DNA from: Vicinamibacteria bacterium
GTDB taxonomy: Bacteria > Acidobacteriota > Vicinamibacteria > Vicinamibacterales > JAENWD01
Direction of reading: 5' to 3'
DNA length: 64,000 bases
Assembly: GCA_963764495.1 (NCBI GenBank)
Contig: CAVXSR010000005.1
Location: forward strand, 74,206 to 138,205
Positions within the stretch are counted from its first letter, which is position 1, and the number at the start of each line of letters is the position of its first letter. The notes under the pieces are model-generated. The model ran no database searches and was not told the DNA's origin. It worked only from the letters and a program-made list of their open reading frames with translations. Below, piece after piece: positions 1 through 64,000 of the stretch. The position numbers were made by a program, and so were the translations under genes.

Positions 1-115
1 CGGCAGCAGCTTCTACCGCGACGCGGCGCGCGGCAGGACGAAGCTGCGCTTCTGCTTCTCGAAGCGCGACGAGACCATGATCGAGGCAGATCGGCGGCTG
101 GCGACGCTCGCCTGA
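1..115 (+). CDS. C-terminal fragment of a PLP-dependent aminotransferase-like protein (gene starts upstream of the window)
   Basis: Frame 2 reads GSSFYRDAARGRTKLRFCFSKRDETMIEADRRLATLA*. The tail resembles class I/II aminotransferase C-termini. TGA 113-115 overlaps the next ATG at 115. Confidence 0.4.
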   Translation, partial: GSSFYRDAARGRTKLRFCFSKRDETMIEADRRLATLA

Positions 116-490
116 TGTCCGCCTCCGCCCCGACTCCGCCCTCGGGCTACGTCGAGGCTTCGGCGCGACCGCTCGCCGCGGCGTGCGCGTTTGCGCTCGG
201 CACCTTCGCGGCGTTCGGAGCGGTCGCGCTTTACGGGCCGGGCACGTCGCCGCGCCTGGCGCTGACCGGATCGCTCTGGACGCTCATCCTGCCGGCTGCC
301 GGCGCTCTCGCGTACGTCCTCGTTCGTCGCCCCACGGCTCGCGAAGCGGCGCCACTGTGGCTGCCGGCGATCGCACTGCTGCCGTGGCTGCCGCTGCCGA
401 TTCCGCCGGCCGCGCTCCTGTGGACCGGCCCGTTGGCGCGCCTGCTCGTAGTCGCTGCCGTCGTTGGCGTGATCGTCCCTCTGTTGTGGA

Positions 491-528
491 GGCGGGGCTT
501 TAGCCCCGCCGGCGTGAGCCCCGCCGGC
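491..528. repeat. family A hairpin (GGCGGGGC-TTTA-GCCCCGCC) plus half copy, in-frame inside a CDS
   Basis: It is a perfect 8 bp stem with a tetraloop and encodes WRRGFSPAGVSPAG. Confidence 0.8.
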
Positions 529-1166
529 AGCCCTTCCATCGCGTTCGCACTCGCTGCCGCACTCTACGTCGGCGCAGCCTGGCGGCTATCACCCGTGCTG
601 CCGAGCGGCGACGAGCCGCACTATCTGGTCATCGCCGAAAGCCTGCTGCGCGACGGCGACTTGCGGATCGAGAACAACCATGCCTCCCGCGGCTACCTTG
701 CATATGTCGACGGCGAGCTGAAGCCCGACTATCTGCGCCGCGGACGCGATGGGCAGATTTACTCGATCCACGCGCCCGGCCTTCCCGCGCTGGTGCTGCC
801 AGCATTCGCCGCTGCTGGTTATCCCGGCGTCGTGTTGTTCCTCGCGCTGCTGAGCGCCGCCGGCGCGGCGCTCGCCTGGCGTGCGGCATTCGAGGTGACG
901 AAGGACGTCGTGGCGGCATGGGTCGGCTGGGCAGCGGTCGCGCTCTCTGCGCCTTTCTTCTTCCAGGCCTTCACTGTCTTCCCTGACGCCCCGGCAGCGG
1001 TCATCGTCATGGGCGTCGTCTACGCGCTCGTCCGCGAAGGCTGGCTCACGTCCGCCGGTCGGCTGGCGATTGTTGGCGCCGCCCTCGCCGCGTTGCCCTG
1101 GCTGCACACGCGGTATGCGCTGATCGCTGCAGCAGCTGGCGTCGTTGTCGCCCTGCGTATCCTCTC

Positions 1167-1240
1167 GTACGTAGGCCCGAGCTTCAGCTCGGGCATCGGC
1201 CCGCGCGGGAGCGCCCAAGCTAAAGCTTGGGCCTACGTAC
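1167..1240. repeat. family A MITE-like composite (two hairpins, termini GTACGTAGGCCC/GGGCCTACGTAC), in-frame inside a CDS
   Basis: It contains the hairpins gcccgagcTTCAgctcgggc and gcccaagcTAAAgcttgggc. The architecture matches 14712-14790. Confidence 0.85.
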
Positions 1241-2834
1241 GCGTGCTCGCATTCATCGCCATCCCGCTCATCAGCGCCGCCGCGTGGCTGCTGCTCTTCA
1301 ACCAGATCTACGGCACCCTCGATCCCCGCGCGCCGTACAGGCGGCTCGCCCGAGATGCGGCTGGCGCGAATTCCAATCGGGCTCACGGGACTGTTCATCG
1401 ATCAGCAATTCGGCCTACTGCCGAACGCACCTGTCTACCTCGTCGCGCTGGGCTCATTCGTCTCATTCGCACGGCAGCAGCGTCGCCTCGCCATCGAGAT
1501 GCTCGCGATCGCGACGCCTTACGTGATCGCGGTGGCCGCGTTTCACATGTGGTGGGCCGGCTTGAGCTCTCCCACCCGCTTCCTCGTCCCCATGCTGCTG
1601 CCGATGGCTGTGCCGATGGCTGTGTGCTGGCGGCGGCAGGCAAGCGCCGCTGGTCGAGCCGCGATGTTGGCGCTCGTGGCCGCTAGCGTCGGGATTACCG
1701 CCGCGCTGACCTGCGCGGGCGATGGCAGCCTGCTTTACAACACGCGCGACGGATACGCCCGCTGGCTCGATTGGATCGCGCCGGCGGTGAATCTGGCGCA
1801 CGCGCTTCCGAGCCTGTTTCAGGGCGGTGTCGCCACAGCCTGGGCACAGGCCGCGATGTGGTGCGCCGCGCTCGCTGCCGGATGGTATGGGCTCCGAATC
1901 CTCGAACGCCGATCCGTCTCGTCCTTCCTGGCAGTGCCGCTCGTCGCGATTGCGGTGGCGTCTCTCGGCGCGAGCGGCGGCTGGACGGTCTCGGGGCATA
2001 CGGCGATCGAGCCAGGATCGAGCGCGGTCGCAATGTTGCGCACCGCATGCGGCCGCGATCGGGCGCTCGTTCGTGTCGCGCCGTTCGCGTGGTCGGTGTC
2101 GCGACGTGACGATGCGGCCTTTGGCGTCCAGGACGCAGGTCGCAGGCCGATGGCGGCCGGTGGTCCGATCTGGACAGGTCGCGACATGCCGCCTGGCCGC
2201 TATCGGGTGCTTCTCGACACCGGGCTCAACGTCACAGGCGAGCTGACGATCGCGCTGGGGAAGCCGGATGCGACGCTTCAGCAGTGTGCCTTCGCCGAGC
2301 ATCGACCCGGCACCACCGACTGCATCGTCGATCTGCCCGCCGGCGCGACCTGGCTGTGGATGACACCGGACTCCGCGATGCGCGCGTCGATTGAAGGGCT
2401 GCGGCTTCAACCGATCTCGCAGGACAGGTCCGACATGTGTGCGCTCAGAGCCGACCGCGCCGTCGTGACACCGGCAGGCGTGATGTTTGCGGAGAAGGGA
2501 AGCGTGTATGCCGAGCCGGCTGGACTGTGGGTCATCGGTGGAAGGATGGCGAGGCTCACCATTCGGCCACGCGAGCAGGGAAATCTGGTCCTGCGGAACG
2601 GTCCGACCGCGAACCTCGTTCGCGTCGCAACCCGAGCGTCGGACGAAGAGCATCGTCTTGCGCCAGGCGAGCTCATAACCATTCGGTTATATACCCCCCC
2701 GGCTGGAGGCGTGCTCCCGGTCACCATCGCCAGCGCCGCCGGCGTCAGGCCGGCGGACCTGGAAGCGGGAAATCGCGACTTGCGGGTGCTAGGCGTGTGG
2801 GTGGAACTGCGGTCAAGGAAGCAATGACTAACAG

Positions 2835-2892
2835 CAGGAGGGCCCGACTTCAGTCGGGCCTTCGGTCGCCGCACTGAAGTGCGGACCTACTG
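2835..2892. repeat. family A hairpin dimer (CAGGAGGG..ACCTACTG)
   Basis: It contains the hairpins ggcccgacTTCAgtcgggcc and ccgcacTGAAgtgcgg and lies between convergent stop codons. Confidence 0.85.
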
Positions 2893-4558
2893 CGGTCCAA
2901 CGTCGCGAATCTTGAAAATCGTGATGTCGCCCCAACTCGCACGCACGTCGAGCTCCCTGGAGTCGTCGACGAGCGCGAGCTGGCGCTGTCCTTTCCGGCG
3001 CGCAAATTCCGATCGGTGCAGCACGACTGTGGTCACGCCCTTCGAGCGCAGCCACGCAAACGACTCGGAGTCGGGGAAGCCGTTCAGCGTCCTGGCGGTG
3101 ACGCCGTAGCCGGGCGGCACGAAGCCGCTGTAGCCGTTCACCAGTGGTTTCCAGTGGCTGGTGGCGTTGACCATGTAGCGGGCGTTTCTGGAAACTCCAG
3201 GTCGCCCATAGATCGGCAACTCCAGGACCGCCACGTGTTCCGGACTTTGCAGCACGTCGTAGATCGACGGGATCCCCTCGAACGGCGAGTACCACATGGG
3301 GGCGCGGAGCGCTTCAACGTTCACCAGGACGATCAGCGCGCCGGCGACGACAGGCCACCGGCGATCGCTGACCCATCGCCCCCGCAGCGCGACCATGCCG
3401 GCTGCCGCCAGCAGACCGAGGCCGATCATCGCGATTTGTCCGGCCCGCGCGTAGGCGCGAATCGCCCCCAGCCCGGGCAGGTGCGCGTGCGCCCATTCGA
3501 ACCCAGGCAGCCGCGGCGCCACCGACAGGAAGACGGCGCCCACCACGATCGCCGTCGCCATGCGCACGTAACGTTCCATCGGCGTGGACGGCGAGCGCCT
3601 GGCTCGCCAGGCCCAGGCGACTCCTGCGATCGCCAAGGCCAGCGCCACGATCCCCGGGAAGTTGGCCTCGGCGCTCTTGTCGAACAAGTGGCTCCAGAGC
3701 CCGTAATGCACGCGCGCGCCGGTATAGAGGTAGTCCGTCCACGTCGACGAAAATTGCCGCGACTCGTCAACCCTGCGAGTCAGGCCGTATTCGTTCGAGA
3801 GCAGATAGTAGGGATGGAGCACTGGCGCAAGCAGGAGCGCCGCAACCGCCGCGGCGACGATCAGCAGGGCGGCGACCCGCCAGCGGCCCGGCCCGAACCA
3901 GTCCTTCACGCGAACGCTCGCCGCACAGAGGAGCGCCCACGCGGCGAAGATCAGCGCGTAAATCGACGCGAACGCCTGGAACGCCACCGCCGCGCCGAGC
4001 AGGACCGCGTGCGTGAGGCGACGCTGCTCGAGCAGTCGATCGAATGCGAACAGGGCGAGCGGCAGGAACTCGAGATGCTGCGCCTGGATGTGCGGCAGGC
4101 GCACGAGCGACTGCGCGTTGAACGCCGCAATCGACCCACCCACGACAGCGGCGGGCAGGCTGCCCGTCATGCGCAGGGCCAGGAGCGACGCCGCCCATCC
4201 CGTCAGCGCGAAACCGGCGAGGAGAACGAGGTTGTAGGCCAGCACCGGCGATCCGCCAAGGCGAATCACCGGGATTGCCAGCGCGCCCTGGACGATCAGC
4301 GGCTCGGAGTAGGCGAGTGTGCGCTTTTCCGGGTAGAAGATGCCGGCGTCGAAGAGGTGCCGGGGATCGAGTCGGCAGCGTGCGTGCGACCCACGCCATC
4401 GCCCACGTGTTCAGTTGCGCGTCAGCAGTATCGAGCCGGGAATAATACGAAGGCGCGGACGCGAGCGGCCAGGTATGGACGACCGCGAGTACGGCGAAAA
4501 CTGCAAGCAGCGTCAGGCGCGGAAAGCGGAGCTCGGACACCGCGCCGGTCTCTGTCAC
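2887..4558 (-). pseudogene. polytopic membrane protein, PMT_2/GT-C-like putative glycosyltransferase; frame broken by one extra base
   Basis: ORFs 3767..4558 and 2887..4269 join as MTETG..NTWAMAWVARTLPT|DPRHLFDAGIFYPEKRTLAYSEPLIVQGALAIPVIRLGG.., with an extra base at about 4369. The N-terminal half is multi-TM. The TAG stop lies in a repeat terminus. Confidence 0.55.
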
Positions 4559-4578
4559 GGGATTGTCGGCCGTGTCGT

Positions 4579-5406
4579 TTAGAACCGGACGACGCCGGTG
4601 AAGTAGAGGCCCTTCAAGGTGAGATCGCCGGTGTCGAGCTTGGCGAGATAGCTGGCGTCGAGCCAGCGATAGCCGCCCTGGACGCCGACGTTGTCCGTGA
4701 AGTTGAACGTCCCGTAGATGTCGACGTCGATGAACTGCCCCTCGTATTCGTCGATCTCAGGCACATTCAGCCCGGTGACTTCACCGGTAATCGAGAACTG
4801 CTTCGCTGGATATGCGCGGATCACGCCGCCGATTCCGGGGATGGGGCCCTTGGCCTCGGTGAACTCGCTGTCGATCGGGCTGTCCAGCTGCAGCTGCGCC
4901 TTCGTCTGGCGCACTTCAAGGATGAATCCCGCATAGAAACGGTCCGTGTAGACGAAGTCGTATTCATAGCCAACGCGCCAGGTGTCCCATTCGAACTGAC
5001 TCTGCACTGGCAGGCCGGCGTTGAACTCGATGCCGTTGAACACGAGCGAGCGGTTCAGGATCGTGTCGCCTTCGAACTTGACCGGGATGTACTCGATGCG
5101 GAACTTGTGCTTCCTGCCAGGACGCAGCACCAGGCGAAACTGACGGATGGCCTCGTCCGTGTACCCCAGATCCGACTTGACGTCGATCTCCGAGCCGATG
5201 ATGCCGAGCTGCTCGCTCGAAATGGTCGCCTCGAGATCCGGATGCCAGAACCCGTAGGAAACCTCGACGTGGTACTTCTCGCCGGTCGCCGGATCGTTCA
5301 TCGTCGGGCGCCCGTACTGCGCCGCGGCCGGGATCGTCGCCGCCAGCCAGAGAAGCATGGAGCCCGCTGCCACGGCGGCAGCGCGCCGCAAAACAAACGT
5401 ATGCAT
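4579..5406 (-). CDS. outer-membrane beta-barrel protein
   Basis: It has a signal peptide (..WLAATIPAAAQ), an alternating amphipathic strand pattern and a C-terminal aromatic residue (..YFTGVVRF). Confidence 0.6.
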   Translation of the reverse strand: MHTFVLRRAAAVAAGSMLLWLAATIPAAAQYGRPTMNDPATGEKYHVEVSYGFWHPDLEATISSEQLGIIGSEIDVKSDLGYTDEAIRQFRLVLRPGRKHKFRIEYIPVKFEGDTILNRSLVFNGIEFNAGLPVQSQFEWDTWRVGYEYDFVYTDRFYAGFILEVRQTKAQLQLDSPIDSEFTEAKGPIPGIGGVIRAYPAKQFSITGEVTGLNVPEIDEYEGQFIDVDIYGTFNFTDNVGVQGGYRWLDASYLAKLDTGDLTLKGLYFTGVVRF

Positions 5407-5570
5407 AGTCCTCTTTTCGGCCCCGAAAGCCTCGAGCTACAGGTTCGCGCCGCTCACGACCGGTTCGCTGGGAAGGAACCGTGGAAGGGAAGGCAAGCAG
5501 GCGTTCGACCGGATCGGACGTGCGCGTCCGGGCCTGCTGGGGGCAGGCCGAGGCTCAGAATAGCACACGT

Positions 5571-5576
5571 TATACT
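5571..5576 (+). promoter_or_regulatory. -10 box TATACT placed 6 nt upstream of the ABC-exporter ATG (possible leaderless mRNA)
   Basis: The sequence is TATACTcggacgATG. There is no SD and no clear -35. Confidence 0.35.
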
Positions 5577-5582
5577 CGGACG

Positions 5583-7388
5583 ATGTCCCCGTCGGGGGCG
5601 GGACAGGCTCCGTACCGGCGCCTCCTGCCGTACTTCTCTCGTCACCGCCGCACGGTCGCGCTCGGCTTCGGCTGCATCCTCGCGACGACGGCCATTCAGG
5701 TGCTTGCACCCTGGGTGCTGAAGTTCGCGGTGGACGATTTGTCCACACGCGTCACGCGCGGCAAACTCGGCTTGTACGCGGCGGTGCTGTTCGCGATCTC
5801 CGCCGCGGGCGGCGTGTTCCGCTTCCTGATGCGCCGCATCATCATCGGTGTCTCGCGCGAGATCGAGTACGACCTGCGCAACGCCTTCTTCGCGCACCTG
5901 CAGCGGCTGCCGCCCGAATACTTCCGGCGGCACCGCACCGGCGACCTGATGTCGCGCGCGACGAACGACCTGAACGCCGTCCGGATGATGGCCGGCCCGT
6001 CGATCATGTACGCGTCGCAGACGACGCTCGTCTTCGTCGTCGCGATCATCCTGATGCTGTCAATCGATCCGCGGCTGACGCTGATCGGTCTGCTGCCGCT
6101 GCCGCTCGTGTCGGTCTCGGTGAAGGTGTTCGGCGCCGCCATCCATCGCCGGTTCGAGCGCATCCAGGCGCAGCTCTCCGAGCTCAGCGCAGTGGCGCAG
6201 GAGAACCTGTCAGGCGTGCGCGTCGTCCGCGCCTACGGCCAGGAGTCGGCGGAGCTGGCGCGCTTCCGCGCCGCCAACGAGGAGTACATCGCGCGCAATC
6301 GCGGCCTGATTCGGCTGCAGGGCGCGTTCTATCCGAGCATGACGCTGCTGCTCGGCTTTGGCGCGCTGCTCGTGCTGTGGCAGGGCAGCCGCGACGTCAT
6401 CCAGGGGCGGATCAGCGTCGGGGAACTGGTGGCGTTCAACGCGTACCTGGTGATGCTGGCCTGGCCGATGATCGCGTTCGGCTGGGTGACGAACATGCTG
6501 CAGCGCGGTATGGCGTCGTGGAAGCGGATGCTCGAGATCCTCGACGAGGCACCGAGCATTGCGGATCCCGTCCATCCGGTCGCGGTCGACGCGCTGTCGG
6601 TCCGCGGCCTGGTCGAGGTGCGAGATCTGACCTTCACGTACGACACAACCGCGGTGCTCCGCGACATCAGCGTCGTCGTCCAGCCCGGGCAGACCGCGGC
6701 GATCGTCGGGGCGACCGGCAGCGGCAAGTCCACCCTGCTGCAGCTGCTGTCGCGGCTGCTCGATCCGCCGGCCGGCACGGTGTTCATCGACGGCGTGGAC
6801 ATCCGCGACATCCCGCTCGTCACGCTGCGCCGCATCGTCGGCGTCGCGCCGCAGGAACCGTTCCTCTTCTCGGACACGCTCGCGGCCAATATCGCGTTTG
6901 CCCCCGAGGTCGCCGCGCTGCCGCCGGACCGGCGCCGGGAAGTGGTGGAACAGTCGGCCGCGATGGCGCGGCTCGACAAAGATATCGTCGATTTTCCCAA
7001 GGGCTTCGACACTGTCGTCGGCGAACGCGGTATCACGCTGTCGGGCGGACAGAAGCAGCGCACGGCGCTGGCGCGTGCGGTCGCGATGGACCCGCGCGTG
7101 CTGGTGCTGGACGACGCGTTGTCGGCGGTGGATACCTACACGGAGGAAGAGATCCTGCAGCGGCTGAAGCAGGTGCGGCGCGGCCGGACGTGCCTGATCG
7201 TCGCGCACCGCGTCTCGACCGTCCGTGATGCGGACGTGATCTTCGTCCTCGACCAGGGGCGCATTGTCGAGCGCGGATCGCACGCCGAGCTCGTCGCGCA
7301 CGGCGGCGTGTACGCGGAGCTGAACCGCAAGCAATTGCTGGAAGAAGAGCTGGAAGCGATAGAAGAAGACGATGCGGTCGCGCCATGA
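5583..7388 (+). CDS. ABC transporter, fused permease/ATPase (MdlA/MsbA-type exporter)
   Basis: The N-terminal half is TM-rich. It has Walker A GATGSGKST, signature LSGGQKQR and Walker B VLVLDDALSAVD. ATG 5583 (MSPSGAGQAPYRRLLPYF) is preferred over the upstream ATG at 5481. Confidence 0.85.
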   Translation: MSPSGAGQAPYRRLLPYFSRHRRTVALGFGCILATTAIQVLAPWVLKFAVDDLSTRVTRGKLGLYAAVLFAISAAGGVFRFLMRRIIIGVSREIEYDLRNAFFAHLQRLPPEYFRRHRTGDLMSRATNDLNAVRMMAGPSIMYASQTTLVFVVAIILMLSIDPRLTLIGLLPLPLVSVSVKVFGAAIHRRFERIQAQLSELSAVAQENLSGVRVVRAYGQESAELARFRAANEEYIARNRGLIRLQGAFYPSMTLLLGFGALLVLWQGSRDVIQGRISVGELVAFNAYLVMLAWPMIAFGWVTNMLQRGMASWKRMLEILDEAPSIADPVHPVAVDALSVRGLVEVRDLTFTYDTTAVLRDISVVVQPGQTAAIVGATGSGKSTLLQLLSRLLDPPAGTVFIDGVDIRDIPLVTLRRIVGVAPQEPFLFSDTLAANIAFAPEVAALPPDRRREVVEQSAAMARLDKDIVDFPKGFDTVVGERGITLSGGQKQRTALARAVAMDPRVLVLDDALSAVDTYTEEEILQRLKQVRRGRTCLIVAHRVSTVRDADVIFVLDQGRIVERGSHAELVAHGGVYAELNRKQLLEEELEAIEEDDAVAP

Positions 7389-7394
7389 CGTTAT

Positions 7395-7506
7395 GCCCAA
7401 GCTAAAGCTTGGGCCTACGTACGACTGGGCATTGTCACCACAGTACGTAGGCCCGAGCTTTAGCTCGGGCATCATTCGGCCGCACTGAAGTGCGGCCCTA
7501 CTGCAG
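7395..7506. repeat. family A cluster (three hairpins)
   Basis: The hairpins are at 7395-7414, 7451-7470 and 7478-7497, followed by the terminus CTACTGCAG. Confidence 0.85.
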
Positions 7507-7508
7507 TC

Positions 7509-7529
7509 TGTAGCCTGTAGCCTGGAGCC
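7509..7529. repeat. heptamer micro-array TGTAGCC-TGTAGCC-TGGAGCC
   Basis: It is a direct tandem 7 nt repeat. The last unit provides the GGAG before TTG 7534. Confidence 0.7.
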
Positions 7530-7533
7530 TGAT

Positions 7534-9306
7534 TTGTCCGCCCACGATGACGATGTAGTCGGCAAGGCCTACGACAGCCGCCTGATGCGGAGGCTGTTGG
7601 AGTACCTGCGTCCCTACAAGGTCCAGGTCGCGATTGCGCTGGTCTCGATTATCGCCAGCGCCGTGCTGCAGCTTGCGCCGCCTTACCTGACGCGGCTCGC
7701 GATCGACAAGTACATCGCGCACCACGATCTCAGCGGCCTGCCCGTCATCGCCTGGCAATTCCTCGGCGTGCTGCTCGCGTCGTTCGGCCTGGAATACGTG
7801 CAGACCTGGACGATGCAGCTGACCGGCCAGCGCATCATGTACGACCTGCGGATGGAGATCTACAACCACCTGCAGCGGCTGGACCTGCGGTTCTACGATC
7901 GCAATCCCGTCGGCCGGCTGATGACACGCGTCACGAGCGATGTCGATGTCCTGAACGACTTGTTCACGGCCGGCGTCGTCGCCATCTTCGGCGACGTGTT
8001 CACGCTGCTCGGCATCATGATCGTGATGCTGGGCATGAGCTGGCAGCTCGCGCTGGCCAGCTTCGTCGTGCTGCCGCTGATCGTGCTGGTCACGCAGTGG
8101 TTCCGCCGCAACGTCCGCGAGTCCTATCGCGTCGTGCGCGCGCTGATCGCCCGGATCAACGCCTACCTGCAGGAGAACCTGACCGGCATCTCGACGGTGC
8201 AGATGTTCCGCCGCGAGCCGGAGAACTTCTCCAGGTTCGAGCAGATCAACCGCGACCACCGCGACGCCAACATCCAGTCGATCTTCTTCTACGCCGTCTT
8301 CTATCCGGCGATCGAGCTCGTCGGCGCGTTGGCAGCCTCGATCATCATCTGGTTCGGCGGGCTGCAGGTGATGGAGGGGACGCTGACGCTCGGCGTCCTC
8401 GTCGCGTTCCTGCAGTACTCGGCGCGGTTCTACCGGCCGATCAGCGACATGTCGGAGAAGTTCAACGTCCTGCAGTCGGCGATGGCGTCGTCGGAACGCA
8501 TCTTCACGCTGCTCGACACGCCGGTGTCAGTGGTCAGTCCGGCGCGGCCGGTGACGCCTGATGCGCCGCTCACGGGGCACATCGTGTTCGATCGCGTCTG
8601 GTTCGCCTACAACAACGAAGACTGGGTGCTGAAGGACGTGTCGTTCGAGGTGCGGCCGGGAGACCGCGTCGCGCTCGTCGGCGCGACCGGCTCGGGAAAG
8701 ACGACGATCATCAGCCTGCTGCTGCGCTTCTACGATGTGCAGCGCGGTCAGATCCGGATTGATGGCGTCGACGTGCGCGACCTCGATCTCGACCGCCTGC
8801 GCCGACTGTTTGCCCTGGTCCTGCAGGACGTGCATCTGTTCTCGGGCACGATCGGGGGCAACATCCGCCTGGGCGACGAAGCCATCGACAATGCGACGGT
8901 CAGGAGCGCCGCGACGGCCGTGCGCGCCGACCGGTTCATCACCGCCCTGCCGGGCGGGTTCGACGCGCCGGTTGCCGAACGTGGCGCGACGCTGTCAACC
9001 GGCGAGAAGCAGCTGCTCTCGTTCGCCCGCGCCCTCGCGTTCGACCGACCGGTCCTGATCCTGGACGAGGCGACGTCGAGCGTCGATACCGAGACCGAGC
9101 ACACCATCCAGCAGGCTCTGCACGTCCTGATGGAGGGCCGAACGACCATTGCGATCGCGCACCGCCTTTCGACGATCCAGGACATGGATACGATCCTCGT
9201 GCTCCACAAGGGCGTCCTCAGGGAATCCGGCACCCACCAGGCCCTTCTGGCCCAGCGCGGCATCTACTACCGGCTGTATCAGCTGCAGTTCGCAAAGGTG
9301 GCGTAA
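7534..9306 (+). CDS. ABC transporter, fused permease/ATPase (MdlB-type partner)
   Basis: It has the motifs GATGSGKTT, LSTGEKQL and ILILDEATSSVD. The TTG start is preceded by GGAG (7524-7527). It is adjacent to and co-directional with the first half-transporter. Confidence 0.85.
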   Translation: MSAHDDDVVGKAYDSRLMRRLLEYLRPYKVQVAIALVSIIASAVLQLAPPYLTRLAIDKYIAHHDLSGLPVIAWQFLGVLLASFGLEYVQTWTMQLTGQRIMYDLRMEIYNHLQRLDLRFYDRNPVGRLMTRVTSDVDVLNDLFTAGVVAIFGDVFTLLGIMIVMLGMSWQLALASFVVLPLIVLVTQWFRRNVRESYRVVRALIARINAYLQENLTGISTVQMFRREPENFSRFEQINRDHRDANIQSIFFYAVFYPAIELVGALAASIIIWFGGLQVMEGTLTLGVLVAFLQYSARFYRPISDMSEKFNVLQSAMASSERIFTLLDTPVSVVSPARPVTPDAPLTGHIVFDRVWFAYNNEDWVLKDVSFEVRPGDRVALVGATGSGKTTIISLLLRFYDVQRGQIRIDGVDVRDLDLDRLRRLFALVLQDVHLFSGTIGGNIRLGDEAIDNATVRSAATAVRADRFITALPGGFDAPVAERGATLSTGEKQLLSFARALAFDRPVLILDEATSSVDTETEHTIQQALHVLMEGRTTIAIAHRLSTIQDMDTILVLHKGVLRESGTHQALLAQRGIYYRLYQLQFAKVA

Positions 9307-9406
9307 GGCGCATGCGCGCATGGGCGCATGGGATCTCCTATGCATCCGACAGGATGCACCCGCGCACCCTCCCTATGCGCCCATGCCCCCGTGCGCCCAT
9401 GCGCCT
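9304..9406. repeat. family B long hairpin (arms of CATGSGCG-type units)
   Basis: TAAGGCGCATGCGCGCATGGGCGCATGGG pairs with CCCATGCCCCCGTGCGCCCATGCGCCT. The central hairpin is TGCATCC-gac-aGGATGCA. It starts at the mdlB-like TAA. Confidence 0.75.
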
Positions 9407-9454
9407 CTCCTGTATGCTTATCCCGCCAATTCTTCGCCCTCCCGAGGTGTCTGA

Positions 9455-10381
9455 ATGGATCTACACAAGTTTGCGAAGCCGTTCCGGATTGACGATGGCA
9501 AGAAGTTCCGGTTGAAGGACATCAGCCCGACCGACACGCGCGGCATCAAGTCGAAGGCGCGGGCGCTGGAGATGCTGCAGCAGGGCATCGATCGGCTGCG
9601 TCAACTGCAGGATCGGCTCTACGCGCAGGACTGCTGGTCGGTGCTGCTGATCTTCCAGGCGATGGACGCCGCGGGGAAGGACGGCACGATCAAGCACGTG
9701 ATGTCGGGGATCAACCCGCAGGGCTGCCAGGTGTTCTCGTTCAAGGCGCCAAGCAACGAGGAGCTCGATCACGACTACCTGTGGCGCGCGGTGCGCGCGC
9801 TGCCCGAGCGCGGCCGCATCGGCATCTTCAACCGCTCGTATTACGAGGAAGTGCTCGTCGTCAAAGTGCACGAAGAGATCCTGAAGTCGCAGAAGCTGCC
9901 GCCGCCGCTCATCACCAAGGACGTCTGGCGTGAGCGGTACGAAGACATGCACAACTTCGAGCGCTATCTCACGCGCAACGGCGTCATCATCCGCAAGTTC
10001 TTTCTCCATGTCTCGAAGGAGGAGCAGCGCCAGCGCTTTTTGACCCGCCTGCGCGAGTCGGACAGGAACTGGAAGTTCTCGATGGCCGACGCGAAGGAGC
10101 GGAACTGCTGGGACGCGTATCAGGAAGCCTACGAGGACGCCATCCGTCACACGGCGTCAGACCACGCGCCCTGGTACGTCGTGCCAGCCGATCACAAATG
10201 GTTCACGCGGATGGTCGTGTCGGCCGCAGTCGTCGACGCACTCGAAGAGCTCGATCTGACCTATCCTGTCGTCGACGCGCACAAGCGCGAAGAATTGAAG
10301 CTGGTGCAGACGGAGCTTGAGAAGGAAGGGCCGGCGAAGGAAAAGAAGGAGAAGAAGGGGAAGAAGAAAGCGGAGCAGTAG
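9455..10381 (+). CDS. ppk2: polyphosphate kinase 2 (PPK2) family, single-domain polyphosphate:nucleotide phosphotransferase
   Basis: It contains ..LLIFQAMDAAGKDGTIKHV.., FNRSYYEEVLVVKVH and a Lys-rich tail. A GAGGTG SD precedes the start. The TAG stop lies inside repeat terminus CAGTAGGG. Confidence 0.8.
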   Translation: MDLHKFAKPFRIDDGKKFRLKDISPTDTRGIKSKARALEMLQQGIDRLRQLQDRLYAQDCWSVLLIFQAMDAAGKDGTIKHVMSGINPQGCQVFSFKAPSNEELDHDYLWRAVRALPERGRIGIFNRSYYEEVLVVKVHEEILKSQKLPPPLITKDVWRERYEDMHNFERYLTRNGVIIRKFFLHVSKEEQRQRFLTRLRESDRNWKFSMADAKERNCWDAYQEAYEDAIRHTASDHAPWYVVPADHKWFTRMVVSAAVVDALEELDLTYPVVDAHKREELKLVQTELEKEGPAKEKKEKKGKKKAEQ

Positions 10382-10435
10382 GGCGCGACTTTAGTCGCGC
10401 CTGACGTCAGGCCGCACTAAAGTGCGGCCCTACTG
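10376..10435. repeat. family A hairpin dimer (CAGTAGGG..CCCTACTG)
   Basis: It contains the hairpins ggcgcgacTTTAgtcgcgcc and ggccgcacTAAAgtgcggcc. Both termini carry the TAG stops of the convergent flanking genes. Confidence 0.9.
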
Positions 10436-10978
10436 CAGTGGCGCTGGTGTCGGGGGTGGGGGCTGCGGCGCCGGTTGTTGCTGCGCGGCGGCTTCTCTGC
10501 GGCGGAACAGGCGATCGATCAGGCTCGGCGCGCTCTGCGCAGGACTCCACCCCAGTCGCAGCACATTCAGGCGTACGCTGGCGCGGCCGAAGCGCAGCGC
10601 CTCGTGGCAGCTCCACATATAGAGATCCACGTGCCGGCCCTGCACCCGCGGCCCCGTGTCCATCACGGTGTAGACGCCGTCATAGTGCGACCCCGGCGCG
10701 TCCACTTCGAGGACCGATCCCACGGGCAGCAGGTCCGGGTCGGCGGCCGCAATGCCGGACCGCACGTTCACGCCCGACGCCGTCGTGCTGCCCTTGCAGT
10801 AGGCGGTCGCAGAGAAGAGCAGGCGGGAGCCCGGCTTCGGCGGCGGCTGCGGATCGACTTCGCTCTGCTTCGCGGCGAAGCGGGAATCCAATATCGTTTC
10901 CTCATACAGCCACACCAAGCCCCCGACGACGAAGAGCGTCGCCAGGGCTTTGCGCCAGTGGGAGTTTGCGAGGATCAC
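10430..10978 (-). CDS. 3D-domain (MltA/RlpA-like double-psi barrel) protein with N-terminal TM anchor and Pro-rich tail
   Basis: It contains ..FSATAYCKGSTTASGVNVRSGIAAADPDLLPVGSVLEV..GVYTVMDTGPRVQGRHVDLYM.. . The stop codon lies in repeat terminus CCCTACTG. Confidence 0.65.
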   Translation of the reverse strand: MILANSHWRKALATLFVVGGLVWLYEETILDSRFAAKQSEVDPQPPPKPGSRLLFSATAYCKGSTTASGVNVRSGIAAADPDLLPVGSVLEVDAPGSHYDGVYTVMDTGPRVQGRHVDLYMWSCHEALRFGRASVRLNVLRLGWSPAQSAPSLIDRLFRRREAAAQQQPAPQPPPPTPAPLQ

Positions 10979-10983
10979 AAATC

Positions 10984-11095
10984 GCGGGGCTAAAGCCCCG
11001 CCTCCACGTTGACGGCCGGGCTAAAGCCCGCCTCCATTGAGGGCCGGGCTAAAGCCCAGCCTCCGCATCGACGACAGACTGAAGCCCCACCTCAC
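10984..11095. repeat. tandem array of four family A units (GGGCTAAAGCCC-GCCTCCAC type)
   Basis: Units start at about 10984, 11015, 11043 and 11075, with progressive degeneration. Confidence 0.75.
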
Positions 11096-11104
11096 ACATT
11101 GTGC

Positions 11105-12136
11105 TTACGAGGCGAAGTGCTCGTAGCCGCCGCTCACGGACTGGCGTCGGCCGTCGCCGTGGATGATATCCACGCCAGGCGTCCGCGTCACGGTGCCGAT
11201 ACGGGTGAGAGCAAGTCCTGTGACGAGACGCGAAACGGCCTTCAGCCGCCCCATCCGGCGAGGATGGACGGTGAACAACAGCTCGTAATCGTCGCCGCCC
11301 GCGACGGCTTCCTGCACCGCGTCGCGGTTCTCACGGCGCCAGTAACTGCGCGCGTCCTCGTCCATCGGGATCGCCGCGGCCTCGATCTCGAACCCGACGC
11401 CAGACGCCGCCGCCAGCTGGTGAAGGCCATCGGCAAGGCCATCGCTCAAGTCGATTGCTGACGTTGCGGCCTGACGCCGACCCAGTTGCTGGCCAAGCCG
11501 CAGCCGAGCCTCAGGCTGCAGGTAGCGTGCCACCAGGCCGGACGCCCGCCCTTCATCACCCGCGTCGTGTGCACGCAGCTGCGCCAGGCCCGCGCGCGCA
11601 TCTCCGAGGGTTCCGCTGACGAAGACGTAATCGCCGCGACGCGCCCCGGCACGCGTCAGCACGCGCCGCCGCGACACCGATCCCACCGCGGTCACGTCGA
11701 CGACGAGCGGCCCCGCGGTCGCGGTGATGTTGCCACCGACGATGCGGACACGCGCGCGCTCTGCGAGCGCAAGAAGACCGTCCACAATTTGCTCGAAATG
11801 GTGCAGCCTCAGCGTCTGGGGCAACGCCATCGAGATCGTCGCCAGCCGCGGCTCCGCACCCATCGCCGCAAGGTCGCTGAGATTCACGGCGAGGGCACGA
11901 TGCCCGATTGCCGCCGGCGGTGTGAACGAGCGATCGAAGTGAACGCCTTCGACGATGGCGTCCGTCGTGATGACTTCGAGCGCGTTGCGCTGCGGCTCGT
12001 AGACGGCGGCATCGTCGCCTACGTCCACGATCAGCCAGTCGGGCGCGGGCGTCAGCCTGGCGCGGATGTAGCGGATCAGCGCGTGTTCGCCCACCGTCGC
12101 AATGGTCGCCTCGGGCGCCAGTTCCTCACTTGGCAT
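11105..12136 (-). CDS. thiL: thiamine-monophosphate kinase
   Basis: It contains GEHALIRYI..VDVGDDAAVY..TTDAIVEGVHF..LAVNLSDLAAMGA and shows the AIR-synthase-like fold pattern. Confidence 0.85.
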   Translation of the reverse strand: MPSEELAPEATIATVGEHALIRYIRARLTPAPDWLIVDVGDDAAVYEPQRNALEVITTDAIVEGVHFDRSFTPPAAIGHRALAVNLSDLAAMGAEPRLATISMALPQTLRLHHFEQIVDGLLALAERARVRIVGGNITATAGPLVVDVTAVGSVSRRRVLTRAGARRGDYVFVSGTLGDARAGLAQLRAHDAGDEGRASGLVARYLQPEARLRLGQQLGRRQAATSAIDLSDGLADGLHQLAAASGVGFEIEAAAIPMDEDARSYWRRENRDAVQEAVAGGDDYELLFTVHPRRMGRLKAVSRLVTGLALTRIGTVTRTPGVDIIHGDGRRQSVSGGYEHFAS

Positions 12137-13703
12137 AGTCGACGGCGCGCGTCTCGCGGATCACGGTGACCTTGATCTGTCCCGGGTACTCGAGCTCGCT
12201 CTCGATCCGCCGCGCGATGTCGCGCGACAGCCAGACCGCTTCATCGTCGCTGATCTTCTCGCTCTCGACCATGATGCGGATTTCCCGGCCGGCCTGCAGC
12301 GCGAACGACTTCGACACGCCCTTGAAGGAGTCGGCGATCTGCTCCAGCTTCTCCAGCCGCTTGACGTAGGTTTCGAGCAGATCGCGACGGGCGCCGGGAC
12401 GCGCTGCGGAGATCGCGTCGGCGGCCTGCACCACCATCGCCTCGAGCGACGGCCAGTCGATGTCCATGTGATGCGCGGCGACGGCCTGCAGCACCGGCTC
12501 CGACTCGCCGTGCTTGCGGAGAAAATCGAGGCCAAGCTCGAGGTGCGATCCCTGGAGATCGCGATCGATCGCCTTGCCGATGTCATGAAGGAAGGCGGCG
12601 CGAATCGCGACGTGCGCGCCGAGCCCGAGCTCGCGCGCCATCACGCCGGCCAGGAACGCTACTTCCTTCGAGTGGTTCAGGATGTTCTGCCCATAGCTCG
12701 TACGGAACTGCAGGCGGCCCATCAGCGTGAGCACCTCGGGATGCAGGTCGTGCAGTCCAAGCTCGAAGGCGGCGGCCTCGCCATCCTTGCGGACGGCTTC
12801 GTCCATGTCCCCGCGCACTTTCTCAACGACCTCCTCAATCCGCGCCGGGTGGATGCGGCCATCCGCGATCAGGCGCTCGATCGTGCGCCGCGCCACTTCG
12901 CGCCGCAGCGGATCGAATCCCGACAGGATGATCGCGCCAGGCGTGTCGTCGATGATCAGGTCGACGCCGGTCGCGAGCTCGAGGGCGCGGATGTTGCGGC
13001 CCTCGCGCCCGATCAGGCGCCCCTTCATGTCGTCGCTCGGCAGATCGACGACGGTCACCGTCGTTTCGATGGCGTGATCGGCCGCGCTGCGCTGGATCGC
13101 CTGGGTGACGATGGCGCGCGCGCGGTCGGCGGCCTGCTCGCGCGCGTCGGTCTCAATCCGCTTCACCAGGCTGGCGGCGTCGCGCCGCGCCTCCGACTCG
13201 ATCTGCTTCATCAGCAGGTCGCGCGCCTCGTCGCTGGTGAGGCCGGCGAGCCGCTCGAGATCCTTCCGCTGGCGAGCGACCAGCTCCTCGTACCGCGCCG
13301 CGCTCGTCGCCACCGCCTGCTCGCGCGTGTTCAGCGCCTGCTCACGGCGTCCCAGCGCACGGTCGCGCTCCTCGAGCGACAGCTGCTGCTCGACGAGCCC
13401 CGACTCCCGCTTCACCAGGATCTGCTCGATGCCGGCGATTTGCTGCCGGTGATCGCGGGCGTACTGCTCGGCCTCGACGCGCAGCTCGTGGGCGCGCTCC
13501 TTGGCCTCGAGCTGCGCTTCTTTGCGCCGCGTGTCGTTCTCGCGCTCGGCATCGCGCAGGATGCGCGACGCGTGTTCTTCCGCGCGGCCGATGGTCTCAG
13601 CGGCGAGGCGCTTCCGGTTGGCGAGCCAGTAGCCGAAGACGGCCGCCGCGGCGGCGAACGCGATGACGAGATCGAGGGCGTAGTTCAGGATTTGGCCCGC
13701 CAC
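12126..13703 (-). CDS. rny: ribonuclease Y
   Basis: It has an N-terminal TM helix, a long coiled coil, a KH domain (..GRLIGREGRNIRALE..) and an HD domain (..FLHDIGKA..). Confidence 0.9.
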   Translation of the reverse strand: MAGQILNYALDLVIAFAAAAAVFGYWLANRKRLAAETIGRAEEHASRILRDAERENDTRRKEAQLEAKERAHELRVEAEQYARDHRQQIAGIEQILVKRESGLVEQQLSLEERDRALGRREQALNTREQAVATSAARYEELVARQRKDLERLAGLTSDEARDLLMKQIESEARRDAASLVKRIETDAREQAADRARAIVTQAIQRSAADHAIETTVTVVDLPSDDMKGRLIGREGRNIRALELATGVDLIIDDTPGAIILSGFDPLRREVARRTIERLIADGRIHPARIEEVVEKVRGDMDEAVRKDGEAAAFELGLHDLHPEVLTLMGRLQFRTSYGQNILNHSKEVAFLAGVMARELGLGAHVAIRAAFLHDIGKAIDRDLQGSHLELGLDFLRKHGESEPVLQAVAAHHMDIDWPSLEAMVVQAADAISAARPGARRDLLETYVKRLEKLEQIADSFKGVSKSFALQAGREIRIMVESEKISDDEAVWLSRDIARRIESELEYPGQIKVTVIRETRAVDYAK

Positions 13704-13799
13704 GAGAGTCCTCTCTGCGCACGGGCCCTCGGCGGGGGCCTGCTTTCGGGAAAGGCGCCGGCCGTAACCGGTGCCCGTGCAAGCCGCCTGTCGGCTGAG

Positions 13800-14003
13800 A
13801 GCAGGAGATGGCCCCGGCGTGCCGTGTGGGGAGGTCGTTTGAACCTGCGAAAGCAGGTGGAACCGCTGTTTGAAAACCGCCCGTCAGGCTTCCTCGCGGC
13901 GGAGGCGTGCACACGGGGCGGCGTCGCGATTCACTTGGGTCTAGCGTTGGCTCAAGCGACTCTCCTGAGCCATCACGAGCACCCCAGGGCCGTTCCTATT
14001 CTA
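13800..14003 (-). ncRNA. ssrS: candidate 6S RNA
   Basis: It lies in a 375 bp ORF-free gap directly downstream of zapA on the same strand, which is the E. coli zapA-ssrS arrangement. A closing stem pairs GGCCCUGGGGUG (13991-13980) with CACGCCGGGGCC (13821-13810), giving a 182 nt core. A second stem pairs GGAGAGUCG with CGACCUCC. A hairpin ACCUGC-UUUC-GCAGGU (13858-13843) followed by UCAAA resembles the 3' bubble hairpin of E. coli 6S. Confidence 0.5.
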
Positions 14004-14037
14004 TCGGATCGTCACCGGGCCGAGTTCAGTCCGTGCG

Positions 14038-14057
14038 GGCGGACCTTCAGGTCCGCC
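14038..14057. repeat. family A hairpin just downstream of zapA
   Basis: The hairpin is ggcggaccTTCAggtccgcc. Confidence 0.8.
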
Positions 14058-14078
14058 GCCAATCATGTCAGCCTGAAG

Positions 14079-14390
14079 CTAACGTAAACGCGGTTCGCCG
14101 GCCAGCACCGAGTCCAGCAACCGTTCGAGCTCGCCGGCCCGGGCCGCGATCGCCATCGTGCGGCCGTCGCGCTCGGCCCGGTGCCGGAAGATTTCGTCCG
14201 CCAGGTTGAGGGCGGCCAGGACCGCGACTCTGAGCGAATCGGTGGTGTTGTTCGCGTCCGACGCGATCCGCATTTTCTCGTCGACGTAGGCGGCGAGCTC
14301 CGCGACGTAACTCGGTTCGAGCGTGCTGCGAACAGGGTACCGCTGTCCCTGTATGACGACCGGAACGATGCGCTCGGTGTCTTCCGCCAC
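14079..14390 (-). CDS. zapA: cell division protein ZapA
   Basis: The protein begins (GTG)AEDTERIVPVVIQGQRYPVRSTLEPSYVAELAAYVDEKMR.. and has a typical ZapA length and pattern. Confidence 0.8.
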   Translation of the reverse strand: MAEDTERIVPVVIQGQRYPVRSTLEPSYVAELAAYVDEKMRIASDANNTTDSLRVAVLAALNLADEIFRHRAERDGRTMAIAARAGELERLLDSVLAGEPRLR

Positions 14391-14393
14391 GTG

Positions 14394-14669
14394 CTACAGC
14401 GTCAGCCCTTCGAGCTGTTCGAGCATCGTTGCGACACGGGCGCGGACCAGGTCGCGCTCCTCGCGCAGCGCCAGCATCTCGCCGCTGGCCGATTCGGCCT
14501 CCGAGATCTGCGCGTGCGCCATCTCGAGCTCGCGGGCGAGACGGGCGTTGTCTTCGGCGAGCCGGCCGGCATCCGCCTTCAGCCGCTCGATCATGTTCAC
14601 CAGCAATTTGACCTTCTCCTCCAGCCGATCGATTGGCTCGAGCTCGACGGTCCGTCCGGTCTTTACCAT
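14394..14669 (-). CDS. small coiled-coil protein, ZapB-like cell-division factor
   Basis: I start it at MVKTGRTVELEPIDRLEEKVKLLVNMIERLKAD.., preceded by a GAGG SD. The rest of ORF 14394..14795 upstream of this start is repeat sequence. It ends 4 nt before zapA. Confidence 0.55.
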   Translation of the reverse strand: MVKTGRTVELEPIDRLEEKVKLLVNMIERLKADAGRLAEDNARLARELEMAHAQISEAESASGEMLALREERDLVRARVATMLEQLEGLTL

Positions 14670-14711
14670 CGCATACCTCAGATTTCGGAATCTATGAATG
14701 AATGCCTGGCT

Positions 14712-14790
14712 GTACGTAGGCCCGAGCTTTAGCTCGGGCATCAACGATCCGCCCTTCGGCTTGCCCAAGCTAAAGCGTGGGCCTACGTGC
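14712..14790. repeat. family A MITE-like composite (GTACGTAGGCCC..GGGCCTACGTGC)
   Basis: It has the same two hairpins and termini as 1167-1240, with a different 21 nt linker. Confidence 0.85.
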
Positions 14791-14797
14791 ATCAAAC

Positions 14798-16912
14798 TTA
14801 ACGCCGCACCGCGCCGTGTGCGTCCGCGAGCGCGGAGACCACTGTGTCCATCGCGGCGTCGACCTCGGCGTCGGTCAGCGTGCGATCGGGCGCCTGGAAG
14901 GTCAGGCGATACGAGAGGCTGACGCGCCCCTCGGGCACGCCCTTGCCCACGTACCGATCGAATTCCGCCAGCCGCACCAGCGTCGCCGGCGCCACCGACC
15001 GAATCGTGCCACGAACGTCGGCGGCGGGCAAGACGTCAGCGACGAGAATCGACAGGTCGCGCACGATTGCGGGGAAGCGCGGCAGCGCGTGTGTGGTCGC
15101 GACGTCCAGCATCGTGACGAGATCGGTGACGGCGTCGAGGTCGAGCTCGGCGAGATACACCTCGTCCTGGCTCGGGATGTCGCGTGACGCGGCAAGCGCA
15201 GGCAGGAGCTGGCCGACGACACCGAACACGCGGGTGGAACCATCGCCCGCATCGGCGAGGATCTCCGCCGTCCGTCCCGGCGACAGGAACGGTCGCGTCG
15301 CCGGCTGGGCCGACAACGTCAACCCCATCGCGGCGCCAAGTTCCTCCACGATGCCTTTCAGGTCGAAGAAGTCGACCGTCCGGGTCCGCTCGCTCCAGTG
15401 CTCGGCGTGGCCGGCGCCGAGCCAGCCCAGGGCGAGCGTGCGCCGCTCGCCGCTCGATTGCAGGAACCGCGTGCCGAGCTCGAACAGGCGGACGTCGCGC
15501 TGACCGTGGCGGCGGTTGTGGCTCAGCGAGTCCACGATGCCGGGCAGGAGCGAAGGCCGCAGCACGGCGAAGGTTTCCGAGAGCGGGTTGGCGATCGCGA
15601 CGCCCTCGCCGGGCTCGCCGAATTCGTCGGCCGACCGCTCGCCGATGAACGAGAACGTCACGCACTCGTTGAAGCCGGCGGCCGTCGCCAGCCGGCGCAG
15701 CGCGCGGTTCTGCTCGAGTCGCTCGTCGGGTCGGGCCGGCGCCTTCAGCACGGGCGGGAACGTCGTCGGCAGCCGGTCGTAGCCGTAGTGGCGGGCAATC
15801 TCTTCGATCAGATCGACGTCGCGGGAGACGTCGATGCGCCATGAGGGCACCGAGACGAGCCAGCTCGAGGGCCCCTGTTCGGCGACCAGGAACCCGAGGC
15901 CGCGAAGAATGCGGCGGATTTCGTCGAGCGCCACCGGCGCGCCGAGGACGTGCGCCGCTCGGTCCGGGTCGAACCGCACAATCGTCGGCGGCCGGACGGC
16001 CGGGCACGCGTCGATCCATCCGGCGCGGATGGTGCCGGCGCCGATCTGCGTAATCAGCGCGCACGCGCGCGCGAGGGCCTCCGAGGCGGCGGCGAAGTCG
16101 GCGCCGCGCTCGAAGCGATACGACGCTTCGGTCGAGAGGCCGAGGCGCTTCGAGGTGCGGCGAATCGACGACGGGAGGAACCAGGCGCTCTCGATCGCGA
16201 TCGTCCTGGTCGCCGCGGACACCTCGCTGTCCCCGCCACCCATGACGCCGGCCAGCGCCTGGGCGCGCGACTTGTCGGCGATCACAAGCATCTCGGGGTC
16301 CAGCGTGCGCTTCTGGCCGTCGAGGGTGGTCAGCGCTTCGCCGGGTCGCGCCGTGCGGATTCGGAGCTCGGAGCCGTCGAGCCTGGCGAGATCGAAGGCG
16401 TGAAGCGGATGCCCGAGCTCGAGCAGCACGTAGTTCGTGATGTCGACGATGTTGCTGATCGAGCGGACGCCGGCGGCGGTCAGGCGCTCGGCGAGCCAGG
16501 TGGGAGACGGGCCGATGGTGACGTCCGCCAGCGCCACGCAGTAGCGCGGGCAGCGGACGGGGTCCTCGATGGTGACAGTCAGCGGGCCCGCTTTCGTCGG
16601 GTCAGGCGCGCCGAGGTCCGCGACCGCGGGCGAACGCAGCGTCGTCCCGTACTTCGTCGCCACCTCGCGCGCGATCCCGATGATGCTGAGACAGTCGGGT
16701 CGATTCGCGGTGATCTCGAAGTCAATTACCGCATCAGGTACGTCGAAATCCGTACCATTGGGGACAGGCACCAAGCCCGGTGGGGCTTCGTACCTGTCCC
16801 CAACCTCGACGGAGGCGACCTCGAAGCCGGCCATGTGGAGATCCTGGGCCAGCGTCGCGATGTCGACCGGGATCTCGACGAGCTCGCGCAGCCACGAGAC
16901 GAGGACCTTCAC
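14798..16912 (-). CDS. pheT: phenylalanine--tRNA ligase beta subunit (short form lacking the N-terminal OB/tRNA-binding domain)
   Basis: GTG 16912 overlaps the pheS TGA (GTGA). The protein begins VKVLVSWLRELVEIPVDIATLAQDLHMAGFEVASVEV and contains ..ITANRPDCLSIIGIAREVA.. . The 902 aa ORF in the track is read-through into pheS. Confidence 0.85.
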   Translation of the reverse strand: MKVLVSWLRELVEIPVDIATLAQDLHMAGFEVASVEVGDRYEAPPGLVPVPNGTDFDVPDAVIDFEITANRPDCLSIIGIAREVATKYGTTLRSPAVADLGAPDPTKAGPLTVTIEDPVRCPRYCVALADVTIGPSPTWLAERLTAAGVRSISNIVDITNYVLLELGHPLHAFDLARLDGSELRIRTARPGEALTTLDGQKRTLDPEMLVIADKSRAQALAGVMGGGDSEVSAATRTIAIESAWFLPSSIRRTSKRLGLSTEASYRFERGADFAAASEALARACALITQIGAGTIRAGWIDACPAVRPPTIVRFDPDRAAHVLGAPVALDEIRRILRGLGFLVAEQGPSSWLVSVPSWRIDVSRDVDLIEEIARHYGYDRLPTTFPPVLKAPARPDERLEQNRALRRLATAAGFNECVTFSFIGERSADEFGEPGEGVAIANPLSETFAVLRPSLLPGIVDSLSHNRRHGQRDVRLFELGTRFLQSSGERRTLALGWLGAGHAEHWSERTRTVDFFDLKGIVEELGAAMGLTLSAQPATRPFLSPGRTAEILADAGDGSTRVFGVVGQLLPALAASRDIPSQDEVYLAELDLDAVTDLVTMLDVATTHALPRFPAIVRDLSILVADVLPAADVRGTIRSVAPATLVRLAEFDRYVGKGVPEGRVSLSYRLTFQAPDRTLTDAEVDAAMDTVVSALADAHGAVRR

Positions 16913-17994
16913 AGCGAGAACTGCTCCAGGAAGCGAAGGTCGTTCTCGTAGAACAGCCGAATGTCCTCGACGCCGTACATCAGCAGCGCGAGCCGCTCGA
17001 TGCCGACGCCGAACGCGAAGCCGGTGATCCGCACCGGGTCGTAGCCGACGGCCTCGAACACCGCGGGATGGACCATGCCGCTGCCGAGGACCTCGATGAA
17101 CCCGGTGCGCTTGCACATCGCGCAGCCGCTGCCCCTGCACTGCTGGCAGCCGATGAAGACGTCGGCGCTCGGTTCGGTGTAGGGGAAGAAGCTGGGACGA
17201 AAGACGACGGGCGTGTCGGCCGTGAACAGCTCGCGCAGGAAGCCGATGATCGTCCCCTTCAGGTCGGCCAACGTGACCCCTTCGCCGACGACGAGCCCTT
17301 CGACCTGCTGGAACATGGGGGTATGGGTGAGGTCGAGGTTGTCGCGGCGATAAACGCGGCCGGGCGCGATGATGCGCACGGGCGGCTCGTGGGTCTCCAT
17401 GTAGCGGATCTGCATCGCCGACGTGTGCGTGCGCAGGAGCGTGGCAGGCTTTTCTCGCGGGGCTGAAGCCCCGCCGCCACTTGCAGTCTGTGCCGGCCGC
17501 GACCACGGCTGCTTCAGGTACAGCGTGTCCTGCATGTCGCGCGCAGGATGCTCCGGCGGCATGTTGAGCGCTTCGAAGTTGTGCCAGTCGTCTTCGGTTT
17601 CCGGGCCGTCGAGGATCTCGTACCCCTGCCTGGCGAAGATGTCTTCGATGCGCGTGCGGAGGGCCGTCAGCGGATGCATCCGCCCGATCGCCGGCCGACG
17701 TCCCGGGAGGGTGACATCCACCGATCCCATCGGCGCGCGCGACGCTTCGAGCGCCGCGCGTTTCTCGTCGAGCGCGGTCTCGATCTCGCGCTTCAGCTCG
17801 TTGGCTTGGCGCCCGAGGATCGGGCGCTCGTCAGCCGGGACGCCGGCGACCTCCTTGAGGAGCGCTGCGACGGCCCCGCCTTTACGACCGAGATAGCGAT
17901 CCCTCAGGACCTTCACATCGGCGTCAGATCTGGCCGTTGCGAGCTCGCCGGCAAACTGCGCTCGCAGCTGTTCGACAGGAGAGGAAGGAGACAC
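16909..17994 (-). CDS. pheS: phenylalanine--tRNA ligase alpha subunit
   Basis: It contains ..MPPEHPARDMQDT..LLRTHTSAMQIRYM..FRPSFFPYTEPS.. and uses a GTG start. A hairpin repeat is embedded in-frame at 17457-17490. Confidence 0.9.
   Translation of the reverse strand: MSPSSPVEQLRAQFAGELATARSDADVKVLRDRYLGRKGGAVAALLKEVAGVPADERPILGRQANELKREIETALDEKRAALEASRAPMGSVDVTLPGRRPAIGRMHPLTALRTRIEDIFARQGYEILDGPETEDDWHNFEALNMPPEHPARDMQDTLYLKQPWSRPAQTASGGGASAPREKPATLLRTHTSAMQIRYMETHEPPVRIIAPGRVYRRDNLDLTHTPMFQQVEGLVVGEGVTLADLKGTIIGFLRELFTADTPVVFRPSFFPYTEPSADVFIGCQQCRGSGCAMCKRTGFIEVLGSGMVHPAVFEAVGYDPVRITGFAFGVGIERLALLMYGVEDIRLFYENDLRFLEQFSL
17457..17490. repeat. family A hairpin plus terminus remnant embedded in pheS
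   Basis: The sequence is gcggggcTGAAgccccgc followed by cgccacttgcagtctg (compare ..ctactgcagtctg at 7498). It encodes ..AQTASGGGASAPRE.. . Confidence 0.7.
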
Positions 17995-17999
17995 GATGC

Positions 18000-18178
18000 A
18001 GTGCTAAGTGCCGAGTGCTAAGTGCTAAGTGGAGTGGGAAGTGGAAAGTGCAGAGTGATGGGTTCTACTTCCGGACGGGCGCAAGGGTCACGACGGGGGC
18101 AAGTCGTAGGACCAACCCCCCACTTGTCACTGTTCAGTCTCAACTCCACTTGGCACTTTGCACTTAGCACTTGGCACT
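18000..18178. repeat. family C long hairpin (arms of AGTGCNA heptamers), copy 1
   Basis: The left arm reads agtgcta agtgccg agtgcta agtgcta agtggag.. and the right arm reads ..ccacttggcactttgcacttagcacttggcact. It fills the whole rplT-pheS spacer. Confidence 0.85.
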
Positions 18179-18181
18179 GCT

Positions 18182-18544
18182 TCAGTGGGCCGCGGCCGTG
18201 TCTCTAATCTGCGCGGCCAGCTTGCCGAATGCGGCCGCGTCGCGGGCAGCGATCTCGGCGAGCGCCTTGCGGTCGAGGGCGATGCCGGCGCGCTTCAGGC
18301 CGGCGATCAGATCGCGATAGGTCAGGCCATGCTCGCGCGCGGCGGCGTTGATGCGGACGATCCACAGGCGGCGGAAGTCGCGCTTCTTGTTGCGGCGGCC
18401 GACGAAGGCATACTTGAGCGCCGTGTCGCCCGACTCTTTGGCCGCGCGGTACAGCTTGCTCTTGTTGCCGAACATTCCTTTCGTCCGCGCCAGCAGCTTC
18501 TTCCGCTTCGCCCGACGAACCGTTCCACGCTTGACTCTAGGCAT
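18182..18544 (-). CDS. rplT: 50S ribosomal protein L20
   Basis: The protein begins MPRVKRGTVRRAKRKKLLARTKGMFGNKSKLYRAAKE.. . Confidence 0.95.
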   Translation of the reverse strand: MPRVKRGTVRRAKRKKLLARTKGMFGNKSKLYRAAKESGDTALKYAFVGRRNKKRDFRRLWIVRINAAAREHGLTYRDLIAGLKRAGIALDRKALAEIAARDAAAFGKLAAQIRDTAAAH

Positions 18545-18561
18545 TGCCTGCTCCCAATTCG

Positions 18562-18723
18562 ACCGAGCTAAAAGCTCGGTCCTACGTACGCTCTTCGTAG
18601 CCCCACGTCGTCTGCAGTAGGGCCCGACTTCCGCCTTCGCCGAGGCTTCGGCGGACCGCCGTAGCTTTAGCGGAGGCTGGTCAGTCGGGCCGGCACTGGC
18701 TGCACTAAAGTGCGGCCCTACTG
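18562..18723. repeat. family A cluster; the dimer at 18615-18723 carries a 51 nt nested insert in a hairpin loop
   Basis: The structure is ggcccgacTT[18631-18681 insert]CAgtcgggcc. It lies between rplT and rpmI. Confidence 0.85.
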
Positions 18724-18740
18724 CGGTCTGTCGCTATCCG

Positions 18741-18938
18741 CTATGCGTACGGCAACATCCGCTTCAGCCGATCCTGGTCCTGCTCGGCGACCTGGATGGT
18801 GCCGCGGAGCGACCGCTTCCGCTTGGTCGTCTTGCTGGTCAGGATGTGCCGCTTGAACGCGGACGCCCGACGAAACTTGCCGCCGGCGGATTTCTTGAAC
18901 CGCTTGGCGGCGCCCCGATGTGTCTTCAGCTTCGGCAT
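18741..18938 (-). CDS. rpmI: 50S ribosomal protein L35
   Basis: The protein begins [42 protein letters not shown].. . It lies in the same frame as infC with no intervening stop. Confidence 0.9.
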
Positions 18939-19598
18939 GTTCCCTAACTCTCGTTTCCCGGCGTGTCCGCCGGCGGTTGCGCGCGTCCCGGCGCCCACGC
19001 CGGCCGGTTGCGCAGCTGCCCGACGCGGCGCGTCGGCTGTCCCCTTGGTTCCCTTGCCCGATCGCTGCGCCAGAATCGTGTGCATCTGATTGCCTTCCTG
19101 GCGCGGCGCCGATTCCACGATCGCCGCCTCTCCCAGTTCGCCGATCAGGCGCTCGAGGATGCGGCGGCCGATCTCGGGGTGGGCCATCTCGCGGCCCCGG
19201 AAGAAGATCGTCGCCTTCACCTTGTCGCCGTCGGCGAGGAAGCGCTCGATGTGCTTCTTCTTGAACTGGTAATCGTGCTCGTCCACCTTCGGACGGAACT
19301 TGATTTCCTTGACTTCGATGATCCGCTGGTGCTTCTTCGCCTCGCGCGCGCGCTTCTGCTCCTGGTACTGATACTTCCCGTAATCCATGATCCGGCAGAC
19401 CGGCGGCACGGCGGTGGGGGAGATCTCGACCAGGTCGAGGCCCTTCTGACGAGCGATCGTCAGCGCCTGGGGCGGCGGCATGATGCCCAGCTGCTGCCCC
19501 GCATCGTCGATAACGCGCACTTCGCGCACCCGGATGCGTTCGTTCACGCGCACCCGATCGTCACGTCTGGGGCCTCTCGACCCGCGATCAAAAGCGAT
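18939..19598 (-). CDS. infC: translation initiation factor IF-3 (non-AUG ATC start; no in-frame stop before rpmI)
   Basis: It contains ..[53 protein letters not shown].. . GGGAGG plus 5 nt precedes ATC at 19598. The frame runs on through an Ala/Gly-rich tail into the rpmI ATG. Confidence 0.8.
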
Positions 19599-19626
19599 AA
19601 CTGCCTCCCAGGTTAGCCAGAGCGCC

Positions 19627-21552
19627 CTACTTTCTGTCTCGCACGTCGGCGAGCGCGGCCGAAACGAAGGCTTCGACGGGTTGGGCGCCCTGGTCCCCAC
19701 CCGCACGCGTCCGCACGGCGACCGTCCCTTCAGCCGCCTCGCGGTCCCCTATCACCAGCATGTATGGGATCTTCTGAAGCTGCGCTTCGCGAATTTTATA
19801 CCCGATCTTCTCCTGCCGCTCGTCGACCTCGGCCCGCAGCCCGGCCGCGTCCAGCCGCTGCTGTGTGGCCCGTGCGTAGTCCAGGTGCCGGTCCGCAATC
19901 GGCAGGAGCCGAACCTGCAGGGGCGCCAGCCACAGCGGAAACGCCCCGCCAAAATGCTCAATCAGGAGGGCAATGAACCGCTCGAAGCTCCCGTAGATCG
20001 CGCGGTGGATGACCACCGGCCGGTGCTCGGCGTTGTCGGCGCCGATGTACTTCAGGTCGAACCGCTCCGGCATCTGGTAGTCGAGCTGAATCGTCGCGCA
20101 CTGCCACTTGCGGCCCAGGGCATCCGTCACATCGAAGTCGATTTTCGGACCGTAGAACGCGCCGTCGCCGGCGTTAATCGTGTACGCCTGGCCGGCGTTC
20201 TCGAGCGCCTGTTGCAACGACGCCTCGGCGCGATCCCACGTCGCGATCTCGCCCATGAATTCGTGCTCGGGGCGCGTCGAGAGCTTGGCGGTGGACTCGA
20301 GCCCGAAATCCGCATACACGCGCTGTACGAGCTTCAACAGCGACTCGACCTCGGACGCGATCTGATCCTCGGTCACGAAGCAGTGCGCGTCGTCTTGCGA
20401 GAACTGACGGACGCGCGTCAGCCCGGACAGGACGCCGGACGCCTCGTTGCGGTGCAGCGGCGTCTGCTCGTGCAGGCGGATCGGCAGATCGCGATAGCTC
20501 CGGACCTCGCTGGCGAACACCAGCATGTGGCCGGGGCAGTTCATCGCCTTCACCGCCATCGCCTCGTTCTCGGATTCGACGAGGAACATGTTCTGGCGAT
20601 AGTGCTGCCAGTGCCCCGACGTTTCCCAGAGCGCCTTGTTGTAGATGAGCGGCGTCTTCACCTCGTCGTAGCCGGCGGGGAAGAGCACTTCGCGCATGTA
20701 GTTCGCCAGCGTGTTGTAGAGCAGCGTGCCCTTGCGCAGCCAGAACGCCGCGCCCGGCGCCCACGGATGAAACATGAAGAGGCCGGTCTCGCGGCCCACC
20801 TTGCGGTGATCGCGCTTCTTCGCTTCTTCGATCTGCGTGAGATGGGCCTTCAGCTCCTTGTCGGAGAAGAATGCCGTGCCGTAGACGCGCTGCATCGGCG
20901 CGTTCTTCGCGTCGCCCTTCCAATACGCGTTCGACGTCGTCAGCAGCTTGAACGCCTTCAGCTTGCCGGACGACGGCACGTGCGGACCGACGCAGAAGTC
21001 GATGAACGTGTCCTTGTCCTTGATCGTGTAGCAGGACACGTGCGACTGGCCTTCCGTCTTCTCGTCGATCAGCTGCACCTTCAGCGGCTCGCCGCGCTGT
21101 TTGAAGAACGCGCGCGCCTCGTCGCGCGGCCACAGCTGCCGCTCGTAAGGCAGGTTCGCCGCCGCCAGGTCGCGCATCTTCTGCTCGATCGCGTCGAGAT
21201 CCTCGGGCACGAACGGCCGGCTGACCACGAAATCGTAGAAGAATCCTTCGTCTGTCGCCGGGCCGATCCCGCACTGCGTGCCCGGAAAGAGCGCCGTGAC
21301 CGCCGCCGCCATCAGGTGCGCGGTGCTGTGGCGATAGAGATGAAGGGCTTCGGGGCTTTTCTCGGTGACAATCCGCACGTGCGCATCGGCCGTCAGGGGA
21401 TGCGACAGATCGACGAGCCGGTCGTCCACGACCGCCGCCAGCGCCGCCTCGGCGAGCCGCGGAGAGATCCCGGCCGCAACCGCGGACACAGCCGTCCCGG
21501 ACGCGACGGCCTTTTGTGAGCCGTCGGGCAGCGTGATTGTGACCTGACTCAT
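19627..21552 (-). CDS. thrS: threonine--tRNA ligase
   Basis: It begins [13 protein letters not shown].. (TGS domain) and carries class II motifs such as ..FRRDNLD-like/..[11 protein letters not shown].. . An alternative upstream ATG exists at 21594. Confidence 0.9.
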
Positions 21553-21629
21553 TGCGACTGTTGGCACCTTGCCGTCACTCAGGCCCGACATCACTTCCGC
21601 GACTGCCGGTCAGGCCAAACGGCAAAAGG

Positions 21630-21706
21630 TGGTAGGCACGGGCAGACTCGAACTGCCGACCTCCTGCGTGTCAGGCAGGCGCTCTAACCAACTGAGCTAC
21701 GCGCCT
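21630..21706 (-). tRNA. tRNA-Val (anticodon GAC)
   Basis: The minus strand reads AGGCGCGTAGCTCAGTTGGTTAGAGCGCCTGCCTGACACGCAGGAGGTCGGCAGTTCGAGTCTGCCCGTGCCTACCA. It folds as a cloverleaf with a 7 bp acceptor stem, anticodon loop CUGACAC, T-loop TTCGAGT and an encoded CCA. Confidence 0.95.
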
Positions 21707-21741
21707 CTAGGCGTCCAGGACGGGCTCTGAGACGAACGACC

Positions 21742-21771
21742 AGTATAACAACGCCCTGGAAGAGGCGTCAA
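21742..21771 (-). promoter_or_regulatory. sigma70-type promoter for tRNA-Val (and possibly thrS)
   Basis: The minus strand reads TTGACG-18 nt-TATACT and ends about 35 nt upstream of the tRNA 5' end. Confidence 0.6.
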
Positions 21772-21797
21772 TCGTCGGGGCGGGCCTTATCTCGTGT

Positions 21798-21826
21798 TGG
21801 AGCGGGGCTTTAGCCCCGCCTCCCAA
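21798..21826. repeat. family A hairpin downstream of hup
   Basis: The sequence is ttggaGCGGGGCTTTAGCCCCGCctccca. Confidence 0.8.
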
Positions 21827-21840
21827 CGCAGGGGTTGTCC

Positions 21841-22113
21841 TCAGCGGACGGCCTTCTTGAGGGCGGTGCCGGCGGAGAACCGTACGACGCGCCGCTTCGG
21901 CACCTTGATGGCGGCCCCGGTCTGCGGGTTCCTGGCCATCCGCGCTTTGCGCATCGAGGTTTTGAAGGTGCCAAACCCGACGAACGTGATCGAGTCGCCC
22001 TTCTTGAGCGCCTTGGTGATGCCCTCGATGAACGAATCAACCACTGTCGACGCCGAGCTCTTTGACAGCTCCGCGTCCTTCGCGATCTTGGCGACGAGAT
22101 CCTGTTTGTTCAT
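21841..22113 (-). CDS. hup: HU family DNA-binding protein
   Basis: The protein begins MNKQDLVAKIAKDAELSKSSASTVVDSFIEGITKALKKGDSITFVGFGTFKT..RNPQTGAAIKVP.. . An AAGGAGG SD precedes the start. Confidence 0.9.
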   Translation of the reverse strand: MNKQDLVAKIAKDAELSKSSASTVVDSFIEGITKALKKGDSITFVGFGTFKTSMRKARMARNPQTGAAIKVPKRRVVRFSAGTALKKAVR

Positions 22114-22196
22114 GTGATCCTCCTTAGGGGATGGACGATGCGGCAACGAGTTCCAGAAGCGCGATCGAACGAACGCGCTTCCGGAAAACGTCACGC

Positions 22197-22226
22197 GTTA
22201 TACGTGACGCCAAAGATCAGTGTCAA
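22197..22226 (-). promoter_or_regulatory. sigma70-type promoter for hup, with a palindrome across the -10 box
   Basis: The minus strand reads TTGACA-18 nt-TATAAC. The -10 is embedded in the inverted repeat CGTCACG-cgttata-CGTGACG. Confidence 0.55.
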
Positions 22227-22281
22227 GGATAATCGCGGCGGGTTTGCGCGCGCGTCGGCGCGCGCACGTCGATTAGGTACG

Positions 22282-23454
22282 CTACGCGGCCGCCTTCGCC
22301 GGCGTTTCAATCCGCTCGATCGCTTTCTCGAGAATCGGATCGCCGGTTGGCGGCGTGGCGCCGAACTCGACTTCGGGTTCGGCAACGGCCACGTCGGGTG
22401 CGAGGCCCTTCTCGTGGATCGCCGTGCCGTTTGGCGTCAGGTAGCGCACCGTCGAGATCCACAAACCGCTGCCGTCAGGCAGCCGTACGAGCTCCTGCGT
22501 CGCGGCGCGGCCCAGCGTGTGCTCGCCAATCATCTCGGCGCGCTTGTGGCCCGAGAGCGACGCCGCAAAGATCTCGGCGGCCTGCGACGTGCCGTTGTCC
22601 ACCAGCAGCACCACGGGGACGGTAATCGCGCCATCACCGGCGGCCGCCCCGATATCACGCTTGGCGTCGTTGCGCGACTCGCGGCTGGTGATGATGCCCT
22701 CACTCACGAACAGCCGCGCCGGGGCCACACCCAGTTCCGGGGCGCCTTCGGCCGTGGCGCGCAGGTCGAGGATCACGTGCTTCGCGCCGTCTTTGGTCAG
22801 CGAGGTCACCTGCTGCTTCAGATCGGCTGGCGTCCGATCGTTGAAGCCGGCGACGCGCACGAGGCCAATCCCAGGCTTGACGATCTTGCCCGACACCATC
22901 GCGGCGGACGCCTCGTCCCGCGTGATCTCGACCACGTGCGGTTCGGCCGCATTGCCGCGAATCACGACCAGCTTCACCTTGGTGCCCGGCGCCCCGCGCA
23001 GCAGACCCATGCCTTCGAACACCGACATCTCGCGCGTCGGCTTGTCGTCGATGGCGCGAATAAAATCGCCAGTGCGAAGGCCGGCGCGCGCGGCGGGCGA
23101 GCCGTCGCGCGCGGAGATGACGCGCAGGTAGTACTGACGCGTCAACTCGACGCCGATCGAGCCCTTCGGCGGGGCGCCCTTGCCGAGTTTCGTAACGTCC
23201 GCCGCCGTCAGCCACGCGCAGTCGGGATCGAGGCCTTCCGCGAGGCCGCGCATCGCGCCGTTCATGATCTTGTCGGCCTCGACCTGCTCGACGTAGTTGT
23301 TCATCACGAGCGACACCACGTCGTCGAACACGCGCAGGTGCTGATACGGAGTGTCGGCCGGCGGAATCGTGCGGCTCAGGACGGCTCCGACCACGACCAG
23401 AAGGAGGAGCGGAACCGATATCAGCAGGACGAGCAGTCGCGCGCGAGAAGTCAT
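22282..23454 (-). CDS. S41 (C-terminal processing peptidase) family protein with non-canonical catalytic positions
   Basis: It has an N-terminal TM helix, a PDZ segment and an S41 core (..LLVDNGTSQAAEIFAASL..IGEHTLGRAATQ..YLTPNGTAIHEKGLAPDV). The canonical motifs GSAS*ASE and TFGK*G read GTSQAAE and TLGRAA here. Confidence 0.75.
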   Translation of the reverse strand: MTSRARLLVLLISVPLLLLVVVGAVLSRTIPPADTPYQHLRVFDDVVSLVMNNYVEQVEADKIMNGAMRGLAEGLDPDCAWLTAADVTKLGKGAPPKGSIGVELTRQYYLRVISARDGSPAARAGLRTGDFIRAIDDKPTREMSVFEGMGLLRGAPGTKVKLVVIRGNAAEPHVVEITRDEASAAMVSGKIVKPGIGLVRVAGFNDRTPADLKQQVTSLTKDGAKHVILDLRATAEGAPELGVAPARLFVSEGIITSRESRNDAKRDIGAAAGDGAITVPVVLLVDNGTSQAAEIFAASLSGHKRAEMIGEHTLGRAATQELVRLPDGSGLWISTVRYLTPNGTAIHEKGLAPDVAVAEPEVEFGATPPTGDPILEKAIERIETPAKAAA

Positions 23455-23464
23455 GAAACGCCCT

Positions 23465-24577
23465 TCAGAAGCGGGATTTCAGCCATTGTAACGGGTCCAC
23501 CGCCTTGCCGTCGACGCGGACCTCGAAGTACAGGACCGCCAGTCCCGTGGGCGAGACGCCAACCTCACCCACTCGTCCCCCCTTTTCGACCCGGTCACCT
23601 TTATTGACGGCAATCGTCGACAGGTAGCCGTAGAGCGTGTAGATCTGTGCACCGTGATCGACGATGACGAGGTTGCCGAAGCCGGTGAAGGGGGCGGCGT
23701 AGGCGACCGTGCCCTCGTGGACTACCGCGACGGCACGGCGCAGGGGCGACCCGATCTCGATGCCACTCCGATTGACCGCCGTCCCGAACTTCGAGATCGA
23801 GCCGCGGCCGAAGGGGGCGATTACCCGGCCCGTCACCGGCCACTCGAGCGCGCCCTGGAACGGGCGAATCGGCAGTGCGGTCGCGCCGGACGGGAGCGCC
23901 GCCACCGCGGCCGTGAGCTTCTGCTGTGCGGACTGCAGCTCGCCGGCAAGCTGGGCGTTGAGATCGCGCCTCGCGTCGATTTCGTTGATCAGCGCGCTTC
24001 GCGCCCGGACGGCGGATGCGGCGTCAACCGCGGCGCGGCGCGCATCGGCCTCCAGTGTTGCGGCCCGCTCGCGGCGTGCGTGCAGGTCGGCCTTCACCTT
24101 GCGGAGCGATTCAACTGTCGACGCGTGCGCACGCACTCGCTCACGATCGCGGGCGGCGAGCGAGGCGACTGCGCGGTACGCGCGCCCCATCTCGCGCACA
24201 TCGTCCACGCTGAAGAGGAGTCGGACGTAGCCGCCGCTTCCGAGCTTGTAGAGCTCGGCGAGACGACTGGAGAGGCCGGGGATTTCGGCCGACTGCCGCT
24301 GCTCCAGCGCGTCGAGCCGGGCGACCGTTGCGTTCAGCTCGTCGTTGGCCGCGGCGAGCGATTTCTCGGCGTCCCGCTGCACCGCGAGCCGGATGTCGCG
24401 ATCGAGCTCGAGCCGCCGCAAATCGACCAGCAGCGATTTCTCTCGTGCCGCCAGTGCATCGGCTTCCTCACGGAGAGAGCGCAGCCGATCAGCGGTCCGT
24501 TGCTGAGCGTCCTGGGCAGTCAGTGGCAAGGACAGTGCGGCCGCAATGACCAAGACAAGATGCGGCCTCGAGGACAT
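23465..24577 (-). CDS. EnvC-like murein hydrolase activator (coiled coil plus degenerate LytM/M23 domain)
   Basis: It has a signal peptide, about 230 aa of coiled coil and a C-terminal M23 fold (..GNLVIVDHGAQIYTLYGYL..GEVG..LYFEVRVDGKAVDP). Metal-ligand positions are altered (HxGID reads RSGIE). ATG 24577 is preferred because the upstream 12 codons are repeat sequence. Confidence 0.75.
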   Translation of the reverse strand: MSSRPHLVLVIAAALSLPLTAQDAQQRTADRLRSLREEADALAAREKSLLVDLRRLELDRDIRLAVQRDAEKSLAAANDELNATVARLDALEQRQSAEIPGLSSRLAELYKLGSGGYVRLLFSVDDVREMGRAYRAVASLAARDRERVRAHASTVESLRKVKADLHARRERAATLEADARRAAVDAASAVRARSALINEIDARRDLNAQLAGELQSAQQKLTAAVAALPSGATALPIRPFQGALEWPVTGRVIAPFGRGSISKFGTAVNRSGIEIGSPLRRAVAVVHEGTVAYAAPFTGFGNLVIVDHGAQIYTLYGYLSTIAVNKGDRVEKGGRVGEVGVSPTGLAVLYFEVRVDGKAVDPLQWLKSRF

Positions 24578-24591
24578 CGGTGGACTATCGT

Positions 24592-24756
24592 AGTGCAAAG
24601 TGGCAAGTGCCAACTGCCAAGTGGAGTGAGGAGTGGGAAGTGATGAGTGATGGGCAAGGCCTCAGGGGAGCGTTTACCCGAGCGGTGATTCTTGTCTCCA
24701 CTGCCCCCTTCCTATTTTTCATTCCACTTGGCACTTAGCAGTTAGCACTTGGCACT
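24592..24756. repeat. family C long hairpin, copy 2
   Basis: The left arm reads agtgcaa agtggca agtgcca actgcca agtggag.. and the right arm reads ..ccacttggcacttagcagttagcacttggcact. It lies in the envC-like/ruvX divergent region. Confidence 0.85.
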
Positions 24757-24779
24757 GTGAGTGTCTGTTACCATGCCCT

Positions 24780-25247
24780 GTGCGAGTAGTGGGCATCGAC
24801 TTCGGCCTGCGCCGCATCGGCCTGGCAGTGAGCGATGCGACGGGCGTACTGGCGCGACCGCTGCAAACCCTGGAGCGCGGTCAGGGCCAGTCGGATGCGG
24901 ACGTCGTTGGCGCCGTGCTGCGTGTGGTGTCCGATCTGATAGCGTCAGGCGAGACTGTGGACGCGATCGTGCTGGGCTTGCCACGCCGCCTCGATGGGAC
25001 GCCGAACGACCAGACCGCGATCGTCGAGCGGTTCGCGACGCGGCTGCGGGACGCCACCACGCTTCCGGTGCACCTGCAGGACGAGCGGCTCACCAGCCAC
25101 GAGGCCGAGTCCCGATTGGCGACACGAGAACGCGACTGGCGAAAACGCAAGGCCCGGCTCGACGCCGCCGCCGCCGCCATCATCCTGCAGGACTATCTGG
25201 ACGCGCACGCGGCGATTCCCGCCTGGCATCCTGACGACATCGAGTGA
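24780..25247 (+). CDS. ruvX: Holliday junction resolvase-like protein RuvX/YqgF
   Basis: The protein begins (GTG)RVVGIDFGLRRIGLAVSD.. and contains ..LGLPRRLDGT.. . Confidence 0.85.
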   Translation: MRVVGIDFGLRRIGLAVSDATGVLARPLQTLERGQGQSDADVVGAVLRVVSDLIASGETVDAIVLGLPRRLDGTPNDQTAIVERFATRLRDATTLPVHLQDERLTSHEAESRLATRERDWRKRKARLDAAAAAIILQDYLDAHAAIPAWHPDDIE

Positions 25248-26275
25248 TGCGTCGACTGATCCTGGTCGTGGTGGCCATCGCCGCGCTCGCTGCAGCCGTG
25301 GCTGGTGTCTACTATGCCCGAGTCGACGAGCGATACCGTGGCTATACGGGCACCGAGCGGTTCGTCGAGATCGCCCCCGGCACCGGTTCGCGGGCGATCG
25401 GGAAGGCCCTCGTCGACGCCGGCGTCGTGCGCGACGAATGGACGTTCCGGCTTGCGGTGTTGCTGACGGGTACACAACGTGAGCTGAAGGCGGGCGAGTA
25501 TCGCTTCACCACGCCGGCATCCGCCAAGGACGTGGCACGGAAGCTGGCCCGCGGCGATGTCTTCCTGCGGCCGATTACCTTCCCCGAGGGCCTCTCGGTG
25601 AAGGAGATGGCCAGCATTTACGAGTCGCGCGGGCTGGGCACGTCGGCGGCGTTTCTCGCGGCGGCGCGCGACACCAGCGCCGTGAAGGCGCTCGATCCGG
25701 CCGCCCGAGATCTCGAAGGTTACCTCTTCCCCGACACGTACAACGTCCCCCGCAAGATGAACGCGCATGCGCTGGTGCGGCAGATGGTGCAGGCATTTCT
25801 GCGCGTCTACGGTGAGACGGTGCAGAGGGAGGTTGACGCGCGCGGGGGCACGCTGCGTGAGGTCGTGACCCTGGCGTCACTCGTCGAAAAAGAGGCCGCG
25901 CAGCCGGAGGAGCGGCCGATCATCGCGGCGGTCTATCAGAATCGGCTGCGGATCGGGATGGGCCTGCAGTGCGATCCCACCGTCATCTACGCGCTCGAGA
26001 AAGCAGGACGCTATACCGGCAACCTGACGAAAGCCGACCTCAGGATCGACTCGCCGTACAACACCTACAAGTACGCCGGCCTGCCGCCCGGTCCCATCGC
26101 GTCGCCGGGCCGCGCCTCGCTGGAAGCCGCGACGCGTCCGGCCTCAGTGGACTATCTGTACTTCGTCAGCCGCAACGACGGCAGCCACGTGTTCGCGACG
26201 ACGCTGGCCGAGCACAACAAGAACGTCAAACAGTGGCAGGTCGATTTCTTCAAAGACAAAAAAGCGAGTCAGTGA
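25244..26275 (+). CDS. mltG: endolytic murein transglycosylase MltG (YceG family)
   Basis: It has an N-terminal TM helix and contains ..LKAGEYRF.., ..ASLVEKEA.., ..PIIAAVYQNRLRIGMGLQCDPTVIY.. and ..SPYNTYKYAGLPPGPI.. . Confidence 0.9.
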   Translation: MMRRLILVVVAIAALAAAVAGVYYARVDERYRGYTGTERFVEIAPGTGSRAIGKALVDAGVVRDEWTFRLAVLLTGTQRELKAGEYRFTTPASAKDVARKLARGDVFLRPITFPEGLSVKEMASIYESRGLGTSAAFLAAARDTSAVKALDPAARDLEGYLFPDTYNVPRKMNAHALVRQMVQAFLRVYGETVQREVDARGGTLREVVTLASLVEKEAAQPEERPIIAAVYQNRLRIGMGLQCDPTVIYALEKAGRYTGNLTKADLRIDSPYNTYKYAGLPPGPIASPGRASLEAATRPASVDYLYFVSRNDGSHVFATTLAEHNKNVKQWQVDFFKDKKASQ

Positions 26276-26284
26276 TTCGGGGCT

Positions 26285-26348
26285 GCAGTCCCGCAGTCCC
26301 GCAGTGCTGCGGTGCGTGCTGAGTGCGGCCGTGCTGTGGCAGTGACGC
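26285..26348. repeat. octamer micro-array (GCAGTCCC x2, then degenerate GYRGTGCN units)
   Basis: The units read gcagtccc gcagtccc gcagtgct gcggtgcg tgctgagt gcggccgt gctgtggc, immediately after the mltG stop. Confidence 0.55.
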
Positions 26349-26779
26349 GGATCTAGGGGTTTATCCGCACAGCGGAACATTATTCTGCCCTCGTGCCGTT
26401 GCGACGATGGCGCGAATGGGCATTCGCTGTGATCACGACCAGCGGCATGTCGAGCCTTCGCCGGCTGGCTCTCACCTCGGCCGCGCTCTCCGGCAAATGA
26501 ATGGCCTCACTCGCGGCGGTTTGATACGTGGAGGTACGGAAAGCCGTGGCGCGCGCGAACCGCCGAACTGATGGTGCGAGCGAGTTCGGCGCGGGACCAA
26601 ACGACACGCCCAAGATTCGAAACACTCCAAAGAGGACAGGATCGGCACGAACGGCGCGATCGGTGGCAGGTGGCGGCCAGGCGGTGGATTCGCCGCCAGG
26701 TTGCTGCAAGCCCGATCAGCGTGCGCCGGGTCCACCGCCACATGCCACTTGTCCTGGGCTTGTCGTGCAATCGCTTTCG

Positions 26780-26838
26780 CAGCAGGGCGCGACTTCAGTC
26801 GCGCCGAACAATGGCCCGACTGAAGTCGGGCCCTACTG
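26780..26838. repeat. family A hairpin dimer (CAGCAGGG..CCCTACTG)
   Basis: It contains the hairpins ggcgcgacTTCAgtcgcgcc and ggcccgacTGAAgtcgggcc, 5 nt from the nadK stop. Confidence 0.9.
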
Positions 26839-26843
26839 CCGTC

Positions 26844-27716
26844 CTAGTTCCCCCACCCCAACTTCGCCCGCAACGTATCGAAGTACCCGCGCGACGTGGA
26901 GCTGACGAGGCGGACTGGCGACTTGGCTCGCCGGATGCGCACGCTGTCGGTAGCTTCGAGGCGATGGCCGCTCTGACCGTCGAAGGTCGAGTAGACGTCG
27001 TAGCCTCGCGCGTCGAGCGGCGCCACATCGACGGTCGCGTTTCCCGGAATGACGATGGGGCGGTTCGCCAGCGTGTGCGGGGCGATCGGCGTGATCAGGA
27101 TCGCGTCCACTTCGGGGTGCACGATCGGCCCGCTGGCCGCGAGGTTGTACGCCGTTGACCCCGTCGGGCTCGCGATGATGATGCCGTCTGCCTTCACCCG
27201 CGTCACGAACCGCCCATCCACGCTGACGCTCAACTCGATCACGCGCGAGACCTCACCGCGGGTGACCACCACGTCATTGAGGACCACGTGCTCGGCATGA
27301 GGGTGACCGCCTCGTAGCGTCACGGCGTGCAGCAGGCGCCGCTCGTGGATCTGTGCCCGACCGGCAAGCACCGCCTCCAGTTCGGGATACAACTCCTCGA
27401 GCGTGACTTCGGTGAGGAAACCCAGCCGGCCGAAGTTCACGCCCAGGATGGGCGTCGATAACCCCGCTTCGCCTACTCGTGCCGCCGTGCCCAGCATCGT
27501 CCCATCGCCGCCGAGGACCAGCAACAGGTCGACCTGCGCGACCAGTTGATCGCGCGCCAGCGTCGGCTCGTTGGACAGTCCCGCCAGCGCGGCGGTCTTG
27601 ATCTCGAAGATGGTCTCGACGCCACGCGCGTGCAGCCATCCGGCGACGGCCGCGAGGTGCGGGGCCGCCGCGGTGAGGCCATCCTTCGCGATGATGCCCA
27701 CGCGCGTCACCGTCAT
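26844..27716 (-). CDS. nadK: NAD kinase
   Basis: It contains ..LLLVLGGDGTMLGTAR.., ..GVNFGRLGFL.. and ..IASPTGSTAYNLAASGPIV.. . Confidence 0.9.
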   Translation of the reverse strand: MTVTRVGIIAKDGLTAAAPHLAAVAGWLHARGVETIFEIKTAALAGLSNEPTLARDQLVAQVDLLLVLGGDGTMLGTAARVGEAGLSTPILGVNFGRLGFLTEVTLEELYPELEAVLAGRAQIHERRLLHAVTLRGGHPHAEHVVLNDVVVTRGEVSRVIELSVSVDGRFVTRVKADGIIIASPTGSTAYNLAASGPIVHPEVDAILITPIAPHTLANRPIVIPGNATVDVAPLDARGYDVYSTFDGQSGHRLEATDSVRIRRAKSPVRLVSSTSRGYFDTLRAKLGWGN

Positions 27717-28450
27717 GCGGCGCTCCGCAGGTGCAGCAGGAACTCCTGGTTGCCGGTCGCGCCGGTAATCGGGGACGGCGTCATCGCCACAGGCTCCAAT
27801 CCTACTGCACGCGCTGCGGCGCGGATCTCGTCGACGACCCGCTCGTGGATGGCCGAATCGAGCACGAGGCCGCCCTCGCCGACATCCTCGCGCCCGGCCT
27901 CGAACTGCGGCTTGACCAGGGCGATCACATCGGCCTGCAATGCCAGCGTCGCAGGCACTACGGGCAGGATGTGCCGGAGCGAGATGAACGACACATCGAT
28001 GGTCACGATATCAACCGGCCCAGGCAGATCAGCGGCCTTGAGAAACCGCGCATTGACGTGCTCGAGCACGACGACCCGCGGGTCGGTGCGAAGGCGCCAA
28101 TCGAGCTGGCCGTGGCCCACGTCGAGGGCGACCACCTGGCGGGCGCCGCGCTGGAGCAGCACGTCGGTGAACCCGCCCGTGGACGCGCCGATGTCGAGCG
28201 CGGCCCGCCCGCGCGCATCAATCGCAAACGTGTCGAGGGCGTGCGCCAGCTTGAGGCCGCCGCGGCCGACGTACGGGTGATCCGGTGTGATCAGCGTGAT
28301 CTCGGAATCGGCCGGCACGCTCGTTCCGGCTTTGGTGACAGGTGTTCCGTTGACCCGCACCTGCCCCGCCATGATGAGCGCCCGGGCGCGCTCGCGCGAC
28401 GGGGCGAGCTGGCGTTCGACGAGGAGCAGATCGAGGCGTTGGCGGGACAT
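27713..28450 (-). CDS. tlyA: TlyA family rRNA 2'-O-methyltransferase
   Basis: It begins MSRQRLDLLLVERQLAPSRERARALIMAGQVRVNG (S4 domain), followed by an FtsJ-type SAM fold (..LDIGASTGGFTDVLL..). The upstream part of ORF 27713..28537 is repeat sequence. Confidence 0.85.
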   Translation of the reverse strand: MSRQRLDLLLVERQLAPSRERARALIMAGQVRVNGTPVTKAGTSVPADSEITLITPDHPYVGRGGLKLAHALDTFAIDARGRAALDIGASTGGFTDVLLQRGARQVVALDVGHGQLDWRLRTDPRVVVLEHVNARFLKAADLPGPVDIVTIDVSFISLRHILPVVPATLALQADVIALVKPQFEAGREDVGEGGLVLDSAIHERVVDEIRAAARAVGLEPVAMTPSPITGATGNQEFLLHLRSAA

Positions 28451-28460
28451 GGCCGAAACG

Positions 28461-28615
28461 TGGCAGTGCCAAGTGCTAAGTGCGAAGTGCGAAGTGCCAA
28501 GTGGAGTGGGAAGTGGCAAGTGGACAGTGAGGGGCAACCCCTGAGGTGTTGCCCCTCACTCACCACTATTCACTCTTCACTCCACTTAGCACTTCGCACT
28601 TAGCACTTGGCACTA
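28461..28615. repeat. family C long hairpin, copy 3 (most regular)
   Basis: The left arm is agtgcca agtgcta agtgcga agtgcga agtgcca agtggag.. . The centre is agtgaggggcaac-ccct-gaggt-gttgcccctcact. The right arm is its complement minus one heptamer. It fills the xseB-tlyA spacer. Confidence 0.9.
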
Positions 28616-28867
28616 TTTCGTCTCTCCCAGTCCCGGCGGCGCGGGCTTGAGGTCGCCGCGCTCGTTCAGGATCTCGATGCGGCGCTCGGCCTGCTCGAGG
28701 CGCGAATGGCAGAACCGGGACAGCTCGACGCCGCGTTCGTAGAGCGCGAGCGACGACTCGAGCGTCAGGTCGCCGTCTTCGAGGCGTTTGACGATCGACT
28801 CGAGCTCGGTCAGCGCGGCCTCGAAGTCCTTGATCGTCTCGATCGGGGCGGAATCCTTGATCGTCAT
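28613..28867 (-). CDS. xseB: exodeoxyribonuclease VII small subunit
   Basis: It contains ..FEAALTELESIVKRLEDGDLTLESSLALYERGVELSRFC.. . Confidence 0.9.
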   Translation of the reverse strand: MTIKDSAPIETIKDFEAALTELESIVKRLEDGDLTLESSLALYERGVELSRFCHSRLEQAERRIEILNERGDLKPAPPGLGETK

Positions 28868-30279
28868 GATTGCGCGTCCGGCTCGACGCGAGTGACCGCG
28901 CAGGCGATCTCCCCCTCGCCGAGTGTCACTCGTACGGCGTCGCCCGCGGAGACGTCCGCGGCGCGACGGATGATCCTGGCACGCGCGCCATCCCAGCAGA
29001 CGGCGTAGCCGCGACCCAGGACGGCCAGCGGGCTCAACGAATGCAGACGTCCGACACTCGCCGAGAATTGCGCCGTGGTTCGCTGCTGCCGCCGCCGAAC
29101 ACCGGCAAGGAGCCGCGCGTCGAGCGTGCCGAGCTGCCCCCTCGACCGTGCCAGTCGCGCGCGGGGATCGTGCCGCGCCAGCGAGCGGCCGAGGATCGCG
29201 ATCCGGCGCCCATCACGGGCGGCACGCTCGGTCATGGCGCGCTGCAGCGCCTGACCGAGCTCCATGACGTGGCGGCCGCGCATCGCCACGCTCGCCCGTA
29301 CGGCGGCAAGCCCGCGGCGGCTTTCGAGCGCGTGCACGCGCGACCGCGCACCCAGCAGCCGCCGATCGAGTACGGCGCGAACGCGCTCCAGGTGTCGATC
29401 GATCCGCGCGACGAATTCGTCGCGTCGCGCCACGACCGTCTCGGCGGCCGCCGATGGCGTGGCGCACCGGAGATCGGCCGCGAAGTCGGCGATGGTCACG
29501 TCCGTTTCGTGGCCGACGCCGGAGATGACCGGCACCTCGCAGCGGACGATGGCGCGCGCGACCATCTCCTCGTTGAACGCCCAGAGATCCTCAATCGATC
29601 CGCCGCCGCGCACGAGCAGCACGACGTCCACGCCGGGCACCCGGCCAACCGCCCCCAGCGCGCGAGCCAGGTCCGGCGCGGCACCGTCGCCCTGTACGCG
29701 CGCCGGCCTGATCACGATATGCGCCTGCGGATAGCGGCGGCCCAGCACCGAGAGCACGTCGCGGACGGCAGCGCCCTCGAGCGAGGTGACGAGGCCAATC
29801 TTGCGCGGCAAGATCGGCAGCGGACGCTTCCGCGACTGCTCGAACAGTCCCTCTCCGGCCAGCCGCCGTTTCAGCTGGTCGAAGGCGAGCTGGAGCGCGC
29901 CCAGCCCGCGCGGTTCGAGCGACTCGCAGACGATCTGGTATTCGCCCTTCGTGTCGTAGACGCTCAGGCGGCCGCGCGCCACGACGTGCTGGCCATCCTG
30001 GACTTTGAACTTCAGGAGCCGTGCGGCCGACCGGAACATCACGGCGCGGATCTGGGCACCGGCGTCCTTCAGCGTGAAGTAGAGATGTCCGGTGTTCCAG
30101 GCGCGACAGTTGGAGATCTCGCCTTCGACGTGGACGTCGCTGAACCCCATTTCGAGCGCGGCACGGATATCGGCGGTCAGCTCGCTGACGGTGAAAATCG
30201 GCGGCGGCTGCGGCGCCCGCGGCCGCTCTTCCCGTCGCGGCTCGGCATCGTCGAACGGCAGATCGAACAGAGAAGGCAT
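28864..30279 (-). CDS. xseA: exodeoxyribonuclease VII large subunit
   Basis: It contains ..FTVSELTADIRAALE..VHVEGEISNCR..GHLYFTLKD.. and ..LLVRGGGSIEDLWAFNEE.. . Confidence 0.9.
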   Translation of the reverse strand: MPSLFDLPFDDAEPRREERPRAPQPPPIFTVSELTADIRAALEMGFSDVHVEGEISNCRAWNTGHLYFTLKDAGAQIRAVMFRSAARLLKFKVQDGQHVVARGRLSVYDTKGEYQIVCESLEPRGLGALQLAFDQLKRRLAGEGLFEQSRKRPLPILPRKIGLVTSLEGAAVRDVLSVLGRRYPQAHIVIRPARVQGDGAAPDLARALGAVGRVPGVDVVLLVRGGGSIEDLWAFNEEMVARAIVRCEVPVISGVGHETDVTIADFAADLRCATPSAAAETVVARRDEFVARIDRHLERVRAVLDRRLLGARSRVHALESRRGLAAVRASVAMRGRHVMELGQALQRAMTERAARDGRRIAILGRSLARHDPRARLARSRGQLGTLDARLLAGVRRRQQRTTAQFSASVGRLHSLSPLAVLGRGYAVCWDGARARIIRRAADVSAGDAVRVTLGEGEIACAVTRVEPDAQS

Positions 30280-31115
30280 CAGCGCCGTCCTGCTGCGGTT
30301 TCCTCGTCGGAGAGGGTCGAAGAGAGCGCGTCCAGGTCGTCCATCGAATAGCTCACTCGCTCGATCCGCGTGGCGCGTCCGGTCTCGTCGTTGGCCGTGA
30401 TCACGACGCCGTGCAGCCGGGGATCGCCCGAGGCCGGCTCGAATCGCGCCGGCAGCCCGGTGAGGAAGCGCTGGAGGACGGCCGCCTTCTCGACGCCGAT
30501 GACGCCATCATGCGGTCCGGTCATGCCGACGTCGGTCAGGTAGGCGGTTCCTCCAGGGAGCACGCGCTCGTCCGCGGTCTGCACGTGGGTGTGGGTGCCG
30601 ATCACGGCGGTGACCTTGCCGTCGAGGAACCAGCCCATTGCCTGTTTCTCTGACGTGACCTCGGCGTGAAAGTCTACGAGGATGATGCGCGCGCGCTCGG
30701 ACATCGCCGCCACCTCGCGCTCCGCGATTCGGAACGGGTCGTCGAGGCTTGCCATGTGCACGCGTCCCATCACGTTCAGGACGCCGACGCTGCGCCCGTT
30801 CCGCGCGCGCGCCACGAAGCTGCCGCGGCCCGGCGCGTCAGGGTAGTTGGCCGGGCGCAGCACGCGCGCCTCGGCGCCGAGATACTCGTAGATTTCCTTC
30901 TTGTCCCAGATGTGATTGCCCGACGTGATCACGTCGACGCCCTGCGAGAGGAGCTGATCGCCGATCTCGCGCGTCAGCCCGTTGCCCCCCGCCGCGTTTT
31001 CGCCGTTGGCGATGACGAAGTCCACCTGGTGATGCGCCACCACCGGCTCGAGCCCGTGTCGCACGAGATCGCGGCCTGGACGGCCGAAGATGTCGCCGAT
31101 GAAGAGCAGTTTCAT
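30279..31115 (-). CDS. YmdB-like (TIGR00282-type) metallophosphoesterase
   Basis: It begins MKLLFIGDIFGRPGR and contains ..VIANGENAAGGNGLT.., ..ITSGNHIWDKKE.. and ..VDFHAEVTSEK.. . Its ATG overlaps the hsp20 stop (ATGA). Confidence 0.8.
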   Translation of the reverse strand: MKLLFIGDIFGRPGRDLVRHGLEPVVAHHQVDFVIANGENAAGGNGLTREIGDQLLSQGVDVITSGNHIWDKKEIYEYLGAEARVLRPANYPDAPGRGSFVARARNGRSVGVLNVMGRVHMASLDDPFRIAEREVAAMSERARIILVDFHAEVTSEKQAMGWFLDGKVTAVIGTHTHVQTADERVLPGGTAYLTDVGMTGPHDGVIGVEKAAVLQRFLTGLPARFEPASGDPRLHGVVITANDETGRATRIERVSYSMDDLDALSSTLSDEETAAGRR

Positions 31116-31585
31116 GCGCCGGAGGAAGGCGACCCGGCAATCACCGGGACCTCGATGCCGCGGCCGCGGCGATCGGCCAGCTTGGGCAGCGTGATGCGCA
31201 ACTCGCCGCCAGCCAGCGTCGCGCGGACGCGCGAGCCATCGAAGGCGCCCGTCAGCCGCACCGCACGGGCGAAGCGTCCGGATCCACGCTCGACCAAGTG
31301 ATAGCCACCAGCGCCGGGCCCCGGCGAGTCCGCCCATTTTTCCCCGGCGACGAGCACGACGCTGCCTTTGATCAGCACGCGGACGCCGGTCGCGGGGACA
31401 CCCGGCAGATCCATGAGGATTTGCAGGGTTTCATCCGTCTCGAGCACGTCCAGCGGCGGCAGACAGTCGCCCGCCGCCGTAGCCCGACCGGCGGAAGCGT
31501 GCCCCAGCTCCTGGAAGAGCCGGCGGACGTCCTCGGTCAGATCGCCAAGTTCCCCCGATAACAACACACCCGGCCAACCCACCAT
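31112..31585 (-). CDS. Hsp20/alpha-crystallin family small heat-shock protein
   Basis: It contains ..PPLDVLETDETLQILMDLPGV..GELRITLPK.. . Confidence 0.8.
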   Translation of the reverse strand: MVGWPGVLLSGELGDLTEDVRRLFQELGHASAGRATAAGDCLPPLDVLETDETLQILMDLPGVPATGVRVLIKGSVVLVAGEKWADSPGPGAGGYHLVERGSGRFARAVRLTGAFDGSRVRATLAGGELRITLPKLADRRGRGIEVPVIAGSPSSGA

Positions 31586-31632
31586 GGTCCTAAGGATCGC
31601 ACAGGTGGGAAGTCTTCGGAGCCAGCCCGGTA

Positions 31633-31696
31633 CTGGGGACAGGCCCCAATCAATAGCGAGGTTGGGGCCTGTCCCCAGGGTGGGGCCTGTCCCCAG
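31633..31696. repeat. family E (CTGGGGACAGGCCCC) inverted plus direct copies
   Basis: The 15-mer occurs at 31633-47 and its complement at 31664-78 and 31682-96. Confidence 0.8.
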
Positions 31697-31763
31697 AGCC
31701 CAATCAAGTTCGCGGCTGTCCGCGGTCGAGCAAATTTGAGCGTTACTTACTAAGATAAACTTA

Positions 31764-31792
31764 TTGACATGGACTCACTTCGTCTCTATACT
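31764..31792 (+). promoter_or_regulatory. near-consensus sigma70 promoter for dnaK
   Basis: The sequence is TTGACA-17 nt-TATACT in the only AT-rich patch of the hsp20/dnaK divergent region. A GGGAGG SD lies 9 nt before the ATG at 31826. Confidence 0.65.
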
Positions 31793-31825
31793 GTTCTAGA
31801 CTTTTGAAGAGGGAGGCATTTAGAG

Positions 31826-33718
<1,893 letters not shown>

Positions 33719-33721
<3 letters not shown>

Positions 33722-33848
33722 GGCGCATGGGCACATGGGTTCATGGGCGCATGGGTTCATGGGCGCATGGGGACGGGCGTCGGGGTTGACCGAGCGTTCC
33801 CTCTGCGCTCATGCGCCTATGCCCTCATGCGCCTATGCCCTGATGCGC
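33719..33848. repeat. family B long hairpin, copy 2
   Basis: The left arm reads TAAGGCGCATGGG cacatggg ttcatggg cgcatggg ttcatggg cgcatgggg and the right arm reads ..ctcatgcgcctatgccctcatgcgcctatgccctgatgcgc. It lies between dnaK and hsp20. Confidence 0.75.
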
Positions 33849-33864
33849 GACAAGGAGACGGCCA

Positions 33865-34311
33865 ATGAACATTGTTCGATTCGATCCATTTCGTGAAGCG
33901 GCGTTTCTTCAGGACCGCATGAACCGCGTGTTCGGCGATCTGAGCCGGCGGTTTGACGACGACGTGACGGCGCGGGGCGCGTGGGTGCCGCCCGTCGACA
34001 TCTTCGAGAACGGCGAGCACGAGCTCGTGCTGAAGGCGGAGCTGCCCGACCTCAAGCGCGAGGACATCGACATCCGCGTCGAGAACAACGCGCTGACGCT
34101 CAGCGGCCAGAAGAAGGCGGAGCAGGAGGTGAACGAGGACCGCTACCACCGGATCGAGCGGACGTTCGGGCACTTCAGCCGCACCTTCACCCTCCCGACC
34201 ACCGTGGACACGGGCAAAATCGCCGCGGAATACAAGAACGGCGTCCTGACCGTGAAGCTGCCGCGACGCGAGGACGCCCGGCCAAAGCAGATCCAGGTCC
34301 AGATCAACTGA
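33865..34311 (+). CDS. Hsp20/alpha-crystallin family small heat-shock protein
   Basis: It contains ..WVPPVDIFENGEHELVLKAELPDLKREDIDIRVENNALTLSGQKK..GVLTVKLPR.. . An AAGGAG SD precedes the start. Confidence 0.9.
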   Translation: MNIVRFDPFREAAFLQDRMNRVFGDLSRRFDDDVTARGAWVPPVDIFENGEHELVLKAELPDLKREDIDIRVENNALTLSGQKKAEQEVNEDRYHRIERTFGHFSRTFTLPTTVDTGKIAAEYKNGVLTVKLPRREDARPKQIQVQIN

Positions 34312-34433
34312 GGTTGACGGCCGCGCGCCGTTGACTGAAGATGGGGGGTTCGCGCCCGCTGCCTGAAGGCGGCGGGCCGCCCTGGACAGGCGGATTCAGC
34401 CCCGCCATAACAACAAAGACGGAGGGTTCACAT

Positions 34434-34745
34434 ATGAGCGTACGTCCTTTGCGTGATCGCGTAGTCCTCGAGCGCGTCGCCGAAGCGGAAGAGAAAGTAG
34501 GCGGCATCATCATCCCCGACACCGCCAAGGAAAAGCCTCAGCAGGGCAAGGTCATCGCGGTCGGCACCGGGCGCGTCACGGACAAGGGCGACGTCCTGCC
34601 CCTCGACGTGAAGGCCGGCGATACCGTGCTCTTCGGCAAGTACTCGGGCAGCGAGATCAAGATTGACGGCAAGGAATATCTCATCGTGCGCGAGGACGAG
34701 ATCCTCGGCGTCGTCGAAGGCGTGCGGGAATTGGCCGCCGTCTAG
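34434..34745 (+). CDS. groES: co-chaperonin GroES
   Basis: The protein begins [44 protein letters not shown].. . A GGAGGG SD precedes the start. Confidence 0.95.
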
Positions 34746-36458
<1,713 letters not shown>

Positions 36459-36530
36459 CCGCAAAATCGGGCGGGATCCCGGACGGATCCGCCGGGTCCC
36501 GCCCCCGGCGTGTGCTACGCTAAAGAGCTG

Positions 36531-36800
36531 ATGGCTATGGACGAGGTCAACGACGTTCTTGAGGCTGCCGACACTTCCGAGGCGCATCCGCCTGAAATTG
36601 TCGACCCGCCCGCGAGCCGGTTCCTGTTCGTCGACGTGGCGGCGATGCGCGCGAAGCAGCTCCGGCGCGGCGCGCTGGCCCGGCTGGGCACCAACGAGGG
36701 GCATCACCCCCTGAAGGCCGAGCGAATCGCGATGGAAGAGACCCGCCGCGGGCTGGTCAGCTACGACCTGCCGGCATTCAAGGCCCCCGTCGCCCAGTAG
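36531..36800 (+). CDS. rpoZ: DNA-directed RNA polymerase omega subunit-like protein
   Basis: It contains ..SRFLFVDVAAMRAKQLRRGA..HPLKAERIAMEE.. . The start is ambiguous (36510, 36531 or 36537). The TAG stop lies in a truncated repeat terminus, CAGTAGGGCCGCAC. Confidence 0.5.
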   Translation: MAMDEVNDVLEAADTSEAHPPEIVDPPASRFLFVDVAAMRAKQLRRGALARLGTNEGHHPLKAERIAMEETRRGLVSYDLPAFKAPVAQ

Positions 36801-36817
36801 GGCCGCACCGCGCCCAT

Positions 36818-36844
36818 GGTTTCACCCATCCGGTGAAACTTTTC
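36818..36844 (+). terminator. intrinsic terminator after the rpoZ-like gene
   Basis: The sequence is GGTTTCACC-catcc-GGTGAAAC followed by TTTTCG. Confidence 0.55.
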
Positions 36845-36875
36845 GACCCCAGCAACCGTAAAAGCCGGTATTACC

Positions 36876-37217
36876 GTGCTGGCACTGGCATCGCTGATCC
36901 TTGTGGCGTTGATTCTCGCCGCGGTTGTATCGGTCGGCGCGCTGATCCTGCGGGCCGCCTTCTGGGCGATTCTCCTGCCGTTCAAGATCGTCTTCGGGCT
37001 GTTGTTCGTCCCGTTCTGGATCGGCAAGACGGTGCTGAAGCTCACCTTCGGCCTGGTGCTCGTGCCGGTCTTCCTGGTCGGCGGGATTCTCCTCGCGATC
37101 GTCGCCGCGCTGGCGGCCATCGTCGCGATCATCACACCCCTTCTCCCGTTCGCGATCGTCGCCTTCCTACTCTGGATGGTGTTCCGCAGCTTCGGCCGTC
37201 CGGCGATCACGGCATAA
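36876..37217 (+). CDS. small hydrophobic membrane protein (about 4 TM), unknown function
   Basis: The 113 aa protein is almost entirely hydrophobic helices. It shows a strong G/C third-position codon bias like neighbouring genes. It has a GTG start and no obvious SD. Confidence 0.5.
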   Translation: MLALASLILVALILAAVVSVGALILRAAFWAILLPFKIVFGLLFVPFWIGKTVLKLTFGLVLVPVFLVGGILLAIVAALAAIVAIITPLLPFAIVAFLLWMVFRSFGRPAITA

Positions 37218-37312
37218 GGGCATAGGCACATAGGGCATAGGGACATAGGAGTTTCGGGCAACGCCCCGGTCTCCCGATGTTCCTATGTTCCATGCCCCCA
37301 TGAGCCAATGCG
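37215..37312. repeat. family B long hairpin, copy 3 (CATAGGNN variant)
   Basis: The left arm reads TAAGGGCATAGG cacatagg gcataggg acatagga and the right arm reads tcctatgttccatgcccccatgagccaatgcgcc. It overlaps the gatA 3' end. Confidence 0.7.
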
Positions 37313-38755
37313 CCTTTTCCACCAGTCTGTCGCGCGCTCGAATGCGTCCGCGGCTCGCAGCAGCGTCGCTTCGTCGAACGCGCGCCCAGTGAATTGCAGG
37401 CCAATCGGCAGACACTCCGCTGACATTCCGCAGGGGATGCTGATCGCCGGCAGGCCCGAGAGGTTGGCGCTGACGGTGAAGACATCCGCCAGGTACATCT
37501 GGAGCGGGTCGTCGGTCTTCTCTCCAAGCCGGAACGGCGGTGTCGGGCTGGTCGGCATCGCGACGACATCCACATCCGCGAACGCGCGCTCGTAGTCCCG
37601 CCGAATCAACGTCCGCACCTGCTGCGCCTTCAGATAGTACGCATCGTAGTAACCTGCGCTGAGGACGTACGTTCCCAGCATGATGCGGCGCTTCACTTCC
37701 GGTCCGAACGCCTCGTCGCGCGTCCGGAAATACATCGAGTGCAGCGTACGGGCGTCGGGCGTCCGGTAGCCATAGCGCACGCCGTCATAGCGGGCCAGGT
37801 TGGAGCTGGCCTCCGCGGTCGCGACCAGGTAATAGACGGGAATCGCGTGACCGGCGTGCGGGAGCTCCACGTCGACAACGGTAGCGCCGCTGGCCGCCAA
37901 CGCGCGCAGGGCCTCGTCGAAGGCCGTCAGCACGTCCGGGTCGACGCCATCCCCGAGCAGCGATCTCGGCACCCCGATGCGCAGTCCGGACACATCCCCG
38001 GTGAGTGCCGCCTCGTAGTCCGGAACGTCCTGCGCCACGGCGGTCGCATCGCGTGGATCCGGCCCGGCCAGCACGCCAAGAAGCGTGGCCGCATCCGCGG
38101 CCGTCCGTGTCAGCGGGCCGATCTGGTCGAGCGAGGATGCGAACGCGATCAGACCATAGCGTGACACTCGACCGTAGGTTGGCTTCAGTCCGACGATGCC
38201 GCAGAGGGCGGCCGGCTGACGGATTGAGCCACCGGTGTCGGAGCCGAGCGCTGCCGGCACCAGACCGCCGGCCACGGCCACCGCGGATCCTCCGCTCGAG
38301 CCGCCGGGTGTGCGATCGGTGTCCCAGGGATTCCGCACCGGCCCGAATGCCGAGTTCTCGTTCGACGATCCCATCGCAAACTCGTCACAGTTGGTCTTGC
38401 CGACGATCACGGCGCCGGCTTCCTCGAGCCGCTCGACGACGGTCGCGTCGTAGGGCGGCACATAGTGCTCCAGCACTCGCGAAGACGCGGTTGTGATCAC
38501 GCCGCGGGTGCAGAGGTTGTCCTTCAGCGCGATCGGGACGCCGTGCAGCGGGCCGCGAGACTCGGGCGGCACCCGATCGAGTGCCGCCGCGCGCGCGAGC
38601 GCGCGTTCTTTGGTCACGGTGTTGAAGGCGTGAAGGGCGGCGTCGCCCGATTCGATAGCGTCGAGGCTTGCCGAGCACGCCTCGGCCGCGGAAATGCGCC
38701 CCGCCGCCACGGCGTCCCGCACGCCGCGGACCGTCGAGAGATCCGGGGCCGCCAT
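37283..38755 (-). CDS. gatA: Asp-tRNA(Asn)/Glu-tRNA(Gln) amidotransferase subunit A
   Basis: It carries the amidase signature ..[33 protein letters not shown].. . The last residues (..GSWGHGT*) are encoded by a repeat arm. Confidence 0.92.
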
Positions 38756-39054
38756 CAGCCGATGACTCGGGGAACGCGAAAGAACCCGGCGTCGGGCGCG
38801 GCGTCAGGCGCCTGGCTCAAGACGACGTCGCGATCCAACCCTGGCCGGACAGAGTCGTCGCGTTCGATCGGCGCGCCGGCGAGGACCTGTGACGTGGGAG
38901 GGACGCCGCTGGTATCGATGGCCTGAATCTGCTGCGCATAGCGCAGGATGTCGCCGAGCTGGCGCGTAAACATCTCGATTTCCGCGTCGGTCAGCGCCAG
39001 ATTTGCGAGCTGGGCAATGCGCTCGACTTCGCCGCGAGTCAGCCCGTCGGCCAT
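38755..39054 (-). CDS. gatC: Asp-tRNA(Asn)/Glu-tRNA(Gln) amidotransferase subunit C
   Basis: The protein begins [43 protein letters not shown].. . Its stop overlaps the gatA ATG. Confidence 0.88.
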
Positions 39055-39088
39055 CGTCCGTGATGCTAGCATAGGCCTCGCACACCCC

Positions 39089-39937
39089 ATGACCGGCGGC
39101 TCTTCCCCGATGCGCCGGCTGGCATTTGCCGGGCGCTGGTATACCGGCGATCCAAATCGGCTCGCTGAAGAAGTCGAAGCCATGCTCGCAGCGGTCTCGC
39201 CGCCCACCGTGACCGCGCGAGCTGTGGTCGCGCCGCACGCAGGCCTGCAATATTCCGGATCTGTCGCGGCCTGGAGCTATCGGGCGCTGAGCCAACGGGC
39301 GTGCGACGTCGTGGTGCTCGTGGGTCCGTCGCATCGCGTGGCGTTTCCGGGCTGCGCGATGCTTGGCCACGGCGCGATCGAGACGCCGTGGAAGCCGCTG
39401 CCCATCGATGCAGACCTCGCACGCGCGCTGGCCGAACAGACGCCATGGCTGCGTGAGACGGGCGAGCACATCCATGCGGCCGAGCACTCCCTCGAGTTGC
39501 AGTTGCCATTTCTCGCACACGTGCTGCCCGGCATCCCCGTCGTGCCGATCCTGATGGGCGAGCAGACCCGTCGCGTCGCATTTGCCGTCGGCGACGCGAT
39601 TGCAGACGTTGCGCGCGGCAGAGATGTGGCGCTCGTGGCGAGCAGCGACCTGTCCCACTACCACGACGCCGTCACTGCCGGTGTGCTGGATGCGGAGATT
39701 CTCGATGCGCTGGACCGACGCGACCCCTCGCTGCTGATGGACCGTCTCGAGCACAATCCACACCACGCGTGCGGCGGAGGGCCGATGGCGGCGGTTCTGC
39801 ACGCGGCAATACGCCTCGGCGCCGCGGACGGTGGCGTGCTCAAGTACGCCGATTCTGGAGACGTGACAGGCGACAAGTCGCAGGTCGTCGGATACGTCGC
39901 CGCCGCGTACGTGGAGTCCGGGCGAGATGCTGCCTGA
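39089..39937 (+). CDS. AmmeMemoRadiSam system protein B (Memo-like)
   Basis: It contains ..AGRWYTGDP.., ..VVAPHAGLQYSG.., ..GPSH.., ..EHSLELQLPFL.. and ..SSDLSHYH.. . Confidence 0.75.
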   Translation: MTGGSSPMRRLAFAGRWYTGDPNRLAEEVEAMLAAVSPPTVTARAVVAPHAGLQYSGSVAAWSYRALSQRACDVVVLVGPSHRVAFPGCAMLGHGAIETPWKPLPIDADLARALAEQTPWLRETGEHIHAAEHSLELQLPFLAHVLPGIPVVPILMGEQTRRVAFAVGDAIADVARGRDVALVASSDLSHYHDAVTAGVLDAEILDALDRRDPSLLMDRLEHNPHHACGGGPMAAVLHAAIRLGAADGGVLKYADSGDVTGDKSQVVGYVAAAYVESGRDAA

Positions 39938-40463
39938 CGCCGACCGCGCGGCGCTGATCGCCCTGGCGCGCGATGCCGTGACCAGCGCGGTCTGCGGCGG
40001 CGCGCTACCGGAGCCGGCTGAGACCGACATCTTCACGCGAGTCGCCGGCGCCTTCGTGACGCTGAGCATCCGTGGCGAACTGCGCGGGTGCATAGGTCAG
40101 GTCGAACCGCGCGATCCGGTCGGCGCCGTCATCGTCCACTGCGCCGCAGCTGCCGCCCTCGAGGACCCGCGGTTTCCGCCGGTGTCGCCGATCGAGGTGG
40201 CCTCGCTCGACATCGAGGTGTCGCTGCTGACGCCGGCCGAAGAGGTGATCGACGTCGATCGCATCGAGATCGGCCGACATGGCCTCATCGTGTCGCATGG
40301 CGGATGTCGCGGTCTGCTGCTGCCGCAAGTCGCGACCGAGCACGGATGGTCACGGGAGCAGTTTCTCGTGCAGACGTGCCGGAAGGCCGGGCTTGCCAAG
40401 GACGCCTGGCAGCGCGGAGCGAAGATTTATTGTTTTGAGGCAGAGGTCTTCGGCGATCGTTAA
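39927..40463 (+). CDS. AmmeMemoRadiSam system protein A (AMMECR1 domain)
   Basis: It contains ..GAFVTLSIRGELRGCIG.., ..DPRFPPV.., ..GRHGLIVSHGGCRGLLLPQV.. and ..CRKAGL.. . It overlaps protein B by 11 nt. Confidence 0.8.
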   Translation: MLPDADRAALIALARDAVTSAVCGGALPEPAETDIFTRVAGAFVTLSIRGELRGCIGQVEPRDPVGAVIVHCAAAAALEDPRFPPVSPIEVASLDIEVSLLTPAEEVIDVDRIEIGRHGLIVSHGGCRGLLLPQVATEHGWSREQFLVQTCRKAGLAKDAWQRGAKIYCFEAEVFGDR

Positions 40464-40467
40464 GTGT

Positions 40468-40633
40468 GTGGAGGCGGGCCTTCCGCCGTCGCTCGGAAGC
40501 TTCGGCGGACCGCCGTAGCCTTGGCGGAGACTGGTCAGGCCCGCCATCGCGATCGCGGGGCTAAAGTCCCGTCGCCACACCGATATCTGTAGGGTTCGGG
40601 TCCGCCCTGGCGGAGCTAAAGCTCCGCCCTACT
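40468..40633. repeat. family A cluster; the first hairpin carries a 53 nt nested insert in its loop
   Basis: The structure is ggcgggccTT[40483-40535 insert]CAggcccgcc. Further hairpins lie at 40555-40575 and 40609-40628. Confidence 0.85.
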
Positions 40634-40640
40634 CTTGAAT

Positions 40641-41700
40641 TCACTGACCCAGCCGCTCGGCCAGGAGCTTGCCGGTCGGCGCCAGCACGATGGTTGCGAC
40701 GAACGGCGGTCGCATCTCGGGATCACGCCTGAACTGAAATGGCCCACCCACAAAGCGGACATCGATGAGCCGCACCTGGTGTCCGCCATCGGGCAGCGCG
40801 ATCGACCGCCGGGCCGGCATGCGTGAGAACTTCAGAAACACCTGCGCGGTCTTCGTCCGCTCGGCCGCCGAGATCCACGCATCGGACTCGTTCGCCACCC
40901 ACAGACGATCGGAGTCCGTGAGCCCGTTCAACGAGGTCTGGCGCAGCTCGTAGCCGTCCTGGTACTGGCGAATCAGTTGCCACCGGAACGGAGACAAGAA
41001 AGTTGGGAGCGCCGCGGCCTGCAGGCAGCGCCCTCGCGGGTTGGCGCGCGTCTCGAACGGCGCCGGATGACGGGTGAGCACGGGCGCCGTTTCGCAGGGC
41101 TCGGCGACGCCGTCGGCACGCGTCGTCGCCGCGTGAGCCAGCGCGCGCTGATGGGCATAGGCGCGCGCTCCGTAGAACAGCACGGCGAGGACCAGAACCG
41201 TCCGCGCGATGGCTACGCCCGCGTCCGGCCACCGTCGTGTGGCGGCGACACCCGCGATGAGCAGTCCCCACAGGTAGATGTCGACGATGGGCAGCCAGTC
41301 GACCGCGAACCACGTGTCGCTGAACGGGCTGAGGATTCGCGTCCCGTACCGACGTCGGCAGATCCATCAGCACGTGAAGACTCGCGCCGGCCAGCGCGAT
41401 CCACGCCAGCGATTTCAGTGAGCCGCGCCGGTCGGGATCCATCATCCCCGGCCCGATCCGCAGCGCGACGGCCACGACGACCGCCGTCGCGATCGCGAGC
41501 AGCAGAATCCCGAGCACCCCGTGGGTCGGGCCGCGGTGTGCCTCGAGATAGGGAACGGCGCCCCCGGTGATGGCGCTGACGATGTCGAGGTCAGGGGCGT
41601 TGGACGCGATGATCATCGCGGCCAGCGCGCCCGGCGTGCGTCTGCCGGGGCCGGCACGAAGGAGGGTGAGGCCGGCAAGCGTGTGCGTGATGTTGTCCAA
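40641..41700 (-). pseudogene. YdjM/DUF457-type membrane-bound metal-dependent hydrolase with C-terminal extension; frame broken by one extra base
   Basis: ORFs 40723..41700 (MDNITHTLAG..HRGPTHG..HVLMDLPTS) and 40641..41183 join as ..DLPTS|YGTRILSPFSDTWFAVDWLPIVD.., with an extra base at about 41349. Confidence 0.6.
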
Positions 41701-41717
41701 GGCGCTTTACGACTGCT

Positions 41718-42323
41718 CTACGGAATGACCTTCATCCGGGTTCGGTCCGGGGGGACCTCGATGCCTGGAAGAAGGATGGCGTCCTGACCGGGGCGGGTGA
41801 TCCTCACGTCGTAGGTGTCGGCCGGCAGAACTAGCAGCAGATATCCGAGGCCGGTGATCACGCGTGCCGGCATCGGCCGCGGCTCTCCACTCTTCGAGAC
41901 GGTGACCGCAACGCCCGCGGAGTCGGGCGCGCGCCCGTCCGGCCAGCGAAGCTGCAGCGCGCCGAACGCGTTGGTGAAGTTGATGACCTCGAGGTGTCGG
42001 CCGCCCTCGTCGGGATAGGGCATGATGACCAGCCGCTCGGCCCAGCGAATGCCCACCACCTGTCCGCTCTCCTGCCGCACGGCCTGCACGTCGTAGATGC
42101 CCGGCGGCAGCTCGAGCCTCAGCTCGCCGCCTTCCACCACGCGGCCCGCGTCCGAGGATCCCGACGGCCGGACGCGCAGCCGCGTGTCGGTCGTGACTTC
42201 GCGCGCGCCCTCGAACACGCGGAACTCGGTCCGAATCGGCGCCGCTGCTTGCACGGTCGGCACTGCAGCCGACGTGACGGTGGAGAACAGCGACAAGACG
42301 ACTTCAGCCGCGACGAAGACCAC
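41718..42323 (-). CDS. secreted protein with two PEGA/carboxypeptidase-regulatory-like beta-sandwich repeats, unknown function
   Basis: It has a signal-like N-terminus (VVFVAAEVVLSLFSTVTSAAVPTVQA). The motif is repeated as ..LELPPGIYDVQAV.. and ..LVLPADTYDVRITRPG.. . GTG 42323 sits 6 nt after a perfect TATAAT (42335-42330). Confidence 0.5.
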   Translation of the reverse strand: MVFVAAEVVLSLFSTVTSAAVPTVQAAAPIRTEFRVFEGAREVTTDTRLRVRPSGSSDAGRVVEGGELRLELPPGIYDVQAVRQESGQVVGIRWAERLVIMPYPDEGGRHLEVINFTNAFGALQLRWPDGRAPDSAGVAVTVSKSGEPRPMPARVITGLGYLLLVLPADTYDVRITRPGQDAILLPGIEVPPDRTRMKVIP

Positions 42324-42385
42324 GCGCGAATTATAGCAACCACCCGGCGGCGTCAAGGAGCTGTGCTATCGTACGACCACGGGGC

Positions 42386-43072
42386 ATGGACGTGTTCCTC
42401 ATTCCGGTGGCGCAGGACCGGTACGAGTTGTACTGCGAAATCCCCGAAGAGGATCCGTCCGGCGAAACCCCCGAGCACGATCGCGGCTTCTTTCGCGGGC
42501 TCGTGCAGCGGTTTCGCGAGACGCTCGCGGCGATCGAACGCGAGCGGCATCAGGACGCGGCATCCGAGCCGCCGCGGGGGATGATCCAGCGCATCAAGGG
42601 GCGCTTCCGCCGTGCCATCGCAGAGACGGTCGCCGAACAGCGGCTGCTCTGGCACCTGCGCCGCCAATCACGCGCAACCGCCGTCCATCCATCGGATCTC
42701 GACGATGCGCGGGTCATGCCCGTGGTCAACCGCAACATGAAATCCGACTACGAGAAGCATCGCTGGTGGCTCGCGATCAACACGCTCCTGTTCATCCTCT
42801 CGGGCCTGCTGACGCTGGTACCCGGCCCCAACGTGCTGGCCTACTACTTCGCGTTCCGGCTGGTCGGCCACTTCCTCTCGATGCGCGGCGCGCGGCAGGC
42901 GCTCGATCGTATCGAGTGGCGGACCCGGTCGAGCGCGGAGCTGGGCCGGCTCCGTGCGTTGATCGACGCCGACGGCACCGAGCGGCGCGCGGAGGTCGAA
43001 GCCATTGCCGCCGAACTGCAGCTGGAACACCTGCCGCGCTTCTTCGACCGCGTCGCGTGTCGGACCGCGTGA
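42386..43072 (+). CDS. conserved-looking hypothetical membrane protein (2 predicted TM), unknown function
   Basis: It has good codon bias and an acidic N-terminal domain (MDVFLIPVAQDRYELYCEIPEED..). A hydrophobic hairpin follows (..WWLAINTLLFILSGLLTLVPGPNVLAYYFAFRLVGHFL..). Confidence 0.5.
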   Translation: MDVFLIPVAQDRYELYCEIPEEDPSGETPEHDRGFFRGLVQRFRETLAAIERERHQDAASEPPRGMIQRIKGRFRRAIAETVAEQRLLWHLRRQSRATAVHPSDLDDARVMPVVNRNMKSDYEKHRWWLAINTLLFILSGLLTLVPGPNVLAYYFAFRLVGHFLSMRGARQALDRIEWRTRSSAELGRLRALIDADGTERRAEVEAIAAELQLEHLPRFFDRVACRTA

Positions 43073-43114
43073 TATAGTCACGACGCCGCGACGCGCCTGC
43101 TTCGCGCCACTCTC

Positions 43115-44143
43115 TTGAAGCTTCGCGATCTGGCCGACCGTCTTCACTGCCGCCTCGAAGGCGACGGCGATCTCGACATCACACGCGTGGCGGGCATCGA
43201 AGATGCCGGCCCCGGCGATCTCACCTTTCTCGCCAACCCCAAGTACGCGTCCCTGGTCATCGAGACCCGCGCCTCGGCGATCATCCTGGGCGACGATGCG
43301 CCGGCCGCGCCATGCGCGATGTTGCGCGCCGCGCATCCGTATCGGTCGTTTGCCGACGCCCTGCGCCTGCTCGGCCGGAGCGAGCGGCCGCCGGCCGGCG
43401 TTCATCCGAGCGCGATCGTCGCGCCGGACGCGAGCCTCGGCGCCGATGTCTCGATTGGCCCGCTGGTGGTCGTCGGCGCGAACGCGGACATCGGCGATCG
43501 CGTCGTTCTCCACGCCCACGTCGTGATCGGTCCGGGCGCGCGGATTGGCGCCGACTCGATCCTGCACGCCCGCGTCTCCGTGCGCGATCGTTCAGTGCTG
43601 GGCGCCCGTGTCATCGTGCAGGACGGCGCCGTCATCGGCAGCGACGGCTTCGGGTTCGTCACCGACAGCGACGGACGCCATCACAAGATCCCGCAACAGA
43701 GCATCGTCGTCATCGAGGACGACGTGGAGATTGGCGCGAACACGACGATCGATCGTCCGGCGGTCGGTGAGACGCGGATCGGACGTGGGACGAAAGTCGA
43801 CAATCTGGTGATGATTGCGCACGGTGTCCAGGTGGGCGAGGGGAGCATCCTCGCCGCGCAAGTCGGCATCGCGGGCAGCTCGAAGCTCGGACGCGGCGTC
43901 GTGCTGGCGGGGCAGGTGGGGGTGGCCGGGCACATCGAGATCGGCGATCGCGCCCGCGCCACGGCGCAAACGGGCATTCCGAATTCGGTGGAGCCCGGCG
44001 CGCTCGTGTCGGGCTATCCCGCCATCGACAATCGCGACTGGTTGAAGGCGGTGGCGATCTTCCGGACCCTTCCCGAATTGAAACGGCGACTGACCGATCT
44101 GGTGGGCCGGCTCGAGGCTCTCGAAAAGAGGAACGTGCCATAA
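43115..44143 (+). CDS. lpxD: UDP-3-O-acylglucosamine N-acyltransferase
   Basis: It has a TTG start and contains ..[23 protein letters not shown].. followed by long left-handed beta-helix hexapeptide repeats. Confidence 0.9.
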
Positions 44144-44151
44144 TCGCAAGA

Positions 44152-45529
44152 ATGCCTGATCGCTGCCCGACCCGCCGAGTGCGTCGTCGGCTGACGTGCG
44201 TTGTGACCCTGTGGACGGCAATCGCCGTCCTCCTCGTGTCCGCGCCGCTTCCCGCCGCAGTACCGCCTCCGAAGCTCGACTACCGCATCACGACGCTGCC
44301 GAACGGCCTCACGGTCGTGCTGCTCGAGGATCATTCGACGCCGATCGCCCACGTTCAGATCTGGTACCACGTGGGCTCGAAAGACGAACGGGCCGGCCGC
44401 ACCGGCTTCGCCCATCTCTTCGAGCACATGATGTTCAAGGGATCGAAGAACGTCGAGTCCGAGGCGCACACGTCTGTACATCTCGAGCGTCGGCGGCCAG
44501 AGCAACGCCTACACGCTCGAAGACGTCACGGTCTACTGGGAAACGGCGCCGGCCCAGTATCTGCCGCTGATGCTGTGGCTCGAAGCCGACCGGATGGCGA
44601 CGTTGCGCGTCGACGAAGACACGTTTCAGCGCGAGCGCCTGGTCGTCAAGGAAGAGCGCCGGATGAAGGTCGAGAACCAGCCGTACGGCCGGTTGTCCGA
44701 GCTGATTTACAACCAGGCGTTCACCGTTCACCCCTACAAGCACCCGATCATCGGCAGCATGGAAGATCTCGAGGCGGCATCGATCGAGGATGTGCGCGCG
44801 TTCTTCCGCACTTACTACGTGCCGACCAATGCGACGCTCACCATCGTGGGCGATTTCGATCCCGATCAGGCGACGCGCATGGTGGAGCAGTACTTCGGCC
44901 GCATTCCGAGGCCGCAGAATGCCGTGCCGCGCGACATCCCGGTCGAGCCGCCGATGACCAAGGAGAAGCGCGTCACGCTGGAGCAGCCGTGGCCGCTTCC
45001 GGCGGTCGTCGTCGCGCACCACATCACCTTCGACGGCGACCCCGACTCCTATCCGCTGCACATGGCGTCGAAGATCCTGTCCGACGGACAGAGCTCGCGC
45101 ATCTATCGAAAGCTGGTCTACGACACCGGGTTGGCGCTCACGGCCTTCGGCGGCGGCAACATCATCGAGCATCCGAACCTGTTTTTCGCGGTCGGCATCG
45201 TGCAGCCCGGGCACACGCCGGAAGAAGTCGAGAAGGCGCTGATTGCCGAGCTCGACCGGATGACATCAGAGCCGGTGAGCGCCCACGAGCTCGAGCGCGC
45301 GAAGAACCAGTTCGCGCGCGACTACATTCTCGGTCGCGAGACGATTCAGGAGAAGGCCTCGCAGCTCGCACACGCCGTTGTCATCCACAACGACATTCGG
45401 ACGGCGGACGGCGAGTTCAACATCTTTCAGGGCATCACGGCCGAGGACATCCAGCGCGTGGCGAAGAAGTATTTCACGCCGGCCAATCGCCTTGTCCTGA
45501 CGATCATGCCGAGGGCGGCGACTCAATGA
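44152..45529 (+). pseudogene. M16 (insulinase/pitrilysin) family zinc peptidase, catalytic-type subunit; frame broken by one extra base
   Basis: It has a signal peptide and the HxxEH motif (GFAHLFEHMMFKGS). Frame 1 up to ..ESEAHTS continues in frame 2 as ..ISSVGGQSNAYTLEDVTVYWETAPAQYLPLMLWLEADR.., with an extra base at about 44476-44479. Confidence 0.7.
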
Positions 45530-47082
45530 AGGACGAAGGACGAGGGACGAAGGACGAAGGGGTAGGGGCGCACTGCGTGCGCCCTGGACGAGCCGCGCGC
45601 CGCGTGATGGCGATGGCGCTCGCGCTGGGCGCGCTGCCGGGCGTCGCTTCCGCGCAGGTGACGTCGTGGCCAACGGAGCGGCCGCCGTTGGCGTTACCGG
45701 CACGCGACGTCAAGTTCCCGCCGTACGAGATCCGGACGCTCGCGAACGGCTTGCAGATTGTGGTCGTCCAGCACCATGAGCAACCGGTGGTCACGCTGCG
45801 ACTGCTGGTGCGGGCCGGCGCCTCGTCGGATCCCGACAACAAGCAGGGGACGGCCGTGCTGACGGCGGCGTTGCTCGATCAAGGCACGACCACCAGGTCG
45901 GCCGCCCAGATCGCCGACACGATTGACACGGTGGGCGGTGGTCTCGGCACTGGCGCCGGAACCGATCTGTCGTTCACCAACGTGCTGGTGATGAAGGACA
46001 GCCTCAGACTGGGATTCGAGCTCCTGAGCGACGTCGCGAGAAACCCGGCGTTCAGCCCGGAAGAGCTCGAGCGGCAGCGGCAACAGGCGCTCTCAGGGCT
46101 GAAAGTGAGCTACGAGGATCCGGATTACGTCGCCGGCCTCGTGTTCGATCGGCTGGTCTACGGCTTCCACCCGTACGGCATGCCGAACAACGGCACGCTG
46201 GAATCGTTGCAGTCGATTACGGCGGACGATCTGCGCGCCTTCCATCACGCCCATTACACGCCGAACAATTCGATACTCGCCGTCGTCGGCGACATCGCAC
46301 CGGACGAGGCGTTTGCGGACGCCGAACGTGTGCTCGGCAGCTGGCAACGACGAGCGGTTGCGCCAGTGCCCCAGGCCAAGCCGCCGGATCCAACGCGCCG
46401 TGTCGTGGTCATCAACAAGCCCGATTCGGTTCAGACCGAGCTTCGTGTCGGTCAGCTCGCCATCCCGCGGAAGCATCCCGATTACCTGGCCTATGACCTC
46501 GCCATGAAGATCCTCGGCGGGGAAGGGGCGAACCGGTTGCACCGCGTGCTCCGGTCGGAGCGCGGCCTGACCTACGGCGCGTCAGCCGAGTATCAGGCGC
46601 TCCAGCAGGCCGGCGATTTCGCCGCGGACACGGACACCCGATCCGAGACGACCGCCGAGGCGCTGCGGCTGATTGTCGACGAGATCACGAAGCTGCAGCG
46701 CGAGCGCGTGTCGTCTCGCGAGCTGGCCGATGCGCAGGCCTACCTCGAAGGCAGTTTTCCGCTCACGATCGAGACGCCGGACGCGATCGCCGCGCAGGTG
46801 CTGAACGCCATCTTCTATGGATTGCCCCTGAGCGACATCGAGAACTACCGCGACCTGGTGAACGAGATCACGCCCGACGACATCCAACGCGTCGCACGGC
46901 AGTACCTGAAGCCCGACCGGCTGTCAGTGGTGCTCGTCGGCAACGCCGATGCCTTCGTGAAGGATCTGGCCGGTGTCGGGTTTCCTCAGTACGAACTGGT
47001 CAACTTGCCTGAGCTCGATTTGACCTCCGCGACCCTGCACCGGCGGCCGCGGACGGCGTCAGGGCCTCGCGGCGCACCATAA
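45526..47082 (+). CDS. M16 family peptidase, non-catalytic-type partner (no HxxEH)
   Basis: It contains ..YEIRTLANGLQIVVVQHHEQPVVTLRLLVRAGASSD.. and ..AFHHAHYTPNNSILAVVGD.. . ATG 45526 overlaps the upstream stop. The first ~12 codons are a heptamer-repeat element, so the real start may be the MAMALALG.. Met. Confidence 0.75.
   Translation: MKDEGRGTKDEGVGAHCVRPGRAARRVMAMALALGALPGVASAQVTSWPTERPPLALPARDVKFPPYEIRTLANGLQIVVVQHHEQPVVTLRLLVRAGASSDPDNKQGTAVLTAALLDQGTTTRSAAQIADTIDTVGGGLGTGAGTDLSFTNVLVMKDSLRLGFELLSDVARNPAFSPEELERQRQQALSGLKVSYEDPDYVAGLVFDRLVYGFHPYGMPNNGTLESLQSITADDLRAFHHAHYTPNNSILAVVGDIAPDEAFADAERVLGSWQRRAVAPVPQAKPPDPTRRVVVINKPDSVQTELRVGQLAIPRKHPDYLAYDLAMKILGGEGANRLHRVLRSERGLTYGASAEYQALQQAGDFAADTDTRSETTAEALRLIVDEITKLQRERVSSRELADAQAYLEGSFPLTIETPDAIAAQVLNAIFYGLPLSDIENYRDLVNEITPDDIQRVARQYLKPDRLSVVLVGNADAFVKDLAGVGFPQYELVNLPELDLTSATLHRRPRTASGPRGAP
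45527..45590. repeat. family D (GGACGAA heptamers plus hairpin) at the 5' end of the second M16 gene
   Basis: The sequence reads gaaggac gaaggac gagggac gaaggac gaagggg, then AGGGGCGCAC-tgc-GTGCGCCCT. Confidence 0.65.
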
Positions 47083-47116
47083 CGGGGAGCCGCGGTCCGA
47101 AGCGTTCCTCTGACGC

Positions 47117-48245
47117 ATGCCCACAGTCATGGTGTCCTGCGGCGAGGCGTCCGGCGACCTGTACGCCGGCGCGCTCGCGACGGAATTACAGCGCCTCGCG
47201 CCGGGCACGCGTGTTTTCGGACTTGGTGGTCCGCGCCTGGCCGAGTCCGGCGCTGAACTGATTGGCGACTACCGCGGCCTCGCGGTGACCGGCCTGACCG
47301 AAGCGCTGCGCGTGCTGCCGCGCTCGTTCGGGATGCTCCGCCGCCTGCGGGCCAGGATGGTGAACGATCGTCCCGATGTCCTGGTGGCCGTCGACTTTCC
47401 CGACTTCAACTTCGGTCTCGCGCGGAGCGCGCGGAAGCTCGGGGTTCCAGTGGTCTATTACATCAGCCCGCAGCTGTGGGCCTGGCGGCCGGGTCGGATT
47501 CAAACGATGAAGGCGATTGTGACGAAGGTGCTGATCATCTTCCCCTTCGAGCAGCAAATCTACGAACGTGCGGGGATCCCGGTCGAATTCGTCGGCCACC
47601 CGCTGATCGATCTCATCCGCGTCACCACGGATCGCAAGGATCTGCTCGAGATCGCACGGCCTCGATGGGGAGGCGCCGACGGTGGCGCTGCTACCGGGCA
47701 GCCGACCCAACGAGGTGCGCGCCATCCTGCCGATCCTGGTGGCCTCCGTCGCCTCGGTTCGTGCGCAGATTCCCAACGTGCAGTTCGTCATCGCGCGCGC
47801 GCCGAACCTCGCGTCGTCGCTCTTCGCATCGCTGGCATCGTCGAATGGCGTCGCGATCGTCGAAGGACGGGCAGACGATGTGCTGAACGCCTGCGACGTG
47901 GTGGTGACCGCATCGGGGACGGCGACGGTGCAGGCCGCGCTTCATCAACGGCCGATGGTCATCGTGTACCGGCTGTCCCCGCTCACGTATCTCCTGGGCC
48001 GGCGGTTCGTGACGCTCGACACGTTCGGGATGGTCAATCTCGTGTCGGGGCGGCGAATCGTGCCCGAGCTGATGCAGGATGACTTCACGCCCCAGCGCGT
48101 CGGCGAGGAAGTGCGGTCGCTCCTGAGTGACGGCGCCCGCGCCGAGGCTATGCGCGCCGACCTGCGCGACATGCGATCCAGGCTCGGGGACCCCGGTGCA
48201 ACCCGTCGCGCCGCGGCCGCGGTGCTCGCGGTTGCGCGCGGTTGA
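47117..48245 (+). pseudogene. lpxB: lipid-A-disaccharide synthase; frame broken by one extra base
   Basis: The first ORF contains ..VSCGEASGDLYAGALATEL.. and ..YYISPQLWAWRPGR.. . ORFs 47117..48082 and 47682..48245 join as ..DLLEIA|GLDGEAPTVALLPGSRPNEV.., with an extra base at about 47657. Confidence 0.75.
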
Positions 48246-48288
48246 GAACAGCAGGCCCTTCGACCGGCTCAGGGCAGGGAGGAATTTC

Positions 48289-48855
48289 GTGAGGCAACGA
48301 GCAGCAGCGTGGCTGATCGCTGGAATGTTGATCGTCGGCGGGTTCCGCGTTGTGTCGGCAATGACCTACGTGTCGATGGACTTTCCGACACTGGTTGGAC
48401 AGGCGCACGCCATCGCTGTCGGTCGTGTCGTTGCCGTGCAGCCCCGATGGCGTGACGGGCGTCGCGGGATCGAGACGGCGTTGACCGTCGACGTGGAGCA
48501 ATACCTCAAGGGGGATCTGGGCAAGACGATCACCCTTGCGGTGCCCGGCGGCCAATTGGGGCGCTACCGAAGCGTGATGCCAGGCGCTCCCGTTTTCGCG
48601 GAGGGTGAGGACCTCGTGCTCTTCCTGGCCGCGGACGCGCCGAGCGGCGCCCACGTGCTCGGTCTTGGCCAGGGTGTCTTCCGGATCATGACCGACCGTG
48701 CGAGCGGCAGCCGGCTGGTCGTGCCGGAGATTCTTTCGACGGCGCAGGCGGGTGCCACACGAATCGTTCGCGGTGATCTCGCCAGACGTCCGCTGCCACT
48801 CGACCAGTTCGCAGCTGCCGTACGCACGGCTCTGCGCCAGCGAGCTGGCCGATGA
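48289..48855 (+). CDS. secreted protein of unknown function, first gene of the matrixin operon
   Basis: An AGGGAGG SD lies 6 nt before GTG 48289. It has a signal/TM segment (AAWLIAGMLIVGGFRVVSA). Its stop overlaps the next ATG (ATGA). Confidence 0.55.
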   Translation: MRQRAAAWLIAGMLIVGGFRVVSAMTYVSMDFPTLVGQAHAIAVGRVVAVQPRWRDGRRGIETALTVDVEQYLKGDLGKTITLAVPGGQLGRYRSVMPGAPVFAEGEDLVLFLAADAPSGAHVLGLGQGVFRIMTDRASGSRLVVPEILSTAQAGATRIVRGDLARRPLPLDQFAAAVRTALRQRAGR

Positions 48856-49859
48856 CCCTGCGCCGGCCGATCGTTCGAGCGGTCCTCGCTGTGATGCTCG
48901 CGTGCGGGGCGATCGTTCCCACCAACGCGTACCTGAAGCTTGGCACGATGATCAACGGCCGCACGCAGACGGCGCGATGGGGGACGATGCCCATCCGGTA
49001 TTTCGTGAACGACGAGGGAGCGGCTGGCGTCAGCGTTGACGACTTCCGCGGGGCCATATCGCAGGGTTTCTCGACCTGGGAAAGTGTGCCCGGCGCGTCG
49101 ATCCGCTTCGAGTTCGCCGGCTTCACCGGTGCCGAGCCGCTCGACGACGACGGGATGAGCACGATGGGATTTCGAGCCCGATCCGATCTGGATCGGACGC
49201 TGGCCGCGACCGAGTTCCTCATCGATACGACGACGGGAGAGATTCTCGAGTCGGACGTGTTCTTCAACTCGTCGTTCCCATGGTCGGCGGCGCCAGGCGG
49301 AACGCCCGGGCGCTACGATCTGCAATCGATCGCAACGCACGAGGGTGGGCACTTCGTCGGTCTCGGGCACTCGGCACTCGGCGAAACGGAGCTGTCGAGC
49401 GGAAGCCGCCGATTGCTTGCGGCCGGCGCCGTGATGTTCCCCATTGCCTTCTCCGCCGGGGACATCAGCGGGCGCACGCTTCGCCCCGACGACGTCGCAG
49501 GCGTCTCGGACATCTATCCGAACGCGACGTTTCGCGATGCGACAGGCTCGCTGCAGGGGAAGGTCACCAAGAACGATCAGGGCGTCTTCGGCGCGCACGT
49601 CATCGCATTCAACGTGGCGACGGGCGAGCTCGTTGCCGGATTCACGCTTGATGCCTCGGGCGGATTCGTGGTGGCCGGCCTGGTTGCCGGCACGTACGTC
49701 GTCCGGGTGGAACCCCTGGACGATGGTGATGTGAACGGGTTCTTCGATGGGACGACGCCGGTCGATACCGACTTTCGTGCCGCCTTCTATCAGACGCTGG
49801 TCACCATCAGCGCGGGCGCCGGGAGCCCGATGATCAACCTGACGGTGTCGCCGAAGTGA
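48852..49859 (+). CDS. matrixin-like (M10) zinc metalloprotease with C-terminal carboxypeptidase-regulatory-like domain
   Basis: It has a signal peptide, the zinc motif HEGGHFVGLGHS (HExxHxxGxxH), a Met-turn (..GAVMFP..) and a C-terminal ..GLVAGTYVVRVEPLDDG.. segment. No cysteine-switch propeptide is visible. Confidence 0.75.
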   Translation: MTLRRPIVRAVLAVMLACGAIVPTNAYLKLGTMINGRTQTARWGTMPIRYFVNDEGAAGVSVDDFRGAISQGFSTWESVPGASIRFEFAGFTGAEPLDDDGMSTMGFRARSDLDRTLAATEFLIDTTTGEILESDVFFNSSFPWSAAPGGTPGRYDLQSIATHEGGHFVGLGHSALGETELSSGSRRLLAAGAVMFPIAFSAGDISGRTLRPDDVAGVSDIYPNATFRDATGSLQGKVTKNDQGVFGAHVIAFNVATGELVAGFTLDASGGFVVAGLVAGTYVVRVEPLDDGDVNGFFDGTTPVDTDFRAAFYQTLVTISAGAGSPMINLTVSPK

Positions 49860-50578
49860 AGGGCGCCGCGGGCCTCTACACATTCGTCACGCTGCTGTGT
49901 GGATCGGCGACGATCGCCGTTGCGCAGGATGCCGCGCCGCGTCCGCGGTCATTCGAGGTATCGGCGAGCGCTCTCGCGCTTGGTGGCGTCGATTTTGGCA
50001 GCCAGAACGCGAACCTCACGGCCAACGATCCCGGGAATCCTGATTTCATCCTGTTCGCGACCTCGAGCCAGCTCGACACCGGGGCGGGTCTCGATGCGCG
50101 CGTGACGTTCAATCTGTCGCGGACATTTGCGATCGAGGGCGCGTTCACGTGGACGCGGCAGACGGCGGAGACGGCAGTCACCTCCGACAGCGAGGCGGTG
50201 CCCAACATCACGCTGACGCAGGACTTGTCCACCTACTTCGTGGAAGCCGCGACAGTCGTGCACCTTCACGGCCTCCAGTTCGCCCATGGACGAGGCCTGC
50301 CGTTCGTCTTCGCTGGCGGCGGATATCTACGGCAGCTCGACGGCGAGTCGATCCTCGTCGATACGGGAACCGTGTTCGATGCCGGAGGCGGCGTGAAGTA
50401 TTTCTTTGCGACGCGGCCGCACGGATTGGTGCGCGCCATCGGTGTGCGCGCCGATGGCCGGATTTACGTGCGCTCGGGAGGGCTCGATCTGAGCGCTGAC
50501 GAGGGACGAGGAACGGAGGACGAAGGACGATGGCGGCCGACGTGGGGCATGGCGGCCGGCCTGGTCGTGCGCTTCTGA
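49856..50578 (+). CDS. outer-membrane beta-barrel protein (translationally coupled to the matrixin gene)
   Basis: GTG 49856 overlaps the upstream TGA. It has a signal peptide (..ATIAVAQD), an amphipathic strand pattern and a terminal ..GLVVRF. A heptamer-repeat insert encodes ..ADEGRGTEDEGR.. near the C-terminus. Confidence 0.6.
   Translation: MKGAAGLYTFVTLLCGSATIAVAQDAAPRPRSFEVSASALALGGVDFGSQNANLTANDPGNPDFILFATSSQLDTGAGLDARVTFNLSRTFAIEGAFTWTRQTAETAVTSDSEAVPNITLTQDLSTYFVEAATVVHLHGLQFAHGRGLPFVFAGGGYLRQLDGESILVDTGTVFDAGGGVKYFFATRPHGLVRAIGVRADGRIYVRSGGLDLSADEGRGTEDEGRWRPTWGMAAGLVVRF
50495..50545. repeat. family D heptamer element inside the OMP CDS
   Basis: The sequence gacgagggacgaggaacggaggacgaaggacgatgg encodes DEGRGTEDEGR, compared with DEGRGTKDEG at 45527. 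Confidence 0.6.
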
Positions 50579-50590
50579 GCCCGGTGATGT

Positions 50591-50650
50591 GGAGGCGGGC
50601 CTTCAGGCCCGCATCTGCCGCTGAAAGCAGGGCTAAAGCCCCGCCTCCAC
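50591..50650. repeat. family A cluster between the OMP gene and thrC
   Basis: It contains gcgggccTTCAggcccgc and ..gggcTAAAgccccgcctccac. The latter contains the thrC stop. Confidence 0.85.
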
Positions 50651-51883
50651 GCGACCGGTGTGACCGGCCAGATAGTCCTCGAACTCTGACAGGCCTTTTC
50701 CGAGCAGGGTCGGCCGCTCGGTGCGACCCTCGAGCACGTCAGCGGTCTTGTACCCGTTCCCCGTGATGCAGATGACGGTCGGCTGGTTCCTGGCAATCGT
50801 GCGGTCTCGGACCAGCTTGATCGCGCCGGCGAGCGTCGCGCCGCCGGCCGGCTCCGTGAAGATGCCCTCCGTTTCCGCCAGCAGCTGAATCGCCTGCAGG
50901 ATCTCGTCGTCTGTCACCATCGTCGCCGAGCCGTGCGTTTCACGGAGCGCTTGCAGCACGTGGTAGCCGTCCGCGGGGTTGCCGATCGCAATCGACTTCG
51001 CGATGGTGTTCGGCTTCACCGGTTCAGGGAATTCGGCGCCGGCGTGGAACGCCCGCACGACTGGCGCCGACCCGGCGGCCTGAACCGCGTGCATCCTCGG
51101 CGTCTCGCCCGCGACCCACCCGAGCGTTTTCAGTTCATCGAACGCGCGCACGATGCGCGGCAGCAGCGTGCCGCCGGCGACCGGGCACACGACGTTCGCC
51201 GGGAGTCGCCATCCGAGCTGCTCGGCGATCTCGAAGCCGTAGGTCTTGGCGCCCTCGGCGTAGTAGGTACGGAGATTGATGTTCGCGAAGCCCCAGCCAT
51301 GACGATCGGCAATCTGCGTGCACAGCCGGTTGATGTCGTCGTAGTTGCCCTTGACGGCCACGACGTGCGGCTTGTAAATCGCCGAGCCCATCACTTTGGC
51401 GGCTTCGAGGTTGTCGGGGATGAAGACGTAGCAGGTCAGTCCGAGCCGTGCCGCGTGCGCGGCGACACTGTTCGCGAGATTGCCCGTCGACGCGCACGCG
51501 AACACGTCGAACCCCAGCTCCACGGCGCGCGTAGCCGCGACCGAGACCACGCGATCCTTGTAGGAGAACGTCGGGTGGTTGACCGAGTCGTCCTTGACGT
51601 ACAGCTCATCGAGCCCGAGACGCGCCGCCAGACGGTCGGCTTTCACCAGCGGCGTGAACCCCGAGTAGAAGCCGGTCTTCGGCGCGGTGACGGGCAGCAG
51701 CTCGAGATACCGCCACAAATTCTCGGGTCGCGCGCCGATTTCCTCGCGAGTGACGGCGGCGCGAATGGCGTCGTAGTCGTAGGTGACCTCGAGCGGACCA
51801 AGACACTGGTCGCAGACGAACAACGCTTCGGCTGGGAAGCCTGTGCCGCACATCCGGCAGCGCAAACCCGTGAAGTAGCTCAT
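50633..51883 (-). CDS. thrC: threonine synthase (with N-terminal Cys4 zinc-ribbon)
   Basis: It contains ..CRMCGTGF..CDQCLGPLEV.. and the PLP-Lys motif ..HPTFSYKDRV.. . The last codons VEAGL* are a repeat hairpin. Confidence 0.9.
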   Translation of the reverse strand: MSYFTGLRCRMCGTGFPAEALFVCDQCLGPLEVTYDYDAIRAAVTREEIGARPENLWRYLELLPVTAPKTGFYSGFTPLVKADRLAARLGLDELYVKDDSVNHPTFSYKDRVVSVAATRAVELGFDVFACASTGNLANSVAAHAARLGLTCYVFIPDNLEAAKVMGSAIYKPHVVAVKGNYDDINRLCTQIADRHGWGFANINLRTYYAEGAKTYGFEIAEQLGWRLPANVVCPVAGGTLLPRIVRAFDELKTLGWVAGETPRMHAVQAAGSAPVVRAFHAGAEFPEPVKPNTIAKSIAIGNPADGYHVLQALRETHGSATMVTDDEILQAIQLLAETEGIFTEPAGGATLAGAIKLVRDRTIARNQPTVICITGNGYKTADVLEGRTERPTLLGKGLSEFEDYLAGHTGRVEAGL

Positions 51884-52824
51884 GATTGCTCGATGGCTCG
51901 CGGCGGCCCGTTGTGCGCCGCCAGCGTCCGCACGCGGCAGGCCAGGCCGAGCCGCGAATAAATGCCAGTTAACGCCTCTTCCACACTTGCCGTCTCACCG
52001 GTGCACAAGGCGGCGACGGTCGGTCCCGATCCGCTGAGGCAGACGCCCAGGAGGCTCGGGTGCTTCAGCGTCAACGCCTCCGACAGTCCAGGCACGAGCG
52101 GGGCGCGATAGGGTTGATGCCACCGATCCCCGAGCGCCTCCGACAACACGTCGAGACGGCCCGTACGAATCGCCTGCAGCAGCAGCGCCACCCGCTGAAG
52201 GTTGAACACCGCATCCGCGAGCGATAGCTCGGACGGCAAGACGCGGCGCGCGTCAACCGTCTTGACGCGCACTTCCGACGTGGCCGTCACGAAGCGCACG
52301 TCGTCCGGCCAGTCCGACGACAACCCCACGACCTTGCCTTCACTGCCGACGCACGCGGCGATCAGCCCGCCGAGCAACGCTGCGGCGACGTTGTCGGGGT
52401 GTCCTTCAAAGGCCGTCGCGTCTGACAGCAGGTCCCGTCCGGCGTCGCCCGTCAGTCGATCGTACAGCACAAGACCGGCGACAATTGCGGCGCCGCTGCT
52501 GCCCAGCCCCCCCTGGACCGGAATGTCGCTCTCCACCTCGAGCTCCAGCCCCGGCAGCTCGACGCCCTCCCGAGCTGCCAGCGTCGTGAGGCTGCGCACG
52601 ATGTAGTCGTCACCGGCGTGCGCCGGCGTCACCGTAATGCGGCCTGGCGCCGCGGCGTTCACGCGACGCACGGTCACGCGGAGATACAGCTGGACGGCAA
52701 CCGCGAGCGCGTCGAACCCCGGCCCGAGATTGGAGATCGAACCTGGAACTTCGAGCCTCAGCCCTTCGACGCGCGTCCGCACCTCGTCCGCGTCCAACGC
52801 GCGTTTCGTTGGGACGCCAGTCAT
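51880..52824 (-). CDS. thrB: homoserine kinase
   Basis: It contains ..VPGSISNLGPGFDALAV.. and the GHMP motif ..PVQGGLGSSGAAIVAG.. . Its ATG overlaps the hom TGA (ATGA). Confidence 0.88.
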   Translation of the reverse strand: MTGVPTKRALDADEVRTRVEGLRLEVPGSISNLGPGFDALAVAVQLYLRVTVRRVNAAAPGRITVTPAHAGDDYIVRSLTTLAAREGVELPGLELEVESDIPVQGGLGSSGAAIVAGLVLYDRLTGDAGRDLLSDATAFEGHPDNVAAALLGGLIAACVGSEGKVVGLSSDWPDDVRFVTATSEVRVKTVDARRVLPSELSLADAVFNLQRVALLLQAIRTGRLDVLSEALGDRWHQPYRAPLVPGLSEALTLKHPSLLGVCLSGSGPTVAALCTGETASVEEALTGIYSRLGLACRVRTLAAHNGPPRAIEQS

Positions 52825-54101
52825 CGTGGGCTCCCATCCGACATGAGGGGAAGATCGACCGGGGGGCACACGTGGAAATCGAGTGCGCCGATGTTGGCCA
52901 TCGCCCCGGCGAGCGTCGCGGGCGCGCAGGGCTCGATCGTTACTACAAACGGCAGCGCGTCCTTGGTGCCTGCGGGCAGCTGCAGGACGGCGTCGATGTT
53001 GATGCCCTGGGCGGCGAGCGCTTGCGCAATGCTCGCCAGAATGCCGGGGCTGTCGCGCACGATGAAGCGAAGGTAGTGCGCGGTCACGAATTCAGAATCG
53101 ACGCGGATCGCGCCGTTGGTGCGCGCGTCGGGTCGCGGCTCGCGGCGATCGGTGGACAACGCCACGAGATCCGACACGATCGCGACTGACGTCGGGCCCC
53201 CGCCCGCGCCCGATCCCGAGTAGACCGTGTCGCCGCCGTACTGTCCGCGCGCCACGATGATGTTCTGGCTGCCGTGGACATGTGCCAGCGGCGAGTTCTT
53301 CGGCACCACCGAGGGCCTGACCGACGCCACGACGCGATCGGCTGCCTCGTCATCGATCGCGGCCTGCGAGATCTGGCGGATCGTGCAACCGAGCGCGCCC
53401 GCATACCGGAAGTCGATGGCATCGACGAGCGTGATCGGCCGGCACGAGATCGCCTCCGGCGGGACCGGCACGCGGAACCCGACGCCGCACAGGATGGCCA
53501 GCTTCGCGCGCGCGTCGTAGCCCTGCACGTCGTCGGTGGGATCGGCTTCCGCGTAGCCCAGTTCCTGGGCCCGTGCCAGCGCCTGGCCGAACGCGGCGCC
53601 CTCGTGCTCCATGCTGGTCAGGATGAAATTGCACGTGCCGTTGAGGATGCCGGTGATGCTGGTCACGCGGTCGCCGGCGATGCCTTCGCGCAGCGCGCCG
53701 ATCACCGGGATACCGCCCGCCACGGCCGCCTCGAAACGGAGCTGCTGGCGTTGCGCCGACGCGAGCTGGGCCAGCGCCGGTCCCTCATGCGCGATCAGCT
53801 GTTTGTTGGCCGTGACCACGGAGCGGCCGCTTTCGAGCGCACGGCGTACCCAGCTGCCGGCCGGATTCCGCCCGCCGAGCAGCTCGACGATCACTGTGGC
53901 GTTGGAGGCGAAGACCTCGTCGATGTCGTCGGTCCAGCGAACGTCGGCGGAAACCCACGGCACCTTCTTGCGAGAGACGTCGCGATTGAAGATGTGGGTG
54001 AGGCGGACGCCCGGCGGCGGATGCTCCGTCAGGATCCTGGTGACGGCGCGGCCGACGGTGCCAAAGCCAAGCAGCGCTACGCGGGTCTCGTCGGTCGCCA
54101 T
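52821..54101 (-). CDS. hom: homoserine dehydrogenase
   Basis: It contains ..VALLGFGTVGRAV.., ..VVTANKQLIA.. and a C-terminal ACT-like region. Confidence 0.9.
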   Translation of the reverse strand: MATDETRVALLGFGTVGRAVTRILTEHPPPGVRLTHIFNRDVSRKKVPWVSADVRWTDDIDEVFASNATVIVELLGGRNPAGSWVRRALESGRSVVTANKQLIAHEGPALAQLASAQRQQLRFEAAVAGGIPVIGALREGIAGDRVTSITGILNGTCNFILTSMEHEGAAFGQALARAQELGYAEADPTDDVQGYDARAKLAILCGVGFRVPVPPEAISCRPITLVDAIDFRYAGALGCTIRQISQAAIDDEAADRVVASVRPSVVPKNSPLAHVHGSQNIIVARGQYGGDTVYSGSGAGGGPTSVAIVSDLVALSTDRREPRPDARTNGAIRVDSEFVTAHYLRFIVRDSPGILASIAQALAAQGINIDAVLQLPAGTKDALPFVVTIEPCAPATLAGAMANIGALDFHVCPPVDLPLMSDGSPR

Positions 54102-54185
54102 CGAGGAAACCGCTATCGTCCACTGGCGTGCGACCAGCCGTCAAGTTTATGCTGTTTACGATTTCATAACATGTCGAAATGACAT

Positions 54186-54214
54186 TTGACCCCCGGAGTT
54201 CGACCTCCTATACT
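54186..54214 (+). promoter_or_regulatory. near-consensus sigma70 promoter for the leader-asd-lysC transcript
   Basis: The sequence is TTGACC-17 nt-TATACT in an AT-rich patch. The leader ATG lies 8 nt after the -10 box. Confidence 0.6.
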
Positions 54215-54222
54215 GGGCGGCA

Positions 54223-54318
54223 ATGTCGCGTGCCGGCACGACCATCGCCATTACCAGCACCACCATGCGAAAGCATGGCGGCCGCGACGGTGGTGTATCC
54301 GGGCTCAACGCGCAATAG
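54223..54318 (+). CDS. Thr/Ile-rich leader peptide (31 aa)
   Basis: The peptide is MSRAGTTIAITSTTMRKHGGRDGGVSGLNAQ*. Five Thr and two Ile codons fall within codons 6-14. It is followed by alternative hairpins and a terminator. Confidence 0.6.
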   Translation: MSRAGTTIAITSTTMRKHGGRDGGVSGLNAQ

Positions 54319-54386
54319 ACAAGCAAGACCGACACGAGCACACAACACCCGCCGACGCGGCACCAGCCGGTCGGCGGTTTTTTTTT
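54258..54386 (+). promoter_or_regulatory. transcription attenuator (regions 1-4)
   Basis: Regions 1:2 pair as CACCACC (54258-64) with GGTGGTG (54289-95). Regions 2:3 pair as GCCGCGACGGTGGTGT (54281-96) with ACACCCGCCGACGCGGC (54345-61). Regions 3:4 pair as CCGCCGAC (54349-56) with GTCGGCGG (54370-77), followed by T9. Confidence 0.6.
54349..54386 (+). terminator. intrinsic terminator of the attenuator
   Basis: An 8 bp GC stem is followed by nine T residues (54378-54386). Confidence 0.7.
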
Positions 54387-54415
54387 GCGCGGACGGTGTC
54401 TGAAGCAGCGTACGT

Positions 54416-54470
54416 CAGTAGGGGCCGACTTCAGTCGGGCCAACGGCCGCACTAAAGTGCGGCCCTACTG
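54416..54470. repeat. family A hairpin dimer (CAGTAGGG..CCCTACTG) between the attenuator and asd
   Basis: It contains the hairpins ggccgacTTCAgtcgggcc and ggccgcacTAAAgtgcggcc. Confidence 0.9.
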
Positions 54471-54496
54471 CCGACTCGACAAGGAGCACAGCGGCA

Positions 54497-55567
54497 ATGT
54501 CGCAGCGGATTGACGTCGGCGTCCTCGGCGCCACCGGCATGGTGGGCCAGCAATTCATCGCGCAGCTTGCCAGCCATCCCTGGTTCCGCGTGACCTGGCT
54601 GGGGGCCAGTGAGCGGTCGGCGGGGCAGTTGTATCGCGACGCCGCGCCGTGGCGTCTGCCGGCGTCGATTCCCGCCGAGCTCGCGAGCCTCGTCGTGCAG
54701 GAGGCGCGTCCCGGCACCGGCGCGCCCGAGCTCGTGTTCTCGGCGATGGACGCCTCGGTCGCGGGAGAGATCGAGGAGGCCTTCGCCGGGGCGGGCCACA
54801 TCGTGGTGAGCAACTCGCGCAACCACCGCATGGCGCCCGATGTCCCGCTGCTCGTGCCCGAGATCAACAGCGATCACATCGCGCTCATCGAGGGGCAGCG
54901 CCGTGCGCGCGGCTGGTCGGGAGCGCTGGTCACCAATCCGAATTGCTCGACGGTGTTTCTCGCCATGGCGCTGGCGCCCCTCAGGCAGTACGGCCTGAAG
55001 TCGGTGCTGGTGACGACGCTGCAGGCGTTGTCCGGCGCGGGGTACCCCGGGGTGGCGTCGCTCGATGCCGTCGGCAACGTCGTGCCGTTCATTTCCGGGG
55101 AAGAGGCCAAGATCGAGAGCGAGCCGCGGAAGATTCTCGGTCGCCTGGAGGGTGGACAGGTGGTGCCGCACCCGGTCGTGTTGAGCGCCTCCACCACGCG
55201 TGTGGCGGTCGTGAACGGGCACACCGAATCGGTCGCGGTCGCGCTCGACTCCGCACCGTCGCTCGACGAGGTCCGTCAGGCGTTCGCGAGCTTCTCGGGC
55301 GCGCCGCAGCGTCATCGGCTTCCCTCGGCGCCGGCGAGCCCGATCGTGTATCTGAGCGAAGAGAATCGGCCGCAGCCTCGCCTGGACGTGGACCGCGACG
55401 GCGGCATGACGGTCACGATCGGGCGCCTGCGCCCCTGTCCAATCCTCGGGTACAAGTTTTTCGTGCTTGGCCACAACACGGTCCGGGGCGCGGCTGGCGC
55501 GGCCGTCTTGAATGCCGAACTCCTCGTGGCGGAGGGAGTCCTCGCTGCGCCGGCGTTGCGAGGGTGA
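54497..55567 (+). CDS. asd: aspartate-semialdehyde dehydrogenase
   Basis: It contains ..VGVLGATGMVGQQF.. and ..VTNPNCSTVFL.. (active-site Cys). Confidence 0.9.
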   Translation: MSQRIDVGVLGATGMVGQQFIAQLASHPWFRVTWLGASERSAGQLYRDAAPWRLPASIPAELASLVVQEARPGTGAPELVFSAMDASVAGEIEEAFAGAGHIVVSNSRNHRMAPDVPLLVPEINSDHIALIEGQRRARGWSGALVTNPNCSTVFLAMALAPLRQYGLKSVLVTTLQALSGAGYPGVASLDAVGNVVPFISGEEAKIESEPRKILGRLEGGQVVPHPVVLSASTTRVAVVNGHTESVAVALDSAPSLDEVRQAFASFSGAPQRHRLPSAPASPIVYLSEENRPQPRLDVDRDGGMTVTIGRLRPCPILGYKFFVLGHNTVRGAAGAAVLNAELLVAEGVLAAPALRG

Positions 55568-55571
55568 AACG

Positions 55572-56978
55572 ATGCGTGTCCTGAAATTCGGCGGCACGTC
55601 GGTCGCCGACGAAAACGCCATCGCGCGCGTCACGGCGATCGTGGCCGCCGAGGCGCGCGCGACGGGGAGCACCGGTGGACCGGTCGTCGTCGTGTCCGCG
55701 CTCGGCGGCGTCACCGACCAGCTGCTCGATGCGGCGTCCGTGGCACGACGCGGGCGCGGCGCTGAGGCCGGCGCGCGCGTCGCCGCGCTTCGTGAGCGGC
55801 ATCAGCGCGTGCTCGCCGCCGTCGCGCCCGGGAACGTCGACTCGCAGGTGCAGCAGTTTGTCGACGAGCAATTCGATCACCTGGCATCGATGGTGGATGC
55901 GCTAGCGGTGCTTCACGACGCGCCAGCCCGCTCGCTCGATGCGATTGCGGCGCTGGGCGAGATGGTCAGTGCGCGCATCGTGACCGCCGCCTTCGCCCAT
56001 GCCGGGCTCGACGCTATTGCGGTCGATCCCCGCGAGCTCATCGTCACTGACGAGCACTTCACGTGCGCGGTTCCGCAAATGGAAACGACGGGCGCGCAGG
56101 TGCGCGACCGTCTGCGGCCGCTGTTGTCGGCCGGCAAGGTGGTGGTGACAGGTGGGTTCGTCGGCGCGACGCGGTCAGGCGTTGCCACGACGCTTGGACG
56201 CGGCGGCTCGGATTACTCCGCGGCGATCCTGGGGGCGGCCCTGGAGGCCGCCGAGATTCAGATCTGGACCGACGTGGACGGGATGCTTTCGGCCGATCCT
56301 CGAGTGGTCGAGAATCCCTCGCTCGTTCCGGCATTATCGTTTGCGGAGGCTGCCGAGCTCGCGTATTTCGGCGCGAAGGTGTTGCACCCGAAAACGATCC
56401 AACCTGCAGCGTCGCGGAACATTCCGGTGCGGATCCTCAACACTTTCAAGCCGTCGGCCGGGGGGACGATCATCGCGAACGCCGGCGCTCCCGACCCCGC
56501 GCCCGTGACCGCGCTGGCCTGCAAGAAGGGCATCACGGTCATCACGATCACGTCCACGGGGATGCTCATGGCGCATGGCTACATGCGCCGGATCTTCGAG
56601 GTCTTCGAGCGCTTCCGCACGTCCGTGGACGTCGTCTCGACGTCGGAAGTCAGCGTCTCGATCACGATCGACGATGGCACGCACCTCGAGGGGATCGTCG
56701 CTGGGCTGTCGGCGTTTGCCGATGTCAGTGTCGCGAGCGAGCTGGCGCTGGTGGCCGTGGTGGGGGAAGGGTACGGCACCGACCCCCGTGCGTTCAGCCG
56801 GGTCGTCCGCGCGCTCGAGGGCATCCCGCTGCGGCTGGTCTCGCAGGCCGACGCCCGCCGGAACGTGACGCTGGTCATCGACGAAGACGATTTGCCGCGC
56901 GCGATGGGCCAACTTCATGCAGAATTCTTCCGACCGGCTCCGAGACCCTCCACAGCCGCCTCGGAAGTGAGCGCCTGA
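55572..56978 (+). CDS. lysC: aspartate kinase
   Basis: It begins MRVLKFGGTSVADENAI.., contains ..GRGGSDYSAA.. and has C-terminal ACT repeats. Confidence 0.9.
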   Translation: MRVLKFGGTSVADENAIARVTAIVAAEARATGSTGGPVVVVSALGGVTDQLLDAASVARRGRGAEAGARVAALRERHQRVLAAVAPGNVDSQVQQFVDEQFDHLASMVDALAVLHDAPARSLDAIAALGEMVSARIVTAAFAHAGLDAIAVDPRELIVTDEHFTCAVPQMETTGAQVRDRLRPLLSAGKVVVTGGFVGATRSGVATTLGRGGSDYSAAILGAALEAAEIQIWTDVDGMLSADPRVVENPSLVPALSFAEAAELAYFGAKVLHPKTIQPAASRNIPVRILNTFKPSAGGTIIANAGAPDPAPVTALACKKGITVITITSTGMLMAHGYMRRIFEVFERFRTSVDVVSTSEVSVSITIDDGTHLEGIVAGLSAFADVSVASELALVAVVGEGYGTDPRAFSRVVRALEGIPLRLVSQADARRNVTLVIDEDDLPRAMGQLHAEFFRPAPRPSTAASEVSA

Positions 56979-56980
56979 AC

Positions 56981-57895
56981 ATGGACCTTCGACAGCTCGA
57001 GATCCTCAAGGCCGTCGCCGAGACGGGCTCGTTTACCGGCGCCGGGCGCCGGTTGCACGTGTCGCAGTCGGCGATCAGCCGGCAGATCCTGCTGCTCGAA
57101 GCCGAGCTGAACGAGCCGCTGTTCTGGCGGATCAAACGCAAGGTCAAGATCACGCCGGCGGGAGAGGCGCTGCTGCAGCTTTCGCTGCGCGTCTTCGACG
57201 ACATCCGCGAGACCACAGACCGGCTGAGCGAGTCACAGCAGCGGCTCACCGGCACGATTCGGCTCGTCGGTGGAATGACGGTGTCGATTTACGTGTTCCC
57301 GACGCTGTTGAAAGAGTTCCAGCGTTTGCACTCGGACGTAGACGTCAAAGTGATGACCGGTCCTGCCGATCGGCTGGTGCGCCGCCTGCGTGCGGGAACG
57401 GTCGATCTCGGTCTGCTGACGCTGCCCGTGAGCGAGCCCGACCTCGTGACGCGGCCGGTGATGCGCGAGGAGCTGCAGCTCGTGACTTATCCGGCGCATC
57501 CGATGGCGCAGAAGAAGCGGGTCGAGCCGCAGGATCTCAACAAGCTGCCGTTCATCCTGTACGAACCTGGGTCGAACACGCGACGCGTCATCGACGAGTT
57601 CTTCGTGCGTGAGCAGGTGCAGCCGAAGATCGTGATGGAAACGGAGAACGTCGAGATCATCAAGGCGATGGTCGCGAGCGGCATCGGATCAACGCTCATC
57701 TCGGATCACGCGATCGAGCGCGAGGTGAGATCCGGCGTTTTGGTGGCGCACCGCATCCAGGGCTCATCGCTGGTGCGCGAGACCGGCTGGGTCTACCTCA
57801 AGGCGAACCGGGTGCCGAGCAAGATCAGCGAGATGATCCGCGTGCTCGACGAGCTCCTGCCGCGGATGGGTCTGACGCAGACCGTCGCCACATAG
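56981..57895 (+). CDS. LysR family transcriptional regulator
   Basis: It begins MDLRQLEILKAVAETGSFTGAGRRLHVSQSAISRQILLLEAEL (wHTH) and continues with a substrate-binding domain. Only the last 304 aa of ORF 56063..57895 are genic. Confidence 0.85.
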   Translation: MDLRQLEILKAVAETGSFTGAGRRLHVSQSAISRQILLLEAELNEPLFWRIKRKVKITPAGEALLQLSLRVFDDIRETTDRLSESQQRLTGTIRLVGGMTVSIYVFPTLLKEFQRLHSDVDVKVMTGPADRLVRRLRAGTVDLGLLTLPVSEPDLVTRPVMREELQLVTYPAHPMAQKKRVEPQDLNKLPFILYEPGSNTRRVIDEFFVREQVQPKIVMETENVEIIKAMVASGIGSTLISDHAIEREVRSGVLVAHRIQGSSLVRETGWVYLKANRVPSKISEMIRVLDELLPRMGLTQTVAT

Positions 57896-57923
57896 CCTTG
57901 TCCGTGGCGGGCTGTCCGTTTCT

Positions 57924-59126
57924 GTGAACTACGACGCCATCGTTCTCGGCGCGGGCGCTGCCGGGTTGTTCTGTGCGGCGATTGCCGGACAGCGCGGGCG
58001 CCAGGTGGCCCTTCTCGAACGCAATCGCGAGCCAGGCCGGAAGATTCTGATCTCGGGCGGCGGACGCTGCAACTTCACGAACCTCCACTGCCGGCCGGAG
58101 CACTTCCTCTCCAGCAATCCCGCCTTTGCGAGGTCGGCGCTGGCGCGCTATAAGCCCTCCGACTTCATCGCGCTGGTGGACCAGTACGGGATTCGGTATC
58201 ACGAGAAGACGCTGGGGCAGTTGTTCTGCGACGGCTCGTCGCGCGAGATGGTCGACCTGCTGCTCGAGGAATGCCGGCGGGGTGGCGTCGACGTGATCAC
58301 GGCGTGTGACGTGACGTCGGTCCGCGAGGGCTTTGCGGTCGAGACATCCCGCGGCACCTTCGCCGCGCCGGCGCTGGTGGTCGCGACCGGCGGCCTGTCG
58401 ATCCCCAAGATCGGGGCGACCGATTTCGGCTATCGGATCGCGCGCCAGTTCGGCGTCGACGTGATCGCGCCGCGTCCCGCGCTGGTGCCGCTGCTGTTTG
58501 ACGACGCGGATCGCGCGCGCTGGAGCGACCTGGCAGGAATTGCCACCTCCTGCTCCGTCTCGGTTCTGGGGACAGGCCCCAATGGCACGGGAGTCGTGCC
58601 AAGAGCGCCGACGTTTGAAGAGCGGCTGTTATTCACTCATCGCGGGCTGAGTGGGCCGGCTATTTTGCAGGCCTCTTCCTACTGGCAGCCAAACGCACAG
58701 CTGGTTATTGATCTTCTGCCGCACGTGAACCTCGGCGCCGACATCGTCCGGCGCCGCGGCGCTGGCGATCCCGCGACGACGAAGACCGCGGTCGCGGCCT
58801 ACCTGCCGAACCGGTTCGCCGATCGCTGGTTCGACGCGATGGCGCAAGCGTCCACCATCGCGACCACGAGCAACGACGCCATCCGTGCGCTCGAGGCGAG
58901 CCTGCACGCGTGGGCGGTTGCGCCTGCTGGTACGGAAGGATTCGAGAAGGCCGAAGTGACGGCCGGCGGCGTGGACACGCGTGCGCTGTCGTCAACGACG
59001 ATGGAGGTGCGCGCGGTCCGGGGACTCTACTTCATCGGCGAGGTCGTCGATGTGACCGGACACCTGGGGGGATTCAACTTTCAGTGGGCGTGGGCGTCAG
59101 GGAAGGCGGCGGGGGACTCTATCTAG
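57924..59126 (+). CDS. BaiN/HI0933-family NAD(P)/FAD-dependent oxidoreductase
   Basis: It begins (GTG)NYDAIVLGAGAAGLFCAAIAGQRG and contains ..ISGGGRCNFTN.. and ..GEVVDVTGHLGGFNFQWAWASG.. . It carries an in-frame repeat insert at 58566-58603. Confidence 0.85.
   Translation: MNYDAIVLGAGAAGLFCAAIAGQRGRQVALLERNREPGRKILISGGGRCNFTNLHCRPEHFLSSNPAFARSALARYKPSDFIALVDQYGIRYHEKTLGQLFCDGSSREMVDLLLEECRRGGVDVITACDVTSVREGFAVETSRGTFAAPALVVATGGLSIPKIGATDFGYRIARQFGVDVIAPRPALVPLLFDDADRARWSDLAGIATSCSVSVLGTGPNGTGVVPRAPTFEERLLFTHRGLSGPAILQASSYWQPNAQLVIDLLPHVNLGADIVRRRGAGDPATTKTAVAAYLPNRFADRWFDAMAQASTIATTSNDAIRALEASLHAWAVAPAGTEGFEKAEVTAGGVDTRALSSTTMEVRAVRGLYFIGEVVDVTGHLGGFNFQWAWASGKAAGDSI
58566..58603. repeat. family E unit embedded in-frame in the flavoprotein CDS
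   Basis: The sequence ctggggacaggcccc-aatggcacgggagtcgtgccaag encodes ..LGTGPNGTGVVPR.. . Confidence 0.65.
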
Positions 59127-59331
59127 CGACGAAGTTGATCAGGACGTTCCACTCGAGGCCTGGAGCGGCGAGCGACCGGACCAGCAAGGTCAGAAGAGCG
59201 CTGTTCGTCGTACCAGCGATCGCCGAACGCCCGGCTGGCCAACCTGTCGTCGGCGTCCCCAGAACGGCCTGCCAATGCGGATCCGCGCGTATTGCTGAAT
59301 CATCCAAAGTCACGGCACAATGATGAGCTGA

Positions 59332-60471
59332 ATGGGTCCCTCGCCGGCCAGACGGCGTCTCCTCCCGCTCCCCGCGACGATCGCGACGCTGACGGTGCTG
59401 GGGCTGCTCCAATCGTGCGGCGGCGGCAATCCTGCCGGACCGACGCCACCCGGACCTGTTCCCTCGGTCGCGGTAGTGACTCCCAACAGCGGATCGACCC
59501 TTGGTGGCACCAAGGTCACCGTCACGGGCACGAATTTCGCCGCCGGTGTCAGCGTCACGTTTGGTGGCGTGGCGGCCACGTCGACGCAGATCGTCTCGTC
59601 GACGCAACTGACCACGATGACCGGCCAGCACGGATCGGGCGCCGTCGATGTCGTCGTGTCGCTCGGCACGCAGCGGGGGACGCTATCGAGCGCCTTCACC
59701 TACGTCGCACCATCGAAGACCCCGAACGAATCTCCGGTGGTTTCTTCTCTGAAGGCGCAGGGCAGCCGCGAGGACGAACCCGCGCAGTTCGCAGATCTGG
59801 GCGAGGAGATCTCAGTGACGGCAACGGTCACCGACGAGGAGTCGTCGCCCGACTCGCTGACCTATGAGTGGAGCGCGGATCTCGGCACGTTCACCGGCAC
59901 GGGACGGGCGGTCAAGTGGCGCGCGCCGACCACCGGCGCGACACCGGCCAAGGCCACGCTCACCCTGGTCGTGGTGGAGAAGTATCAGACGACAAATGAC
60001 AGCGGCCTGCCGGTGACCGCCGAGAATCGCGTTACCAAGAACGTGACGGTCAGCCTGCACGATTCCGTCAAGGAAGTCGGCGACATGGCGACCGAGTTCC
60101 TGACGAACTTCTCGAAGTCGGAAGTCTCGGTCGCGACCGTGATGAAGGACTTCACGCCCAGCTGCTCGGGCACGGAAGAGGAGCGCCACGACGTCGAGGA
60201 CAACCGGGCCGACTATGTCATCACGTCCTACAGCGTTGGGGCGCCGACGGTGCGCATTGATTTCGACGGCCGCTGTTCGTACCGCAATCGATCGGGCGAT
60301 GCCTGCTCCGATTCGCACGTCGAGTGGACGTCGAAGAGCAAGGACGACGACAGCACCGGCGTCGCCAAGGGCGTCGACCACATCGCCGCGGTCTACTCGT
60401 CCAACCGCTGGTGGCTGTGCAGCAGCGACTTCGAGGGCGCGAACACCATCGGTCCGCGTTTCATCCGGTAG
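59332..60471 (+). CDS. lipoprotein with N-terminal IPT/TIG domain, unknown function
   Basis: It has a lipobox (..LGLLQSCGG) and an IPT-like segment (VTPNSGSTLGGTKVTVTGTNFAAGVSVTFGG..). The C-terminal domain is Cys-containing and novel-looking. Confidence 0.6.
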   Translation: MGPSPARRRLLPLPATIATLTVLGLLQSCGGGNPAGPTPPGPVPSVAVVTPNSGSTLGGTKVTVTGTNFAAGVSVTFGGVAATSTQIVSSTQLTTMTGQHGSGAVDVVVSLGTQRGTLSSAFTYVAPSKTPNESPVVSSLKAQGSREDEPAQFADLGEEISVTATVTDEESSPDSLTYEWSADLGTFTGTGRAVKWRAPTTGATPAKATLTLVVVEKYQTTNDSGLPVTAENRVTKNVTVSLHDSVKEVGDMATEFLTNFSKSEVSVATVMKDFTPSCSGTEEERHDVEDNRADYVITSYSVGAPTVRIDFDGRCSYRNRSGDACSDSHVEWTSKSKDDDSTGVAKGVDHIAAVYSSNRWWLCSSDFEGANTIGPRFIR

Positions 60472-60473
60472 GC

Positions 60474-60522
60474 GGGGCCTGTCCCCACTGGCACAAAAGC
60501 GGTGCCAGTGGGGACAGGCCCC
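60474..60522. terminator. perfect 21 bp palindrome between convergent genes (bidirectional terminator candidate; family E repeat)
   Basis: The sequence is GGGGCCTGTCCCCACTGGCAC-aaaagcg-GTGCCAGTGGGGACAGGCCCC. It sits 2 nt after one stop codon and abuts the other. Confidence 0.6.
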
Positions 60523-61731
60523 TCATTTGGTCGGCGGAACCAGGACGTTGGCGACGATCAACCCGCCGGCCAGCGCGAACGCCATCAACGCCGCAATGAT
60601 CCCGGCCGACAGTCCTGTCGCCACGTCCTGGCTCAGGAGCATCGTCACGCTCCGATACCCGATGCTCCCGGGCACGAGCAGCAACACCCCCGGTACCAGC
60701 GGCACCGAGGCCGGGCCCAGCTTCAGGCGCTCGTAGACATTGCTCGCCAGGCCGACGGTCAAGGCGCCAATCGACGCGCCAAGCACTTGCCCCAATCGGT
60801 CGGCGCCGAGCGTGAACCCCAGGTACCCGAGCCAGCTGGCGGCCGCCACGAGCGGGATGTCACGCGGGCGGGCCCGCAGCAGGAGCGAGAAGCCGATCGG
60901 CGCGACCACGAGCGCCGCGAAATGCGTCCACGTCGGCAGATGACCCGACGCAGCCGACCGGATCGACGCGCCGTAGGCAGCCGACACCACCGTCGTGCCG
61001 AGCGCGACGCCGAAGGCCATGGCGGCAAACACGATGAACGCCGCCGCCAGACGGGCCGTCCCCGACGACAAGTGCCGGCTCGCGAGCTCCGTCATGCCGA
61101 CCGTCGTGGTCAGACCCGGGAGCAGCGTGATGATGCCGGCCAGCGTCGTCGTCGGAATCGACACGCGAAACCCCTGCGCCGCCGCAATCGAGACCAGCGC
61201 CGACGCCACGAACGCCGCGGTCAGCTCGAACACGTGCGACGTGATCGTCAGCCGCTTGAACGCGAGCGCCAGCAGGCCGATGATCAACCCGACCGCGCCG
61301 CCGAGCCCGACGTCGTTGAGGCCGCCGCCAAGAAAGCGGGCGCCGGCCGCCGACACGATGGCATACCCGAGGACGCGCAGCCACCAGGGATAAGTGGGCC
61401 CCTTGCCGAGAATCTGCTCGATGCGCAAGGAGCCGTCCTGCGGCGTCAGCTCGCCGGCCGAGACCCCCTTGGCCACGGCGTCCAGCGCCGACAGCCGTCC
61501 GAGGTTGAGCTCGCCGGGCTGCACCCGGATCAGGTGCGTGCGCTGCGCCTCCAACGTGCCGAACGACGCGATGATCGCCGTCGGCGTCGTGTAGAACTGC
61601 CCGATCAGCCCCAGCCGCTCGCATATGTGCTTGAGGACGTCTTCAAGGCTGTGCGCCGCGTAGCCGGAGGCATGGAGCGCATGGGCGAGCCGCAGCACGA
61701 ACAGCGACGCGTGTTGCTCCTCGGCAGGCAT
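60523..61731 (-). CDS. ThrE-family (YjjP/YjjB-fusion type) threonine/serine exporter-like membrane protein
   Basis: Its N-terminal region (..[21 protein letters not shown]..) is followed by about 10 TM helices. The ATG at MPAEEQ.. is preferred. Confidence 0.6.
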
Positions 61732-61823
61732 GCCAGAGGAGCATACTCCGGCCACCGGTCGCGCCCCTCGCCGAGACGAGATATGATCGAAGACTCGCCA
61801 TCATTTCTCGAGCCGCGACTGCG

Positions 61824-64000
61824 ATGCCAAACACCTTCAACACGCTCTCCACGTTCACGCTGGACGGTCAAACCATCGAGTACCACAGCCTGCCGGCGCT
61901 CGAGGCCCAGTGCCCGGACGTGGCGGCATTGCCGTATTCGCTGAAAATCCTGCTCGAGAACCTGCTGCGGCGGGAAGACAATGCGTTCGTGAAGGCGGAC
62001 GACATCAGCGCCCTCGCCGGCTGGTCGGCCGCGGCGTGGCGGCAGAAGGAAATCTCGTTCATGCCGGCACGCGTCCTGCTGCAGGACTTCACCGGCGTGC
62101 CCTGCGTCGTCGATCTCGCAGCGATGCGCGACGGCATGATCGCGCTCGGCGGCGATCCGGAGAAAGTCAATCCGCTGCAACCCGTGGAGCTCGTGATCGA
62201 TCACTCCGTGCAGGTGGATCATTTCGGGACCTCGAGTGCGTTCGCGCTCAACGCCGACCTCGAGTACCATCGCAATCGGGAGCGCTACGTGTTCCTGCGA
62301 TGGGGGCAGACCGCGTTTCGCAACTTCCGCGTCGTGCCGCCCGAAACCGGCATCGTCCATCAGGTCAACATCGAATACCTGGCGCGCGTGGTCTGCCGCG
62401 AGCCCCGGAACGGCCGCAGCCTCGCCTATCCCGACACGCTCTTCGGCACCGACTCGCATACGACGATGGTGAACGGCCTGGGCGTCGTCGGCTGGGGTGT
62501 CGGCGGCATCGAAGCGGAAGCCGCGATGCTCGGCCAGCCGAGCTCGATGCTGATTCCCCCGGTCGTGGGCTATCGGCTCCGCGGACAGTTGCCGGAAGGT
62601 GCGACCGCCACCGATCTCGTGCTGACCATTACCGAGGCGCTGCGCAGAAAGGGCGTGGTCGGAACGTTCGTCGAGTTCTACGGACCGGGCCTGGCGCACC
62701 TGACGATCGCGGACCGCGTGACGCTCGGCAACATGTGCCCGGAGTACGGCGCCACGGTGGCGATCTTCCCAATCGACGACATGACGCTCGAGTACCTGCG
62801 GCTGACCGGGCGCGACCCGTCGCAGGTGGCACTGGTCGAAGCCTACGCGAAGGCGCAGGGCCTCTTCCGCGTCGAGTCGACGCCGGACGCGAAATACGAC
62901 CAGACGCTCGAGCTCGATCTGTCCACAGTCGAGCCCAGTCTTGCCGGACCCCGACGGCCGCAGGATCGGGTGCCGCTGGCCAGGGCGAAGGCCTCGTTTG
63001 CGTCGGCGCTTGCGGACCTGCAGAAAGGCGTCAAGAAGGTGGCGGCTGGCGGCGGTGCGGCGGTGGCCACGGATACACAGCTGGAACACGGCTCGGTCGT
63101 CATCGCGGCGATCACGAGCTGCACCAATACGTCGAATCCCAGCGTGATGATTGGCGCGGGCCTCGTCGCCAAGAAGGCAATCGAGCGGGGGCTCACGCGA
63201 AAGCCGTGGGTGAAGACCAGCCTGGCGCCTGGCTCGAAGGTCGTCACCGAGTACCTCGCGAAGTCGGGCCTGCAGCCGTATCTCGACCAGCTTGGCTTCA
63301 ATCTCGTCGGCTACGGCTGCACGACGTGCATCGGCAACAGCGGCCCGCTGCCGGACGACATCGCCGCCGAAGTACGGGAGCACGGGCTGGTGGTCGCCGC
63401 CGTGCTCAGCGGCAACCGCAACTTCGAAGGGCGCATCCAGCAGGACGTTCGCGCCAACTATCTCGCGTCGCCCCCGCTGGTTGTCGCGTATGCGCTCGCC
63501 GGATCGATGAACGTCGACGTGACCAGGGAACCACTGGGCAGCGATGCGGACGGAAAGCCCGTGTACTTGCGCGACATCTGGCCAACCGAACGCGAAGTGC
63601 AGCAGTCGGTCCTGGCCGCGGTGAGCTCAGAGATGTTCCGCCAGCAGTATGCGAGCGTCTTCGAAGGGGACGATCGCTGGAAGACGCTGCCGGTTCCGAC
63701 AGGGGATCGGTTCGCGTGGGAAGGCGACTCGACGTACATCCGGCGTCCACCATTTCTCGAGAACGTCACGCGCGAGCCGAAGCCGCTCACTGACATCGTC
63801 AACGCGCGCGTGCTGGCGCTCCTTGGCGACAGCATCACGACCGATCACATTTCACCAGCGGGATCGATCAAGGTGGACAGCCCGGCCGGCCGCTATCTGA
63901 TCGAGCACGGCGTCCAGCCGAAGGACTTCAACTCCTACGGGGCGCGGCGCGGCAACCACGAGGTGATGATGCGCGGCACGTTCGCCAACGTCCGCCTGCG
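61824..64000 (+). CDS. acnA: aconitate hydratase A (5' part; runs off the window)
   Basis: It begins [26 protein letters not shown] and contains ..[26 protein letters not shown].., ..[10 protein letters not shown].. and ..[12 protein letters not shown].. . The frame stays open to the window end, and the ORF is not in the track because it has no stop. Confidence 0.92.

Follow-up and report, generated by a model that had tools for sequence, protein, structure and literature searches.

The window, meaning the whole stretch of 64,000 nucleotides (nt) analysed here, derives from the chromosome of a soil member of the Acidobacteriota that is Vicinamibacterales-like, and is peppered with approximately 30 palindromic hairpin repeats. 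The unit is 24 nt long and consists, from its 5' end, of a GTAG head, an 8-bp G+C-rich stem and a TTYA loop of 4 nt, followed by the returning strand of the stem. Units occur at a density of about one per 2 kb and are grouped in 16 sites, 13 of which are intergenic, with the other three lying in frame inside genes. Two of the latter are in a membrane-protein gene (115..2827). The first is a single plus-strand unit (491..510) with a degenerate head, GTGGA-GGCGGGGC-TTTA-GCCCCGCC, which encodes WRRGFSPA. The second is a tail-to-tail dimer (1167..1240) with GTACGTAGG heads, comprising units 1171-1194 (+) and 1213-1236 (-) with the stems GCCCGAGC and GCCCAAGC; it encodes SYVGPSFSSGIGPRGSAQAKAWAYV and folds into one long hairpin of -32.7 kcal/mol. 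The third is a single minus-strand unit (17457..17474) inside pheS, which forms part of an insertion of about 21 residues (residues 161-184, containing ASGGGASAPRE) that is missing from solved PheS structures.

Tail-to-tail dimers are also found at 2835..2893 (units 2837-2860 (+) and 2867-2890 (-)) where two genes converge, at 10376..10437 (10378-10401 (+) and 10410-10433 (-); a long hairpin of -26.7 kcal/mol) between convergent PPK2 and 3D-domain genes, at 14712..14790 (14716-14739 (+) and 14763-14786 (-), again with GTACGTAGG heads) downstream of pheT, at 26780..26838 (26782-26805 (+), whose head is GCAG, and 26813-26836 (-)) where mltG/yceG and the NAD kinase gene converge, and at 54416..54470 (54418-54441 (+) and 54445-54468 (-)) between the divergent hom and asd genes. 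A further tail-to-tail pair occupies a convergent gap at 50595..50644 (50595-50612 (+) and 50627-50644 (-)), and a head-to-head dimer (34751..34802; 34751-34774 (-) and 34779-34802 (+)) fills the groES-groEL spacer. Between two ABC-transporter genes lies a three-unit cluster (7395..7501), in which the head-to-head units 7395-7418 (-) and 7447-7470 (+) are followed by 7478-7501 (-). The minus-strand site 10984..11090 is a tandem head-to-tail array with GGAGG-type heads (10984-11001, 11015-11032, 11042-11061 and a degenerate fourth unit). Single plus-strand units are present between zapA and the 6S RNA gene (14037..14057, GGCGGACC-TTCA) and between a tRNA gene and the HU gene (21802..21819), the latter being the sole copy in which the GGAGG-type head and the loop have opposite polarities. 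The rpmI-rplT gap cluster (18561..18721) contains a unit with a 5-nt loop (18561-18585 (-)), a split unit (18615-18695 (+)) and a third unit (18698-18721 (-)), and a cluster in a convergent gap (40468..40632) contains a split unit (40468-40545 (+)), a degenerate copy (about 40553-40572) and unit 40609-40632 (-).

On our gene map, clusters of these repeats occupy 5/7 convergent, about 7/40 co-directional and 1/7 divergent gaps. Four genes end on stop codons borne by the repeats: the minus-strand ORF 2887..4269 uses the TAG read from CTA at 2887-2889, the PPK2 and 3D-domain genes each terminate at the TAG within a GTAG head (10379-10381 and 10430-10432), and a thrC-like ORF stops (50633-50635) on a TAG made by the loop and closing G of unit 50627-50644. 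The units are G+C-rich hairpins situated mostly just downstream of genes, as would be expected of ordinary Rho-independent terminators that share a loop by chance. However, a run of at least four T within 12 nt was found on either strand in 0/29 units, some units lie within coding sequence or between the co-transcribed groES and groEL, and terminators have neither a GTAG head nor a fixed loop sequence. This reading is therefore very unlikely, to the point of being negligible.

A preliminary description had claimed a dense hairpin superfamily with a fixed tetraloop, a fixed closing C:G pair and at least nine different complementary stems, and all of this was borne out: about 30 hairpins with the C-TTYA-G loop were recovered, including every position that it had listed, and nine stem sequences could be verified among the at least nine that are present (GGCGGGGC, GCCCGAGC, GCCCAAGC, GGCCCGAC, GGCCGCAC, GGCGCGAC, GGCGGACC, GGCGGAGC and GGCGGGCC). 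Its strict hairpin pattern has 9 exact matches in the window against 0.01 expected. Of the window's 32 perfect tetraloop hairpins with 7 bp or more in the stem, 21 have a TTTA, TTCA, TAAA or TGAA loop, all 21 closed by C:G, and every other tetraloop occurs at most twice. Allowing up to two mismatches across the eight stem pairs gives 30 sites in the window, of which those at 7157 and 34356 are apparent chance matches that lie in coding sequence and lack a GTAG head. A covariance model trained on units picked by head and loop alone yielded 22 matches at E<0.01 and covered 28 of the previously listed sites at E<0.2, each match falling on a single strand. In an Rfam search of the window the tRNA and 6S RNA were the sole matches, and no hairpin unit reached the gathering score of any family.

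The GTAG head, which the preliminary description had missed, gives the unit a direction. The pattern GTAG-N8-TTYA occurs at 17 sites in the window (0.34 expected), with at least 7 of 8 stem positions paired in 16/17, whereas the reversed-loop pattern GTAG-N8-TRAA has one site there, which forms no stem. Across the window and 72 related loci, GTAG directly precedes the stem in the TTYA orientation in 126/155 hairpins and lies on the opposite side in 2/155; when any loop of 3-8 nt is considered, 14 of 18 GTAG-headed perfect hairpins have a TTYA loop. A minority of heads are degenerate (GCAG, GTGG or GGAGG), those of class C being GTGGA or GGAGG rather than GTAG. As GTAG and the asymmetric loop share one strand, the unit is polar. 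Repetitive extragenic palindromes (REPs) recognised by RAYTs characteristically carry a conserved GTAG whose distance and polarity are fixed (PMC3733652, PMC6006769), and the polar head 5' of the stem is diagnostic, placing these hairpins in the known GTAG-REP superfamily (PMC3733652). The earlier REP/BIME-like reading of the locus holds up, except that the three in-frame sites show that not all units are extragenic.

The covariation test that had been proposed, run on an alignment of 68 units (48 distinct) for which GTAG and TTYA were the sole selection criteria, revealed compensatory stem changes far beyond the controls. Stem cells are paired in 89% of cases against 63% in shuffles, cells changed on both sides number 101 against 33, and pairing drops to 26-38% when the stem register is slid. 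This agrees with the original contention that structure and loop are conserved rather than stem sequence: stems vary freely so long as they pair. As GTAG REPs typically include sub-families with alternative complementary stem residues (PMC3733652), such covariation is expected rather than surprising. Stem mismatches comprise 15 G:T and 21 A:C, without an excess of G:T on either strand, and the stems therefore give no pointer to one functional strand or to an RNA.

Adjacent units are paired tail-to-tail (21), head-to-head (15) or head-to-tail (19), with tail-to-tail spacers mostly of 3-8 nt. The two arms carry different stems in 35/36 inverted pairs, about the number expected from random pairing in a diverse pool, and because of this the doublets are mostly imperfect hairpins. 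Their predicted folds are long hairpins of the REPIN kind, and z-scores range from -4.8 to -10.7 (-6.9 to -10.7 for the doublets and cluster at 10374-10437, 1165-1242 and 7390-7503). Doublet spacers vary in length (3-36 nt) and sequence, different stems are paired, and a conserved linker was not seen. Dimers bounded by CAGYAGGG...CCCTACTG and composites with GTACGTAGGCCC ends are present where they had been placed; the description of the latter as MITE-like was not supported, as inspection by eye showed neither target-site duplications at the ends nor IS-type terminal repeats beyond the REPs themselves. It could be argued that the 55-80-bp composites are MITEs, i.e. deletion derivatives of insertion sequences moved by a DDE transposase recognising GTACGTAGGCCC or CAGTAGGG terminal inverted repeats, given that these repeats are perfect, that three or four sites have the same stem pairing (GCCCGAGC with GCCCAAGC) and that similar composites are present in related genomes. 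Yet what passes for a terminal repeat is simply the GTAG-headed REP unit, single units and tandem arrays match doublets in frequency, the inter-arm spacers differ in length (18, 23 and 36 nt) and sequence, no direct repeats were seen by eye flanking class A or class B composites, and analysis of the ORFs of the window detected neither an IS nor a transposase family. We accordingly regard a MITE origin as highly improbable.

The arms at 18621/18682 and 40473/40536 each belong to one unit split by a loop insert of about 52 nt. These split hairpins are REPs with a nested self-complementary module in the loop, located at about 18630-18681 in the TT|CA loop of unit 18615-18695 and at about 40484-40535 in the loop of unit 40468-40545. 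The module, CCGCC...GGCGGACCGCC...GGT, is non-coding and is found at the same position, TT|YA, across REPs of seven or more stem types.

A sister genome that is about 92% identical has 15 units in a 21-kb locus (L154). Comparison of orthologous gaps revealed a dimer in the sister where the window has unrelated sequence, as well as the reverse case; one unit differs between the two by a compensatory stem pair and a loop base, and local tandem duplications of units are seen in the sister. One membrane-protein loop bears independent, differing REP-encoded peptides, or none, across homologues. A database pattern for the unit, in which pairing was not imposed at three stem positions, matched more than 71 loci; among the matches listed nearly all are Acidobacteriota MAGs, and of 21 listed matches from MAGs without a Vicinamibacteria label 20 form perfect hairpins. 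The GTAG-C-TTYA-G family is distributed across the phylum Acidobacteriota, with copy content differing between close relatives.

No transposase family was detected among the approximately 60 ORFs of the window, in agreement with the initial observation, and neither tblastn nor an HMM, for which E. coli RayT served as a positive control and was recovered, found a Y1 (RAYT) transposase in the window, the 72 related loci (about 0.54 Mb) or L154. Conversely, 80 RAYT loci from metagenomes contained no unit of the GTAG-C-TTYA-G family, and RAYT-like queries against databases brought up no protein with an acidobacterial name. It is the GTAG tag from which we infer a RAYT link for the C-TTYA-G units, and REPs of the CGTC-type superfamily have no associated transposase (PMC3733652). 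That precedent, together with the lack of a transposase in about 0.6 Mb searched, raises the alternative of a host-selected structural motif without a dedicated transposase, in which a transcribed C-UUYA-G stem-loop or DNA cruciform would benefit the cell by stabilising mRNA 3' ends, signalling processing or binding a protein, and would spread only gradually through recombination, gene conversion or slippage. The placement of units at gene 3' ends and within highly expressed operons (groES-groEL, rpmI-rplT), the conservation of loop and closing pair across the phylum and the tandem duplications in the sister genome are all compatible with it. However, the conserved GTAG with its fixed distance and polarity is the mark of RAYT-recognised REPs, the same unit recurs at non-homologous sites with unrelated flanks and its content differs between genomes of about 92% identity, a 3'-end RNA role makes no sense for the in-frame copies in pheS and the membrane-protein gene, and G:U wobbles are in excess on neither strand. 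We hence consider a host-selected motif unlikely.

The probable explanation, in which we have good confidence, is instead that the hairpins are GTAG-superfamily REP units, many of them arranged as REPINs, that are mobilised in trans by a RAYT-type enzyme encoded elsewhere. The traits described for GTAG REPs, namely the GTAG tag, compensatory sub-families, head-to-head, tail-to-tail and head-to-tail dimers, a bias towards convergent and co-directional gaps, and copies within genes (PMC3733652), are all shared by the hairpins and thereby count for this reading. By analogy with REP/RAYT and IS200/IS605 systems, mobilisation in trans by such a RAYT is the most likely route: the units would act as single-stranded DNA hairpins, an HUH/Y1 transposase of the RAYT (TnpA-REP) type would recognise the 5' GTAG foot and the hairpin shape, and probably read the C-TTYA-G loop too. 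The enzyme, supplied from one or a few genes elsewhere, would cut and rejoin units without target-site duplication. Units at gene 3' ends would be transcribed and take on a secondary role as stable stem-loops, for example barriers against 3' exonucleases, and in-frame copies in tolerant protein loops may survive as short peptide insertions. It is conceivable, though rather unlikely, that we are dealing with a phylum-wide acidobacterial REP superfamily whose mobiliser reads the GTAG foot and C-TTYA-G loop only, ignoring stem sequence, and in which the TT|YA loop is the landing site of a second-order palindromic element of about 52 nt, or alternatively that the family persists without any RAYT. 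If true, recognition by foot and loop would allow free diversification of stems, and either case would set the system apart from the REP/RAYT pairs examined to date, in which each REP sequence class has its own RAYT.

In REPIN-RAYT systems the cognate RAYT gene (HUH/Y1, PF01797) is present in the same genome and is REP-flanked. BIMEs of E. coli combine alternating Y and Z palindromic units with conserved linker motifs between them, such as the IHF-binding L motif. As in the REPIN-RAYT systems (Bertels and Rainey 2011, PMC3116915), inverted doublets here form one long hairpin, copy content varies between relatives, and a deep family has apparently been passed down vertically within a single phylum; unlike in them, the stems of the two arms usually differ (35/36 inverted pairs), many units are single or tandem, and the RAYT partner is putative.

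Insertion sequences specific for REP loops are known, namely ISKpn1 and IS1397, the latter of which enters the loops of E. coli palindromic units. The inserts of our split units likewise lie exactly within the loop, but unlike IS1397 the module is non-coding. The GTAG-14 REPs of Bradyrhizobium and Rhodopseudomonas have long loops, and in Bradyrhizobium the inner loops are self-complementary with GCGG/CCGC termini (PMC3733652). The two split units here resemble these in having self-complementary sequence within the loop, although the module of about 52 nt exceeds the described loops of up to 27 bp. The in-frame copies recall the Rickettsia palindromic elements and the intragenic REPs of Opitutus terrae, which add 7-25 residues to functional genes with a tRNA synthetase gene among the targets (as cited in PMC3733652); ours belong to another repeat family and host, with just three in-frame sites in this window.

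Also among the closest counterparts is the GTAG-tagged REP superfamily, whose 24 families include the E. coli palindromic units, Pseudomonas REPs and Stenotrophomonas SMAG repeats (Di Nocera et al. 2013, PMC3733652). Common to both are GTAG at one end of a stem (6-13 bp in that superfamily) with a short loop, alternative complementary stems, dimers of all three kinds and clusters, the preference for convergent and co-directional gaps, occasional in-frame copies and degenerate heads such as GTGG. The present units differ in the fixed asymmetric C-TTYA-G tetraloop common to all stem classes, most loops there being described as 2-3 nt long and fitting TY or CMA, in that a cognate REPtron was not found in the window, the 72 related loci or L154, and in their host phylum, Acidobacteriota, which is listed in that survey for TIR-flanked transposases only and not for GTAG REPs. 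The GTAG-headed, C-TTYA-G-looped REPs thus apparently represent an undescribed family of a known kind of small mobile element.

The hairpins scattered through the window share a hallmark that the preliminary description missed: in the orientation that gives a TTYA loop, the stem is immediately preceded on its 5' side by the tetranucleotide GTAG. The string GTAG-N8-TTYA occurs 17 times in the window against 0.34 expected from Markov simulations, and 16 of these 17 sites form stems with at least 7 of 8 pairs, while the version with the reversed loop, GTAG-N8-TRAA, is found there once and forms no stem. Across the window and 72 related MAG loci fetched with the REP pattern, GTAG lies on the 5' side in 126 of 155 hairpins and on the opposite side in 2. 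When any loop of 3-8 nt is admitted, 14 of the 18 GTAG-headed perfect hairpins carry TTYA and one carries TTTTA. From these counts of head side and loop orientation it follows that the REP unit is polar, with the form 5'-GTAG-(8-bp stem)-TTYA-(stem). The head itself varies: GTACGTAGG precedes the stems GCCCGAGC and GCCCAAGC, GCAGTAGGG precedes GGCCGCAC, GGCGCGAC and GGCCCGAC, and a degenerate GTGGA or GGAGG accompanies GGCGGGGC-type stems. A perfect 8-bp hairpin with a 3-nt TGC loop, GTAG-GGGCGCAC-TGC-GTGCGCCC, is present at 45562-45584 (+) within an M16 peptidase gene, and may be a copy of another GTAG-REP family or a chance occurrence.

The window, with a G+C content of 65-69%, is a housekeeping chromosomal region encoding pheST, infC-rpmI-rplT, thrS, HU, dnaK, hsp20, groES/EL, lpxD/lpxB, thrC/thrB/hom, asd, lysC and RNase Y, together with one 6S RNA and one tRNA. 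The strict hairpin pattern proposed in the preliminary description has 9 exact matches in it versus 0.01 expected, and every hairpin coordinate listed there proved to be real. Among the 32 perfect tetraloop hairpins of the window with stems of at least 7 bp, 21 have TTTA, TTCA, TAAA or TGAA loops, all closed by C:G, and any other tetraloop occurs at most twice. Thirty sites have no more than two mismatches among the 8 stem pairs; two of these (7157 and 34356) look like chance matches in coding sequence. A covariance model built from an alignment of units chosen on GTAG and TTYA alone gave 22 window matches at E<0.01, and recovered 28 of the originally listed sites at E<0.2, each on a single strand.

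The proposal that the stems vary in a compensatory manner is borne out by an alignment of 68 units (48 distinct), which were selected on GTAG and TTYA only and from which units matching the retrieval pattern that fetched the loci were left out. In this alignment 89% of cells are paired versus 63% in column shuffles, the observed value being reached in 0 of 500 shuffles, and 101 cells are changed on both sides versus 33 in shuffles, with double changes at all 8 pairs. At least 7 of 8 pairs are kept by 28 distinct stems, and slid registers give just 26-38% pairing. Because the aligned units are paralogues within a mobile repeat family, this covariation shows that the hairpin was kept in every lineage, not the number of independent compensatory events. 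At one orthologous site, window 10382 and its counterpart in the sister-genome locus L154 differ in one loop base and in one stem pair, changed from G:C to C:G with exact compensation. There was no excess of G:T over A:C mismatches (15 vs 21), which would be a sign of one-strand or RNA function.

L154 has ~92% nucleotide identity to the window, is syntenic with its first 11 kb, and yields 15 covariance model matches in 21 kb. The two differ repeatedly in REP content: the unrelated GCGCATG/GCATGGG-rich spacer at window 9308-9441 corresponds to a REP doublet in L154, the window doublet 2835-2893 is missing from L154, the 7395 cluster has extra partial REP copies in L154, and the first unit of the 10376 site is different there. 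A non-REP, AAGTGC-rich inverted repeat occupies L154 12800-12989, at the place of the window's 2835 doublet.

Adjacent units in the window and related loci form 21 tail-to-tail, 15 head-to-head and 19 head-to-tail pairs, with tail-to-tail spacers mainly of 3-8 nt. The doublets at 10374-10437 (-26.7 kcal/mol, z -7.4) and 1165-1242 (-32.7 kcal/mol, z -6.9) each fold as one long REPIN-like hairpin. The two stems are unlike in 35 of 36 inverted pairs; a 'heterodimer rule' was not adopted, as stems paired at random from such a diverse pool would be unlike about as often. Within the GTACGTAGG-headed class, GCCCGAGC is repeatedly paired with GCCCAAGC, in the window and in L154 and two further related loci (L019 and L039), and this recurrence suggests that the doublet propagates as a unit. 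A reading of the composites as MITEs was rejected on inspection of the element ends.

Two split units, at 18615-18695 (GTAG-GGCCCGAC...GTCGGGCC) and 40468-40545 (GTGGA-GGCGGGCC...GGCCCGCC), are normal REPs interrupted exactly in the loop, between TT and CA, by a near-palindromic insert of ~52 nt (CCGCC..GCTTCGGCGGACCGCCGTAGC..GGCGGAG.CTGGT; 18630-18681 and 40484-40535, respectively), with which they fold together as one extended hairpin. This module (CCGCC..GGCGGACCGCC..GGT) lies exactly between the TT and YA of the loop, in eight instances involving at least 7 REP stems; outside the window it is seen in L016 (~2690-2760), L026 (~6560-6626), L047 (~4740-4800), L063 (~3738), L066 (~2845-2932) and L154 (~10400-10460). 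It represents either a variant REP with a long loop or a separate, second small element whose target is the exposed REP loop. IS1397 inserts into E. coli REP loops, and a loop-targeting element would resemble it. The long-loop variant has a precedent in the Bradyrhizobium GTAG-14 elements, with their self-complementary inner loops (PMC3733652).

On a gene map that combined ORFs, third-position G+C and Pfam matches, 5 of 7 convergent gaps contain REP clusters, as do ~7 of 40 co-directional gaps, groES-groEL and rpmI-rplT among them, and 1 of 7 divergent gaps. A role of the hairpins as intrinsic terminators is ruled out, since none of the 29 units examined has a T-run beside it. Four window ORFs end on stop codons supplied by REPs, namely the TAG of the GTAG head (10379-10381, 10430-10432 and 2887-2889) and a TAG formed by the loop and its closing G (50633-50635); hence REP insertion seems to have remodelled the 3' ends of genes. 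A REP unit also lies within ~100 nt upstream of the 6S RNA gene (13807-13993, minus strand), itself downstream of zapA, and of the tRNA gene (21633-21706, minus strand). A single-frame ORF at 18741-19706 (minus strand) combines the Pfam domains of IF3 (infC) and ribosomal protein L35 (rpmI), which points to loss of a stop codon, a genuine gene fusion or an error in sequencing.

All three intragenic REP sites in the window are in frame. The unit 491-510 and the doublet 1167-1240 are translated as part of a large membrane protein without a Pfam match (gene 115..2827), and an alignment of 12 homologues places the doublet-encoded peptide, SYVGPSFSSGIGPRGSAQAKAWAYV, in a loop. The same loop has few residues and nothing recognisably REP-encoded in the homologues P0008, P0010, P0012 and P0025, and contains different REP-encoded peptides in others, e.g. 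WRRGFSPAE...YVGPSFSSG and VGRAFRPG...AGLKPRPTY. The third site, 17457-17474, falls in the PheS catalytic core (pheS, 16909-17994, minus strand), where residues 161-184 (KQPWSRPAQTASGGGASAPREKPA), which contain the REP-encoded part, have no counterpart in solved PheS structures. The membrane-protein gene shifts frame at ~1335-1350, where ORF 115..1686 gives way to the frame of 1355..2827, through either a genuine frameshift, which would make it a pseudogene, or an error of assembly; gene calls in L154 are fragmented as well.

A search pattern that fixed the head, loop and outer stem and did not require pairing at three inner stem positions retrieved more than 71 loci from the species-representative genome collection. 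Among the matches listed, nearly all are from Acidobacteriota MAGs, the majority labelled Vicinamibacterales or Vicinamibacteria and some Terriglobales, Terracidiphilus, Solibacteraceae or Ca. Acidiferrales. Perfect hairpins are formed by 20 of the 21 listed matches from MAGs not labelled Vicinamibacteria, whereas chance predicts ~1 in 16. Viral contigs carry almost none of these units (5 pattern matches, 2-3 of them real hairpins), and the plasmid collection gave no match to the REP pattern. Perfect REP copies are also present in eight MAG loci of 64-71% G+C labelled 'uncultured Bifidobacteriaceae' (L009, L015, L027, L028, L032, L048, L060 and L066), labels that are probably wrong, and one copy is found in a MAG labelled Acidimicrobiia (L020).

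As the preliminary description had stated, no transposase family is represented among the ~60 ORFs of the window. No Y1/RAYT gene was detected in the window, the 72 loci (0.54 Mb) or L154, either by tblastn with E. coli RayT and an IS200-like consensus, or by an HMM built from 120 PF01797 proteins and run on six-frame ORFs, which recovered E. coli RayT as a positive control. In a RAYT alignment scan, GTAG-N8-TTYA hairpins were found at 0 of 80 RAYT loci kept from metagenome contigs and other GTAG hairpins at 2 of them; viral contigs contain 2 weak RAYT loci. The named proteins matching RAYT-like queries, one of which was biased toward G+C-rich composition, belong to Nitrospira, Deltaproteobacteria, Binatia, Thioalkalivibrio and similar taxa, with none from Acidobacteriota.

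The unit is polar, its stems are constrained only to pair, it turns over between relatives, and its distribution is typical of REPs. The window hairpins are very probably GTAG-type REPs and REPINs, and it is somewhat more likely than not that a RAYT moves them. By extension from REP/RAYT and IS200/IS605 biology, a RAYT presumably encoded elsewhere would recognise the REP as a single-stranded DNA hairpin, reading its 5' GTAG foot together with the hairpin or loop, and would move it without target-site duplication; once transcribed, the REPs may have secondary roles as stem-loops.

REPs have been studied mainly in Proteobacteria, and Acidobacteriota is a major, poorly studied soil phylum, in which a dense, clearly polar GTAG-REP family is now documented. 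Its 24-nt architecture is common to MAGs labelled Vicinamibacterales, Terriglobales and Solibacteraceae. In annotations of acidobacterial MAGs, the family accounts for many odd "conserved" hairpins between genes, ORFs with fused or extended ends, and short inserted peptides; it can serve as a strain-typing marker, and its fixed loop offers a simple handle toward the cognate enzyme. A new mechanism would be opened only if the loop-targeted module or a RAYT-less state were confirmed.

Di Nocera et al. (2013) defined a GTAG-tagged REP superfamily of 24 families, with 6-13-bp stems and short loops, stem variants among sub-families that preserve complementarity, head-to-head, tail-to-tail and head-to-tail dimers, a bias toward convergent and co-directional gaps, some degenerate heads (GTGG, for instance), and in-frame intragenic copies, tRNA synthetase genes included (PMC3733652). 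These traits match everything seen in the window REPs. In that study Acidobacteria are mentioned solely for TIR-flanked Y1 transposases, and the class 3 Y1 group reported in Acidobacteria by Quentin et al. (2018) has hairpins that are CnGA-footed, not GTAG (PMC6006769). The 2025 RepRanger survey counts generic palindromes in three Acidobacteriota and, in the passages searched, shows no trace of an acidobacterial GTAG-TTYA REP family (PMC12306157), and the literature searched yielded no paper combining Vicinamibacter with REPs. Since their traits match the GTAG superfamily, yet the family was not found in the literature searched, the window REPs are classed as a new family within the known GTAG-REP kind, distinguished by a fixed asymmetric C-TTYA-G loop across all stem classes.

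Follow-up and report, generated by a model that had tools for sequence, protein, structure and literature searches.

Heptamer-armed palindromic repeats lodged immediately past stop codons in soil Acidobacteria

Three imperfect palindromes of 150-180 bp (E1, E2 and E3) in a 64-kb stretch of DNA from a Vicinamibacteria bacterium, the whole of which was analysed and is called the window, are genuine copies of an abundant, previously undescribed palindromic-repeat family of soil Acidobacteria (class Vicinamibacteria). Copies of this family lodge in intergenic spacers immediately 3' of stop codons and persist long at one site while being remodelled. With slightly better than even confidence, we infer that the family is a REP/MITE-like dispersed repeat serving as a bidirectional hairpin just past the stop codon. 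The window copies and their flanking genes are:

E1 (copy 1), 18000..18178, transcribed on the minus strand: rplT-pheS spacer; left arm ~18000-18064, centre ~18065-18113, right arm ~18114-18178
E2 (copy 2), 24592..24756: divergent spacer between an M23 peptidase gene (minus) and ruvX (plus); arms ~24583-24649 and ~24699-24765
E3 (copy 3), 28461..28615, transcribed on the minus strand: xseB-tlyA spacer; heptamer part 28465-28614, with an extra heptamer on one arm
pheS, 16909..17994, minus strand: PF01409, PF02912; GTG start 5 nt after E1
rplT (ribosomal protein L20), 18182..18544, minus strand: PF00453; stop codon 3 nt before E1
M23 peptidase gene, 23465..24577, minus strand: PF01551; ATG 14 nt from E2
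ruvX (yqgF), 24780..25247, plus strand: PF03652; GTG 23 nt from E2
tlyA-like S4/FtsJ methyltransferase gene, 27713..28450, minus strand: PF01479, PF01728
xseB, 28613..28867, minus strand: PF02609 (Exonuc_VII_S); stop codon overlaps the first E3 heptamer

All three copies lie where the initial annotation had placed them, and the anatomy it described was borne out: the arms are tandem AGTGCNA heptamers, TRF detects period-7 arrays in the left and the right arm of every copy, and the inverted arms, 67-73 nt long, are 72-83% complementary. The sequence AGTGCNAAGTGCNA, with at most one mismatch, matches the window 20 times against 0.13 expected, with 20/20 matches inside E1-E3, and no further copies or solo arms were found elsewhere in the 64 kb. 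The copies fold at -88.9, -87.3 and -113.9 kcal/mol (z = -8.1, -7.8 and -14.4), no shuffle folding as well as the native sequence, and the register slip described for E3 appears in its fold as a 7-nt bulge. The centres, described as unrelated, are so only in part, those of E2 and E3 having GGGCAA..CCTCAGGGG in common (15/17 bases, opposite orientation), with a similarity score reached by 0/500 shuffles. The gene contexts given earlier agree with Pfam assignments on near-identical contigs. Collapse or chimerism of repeats during assembly, for which only the repetitive nature of the arms speaks, is exceedingly improbable, indeed refuted: E1-E3 recur at 94-99.9% identity in independent ENA and JGI assemblies, where L001-L006 hold (near-)identical elements, and elements are present in dozens of other contigs. 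The window also contains GGCGCATG octamers, another short-unit inverted array with a different unit, and GTAG-type REP-like palindromes that form separate families.

Beyond the window, more copies do exist, the family pattern AGTGCNAAGTGCNAAGTGGAGTG, a 23-mer with 21 specified bases, matching at least 120 soil-metagenome stretches and the family being present also in two Vicinamibacteria MAGs. Elements measure 89-214 bp (median 165 bp), and those of L010 and L100, from the Vicinamibacteria MAGs, align full-length to E1, E2 and E3 with ~70% identity at non-orthologous loci. The shared plan runs from AGTGCNA outer units through a 5-nt junction, inner units and a closing unit to the centre. Four is the commonest number of outer heptamers (39/67 elements on a given arm); the junction is a conserved 5-nt phase shift, AAGTG/GAGTG, seen as AGTGGAG in 51/67 and 47/67 arms; the inner arm comprises 2-4 purine-rich AGTGRNN heptamers, with the unit AGTGGTGGC or AGTGGTTGC in 30/61 copies; the closing unit is AGTGGTGGC or AGTGAGGGG; and the centres fall into a few recurring classes. 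Solo arrays lacking a partner arm make up ~20% of family arms, and such arrays occur upstream of genes. Other phyla, too, have heptamer arrays with an AGTG core, and also short-unit inverted arrays built of different units.

The arms were also considered as free-running microsatellites, a reading rejected on the family-wide conservation of unit number (mostly four), 5-nt junction and inner units, and these same features point to common descent. A separate origin at each locus, by microsatellite-type slippage followed by template switching that builds the complementary arm, could draw on the slippage observed and on the other-unit inverted arrays in the window (GGCGCATG octamers) and in other phyla. 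A common phase shift, order of outer and inner units, closing units and centre motifs would not come about repeatedly, however, and this origin, now very improbable, is largely refuted because non-orthologous copies are homologous over their full length.

Placement relative to genes is equally regular. All 67 complete copies are intergenic (0/67 inside genes), and the 51 with both neighbours called comprise 31 co-directional, 17 convergent and 3 divergent spacers, against 13% convergent and 14% divergent in background spacers (chi-square p = 5e-5); the family is thus over-represented where genes converge and rare where they diverge. Element ends face a stop codon in 69 cases and a start codon in 41, at median distances of 5 and 19 nt, respectively (Mann-Whitney p = 5e-7), individual distances carrying error because metagenome-locus genes were called with our own codon-usage caller. 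The stop codon is no more than 15 nt away from 54/69 stop-facing ends (78%), and 18/69 (26%) abut it or run into it (-2 to 0 nt). Of the convergent spacers, 13/17 consist essentially of the element and nothing else. Genes just downstream of elements carry a Shine-Dalgarno-like motif in 1/23 cases versus 19/57 window-wide (p = 0.009). Terminators of the canonical hairpin-plus-T type show no enrichment (9 against 7.4 expected). Most non-overlapping spacers of the window have a strong hairpin beginning 0-10 nt past the stop.

At the two co-directional sites of the window the fit is close. The E1 stem begins 1 nt past the rplT stop and finishes 3 nt ahead of the pheS GTG, which has no Shine-Dalgarno-like motif; compared with L252, the substitution pattern is of coding type from this GTG on, and the next in-frame GTG of the window (17916) reads GTC in L252. 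The suggested parallel with the pheM attenuator found no backing, as nothing links E1 to it, reading the sequence revealed no Phe codon run, and no terminator-like site maps to E1. In the xseB-tlyA chain, where adjacent genes overlap by 4 nt, the xseB TAG (28613-28615) is completed by the first AG of E3, and the tlyA ATG, likewise lacking a Shine-Dalgarno-like motif, follows E3 by 10-14 nt, depending on the E3 end chosen. In all orthologues the TAG overlaps the element and the ATG lies 3-18 nt past it. Beside E2, a promoter-like site (24613-24584) takes TTGGCA from the arm.

Pairing between the arms is a property of the family consensus, and selection on it copy by copy is unsupported, since the variable position N forms Watson-Crick pairs in 42% of cases against ~30% by chance and native arms pair only slightly more stably than arms exchanged among elements (-76.8 versus -73.7 kcal/mol). 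No difference separates sense from antisense RNA folds (17 versus 14, p = 0.28), and the stems are not followed by a T-tract, so that classical intrinsic termination is not expected.

Some proteins are known to bind adjoining 7-bp heptads, whether arrayed directly or inverted, an example being the omega repressor of inc18 plasmids. On this precedent, the heptads might form a DNA-level or single-strand protein-binding array, each arm presenting the AGTGC core every 7 nt, for a nucleoid or heptad-binding regulator or as subterminal sites of an unseen transposase, hairpin potential being a by-product of the inverted arrangement. Conservation of the sequence itself (AGTGC_A) and not of pairing within the individual copy, a unit count fixed near four per arm, the solo arrays upstream of genes and the AGTG-core arrays of other phyla would all suit such a role. 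It is nevertheless improbable: no candidate protein was identified, arms donate -35 boxes only at chance level (~5-6/12 with in-register spacing, ~43% expected), and DNA binding alone predicts neither strict post-stop placement nor depletion from divergent spacers, which bear promoters.

Comparison between lineages shows persistence combined with remodelling by heptamer slippage, by flipping between arms and by exchange or deletion of the centre. E1 occupies its site in each of the related lineages examined, its 3' arm (pheS side) nearly invariant. E3 likewise keeps its place in all the relatives that were examined, its centre differing among them. The divergence of E3 is more than 10-fold faster than that of its flanks (86.5-90% against 99-99.7% identity). 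E2 is present in L002 and L274, and its absence from the close relative L001, which has REP-like palindromes at that site, is the one case of presence/absence polymorphism. The centre has been lost and the locus kept in L256 and L257. Heptamer numbers, which the initial annotation had proposed comparing between strains, do vary among close relatives: E3 has one TCGCACT unit more than L001 and L002, and two CCCACTA units, on a single arm, separate L127 from L244. Orthologues agree in the six fixed heptamer positions and in the number of four units while N varies freely, which suggests constraint or strong homogenisation.

These observations bear on whether the elements amount to no more than selfish or neutral mobile DNA of the MITE or REPIN kind, devoid of host function, with the post-stop site simply tolerating a long palindrome and persistence reflecting the difficulty of precise excision. 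Such a view, which we regard as possible but doubtful, accommodates a dispersed family with terminal inverted arms and recurrent full-length homology, the alternative occupancy of the E2 site, the rapid divergence of E3, an uncompensated N, the lack of sense-strand bias and centre loss without locus loss. The evidence for mobility is weak, however: 47/65 elements have no target-site duplication and none was established for the family, no transposase was found between distant arm pairs, no parent IS with matching ends in the metagenome loci examined, and no near-identical copies at different loci. The fixed heptamer positions and unit count, the almost unchanged E1 arm beside pheS, and the enrichment in convergent spacers, often as their sole content, also speak against it.

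The inverted-array architecture, which the initial annotation did not recognise, has a precedent. The closest known analogue is the GGGAATC heptamer system of Xanthomonas, with 70-75 convergent array pairs per genome (Rehm et al. 2015, PLoS One, PMC4692102), most of which are transcribed, transcripts often beginning or ending there (PMC4692102). Both systems are dispersed and intergenic, with a 7-nt unit in which 4-5 positions are fixed and 2-3 free, clearly favour four units and often have paired convergent arrays capable of a stem-loop; both adjoin or overlap the stop of the upstream ORF, lie much farther from the next ORF, are rare between divergent ORFs and have no IS link found. Unlike the gammaproteobacterial repeats, the acidobacteriotal unit AGTGCNA is not G-rich, so that outer arms cannot form G-quadruplexes, and the element is homologous full-length, having a junction that is fixed, inner arms, and centres that recur. 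Its copies are site-conserved across lineages, whereas Xcc and Xac are reported to have no common prominent repeats at the same genes.

Further likenesses extend to the REP/BIME/REPIN elements of Enterobacteria and Pseudomonas, of which REPs are linked to RAYT transposases: these too are extragenic high-copy imperfect palindromes, mainly 3' of genes and in operons, without target-site duplication, and one site may hold different repeat families in different strains, as at E2. REPs are 20-40 nt long and often GTAG- or CGTC-tagged (PMC3733652), in contrast to ~165 nt of tandem heptamers with AGTGC ends. Bacterial MITEs that are co-transcribed with adjacent genes (such as Correia/NEMIS or ERIC) share the 100-200 bp size, long terminal inverted arms, intergenic location and predicted long RNA hairpins within operon transcripts, but the family differs in its missing target-site duplication (47/65 elements), in that the loci examined yielded no parent IS, and in its internally periodic arms. 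The solo-array minority resembles cyanobacterial STRR and the TAACTGA repeats of Beggiatoaceae (PMC4679880), likewise intergenic tandem 7-nt units of variable number; those have different units and no conserved full-length element, and are mainly direct arrays (only one inverted case among 170 sets in the BOGUAY genome; PMC4679880), mostly upstream of start codons.

As in this family, many REPs are situated no more than 15 nt from a stop and affect translation and mRNA fate, and in E. coli those so placed cause ribosomes to stall and reduce expression (Liang et al. 2015, cited in PMC12306157). A hairpin-only model leaves the ~20% of solo arrays unexplained. For the paired elements, a symmetrical hairpin directly after the stop codon would be usable on both strands, its transcribed stem (-50 to -115 kcal/mol) starting within the footprint of the terminating ribosome, where it may act like an E. 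coli REP as a barrier to 3'-5' decay and read-through and possibly also brake translation termination. At rplT-pheS and xseB-tlyA, the closed stem would place the upstream stop and the downstream start, which lacks a Shine-Dalgarno motif, a few nucleotides apart, so that an insertion of 150-180 nt would leave translational coupling unbroken.

The three elements of family C, hairpin repeats whose arms are built from tandem AGTGCNA heptamers, are present in the window where the initial annotation had placed them, and the flanking genes it had named are borne out by Pfam matches on near-identical public contigs:

18000-18178, copy 1 (E1), between rplT (L20) and pheS downstream of it (PheS)
24592-24756, copy 2 (E2), in the divergent spacer between the M23 peptidase gene (- strand) and ruvX (+ strand; RuvX)
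28461-28615, copy 3 (E3), between xseB (XseB) and tlyA downstream of it (S4/FtsJ; TlyA)

Tandem Repeats Finder recovers the described heptamer arms as period-7 arrays on both sides of each copy, and all 20 window matches of AGTGCNAAGTGCNA with at most one mismatch (0.13 expected from shuffles) lie inside the three elements; a regular-expression sweep of the 64 kb returned zero extra family C copies and zero solo arms. The two arms of a copy measure 67-73 nt at 72-83% complementarity, and they pair as proposed in predicted folds of -88.9, -87.3 and -113.9 kcal/mol (z-scores -8.1, -7.8 and -14.4), the heptamer-sized register slip of copy 3 appearing there as a bulge. Since the elements recur in six independent assemblies at 94-99.9% identity, an assembly artefact is excluded. 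The description of the centres as unrelated holds only in part: between those of copies 2 and 3, read in opposite orientations, 15 of 17 bases agree, a match score reached by none of 500 shuffles. In both operon copies the base of the stem brackets the stop and the start codon together: in E1, which fills the rplT-pheS spacer, the stem starts 1 nt past the rplT stop and ends 3 nt short of the pheS GTG, and in E3 the stop lies inside the stem base, with the tlyA ATG 3-18 nt past the element across lineages. The neighbouring xseA/xseB and tlyA/nadK junctions of the E3 chain are 4-nt overlaps.

Beyond the window, further copies were found, with at least 120 metagenome stretches matching AGTGCNAAGTGCNAAGTGGAGTG (those listed being mostly JGI, Ga-numbered contigs) and at least 119 stretches matching (AGTGCNA)3 in a scan of one genome per species. 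Elements from two Vicinamibacteria MAGs (L010 and L100), at loci unrelated to the window, align over their full length with all three window copies at about 70% identity; the family-specific junction pattern occurs in these two and in one contig binned as Chloroflexota. Judged by the repeat family, the window most likely comes from a member of the Vicinamibacteria (Acidobacteriota). A set of 67 distinct two-armed elements, taken from the AGTGCNAAGTGCNAAGTGGAGTG metagenome matches and the window, spans 89-214 bp (median 165) and follows a common plan. The outer heptamers keep AGTGC_A fixed and N free, most commonly in four units (39/67 on each arm, with 4+4 units in 25 of the 67 elements); the junction AGTGGAG, which creates a 5-nt unit and so shifts the phase, follows in 51/67 and 47/67 arms, and inward of it lie more heptamers of the form AGTG(G/A)NN. 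A closing unit, AGTGGTGGC or AGTGGTTGC, is present in 30/61 copies, and the centres recur in classes, one with CGGTCAGATCGTCG and another with GAGGGGCAAC..CCTCAGG. A partner was found for 93 of 116 untruncated arms, at a median span of 142 nt, leaving about 20% of family arms unpaired.

These conserved irregularities of junction, closing units and centres indicate common descent of the family rather than independent growth of microsatellites. The alternative that each locus arose independently in situ is barely credible, given that the phase-shift junction and the centres point the other way. Related arrangements were also encountered: in L126 (356-474) and L137 (2398-2500), two of the public loci compared, two to three tandem copies of a 48-nt block of family heptamers lie upstream of a small membrane-protein gene, without a complementary arm, and among 21 matches in viral contigs just two are hairpins, which says little about carriage by phages. 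Searched against Rfam at gathering score, the window gave no match at the elements, the sole matches above threshold being 6S RNA at 13807-13993 (- strand, 67.9 bits) and a tRNA gene at 21633-21706 (- strand); at relaxed E-values the elements matched only eukaryotic miRNA-precursor models, far below threshold. A full-text literature search with the arm sequences returned unrelated primers and probes only, and no description of the family.

Orthologous spacers, retrieved from related lineages through RplT and XseB cluster members, show the elements to be old at their sites and unstable within. The rplT-pheS element is present in all related lineages retrieved; its 5' arm has 3-4 units in the lineages compared, its 3' arm beside pheS is almost invariant, and about 58 nt of the centre are deleted in L256 and L257. 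The xseB-tlyA element is likewise present in all related lineages retrieved, its TAG stop always overlapping the first heptamer, with centres of different classes in different lineages and a loop flipped between the window and L266/L269. Strains with 99-99.7% identity in the flanks show 86.5-90% identity in copy 3 itself, and the variation in heptamer number envisaged by the initial annotation is seen here as slippage, copy 3 exceeding its L001 and L002 counterparts by one TCGCACT unit; between L127 and L244 the difference is two CCCACTA units, in one arm only. The copy 2 site shows turnover: in L001, a strain 94-99% identical to the window, the divergent ruvX/M23 spacer (3870-4010) lacks the heptamer element and carries three GTAG-type REP-like palindromes instead, and the N-terminal signal region of the M23 peptidase is also different. 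A comparison of orthologues shows N altered in most units but AGTGC_A and the count of four unchanged, which implies constraint on the core or, alternatively, strong homogenisation. That the arrays act as heptad arrays bound by a protein we consider very unlikely.

Placement relative to genes was assessed with our own codon-usage gene caller, trained on the window, which reproduced most public calls on a syntenic contig (rpmI was missed and the pheS start was set 78 nt later). All 67 elements are intergenic. Where both neighbours were called (n=51), 31 contexts are co-directional, 17 convergent and 3 divergent, against a background, among adjacent gene pairs of these sequences, of 13% convergent and 14% divergent (chi-square p = 5e-5), and 13 of the 17 convergent spacers hold essentially nothing but the element. 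Element ends face stop codons more often than start codons (69 and 41) and lie closer to them, at a median of 5 nt versus 19 nt (Mann-Whitney p = 5e-7). Of the stop-facing ends, 54/69 lie within 15 nt, and in the 18/69 at -2 to 0 nt the first heptamer abuts or completes the stop, as TGA-AGTGC, TA-AGTGC or T-AGTGC (the hyphen marking the element boundary). Window gene pairs in general overlap by 1-4 nt or else are mostly kept apart by strong hairpins that begin 0-10 nt past the stop; T-runs are rare in the spacers, and hairpin-plus-T terminators are not enriched (9 versus 7.4 expected). Genes starting within 30 nt of an element carry an SD-like motif in 1/23 cases, compared with 19/57 called genes in the window (p = 0.009). 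In several window genes a strong -10 box precedes the start by 6-8 nt, for example 5583-7388 (+ strand) and 41718-42323 (- strand), the latter with TATAAT 6 nt before its GTG. Taken together, the scarcity of SD-like motifs and the proximity of -10 boxes to starts suggest that leaderless mRNAs are frequent in this organism.

The capacity to form a hairpin appears to be a property of the family consensus. In co-directional contexts the RNA fold of the sense strand is as stable as that of the antisense strand (17 vs 14, p = 0.28), so that no strand bias is seen there, and the free position N forms Watson-Crick pairs in 42% and G-T pairs in 14% of cases, with about 30% Watson-Crick expected by chance. 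Compensatory evolution copy by copy was not borne out: swapping arms between elements costs only about 3 kcal/mol of stability relative to the native pairs, and the hairpin potential is therefore built into the consensus itself. Several regulatory readings were likewise set aside. No terminator-like site maps to any element, so that a classical intrinsic (Rho-independent) terminator is not expected; the flanks read GCTTCAG (adjoining GCACT) at copy 1, GTGAGTG at copy 2 and ATTTCGT at copy 3, and the stems are not followed by a T-tract. Nothing was found to link the rplT-pheS copy to a pheM-type attenuator: its sequence, read by eye, has no run of TTT/TTC codons, and no T-tract terminator maps there. 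A sigma-54 promoter reading of TGGCAC was rejected on inspection because a 7-nt period is incompatible with GG-N10-GC spacing. In the CACT arms -35-like hexamers (TTGGCA, TTAGCA, TTCGCA) recur with the 7-nt period, and about 12 of 26 element-adjacent starts have a -10-like hexamer 4-9 nt ahead of them; a role of the arms as -35 box donors was nevertheless rejected, as the two fall in register no more often than by chance. One predicted site at E2 (24613-24584, - strand; TTGGCA-18-GATAGT) ends 6 nt before the M23 peptidase ATG and would give a leaderless M23 peptidase mRNA.

Evidence of mobility was sought in flanks, in enclosed genes and in sequence identity. No abutting direct repeat was found in 47 of 65 elements, and the others have direct repeats of 1-2 nt, with one 4-nt case, which is chance level for a target-site duplication. 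Between the arms of eight pairs spaced 0.6-2.7 kb apart lie ordinary host genes, for membrane proteins, response regulators and similar products; no transposase was seen in the translations between them, read on short contigs. Such distant pairs (L163 8249-9010, L200 1340-2114, L126 451-1458, L214 397-1725 and L222 6834-9534) may represent split elements or genes captured between solo arms. Recent transposition was rejected: all element pairs of at least 85% identity share flanks and hence represent the same locus, and no near-identical copies elsewhere were found.

Family C is thus a dispersed, homologous palindromic family that is intergenic, sits beside stop codons, is long-lived at its sites and is rapidly remodelled internally. 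We hold this classification as such with high confidence, and we rate as somewhat probable the fuller explanation, in which these repeats would also act as symmetrical hairpins just past the stop. Such symmetry would explain both the enrichment in convergent spacers and the absence of strand bias. The stem would start inside the footprint of the terminating ribosome, in parallel with E. coli REPs, which, according to PMC12306157 (citing Liang et al. 2015), cause ribosome stalling and lower expression when located no more than 15 nt from a stop. Where an operon is tightly coupled, a closed stem would set stop and start a few nucleotides apart, which would explain how an insertion of 150-180 nt is tolerated before SD-less genes. 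The main rival holds that the repeat is purely selfish and that its position reflects tolerance only; we regard this as rather unlikely, yet it is the foremost alternative to a hairpin acting past the stop.

Heptamer repeats are over-represented in many bacterial genomes and remain unexplained. The closest match to family C is found in the heptamer-array pairs of Xanthomonas, the only inverted heptamer pairs studied in detail, which were read in terms of G-quadruplex formation (Rehm et al. 2015; PMC4692102). Those repeats have 4-5 fixed positions and a preference for four units, form 70-75 convergent pairs per genome, lie on average 28 nt from the upstream ORF and 160 nt from the next, often overlap the stop, and fall between divergent ORFs in only 7-8% of cases; they are transcribed, and often serve as start or end points of transcripts (PMC4692102). 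Family C shares the tandem units of 7 nt in which a conserved core is combined with free positions, the preference for four units per array, the two nearby arrays in convergent orientation and the location near or over the upstream stop, with divergent placement in 3/51 cases against a background of 14%. The two part on base composition. Rehm et al. (2015; PMC4692102) stressed G-richness and quadruplex potential, whereas the outer AGTGCNA units of family C have no G-run and do not qualify as G-rich or G-quadruplex repeats. On the + strand of the left arm, copies 1 and 2 each have one run of at least three Gs and copy 3 has two, copies 1 and 2 having a second such run at the inner edge by the centre, and no window copy has four G-runs 7 nt apart.

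Likeness to other repeat classes is partial. As with REPs and REPINs, family C is an extragenic, high-copy imperfect palindrome, alike in location and likely consequences; unlike them (units of 20-40 nt, tagged at one end by GTAG or CGTC), it spans 89-214 nt, its ends reading (T/G)G(C/A)-AGTGC, and the two also differ in that a transposase (RAYT, of the Y1 type) is known for REPs. With MITEs it shares terminal inverted repeats and a size within 50-500 bp, but target-site duplications are absent and no parent IS was seen on the short contigs. Family C is accordingly rated as a new version of an already known, poorly understood kind of repeat, that of the Xanthomonas-type pairs.

The window holds further repeats, some of the same design:

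9306-9406, 33721-33848 and 37213-37320, hairpins of inverted arrays of GGCGCATG-like octamers, an 8-nt-unit family (-64 to -84 kcal/mol)
1166-1241, 7393-7472 and 14711-14791, REP-like palindromes
10375-10436, 26779-26839 and 34751-34802, REP-like palindromes
50581-50658, REP-like palindrome
10987-11064, REP-like palindrome
45528-45560 and 50498-50530, solo purine-rich heptamer arrays (GAAGGAC/GACGAAG, 4.7 copies)
31659-31696 and 60474-60522, GGGGCCTGTCCCC-containing repeats

Each of the three octamer copies begins right at the TAA that terminates the upstream gene. The REP-like families are inverted doublets or 28-nt tandems, some of them GTAG-tagged (GTACGTAGGCCCGAGCTTTAGCTCGGGC, GCAGTAGGGCGCGACTTTAGTCGCGCC), and most of those checked lie a few nucleotides from a stop codon, or slightly overlap one, by our own gene calls; the palindrome at 50581-50658 lies 3 nt from the stop of a gene ending at 50578 and is overlapped by about 25 nt by a gene at 50633. 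No inverted partner was seen for the solo arrays, the first of which begins inside the TGA stop of a gene ending at 45529. One GGGGCCTGTCCCC repeat is an 18-nt tandem; the convergent spacer 60472-60522 is taken up by the other, a perfect inverted repeat of 21 nt with about -1.0 kcal/mol per nt.

Similar arrays extend to other phyla. Among the (AGTGCNA)3 matches listed (at least 119), 65 come, by record titles, from Acidobacteriota (23), Gemmatimonadota (15), Chloroflexota (14) and Planctomycetota (13); because this covers part of the matches and has no control heptamer beside it, the phylum pattern is a lead rather than a result. About 22 of the loci listed have the forward-then-complementary array design with other free positions, most of them 2-10 nt past a called stop codon (rough gene calls). 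Inverted AGTG-core arrays with other free positions were seen in L013, L058, L096 and L102 (Planctomycetota) and in L012 and L116 (Gemmatimonadota), and the Chloroflexia MAG locus L063 has three in one 8-kb stretch (1889-1980, 2609-2670 and 3886-3963). One conjecture, which we consider doubtful, is that post-stop AGTG-core arrays are a shared signal in these four soil-dwelling phyla, their 7-nt periodicity being read by a conserved factor or by the terminating ribosome. On the premise, adopted here, that SD sequences and classical terminators are both scarce in these lineages, general 3'-end formation or stop-start coupling could be served by the arrays. If the conjecture were true, periodicity rather than G-quadruplex formation would be the functional feature of the Xanthomonas class too.

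The recurrence of the Xanthomonas rules (four units, inversion, placement at stops and avoidance of divergent spacers) in a distant phylum, with a unit incapable of forming quadruplexes, shifts attention to the 7-nt periodicity and the post-stop hairpin. The kept yet reshuffled copies at rplT-pheS and xseB-tlyA are natural test cases for whether a long stem maintains translational coupling across a 170-nt insertion or instead sets the expression ratio of the neighbouring cistrons. Moreover, the family-specific motif offers a marker for Vicinamibacteria contigs, and heptamer counts, flips and centre swaps are potential characters for strain typing.

Follow-up and report, generated by a model that had tools for sequence, protein, structure and literature searches.

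Two hairpins in the window, the 64-kb stretch of DNA analysed here, are interrupted at their tips by related inserts of 51 and 53 nt, and the reading of these inserts as copies of a mobile element is strongly supported. We propose that they belong to a 50- to 53-nt non-autonomous mobile DNA of Vicinamibacteria, an abundant soil group, that inserts precisely at CTT^YRG and that likely moves as single-stranded DNA (ssDNA) by means of an HUH/Y1 enzyme acting in trans. We hold this account as a whole to be probable, with appreciable room for doubt.

The window has a G+C content of 66.7% and contains many short palindromes of the GTAG-REP type, which have a GTAGG or GTGGAGG foot, a variable stem of 8 to 9 bp, and an invariant centre, CT-TY-AG. 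We counted 29 uninterrupted CT-YY-AG-centred hairpins with one or the other of these feet. GTAG-type REPs are recognized by a GT[AG]G located 0 to 2 nt 5′ of a GC-rich hairpin with a 6- to 13-bp stem, by a very short (TY) loop, and by many dispersed intergenic copies (PMC3733652, PMC6006769). The hairpins that host the inserts have these features. An earlier note had described both interrupted hairpins, and our reading of the window confirmed the coordinates and sequences of the hairpins and of their 51- and 53-nt inserts. The features at the two sites, with the genes that flank site 1, are as follows.

18182 to 18544, minus strand: rplT (ribosomal protein L20), on one flank of site 1; Pfam Ribosomal_L20 found on identical products
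18617 to 18630, plus strand: left half of the site 1 host REP, made up of a GTAG foot (18617 to 18620) and GGCCCGACTT (18621 to 18630)
18631 to 18681, plus strand: element copy 1, 51 nt, CCGCCTTCGCCGAGGCTTCGGCGG-A-CCGCCGTAGCTTTAGCGGAGGCTGG-T, of the “CTTTAG” subfamily; nhmmer match of 57 bits over the full length
18631 to 18654, plus strand: hairpin of arm 1 in copy 1; stem CCGCC/GGCGG, internal loop TTC/TTC, apical mini-hairpin (variable) GCC-GA-GGC
18656 to 18681, plus strand: arm 2 of copy 1, CCGCC-GTAGCTTTA-GCGG followed by the tail AGGCTGGT, with a conserved GTAG inside
18682 to 18691, plus strand: right half of the site 1 host REP, CAGTCGGGCC
18698 to 18721, plus strand: inverted partner REP, GGCTGCACTAAAGTGCGGCC-CTAC, of REP family D1, present in both the empty and the filled alleles
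18741 to 18938, minus strand: rpmI (ribosomal protein L35), adjoining site 1; Pfam Ribosomal_L35p found on identical products
40468 to 40482, plus strand: left half of the site 2 host REP, made up of a GTGGA foot and GGCGGGCCTT (40473 to 40482); family D8
40483 to 40535, plus strand: element copy 2, 53 nt, CCGCCGTCGCTCGGAAGCTTCGGCGG-A-CCGCCGTAGCCTTGGCGGAGACTGG-T, of the “CCTTGG” subfamily; nhmmer match of 48.5 bits over the full length
40536 to 40545, plus strand: right half of the site 2 host REP, CAGGCCCGCC

At site 1, the host REP and its inverted partner (18698 to 18721) form a REP doublet between rpmI and rplT. The insertion lies within the spacer of the infC-rpmI-rplT operon, in a wider thrS-infC-rpmI-rplT-pheS cluster. 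The host REP at site 2 is of the GTGGAGG subfamily, like the hairpins at 477 to 509, 21787 to 21819, and 50580 to 50612. The host stems differ between the two sites, as do the foot families (GTAGG at site 1 versus GTGGAGG at site 2). Alignment of copy 1 with copy 2 gave 45 identities in 53 columns (85%), in agreement with the estimate that the earlier note had made by eye. The note had also placed both inserts at the same loop position, CTT^CAG, in two different stems. This proved correct, with the junction ambiguous by 1 base each way (CT^TC^AG), since the first base of the insert is C and the last is T. As had been claimed, deleting the inserts in silico left canonical CTTCAG-centred hairpins like the 29 uninterrupted ones. 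The term “tetraloop” used for these hairpins stands insofar as the loop has 4 nt; formally, the “loop” is the 2-nt centre of an almost perfect 20-nt palindrome. A degenerate pattern for arm 1 of the element (CCGCCNNNGC-N2-9-GCNNNGGCGG) matched twice in the 64 kb, at copies 1 and 2, compared with 0.07 matches expected from shuffles. A profile HMM built from all copies found no third copy in the window.

We compared the alleles of site 1 among metagenome contigs encoding exactly the same L35 or L20 as the window, a comparison of related strains that the earlier note had proposed. Five alleles were filled and identical across the insert (the window, L116, L121, L122, and L130), and four were empty (L117, L118, L119, and L129). 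The empty alleles contain GCCGGCCCGACTGAAGTCGGGCCCTACTGCAG (gene strand, GGCCCGACTGAAGTCGGGCC), which is the intact hairpin GGCCCGACTTCAGTCGGGCC on the plus strand of the window. The spacer around the site has 0 to 2 changes between empty and filled alleles, and the two kinds of allele differ by exactly 51 nt. We conclude that site 1 is a clean presence/absence polymorphism among very close relatives from different soil metagenomes. The exact correspondence of empty and filled alleles rules out both a segmental duplication and a mere long-loop variant of a REP. A segmental duplication that includes the flanks, raised in the earlier note as a possible alternative, was also rejected on the differences in flanks, stems, and REP foot families between sites 1 and 2. 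The empty alleles of site 1 could in principle have arisen as palindrome-stimulated slippage deletions rather than being ancestral or excised sites; slippage of this kind would still leave many independent insertions elsewhere to explain. For site 2, look-ups of the flanking proteins (the best a 3-kb contig) and scans of metagenomes with empty-site and right-flank patterns yielded no counterpart allele. By analogy with site 1, site 2 is presumably an insertion as well.

An 18-mer common to copies 1 and 2, TTCGGCGGACCGCCGTAG, was scanned against a collection containing one genome per species. It matched at least 114 loci. Among the matches listed, at least 111 were copies of the full element as judged by a full-element pattern, including the 2 copies in the window; three loci (L010, L046, and L106) were rejected as chance matches to the 18-mer. 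The listed copies come from about 65 MAGs, as counted by assembly prefix, and the largest number of loci in one MAG among the matches listed was 9 (JBOGIV). Nearly all of the MAGs are labelled Acidobacteriota, Vicinamibacterales, Vicinamibacteria, “gp6,” or Luteitalea. Odd labels were also seen (three “Bifidobacteri-” and one Bryobacteraceae), for which we suspect errors of binning or labelling. Judging by its spread over so many MAGs, with several loci in some of them, the element is an old, multi-copy resident of Vicinamibacteria.

The element is 50 to 53 nt long and has no gene of its own. Its consensus is CCGCCTTCGC-[apex]-GCTTCGGCGG-A-CCGCCGTAGC-CTTG/TTTA-GCGGAGGC(T)GG-T, which consists of two tandem hairpins that have a CCGCC/GGCGG stem in common and are separated by a single base (A). 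Arm 1 has the form CCGCC-TTC-[variable mini-hairpin]-TTC-GGCGG, and arm 2 has the general form CCGCC-GTAGCYTTRGC-GG(A)GG followed by a short tail. In one subfamily arm 2 reads CCGCC-GTAGCCTT-GGCGG and in a second it reads CCGCC-GTAGCTTTA-GCGG; the tail is AGGCTGGT, or AGGCGGT in another subfamily. The apex of arm 1 is hypervariable, with 46 distinct versions in the 111 listed copies (for example, GCC-AA-GGC, GC-TGAA-GC, and GCGC-GAA-GCGC), and its pairing is kept (2.5 terminal pairs compared with 0.46 in shuffles). By eye, arm 1 matches the reverse complement of arm 2 at about 19 to 22 of 24 to 25 positions. The element can thus be drawn either as two hairpins or as one long hairpin, and these folds are nearly isoenergetic, whether as DNA or as RNA, with z-scores of -2 to -5. 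The long hairpin is the MFE structure for copy 1 and for the consensus sequences. Covariation is uninformative between the two folds: the stems are invariant, and the only part that varies, the apex of arm 1, supports the two-hairpin form. As in a REPIN, two inverted REP units can pair into one long hairpin. The GT[AG]G that a REPIN has at the 5′ foot of each hairpin is absent; the sequence 5′ of arm 1 is the target, NCTT, that 5′ of arm 2 is CGGA, and a conserved GTAG lies inside arm 2.

The flanks of 110 listed copies are highly constrained. On the 5′ side, the three positions next to the element are C in 101, T in 101, and T in 107 copies; on the 3′ side, they are Y in 108, R in 106, and G in 89. 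The insertion target is CTT^YRG. Its commonest contexts among the listed copies are CTT^CAG (39 copies), CTT^TAG (21 copies), and CTT^CGG (14 copies). By a strict definition, at least 55 copies lie in REP loops, and these have 41 different inner stems. GTAG is found on the 5′ side in 33 of the 55 copies and CTAC on the 3′ side in none. The orientation of the element is therefore fixed relative to the asymmetric REP. The two flanks pair with a free energy of -12 kcal/mol or lower in 64% of copies, compared with 20% of mismatched left/right controls.

About 30 to 35% of the listed copies do not lie in a recognizable hairpin, yet they have the same CTT^YRG flanks. Copies outside REP loops are found in other hairpins (for example, GCGCGGCGACTT^CGCGCCGCGC in L042, L049, and L096), in CATCGTG heptamer arrays (L027, L067, and L094), in coding regions, at sites with no evident pairing, and in the internal loop of the element's own arm 1. 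Self-insertion occurs at GCTT^CGGCGG, a point that is the unpaired TTC internal loop of arm 1, and makes up most of the CTT^CGG class. Nests of two and three levels inside a REP were observed (L076, L011, L012, L020, L062, and L107). The earlier note had tied its claim to insertion in hairpin loops. Such confinement does not hold for about a third of the copies, and the core of the claim survives, since these copies still have CTT^YRG flanks. That core, namely a non-autonomous element of second order aimed at the conserved loop of its host repeat, is supported by the empty and filled alleles and by more than 110 further copies at CTT^YRG. Because the non-hairpin copies keep the CTT^YRG flanks, the short sequence appears to be the primary determinant, with the hairpin loop as the usual but not obligatory setting. 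The CTTYRG hexamer is the conserved tip of the GTAG-type REP hairpins of this genome, which makes REP loops the main landing site; these loops carry CTTYRG in large numbers and probably expose it as a single strand. Two loci have related arrangements. In L078, a different hairpin is inserted in the arm 2 loop of an element, and L057 has half-elements in REP loops.

The junctions bear on whether the target is duplicated. At CTTTAG hosts (21 to 22 copies), the left junction is always CT-TC-CGCC and the right junction is always GG-TT-AG, and these differing flank dinucleotides exclude any target duplication longer than 1 bp. With CTTCAG hosts, TC can be read as a 2-bp repeat on both sides. A repeat of 1 nt, T, may be present at the junctions.

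We assigned gene context with a crude GC3-based gene call. Between co-oriented genes, the listed copies have no strand bias (20 versus 26 for the two orientations); 17 copies lie between convergent genes and 7 lie between divergent genes. About a fifth of the listed copies are inside long ORFs. Those in frame, for which 51 nt amounts to 17 codons, include copies within Pfam domains: the protein kinase domain of two different kinases (L051 and L057), a sulfatase domain (L006), and the PHP domain of a DnaE-type polymerase (L097). With no strand bias and with copies inside genes, a strand-specific RNA function is disfavoured. A tRNA-like gene was rejected, as ARAGORN found nothing at either site. 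A known structured RNA was likewise rejected, as Rfam gave no match at gathering score at either site; in E-value mode, Rfam returned just sub-threshold miRNA-type hairpins, with 16 to 22 bits against cut-offs of 55 to 100.

We found no transposase among the roughly 49 predicted genes of the window, as judged from their N-terminal sequences only. The gene set is of a housekeeping kind (thrS, rplT, dnaK, groEL, ABC transporters, and similar). Searches by tblastn with RAYT (YafM-like) and IS200-like probes gave no match with an E value of <0.1 in the window and 130 loci, 0.93 Mb from many genomes; this result is no more than a lead, and a single-copy gene would rarely be expected in 0.93 Mb. A weak match in L031 was rejected as a transposase, being a DUF1501-type ORF that carries a half-element. 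Recurrent neighbours of the copies are MacB/FtsX proteins, TonB-type barrels, kinases, sigma factors, and similar, with no transposase, including the DEDD type, among the recurrent neighbour families. No separated ends enclosing a gene were present in the 0.93 Mb, where a search for unpaired ends gave nested copies, half-elements, and chance matches. The longer autonomous relative with a transposase that the earlier note had envisaged did not appear in the 0.93 Mb sampled. Since there is no transposase in the window or among the recurrent neighbours, and no pair of ends enclosing a gene, we conclude that the element is non-autonomous and unlinked to its mobilizer.

The mechanism that we favour would move the element as ssDNA, not as a duplex. 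Such movement is most likely because the element is too short and stiff as a duplex, has no gene, is built from hairpins, has a specific sequence on its 5′ side, and has an intact empty site. An HUH/Y1 transposase, of the RAYT/TnpA-REP type or IS200/IS605-like, would be supplied in trans, and insertion would take place into CTTYRG exposed as a single strand in extruded or lagging-strand hairpin loops or in the internal loop of arm 1. Y1 enzymes require ssDNA hairpins as substrates and are able to cut REP/BIME DNA out and join it again (PMC3333891, PMC6006769). Six features speak for an enzyme of this kind, in a reaction like that of IS200/IS605 and the one proposed for REP/BIME (PMC3333891, PMC6006769). 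A 51-bp duplex cannot easily form a circle or a paired-end complex; on one strand, each end of the element is a hairpin with an identical stem; a specific 5′ sequence is required; and insertion is in a single orientation, makes no duplication, and has an exact empty site. Other observations speak against it. The conserved GTAG is inside arm 2, unlike its position at the 5′ foot in canonical REPs. The cut made by E. coli TnpA-REP falls at C^T (PMC3333891), whereas the junction here could be CT^T, CTT^C, or CTTC^A. There is no space for a 5′ guide sequence in the style of IS608, since arm 1 begins right at the junction. About a third of the copies are without a recognizable hairpin, so structure may not be required. 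Lastly, TC is common to the joined ends (GG-TC-CG) and to CTTCAG, which would suit a core-dinucleotide site-specific recombinase too.

Given that no known transposase was linked to the element, either among its neighbours or in the 0.93 Mb examined, we considered a structure-directed process without a known transposase family: hairpin-loop nicking by a host nuclease with ligation of a hairpin oligonucleotide, or a new class of loop-specific enzyme. The hairpin in the arm 2 loop in L078 and the half-elements in L057 suggest that loops in these genomes accept several kinds of hairpin. However, the strict CTT^YRG flanks, kept even outside hairpins, and the defined ends of the element point to a sequence-specific enzyme, and we regard a structure-directed process as rather unlikely.

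The TC dinucleotide is at the heart of the main rival to an HUH/Y1 enzyme, in which a mini-element is moved by an IS110/IS1111-type DEDD recombinase and a bridge/seek RNA, both encoded elsewhere, through core-dinucleotide recombination with the REP loop. REPs contain IS110 elements more often than those of any other IS family (IS621, ISPpu9/10, and ISPa11; PMC1525189, PMC12288879), and these elements lack inverted repeats, keep to one orientation, and leave no conventional TSD. The TC that the joined ends (...CTGG-TC-CGCC...) have in common with the target (ACT-TC-AGT) fits both junctions at CTTCAG hosts. The 21 to 22 CTTTAG hosts, however, always have TC on the left and TT on the right, unlike the products of a randomly resolved mismatched core. 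In addition, a duplex circle of 51 bp is hard to credit on physical grounds, the 51-nt element lacks coding capacity and carries neither recombinase nor guide RNA, and no DEDD transposase is among the recurrent neighbours. Movement by an IS110-type recombinase is therefore improbable in our judgement.

A further rival is a classical MITE whose TIRs are recognized by a cut-and-paste DDE transposase with a preference for REP loops, as in IS1397/ISKpn1 (IS3 family). The ends of the element are near-inverted repeats (CCGCCTTCGC... and ...GCGGAGGC(T)GG), and REP-loop targeting is known for DDE elements (PMC1525189). Against this, empty and filled alleles differ by exactly 51 nt, no TSD longer than 1 bp is present, and a TIR element at a near-palindromic target would not be expected to keep so strictly to one orientation. 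A length of 51 bp is below that of known MITEs and below the persistence length of DNA, and no longer relative with the same ends was found in the 0.93 Mb sampled. We consider a MITE highly improbable. Least credible, and largely refuted by the empty and filled alleles together with the diversity of stems, is the proposal that there is no separate mobile element and that a “long-loop” REP variant was amplified with its stem or kept for a role as terminator or mRNA stabilizer. In its favour, loop variants among the Bradyrhizobium GTAG REPs have GCGG/CCGC termini and self-complementary loops reaching 27 bp (PMC3733652), the composite has a very stable fold (-52.7 kcal/mol as RNA; z = -6.7), and copies are commoner between convergent (17) than divergent (7) genes. 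Against it, a single insert is found in 41 different stems and two REP foot families, as well as in its own arm, at non-hairpin sites, and in coding regions, it has a clean empty allele with otherwise identical flanks, and it has neither a strand bias relative to transcription nor a match in Rfam.

REPs are well known as targets of full-size IS (PMC1525189), and REPINs are known as miniature mobile DNA (PMC3116915). How REPs and REPINs spread is unresolved: RAYTs cut and rejoin REP DNA in vitro, and insertion into a defined target has not been documented (PMC3333891, PMC6006769). We found no published account in the open-access literature of a gene-less, REPIN-like miniature with a REP-loop target, self-nesting, and natural polymorphism. 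The element may, quite tentatively, be the first natural REPIN-like element with defined insertion, that is, into CTT^YRG in hairpin loops, in a fixed orientation, with no TSD, with self-nesting, and polymorphic. If that is true, either a RAYT-type enzyme transposes REPINs or a loop-directed mechanism of ssDNA insertion new to science is at work. Direct observation of a RAYT transposing a REPIN has, to our knowledge, not been reported. This reading, if true, would also account for the “complex loops” found in GTAG REPs of other phyla, as nested insertions. The element offers substrates for biochemistry, namely its ends, the CTTYRG target, and a predicted circle junction (GGT-CCGCC). Its nested copies record successive insertion events, and it can serve as a strain-level marker in the population genetics of Vicinamibacteria. 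REP loops can be landing pads for miniature elements, besides full-size IS, and insertions of this kind are found in operon spacers (rpmI-rplT) as well as, in frame, in protein domains. These points are relevant to REP/RAYT biology and to the population genomics of Acidobacteria.

Among known systems, REPINs and REP-BIME doublets (RAYT, TnpA-REP; PMC3116915, PMC3333891, PMC6006769) resemble the element in being tiny and noncoding, with two inverted hairpin units and a fold as one long hairpin. The likeness extends to many dispersed copies, non-autonomy, a mostly intergenic location, genomes rich in GTAG REPs, and presence/absence differences among close strains. Unlike REPINs, the element has its GTAG inside arm 2 and its arms only 1 base apart, and has a defined target (CTT^YRG), with insertion both in other REPs and in its own sequence; no RAYT is linked to it, and its junction departs from the C^T rule of E. 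coli TnpA-REP.

Like IS200/IS605 elements and their miniature derivatives (PATEs), the element has hairpins at both ends on the same strand and inserts on the 3′ side of a short, specific sequence, always in one orientation, with no requirement for inverted repeats, no TSD, and an exact empty site. Its insertion is of the IS200/IS605 type in that the 5′ bases CTT are each present in 101 to 107 of 110 listed copies, the orientation is fixed, and there is no TSD of 2 bp or more. In structure, each end carries a hairpin with the same stem, no room for a left guide is apparent, and no TnpA was found in the 0.93 Mb. Unlike IS200/IS605 elements and PATEs, the left hairpin abuts the junction, and at 51 nt the element is far smaller than the derivatives described. 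The likeness to IS1397/ISKpn1 and to IS200/IS605 drawn in the earlier note holds as an analogy only; no transposase was identified in the sequence examined.

The IS that target REPs (IS1397/ISKpn1; IS621, ISPpu9/10, and ISPa11; PMC1525189, PMC12288879, PMC11208160) insert specifically into REPs as the element does, and those of IS110 type, like the element, do so in one orientation without a classical TSD. These IS are 1 to 2.5 kb long and autonomous, encoding a transposase and, in the case of IS110 elements, a guide RNA as well, whereas the element has 51 nt, no gene, and the ability to nest in itself. Compared with IS110/IS1111 elements, it has no coding capacity, and a TC core fits its CTTCAG hosts and not its CTTTAG hosts. 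MITEs have TIRs and a TSD of fixed length; the element has TIR-like ends and no duplication longer than 1 bp.

The long-loop GTAG REPs of Bradyrhizobium (GTAG-14, loops of up to 27 bp; PMC3733652) have a GC-rich, self-complementary loop with CCGC/GCGG-type ends, as here. The Bradyrhizobium loops were described as variants within a family, whereas here a discrete unit occurs in unrelated stems, with empty and filled alleles. Rickettsia palindromic elements (RPE) and intragenic REPs (PMC3733652) provide a precedent for in-frame copies inside functional-looking genes, such as some of those found here. Unlike RPE, the element belongs to a different sequence family and a different clade, and most of its copies are intergenic.

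The element, a 51- to 53-nt double hairpin without a gene, usually occupies the tip of a REP hairpin at CTT^YRG, but several copies lie in tandem CATCGTG heptamer arrays. These copies have no host hairpin, yet they are still found 3′ of CTT or a near variant. Their positions, on contig stretches of other genomes and metagenomes (L-numbers, each with its own coordinates), are as follows.

L027:371-422, element copy in a CATCGTG array
L067:4198-4246, element copy in a CATCGTG array
L094:1976-2026, element copy in a CATCGTG array
L082:988-1039, element copy in a CATCGTG array

Comparison of the copy flanks identified one host REP family in which the stem, CTTCCGCC/GGCGGAAG, has the same sequence as the target joined to the element's initial bases (copies in L028, L041, L090, L100, L110, L113, and L088). 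L113 and L088 each carry a single CCGCCTT repeat instead of two. This pattern suggests either slippage or a clue to the origin of the element.

Copies of the element are also nested within one another, at GCTT^CGGCGG (L076:4636-4719, L020:3098-3198, L011:5972-6054, and L062:1636-1719), with up to three levels inside a single REP hairpin in L076 and L020. At L078:283-360, the loop of arm 2, the element arm with the conserved GTAG, is split at GTAGCT^...^TTAGCGG by a different hairpin of ~41 nt (CCACCCCACGGCGCACAGTCCGCGCCGTGGGG...); therefore, the loops also receive other hairpin sequences.

Lone single-arm forms of ~24 nt, CCGCC-TYC-GC..GC-TAC-GGCGG, were observed at L057:1839-1864, L057:4672-4697, and L031:2168-2189. 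Two of these lie within REP hairpins, with ACAAGGA on the 3′ side. The single-arm forms may belong to a shorter, related family or represent the ancestral unit.

In five contig stretches, a REP together with the element lies in frame within a protein-coding gene. The domain assignments were confirmed with Pfam for all but the last of these, for which the ORF was identified by eye only.

L051:3719-3769, inside the Pkinase domain of a kinase
L057:4789-4839, inside the Pkinase domain of a second kinase
L006:6312-6362, inside a sulfatase domain
L097:664-714, inside the PHP domain of a DnaE-type polymerase
L031:230-280, in the N-terminal part of a DUF1800-like ORF

The peptides encoded by the intragenic inserts, e.g., SASAEASADRRSLGEGRS or PPSQTLRRTAVASAEAG, vary with frame and strand.

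In the longest ORF at window positions 18741-19706 (minus strand), an IF3-like sequence and L35, the rpmI product, share one frame with no intervening stop. On contigs encoding an identical L35, infC and rpmI are 5 to 6 nt apart in the gene calls. The fused ORF may be an artefact of the ORF listing or reflect a frame difference. Three other features of the window were recorded.

13807-13993, minus strand, 6S RNA (67.9 bits; Rfam/ARAGORN)
21630-21706, minus strand, tRNA-Val(GAC) (Rfam/ARAGORN)
60474-60522, hairpin with 21 bp of perfect pairing around a 7-nt loop (GGGGCCTGTCCCCACTGGCAC-aaaagcg-GTGCCAGTGGGGACAGGCCCC) between two convergent ORFs

The stem-loop does not resemble the REP family; it may represent a terminator or some other element.

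Short-period tandem arrays of GCGCATGG-type octamers and of GAAGGACG-type units repeating every 7 nt are present at window positions 9304-9332, 33719-33771, 45528-45574, and 50501-50533. Three intergenic arrays in the window consist of a run of 8-nt AGTGCNAA-like units, degrading to AGTGGGAA, a gap of ~40 nt, and an inverted TTNGCACT run.

18000-18074 with 18116-18183, inverted octamer array
24592-24666 with 24694-24761, inverted octamer array
28472-28546 with 28552-28619, inverted octamer array

An inverted array of another octamer, ATTGCGGA, replaces the REP doublet of the rpmI-rplT spacer in the related contigs L115 and L128. The inverted octamer arrays are a second and unrelated class of repeats in the same types of spacer.

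Follow-up and report, generated by a model that had tools for sequence, protein, structure and literature searches.

In E. coli, thrL is a short, promoter-near ORF rich in Thr and Ile codons, and its RNA can form three mutually exclusive pairings (1:2, 2:3, and 3:4), the last of which is an intrinsic terminator. In Firmicutes and Gammaproteobacteria, lysC and asd are controlled by the lysine riboswitch (L-box, RF00168), an aptamer of ~180 nt that senses free lysine. Leaderless leader peptides followed by terminators have been documented in Streptomyces lividans (trpL1, ilvL, and leuL2; PMC8079986), leaders of this leaderless type have been described for trpE, leuA, ilvB, and aroF in C. glutamicum (PMC3890552), and in mycobacteria leaderless Cys-rich (poly-Cys) short ORFs serve as attenuators (bioRxiv 10.1101/834739). 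Almost none of the Acidobacteria attenuators predicted in a 2010 survey had an assigned function (PMC2965389). Our literature search found no prior description of leader peptides or attenuation, whether in Acidobacteria and Vicinamibacteria or ahead of asd, in agreement with the first-pass annotation of the DNA studied here, which had remarked that leader-peptide attenuation was undocumented in this lineage.

We analyzed a 64 kb stretch of DNA (hereafter, the window; 66.7% GC) from a member of the Vicinamibacteria (Acidobacteriota), a soil acidobacterium, and identified upstream of asd an element that very probably attenuates transcription of an asd-aspartokinase-lysR operon by a ribosome-mediated (leader-peptide) mechanism. 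The observations behind this assignment comprise the sequence elements, their conservation, the constraint on the reading frame, the codon bias, and the covariation of paired positions. The gene asd (54497–55567, + strand) encodes an aspartate-semialdehyde dehydrogenase of the asd_EA type (NCBIfam NF006416, 469 bits; TIGR00978, 431 bits) and is preceded by a Shine-Dalgarno sequence, AAGGAG, at 54481–54486. Only 4 nt past its stop codon begins a gene for a monofunctional, LysC-like aspartokinase (AK; 55572–56978, + strand; TIGR00657, 344 bits), whose best match is the lysine-sensitive AK III profile NF006570 at 445 bits, just below the 455-bit cut-off. A LysR-family regulator gene (56981–57895, + strand) starts 2 nt past the aspartokinase stop codon and is also found downstream in the related loci L001 and L003–L006; it is probably the third gene of the operon, which extends the asd-lysC unit originally proposed. 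On the opposite strand lies the divergent hom-thrB-thrC cluster (50633–54101; hom 52821–54101, thrB 51880–52869, and thrC 50633–51883), an arrangement shared by L001, L002, and L004–L006. Profile matches thus bear out the context first assigned to the element, with asd and then aspartokinase divergent from hom-thrB-thrC.

The element begins with a promoter composed of a -35 hexamer, TTGACC (54186–54191, + strand), and a -10 hexamer, TATACT (54209–54214, + strand), separated by a 17-nt spacer. This is the sole sigma70-like match within positions 53900–54700 (shuffled sequences yielded a mean of 0.2), and the same scan revealed no second promoter for asd in that interval. A TTGAC(C/G) hexamer at equal spacing is visible upstream in relatives, together with TATACT or a variant with one mismatch. 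The promoter is followed by a leader ORF of 31 codons plus a TAG stop codon (MSRAGTTIAITSTTMRKHGGRDGGVSGLNAQ; 54223–54318, + strand), which starts with an ATG at 54223. This ATG lies 8 nt past the -10 box, leaving no room for a Shine-Dalgarno sequence; judging from this spacing, the leader ORF is predicted to be effectively leaderless or to have a 5' UTR of at most 3 nt. Thr codons occupy positions 6, 7, 11, 13, and 14 and Ile codons positions 8 and 10, forming a putative regulatory block from Thr6 to Thr14 (T T I A I T S T T; 54238–54264, + strand) that displays the Thr bias of the ORF frame. Seven Thr or Ile codons within the 13 codons from 2 to 14 would be improbable given the composition of seven neighboring genes (p ~2e-4). 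The promoter, the 31-codon ORF, and the five Thr and two Ile codons within codons 6–14 had all been reported by the first-pass annotation, and each was found where it had been placed.

The downstream part of the leader contains an intrinsic terminator (54349–54386, + strand), made of a hairpin at 54349–54377 (-24 kcal/mol) followed by U9 at 54378–54386. U9 is the sole T or A run of 7 or more nucleotides in the window, and this terminator is the sole hairpin-plus-T-run terminator on either of its strands. The 5' arm of the hairpin belongs to region 3 (ACACCCGCCGACGCGGC; 54345–54361, + strand), which can pair either with region 4 or with region 2 (GCCGCGACGGUGGUGU; 54281–54296, + strand), a segment that lies inside the leader ORF. 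When region 4 is omitted from the fold, regions 2 and 3 form 15 bp; since this antiterminator uses the terminator 5' arm, the 2:3 and 3:4 pairings are mutually exclusive. The antiterminator also has an upper helix (54303–54339, + strand), in which GCUC (54303–54306) pairs with GAGC (54336–54339) and the loop contains the UAG stop codon (54316–54318). The terminator, its T run, and the 2:3 antiterminator are all present as initially described.

The 1:2 pairing called for a refinement. It had been proposed that CACCACC (region 1b, the Thr13-Thr14 codons; 54258–54264, + strand) pairs with GGUGGUG at 54289–54295, and these two segments are indeed complementary and kept in relatives. In the minimum free energy (MFE) fold, however, the partner of GGUGGUG is a Thr-codon segment farther upstream, region 1a (54237–54248, + strand), which pairs with 54284–54295 as the 5' arm of the outer 1:2 helix, and CACCACC lies in a GAAA-loop hairpin. 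This local hairpin (CC.CCAUGC-GAAA-GCAUGG.GG; 54260–54281, + strand) holds the heptamer CGAAAGC (54268–54274), which is in frame and encodes Arg16-Lys17. Region 2 therefore has, as far as complementarity indicates, two alternative Thr-codon partners, both available in relatives. The two region 1 segments cover codons 5–9 and 12–14 and overlap the regulatory codons.

From this arrangement we infer the transcription start site, the translation of the ORF, the stalling of the ribosome, and the regulatory outcome. Transcription would start at the leader AUG or 1–3 nt from it, and the ribosome would load without a Shine-Dalgarno sequence. Scarcity of charged Thr- or Ile-tRNA would stall the ribosome on codons 6–17, covering both region 1 segments; in close relatives, Met-tRNA scarcity would also stall it, and Lys-tRNA scarcity would probably do so at CGA-AAG. 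Region 2, left free by the stalled ribosome, would pair with nascent region 3, so that no terminator forms and transcription reads through into asd. When these tRNAs are plentiful, the ribosome would cross region 2 and reach the stop codon in the apical loop of the antiterminator, allowing region 3 to pair with region 4 and transcription to terminate at U9. If no ribosome is present, regions 1 and 2 would pair, also resulting in termination. Equilibrium folding with ribosome masks always gave the terminator for the full transcript, and for a transcript cut at nt 144 gave the antiterminator fold for most ribosome masks and for the ribosome-free RNA. Since such folds do not separate the two states, the switch would have to be kinetic.

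The proposed mechanism shares its logic and its aspartate-pathway targets with E. coli thrL (Rfam Thr_leader, RF00506). The asd leader has no sequence or structure homology to thrL, and RF00506 gave no match at E-values up to 10. In contrast to thrL, the asd leader ORF has no Shine-Dalgarno sequence, starts at the predicted 5' end of the transcript, and extends across region 2 to end in the antiterminator loop. The targets also differ, being asd-aspartokinase-lysR here (asd-dapBAD in other clades) and thrABC in E. coli, and the Met and Lys codons found in relatives, the in-frame CGAAAGC heptamer, and the Acidobacteriota lineage are features of the asd leader. The comparison with thrL made in the first-pass annotation therefore holds for the logic of the switch and not for common descent. 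In the leaderless attenuators of actinobacteria, too, hairpins and a U-rich terminator follow the leader peptide and precede amino-acid genes of a high-GC host; their leader peptide is translated from a leaderless transcript, as is predicted for the asd leader from its spacing. They differ in phylum, in the asd/aspartokinase targets, in the proposed sensing of Thr, Ile, Met, and Lys, and in ORF length (21–45 codons for the asd leader vs. 12–29), and the whole three-helix architecture of the asd leader is conserved across a class.

The promoter-ORF-terminator unit precedes asd in at least 62 of the 80 species-representative genome loci compared, and these comprise every Vicinamibacteria-type locus in which asd is the first gene of the operon. 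Among metagenome contigs, 20 of 22 carry the unit, complete or truncated by the contig end; of the other two, one is a false match and one ends before the terminator. The metagenome match L093, from a human-gut contig, was discarded as a chance match to the search pattern. Each conserved unit includes a promoter, a start codon, an ORF of 21–45 codons, a stop codon, and a terminator, and has no Shine-Dalgarno sequence. The ORF is open over this length in all 67 aligned relatives (start codons: ATG in 49, GTG in 15, and TTG in 3), and the leader start codon lies 6–13 nt from the -10 box, most often 9, in 56 of 57 GTDB leaders. Taken together, these comparisons indicate that the element is conserved upstream of asd throughout the class Vicinamibacteria. 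The operon behind it differs by clade (asd-AK-lysR, asd-AK-hom, or asd-dapBAD).

The small ORF could also be read as coding for a functional micropeptide, or the terminator as a constitutive insulator between divergent operons, in either case with no amino-acid sensing. At first sight, the C-terminal ...GGV..L(D/E) motif of the peptide looks conserved, but this stretch coincides with region 2 and the GCUCGA helix, which points to conservation of the RNA. Furthermore, locus L099 has a 1-nt deletion that shifts the frame in this part of the ORF, giving a different C-terminus and moving the stop codon; because the RNA elements are nevertheless retained, selection does not act on the peptide product itself, and the N-terminal half retains its composition rather than its sequence. 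As for an insulator, hom is divergent, so that nothing on the + strand upstream needs termination, and the terminator lies between the promoter and the very gene that this promoter must express. We consider either version highly improbable, and an attenuator fits these observations better.

The alternative pairings were examined in clades A–D and in clade E separately, since a single MAFFT alignment of all clades misregisters the clade E terminator. Across 22 sequences of clade A, to which the window belongs, the region 1a helix has 86.9% of cells paired, with two pairs changed on both sides, and region 1b is paired with GGUGGUG in 90.9% of cells, as compared with 32–70% when the partner is slid by 1–3 columns. 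Overall, 89.7% of the terminator-state pairs of this clade (1:2, local hairpin, and terminator) and 90.5% of its antiterminator pairs are kept. The terminator hairpin is paired in 90% of cells in 45 sequences, and the upper antiterminator helix in 96.6% in clade A, 81% in clades A–D, and 97% in clade E; in every clade the stop codon lies in the loop of this GCUCG/CGAGC helix. The antiterminator covariation score in clades A–D (0.138) exceeds that of shuffles (0.104; 0 of 500 reach the observed value) and of slid controls (0.03–0.075). Two column pairs between regions 2 and 3 illustrate this: at 16-87, 12 sequences have UA and 11 have CG, and at 14-89, 14 have CG and 11 have GC. Region 3 position 87 changes together with its region 2 partner, although the terminator leaves it unpaired in 24 of 44 sequences. 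Inside any one clade the helices show conservation and no covariation, so that the covariation rests on a few between-clade events.

The clade E terminator is differently registered (GCCGACACGG/CCGCGUCGGC), and region 2 (CCGUGUCGG) and region 1 (UCCGACACG) of this clade fit its register. The clade E antiterminator is 91% paired and the 1:2 pairing is weaker (71%); RNAalifold recovered only two invariant helices in this clade, with no covariation. Per-sequence duplex energies were only modestly better than those of shuffled controls (median z: 2:3, -1.6; 1:2, -0.8). An RNAduplex region search with mononucleotide shuffles gave weak z values and ragged boundaries in this GC-rich RNA, and was not used as evidence. 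Overall, the small ORF and the alternative pairings proposed from the window are clearly kept across the class.

With its terminator/antiterminator expression platform at the 5' end of an operon for amino-acid biosynthesis, the element might instead be a riboswitch for a metabolite, or a tRNA sensor of the T-box type, with an ORF inside it by chance. The genes lysC and asd are often located behind lysine riboswitches in other phyla, and the GGUGGU of region 2 is superficially T-box-like. The lysine riboswitch moreover regulates the same pathway step as the asd leader, also by premature transcription termination. However, Rfam searches of 3 kb and of the 301-nt leader at E-values up to 10 returned only wrong-strand matches far below gathering scores, with none to the T-box (RF00230), lysine (RF00168), SAM, or Thr_leader models, and 14 related loci searched at the gathering threshold gave no Thr_leader, lysine riboswitch, or T-box match. 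Membership in these families was thus rejected, and by these profile comparisons the asd leader matches no Rfam family and is not homologous to E. coli thrL. The segment from the start codon to region 2 varies widely in length, carries clade-specific inserted hairpins, and has almost no conserved unpaired nucleotides, unlike the conserved core of an aptamer. The frame constraint and the codon bias would also be left unexplained. A riboswitch or T-box origin is accordingly very hard to credit, and the proposed sensor of the attenuator is the translating ribosome.

The codon content of the leaders bears directly on what such a ribosome would sense. In clades A–D, Thr makes up 18–27% of codons in the ORF frame, as compared with 0–4% in the other two frames and 6.1% in neighboring genes. 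In clade A, 5–11 of 11–16 codons are Thr, Ile, or Met (p from 4e-2 to 6e-9), and codons 2–14 remain 40–85% Thr/Ile/Met while the peptide sequence drifts. The blocks swap residues within this set (TTIAITSTT, TMTTTMITMTT, MTITVIMTTT, and others), and Thr is encoded interchangeably by ACC, ACG, and ACU. Among leader Ile codons, 51% are AUU, the rarer choice, vs. 22% in genes. Met codons are added in close relatives, and the leaders of more distant ones use Thr plus Lys. Some of the Thr enrichment is a consequence of structure, because ACC ACC complements the GGUGGU of region 2 and region 1 must resemble region 3. Thr-rich leaders also precede the asd-dapB-dapA-dapD operons of clades B and D, which counts against the proposed attenuator, as lysine would be the expected signal there. 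On balance, the ORF, the codon bias, and the alternative pairings kept in relatives support the interpretation of the element as a Thr/Ile attenuator.

A further feature of the leaders is the heptamer CGAAAGC, which is present in 62 of 67 of them in one or two copies and with no synonymous variation, despite CGA accounting for only 7% of Arg codons in neighboring genes. This conservation at the nucleotide level is left unexplained by a plain codon-counting model. The heptamer is in frame (CGA-AAG-C) in 62 of the 62 leaders that have it, and its distance from the start codon takes 13 different values within a range of 21–75 nt, all of them multiples of 3. Several other roles were considered. 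A hairpin always closed by a GAAA tetraloop, a Shine-Dalgarno-like signal serving a start codon farther downstream, and an ANTAR-type dual-hairpin site each fail to fit all clades, and an A-AAG frameshift site was rejected as the -1 frame is open in clades A and B and contains stops in several members of clades C–E.

It could be argued that the switch is real and that its sensor is this in-frame heptamer, as a lysine-specific stall site or as a target bound in trans by a protein or RNA, rather than the Thr/Ile codons, whose Thr richness would then be largely a by-product of region 1 mimicking region 3 (ACC ACC ... CCGAC). In addition to the invariance of the heptamer, Lys makes up 8–10% of leader residues in clades B–E vs. 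2.0% in genes, the aspartokinase is nearest to the lysine-sensitive AK III, and clades B and D carry the element before a lysine/DAP operon. ACC is also over-used in the leaders (55% vs. 33% in genes), because it pairs with GGU. Nevertheless, in clade A the Ile, Thr, and Met codons also fill the structure-free linker between helices (codons 10–12: I-T-S, I-M-T, I-T-M, and others), and the codon block turns over while retaining its composition. A protein or RNA binding site need not be in frame, as every copy is, and the structure around the heptamer differs among leaders. In locus L066, AAG is replaced by the Ile codon AUU with the rest of the element intact. Moreover, stalling at a lysine codon would complement the leader-peptide model and not replace it. 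We thus regard the heptamer as an unlikely sole sensor, although a somewhat better contender than a riboswitch or an insulator, and retain the ribosome-mediated attenuator as the preferred interpretation.

A bolder extension of the attenuator, which we put forward only tentatively, is that it represents a modular, class-wide "aspartate-family" switch in which 70S ribosomes on leaderless mRNA sense several amino acids at once. CGA-AAG-C, in which a Lys codon comes directly after a slow Arg codon, would be a dedicated lysine stall site, and lineage-specific Thr/Ile/Met blocks would retune the switch to different operons. If true, this attenuator would be the translational counterpart of the concerted Lys plus Thr feedback inhibition of aspartokinase, located in a genome otherwise almost without canonical intrinsic terminators.

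For annotation, the element also defines a distinct RNA family of ~80 sequences, whose structure would be suited to Rfam. Its mechanism is a textbook one, so that known biology is extended rather than overturned, with a new version of E. coli-style control appearing in a phylum that has received little study. The Acidobacteriota count among the most abundant bacteria in soil, and very little is known about their gene regulation; the asd leader would offer a conserved, concrete example of transcription-translation coupling in this phylum, and implies leaderless translation. Aspartokinase and aspartate-semialdehyde dehydrogenase catalyze the initial steps common to the synthesis of threonine, methionine, isoleucine, and lysine, and this trunk of the aspartate pathway, governed elsewhere by lysine or SAM riboswitches or by repressors, may in the Vicinamibacteria be controlled by a leader peptide.

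We analyzed the genes and signals surrounding asd. The asd gene (asd_EA type; 54497-55567, +) has a Shine-Dalgarno sequence AAGGAG at 54481-86 and is followed by a monofunctional aspartokinase (AK) gene (55572-56978, +), which starts 4 nt past the asd stop codon and whose product has lysine-sensitive AK III as its best NCBIfam match. A LysR-family gene (56981-57895, +) starts 2 nt past the aspartokinase stop codon, so the controlled unit is probably asd-AK-lysR. The hom, thrB and thrC genes run divergently on the minus strand from 54101, and the gene context is the one described in the first-pass annotation.

The promoter that had been claimed there, a -35 TTGACC (54186-91, +) separated by 17 nt from a -10 TATACT (54209-14, +), is present and is the sole sigma70-like site in 53900-54700 (shuffled sequence mean, 0.2 sites); no second promoter-like site was found between the terminator and asd. 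It is followed by the proposed 31-codon ORF MSRAGTTIAITSTTMRKHGGRDGGVSGLNAQ (ATG at 54223 to TAG at 54316-18, +), with five Thr codons (6, 7, 11, 13 and 14) and two Ile codons (8 and 10). In the loci of relatives, the start codon lies 6-13 nt after the -10 box, most commonly 9. In 56/57 GTDB leaders it is so close that the mRNA would be leaderless or have no more than about 3 nt of 5' UTR, and the leader start codon is not preceded by a Shine-Dalgarno sequence. Leaderless mRNAs are probably a normal feature of this organism, as a second TATACT in the window, at 5571 (+), is followed 6 nt on by the ATG of a 601-codon ORF.

Two further features were observed around this promoter and leader. In the promoter region between the divergent hom and asd genes, a perfect palindrome, ATGTC-gaaat-GACAT (54171-54185), adjoins the -35 box, has the T-N11-A shape typical of LysR-type regulator boxes, and is kept as CATAACATCTCGAAATGACATTTGAC in the subclade of the window (related loci L001, L004, L081, L084, L087, L092, L096, and L097). 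Because the third operon gene encodes a LysR-family regulator, a second layer of control by a transcription factor is possible. In addition, a REP-like repeat of two hairpins flanked by CAGTAGGG…CCCTACTG (for example, GGCCGACTTCAGTCGGGCC … GGCCGCACTAAAGTGCGGCC) occupies 54415-54472, between the terminator and the asd ribosome-binding site. It is absent from the closest relative, L001, where the terminator-asd gap is 53 nt versus 110 nt in the window, and has at least seven further copies in the window (near 7501, 10378-10433, 18617-18721, 26836, 34774-34779, 40632, and 45562).

The minimum-energy fold of 54221-54388 (-65.2 kcal/mol, z = -2.4) pairs GGUGGUG (54289-95) within a 5' domain and contains, as previously proposed, a terminator hairpin at 54349-77 (+) followed by U9. 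Once region 4 (the 3' arm of the terminator) is omitted, the predicted antiterminator between region 2 (54281-96) and region 3 (54345-61) forms with 15 bp. The window has a GC content of 66.7%, and neither strand contains a T or A run of at least 7 other than U9; moreover, a scan for hairpins followed by at least six T returned the leader terminator as the single match in 64 kb. Such a site is thus very unlikely to be there by chance. Hardly any canonical intrinsic terminators occur on either strand of the window; gene ends in this genome presumably use other termination signals, which makes the retention of a perfect U9 at the leader more striking.

A search with the Asd protein returned MAGs of Vicinamibacteria (Acidobacteriota), the closest at 92% identity. 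Across 80 asd loci from species-representative genomes, the element was found upstream of asd in at least 62, with a TTGAC-type -35, a TATACT -10, a start codon opening an ORF that ends in a stop codon, and a GC-rich hairpin followed by a U tract, in most cases of exactly nine U. Four of these loci (L018, L027, L031, and L032) have an interrupted U tract (GGGTTTCGTGCTTT) and were therefore missed by the T-run filter; they form a further subgroup of the family, located about 300 nt upstream of asd and with two CGAAAG copies. Of the remaining loci, 12 are from Bryobacterales, with asd behind another gene, five have asd within a thrC-AK2-asd cluster, and one further locus lacks the element. The five clusters (L021, L029, L039, L056, and L078; Vicinamibacterales) have thrC and another, distantly related aspartokinase gene (about 38% identity) ahead of asd, and no attenuator was found before asd in any of them. 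When metagenomes were scanned with a clade-specific 22-base pattern, 22 contigs matched, 20 of which bear the element, complete or cut only by the contig end; the others are one false match and one contig ending before the terminator.

We then compared the pairings across the leader groups, clades A-E. In clade A, which includes the window, the proposed 1:2 pairing of CACCACC with GGUGGUG is 91% paired (32-70% when slid), and pairing is 87% in an outer 1:2 helix that joins 54237-48 to 54284-95 and has two pairs changing on both sides. Region 2 thus has two redundant partners, both built of Thr codons. Pairing reaches 98% in a local GAAA hairpin, 88% in the terminator, and 90.5% in the antiterminator, although the antiterminator hardly varies in sequence here. 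Across clades A-D, the terminator is 90% paired (45 sequences), and the antiterminator covaries: at column pair 16-87, 12 sequences have U-A and 11 have C-G, and at column pair 14-89, 14 have C-G and 11 have G-C. Its covariation score of 0.138 (0.104 for shuffles, none of 500 reaching 0.138; 0.03-0.075 for slid controls) rests on a few deep events, the helices being conserved and not covarying within any single clade. Region-3 position 87 covaries with region 2 even though it is unpaired in the terminator of 24/44 sequences, which argues that the 2:3 helix itself is under selection. In clade E, the terminator is in a different register (GCCGACACGG…CCGCGUCGGC), and region 2 (CCGUGUCGG) and region 1 (UCCGACACG) have shifted in step with it; the antiterminator is 91% paired versus 29-41% when slid, and the 1:2 helix 71%. 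The antiterminator is extended in every clade by a GCUCG/CGAGC helix whose loop contains the stop codon. The first-pass annotation had made its reading depend on relatives keeping the small ORF and the alternative pairings; the pairings are conserved in clades A-E, and the ORF is open over 21-45 codons in 67/67 aligned sequences.

Four independent lines (geometry, frame, composition, and turnover) indicate from sequence that this ORF is read. The first is the start-codon spacing given above. Second, the heptamer CGAAAGC (54268-54274, +, in the window), read as CGA-AAG (Arg-Lys), is in the ORF frame in all 62 sequences bearing one, at 13 different distances from the start (21 to 75 nt), each divisible by three, a placement that was not forced by how ORFs were searched. 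Third, the Thr share in clades A-D is 18-27% in the ORF frame versus 0-4% in the other two frames (6.1% in seven neighboring genes), and the Lys share is 8-10% in leaders of clades B-E versus 2.0% in genes. Fourth, in the 22 distinct sequences of the clade of the window, codons 2-14 read SRAGTTIAITSTT, SRTMTTTMITMTT, TGRMTITVIMTTT, CARTITGTTTAT, LLRRTTIAMMTTT, and others; the residue order of the Thr/Ile/Met block shifts, yet 5-11 of 11-16 codons are of this kind (per-sequence enrichment, p from 4e-2 to 6e-9). This composition extends to codons 10-12, which form an unpaired linker joining the helices and are thus free of structural constraint. Leader Thr codons alternate among ACC, ACG, and ACU, and 51% of Ile codons in the leaders are the less common AUU, versus 22% in genes. 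A 1-nt deletion in the related sequence L099 gives a new C-terminus (…HGAARWCP*) with the RNA elements intact, so the apparent "GGV..L" conservation reflects region 2 and the next helix and not a conserved peptide.

The window leader contains the Thr and Ile signal codons recognized earlier, plus a single Lys codon, that of the heptamer. CGAAAGC is invariant in 62/67 leaders, in one or two copies always read as Arg-Lys. In clade A, L010, and L036, it makes up the loop of a perfectly paired hairpin; in other leaders it is unpaired or in an internal loop. With so variable a setting, a simple helix does not account for its conservation, and selection on the peptide alone does not account for the lack of any synonymous change in it. 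It would be explained most economically as a critical Lys codon immediately 3' of region 1 that follows a slowly decoded Arg codon (CGA is 7% of Arg codons in neighboring genes). This Lys-codon reading is the chief alternative to a pure Thr/Ile sensor, or may complement it.

Codon content varies across the family. Leaders of close relatives gain one to three Met codons. Locus L066 (2819-2975) has an asd-AK-hom operon behind a Thr/Ile-rich leader, MASRLITTGTITGTRIMRIRGVGGV…, with CGA-AUU (Arg-Ile) where others have CGA-AAG. Clades B and D have Thr- and Lys-rich leaders (e.g., MFARTTTKPTPRKRVPTTGTSRVGGV…) before asd-dapB-dapA-dapD, an arrangement seen instead of asd-aspartokinase in L007 and L047 and, by similarity, in L008, L041, L042, L044, L049, L054, L055, L064, L075, and L080; four of these lineages carry a 14-codon in-frame leader insertion that forms an extra hairpin. 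In clades C and E, the element precedes asd-AK, with Lys- and Arg-rich leaders that in clade C are also Thr-rich. Taken together, the family as a whole uses codons for all four aspartate-derived amino acids, with only a loose match between codon content and operon content.

The anatomy of the element is consistent with classical attenuation. If a ribosome stalled with its A site at any position between Thr6 and about Lys17, it would cover both region-1 segments, and region 2 would be available to pair with region 3 ahead of region 4 synthesis. A ribosome reaching the stop codon would pass over region 2 and halt inside the antiterminator loop, so that region 3 would pair with the adjacent region 4; without a ribosome, 1:2 would form first, leading to termination. 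In equilibrium folding with 28-nt ribosome masks, the full-length RNA folds as the terminator every time, and RNA truncated at nt 144 folds as the antiterminator under most masks and without a ribosome. As these folds do not separate the ribosome states, control would have to be kinetic, as in textbook cases.

The likeness to E. coli thrL proposed previously stands for the attenuation logic and not for family membership, since the Thr_leader model does not match; no Rfam family matches the element. The asd leader would work like thrL on this anatomy, but its ORF is probably leaderless and extends through region 2, and it precedes other target genes. Actinobacteria provide established cases of leaderless leader peptides with terminators behind them, namely S. 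lividans trpL1, ilvL, and leuL2 (PMC8079986) and mycobacterial Cys short ORFs (bioRxiv 10.1101/834739), and leader peptides have also been reported ahead of C. glutamicum amino-acid genes (PMC3890552); the leaderless feature is therefore not new in itself. The literature searched contained no description of a leader-peptide attenuator in Acidobacteria, in agreement with the first-pass annotation, nor of one upstream of asd in any organism. We conclude that the finding is real, that its original interpretation holds with refinements, and that the asd leader is, as judged from comparative sequence data, a new, well-conserved family within a known mechanism. It is set in an under-studied phylum, and the steps it would control, those of the common aspartate-pathway trunk, are an unusual target. 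Its interest would rise if the heptamer were a dedicated lysine stall site within a modular multi-amino-acid sensor.
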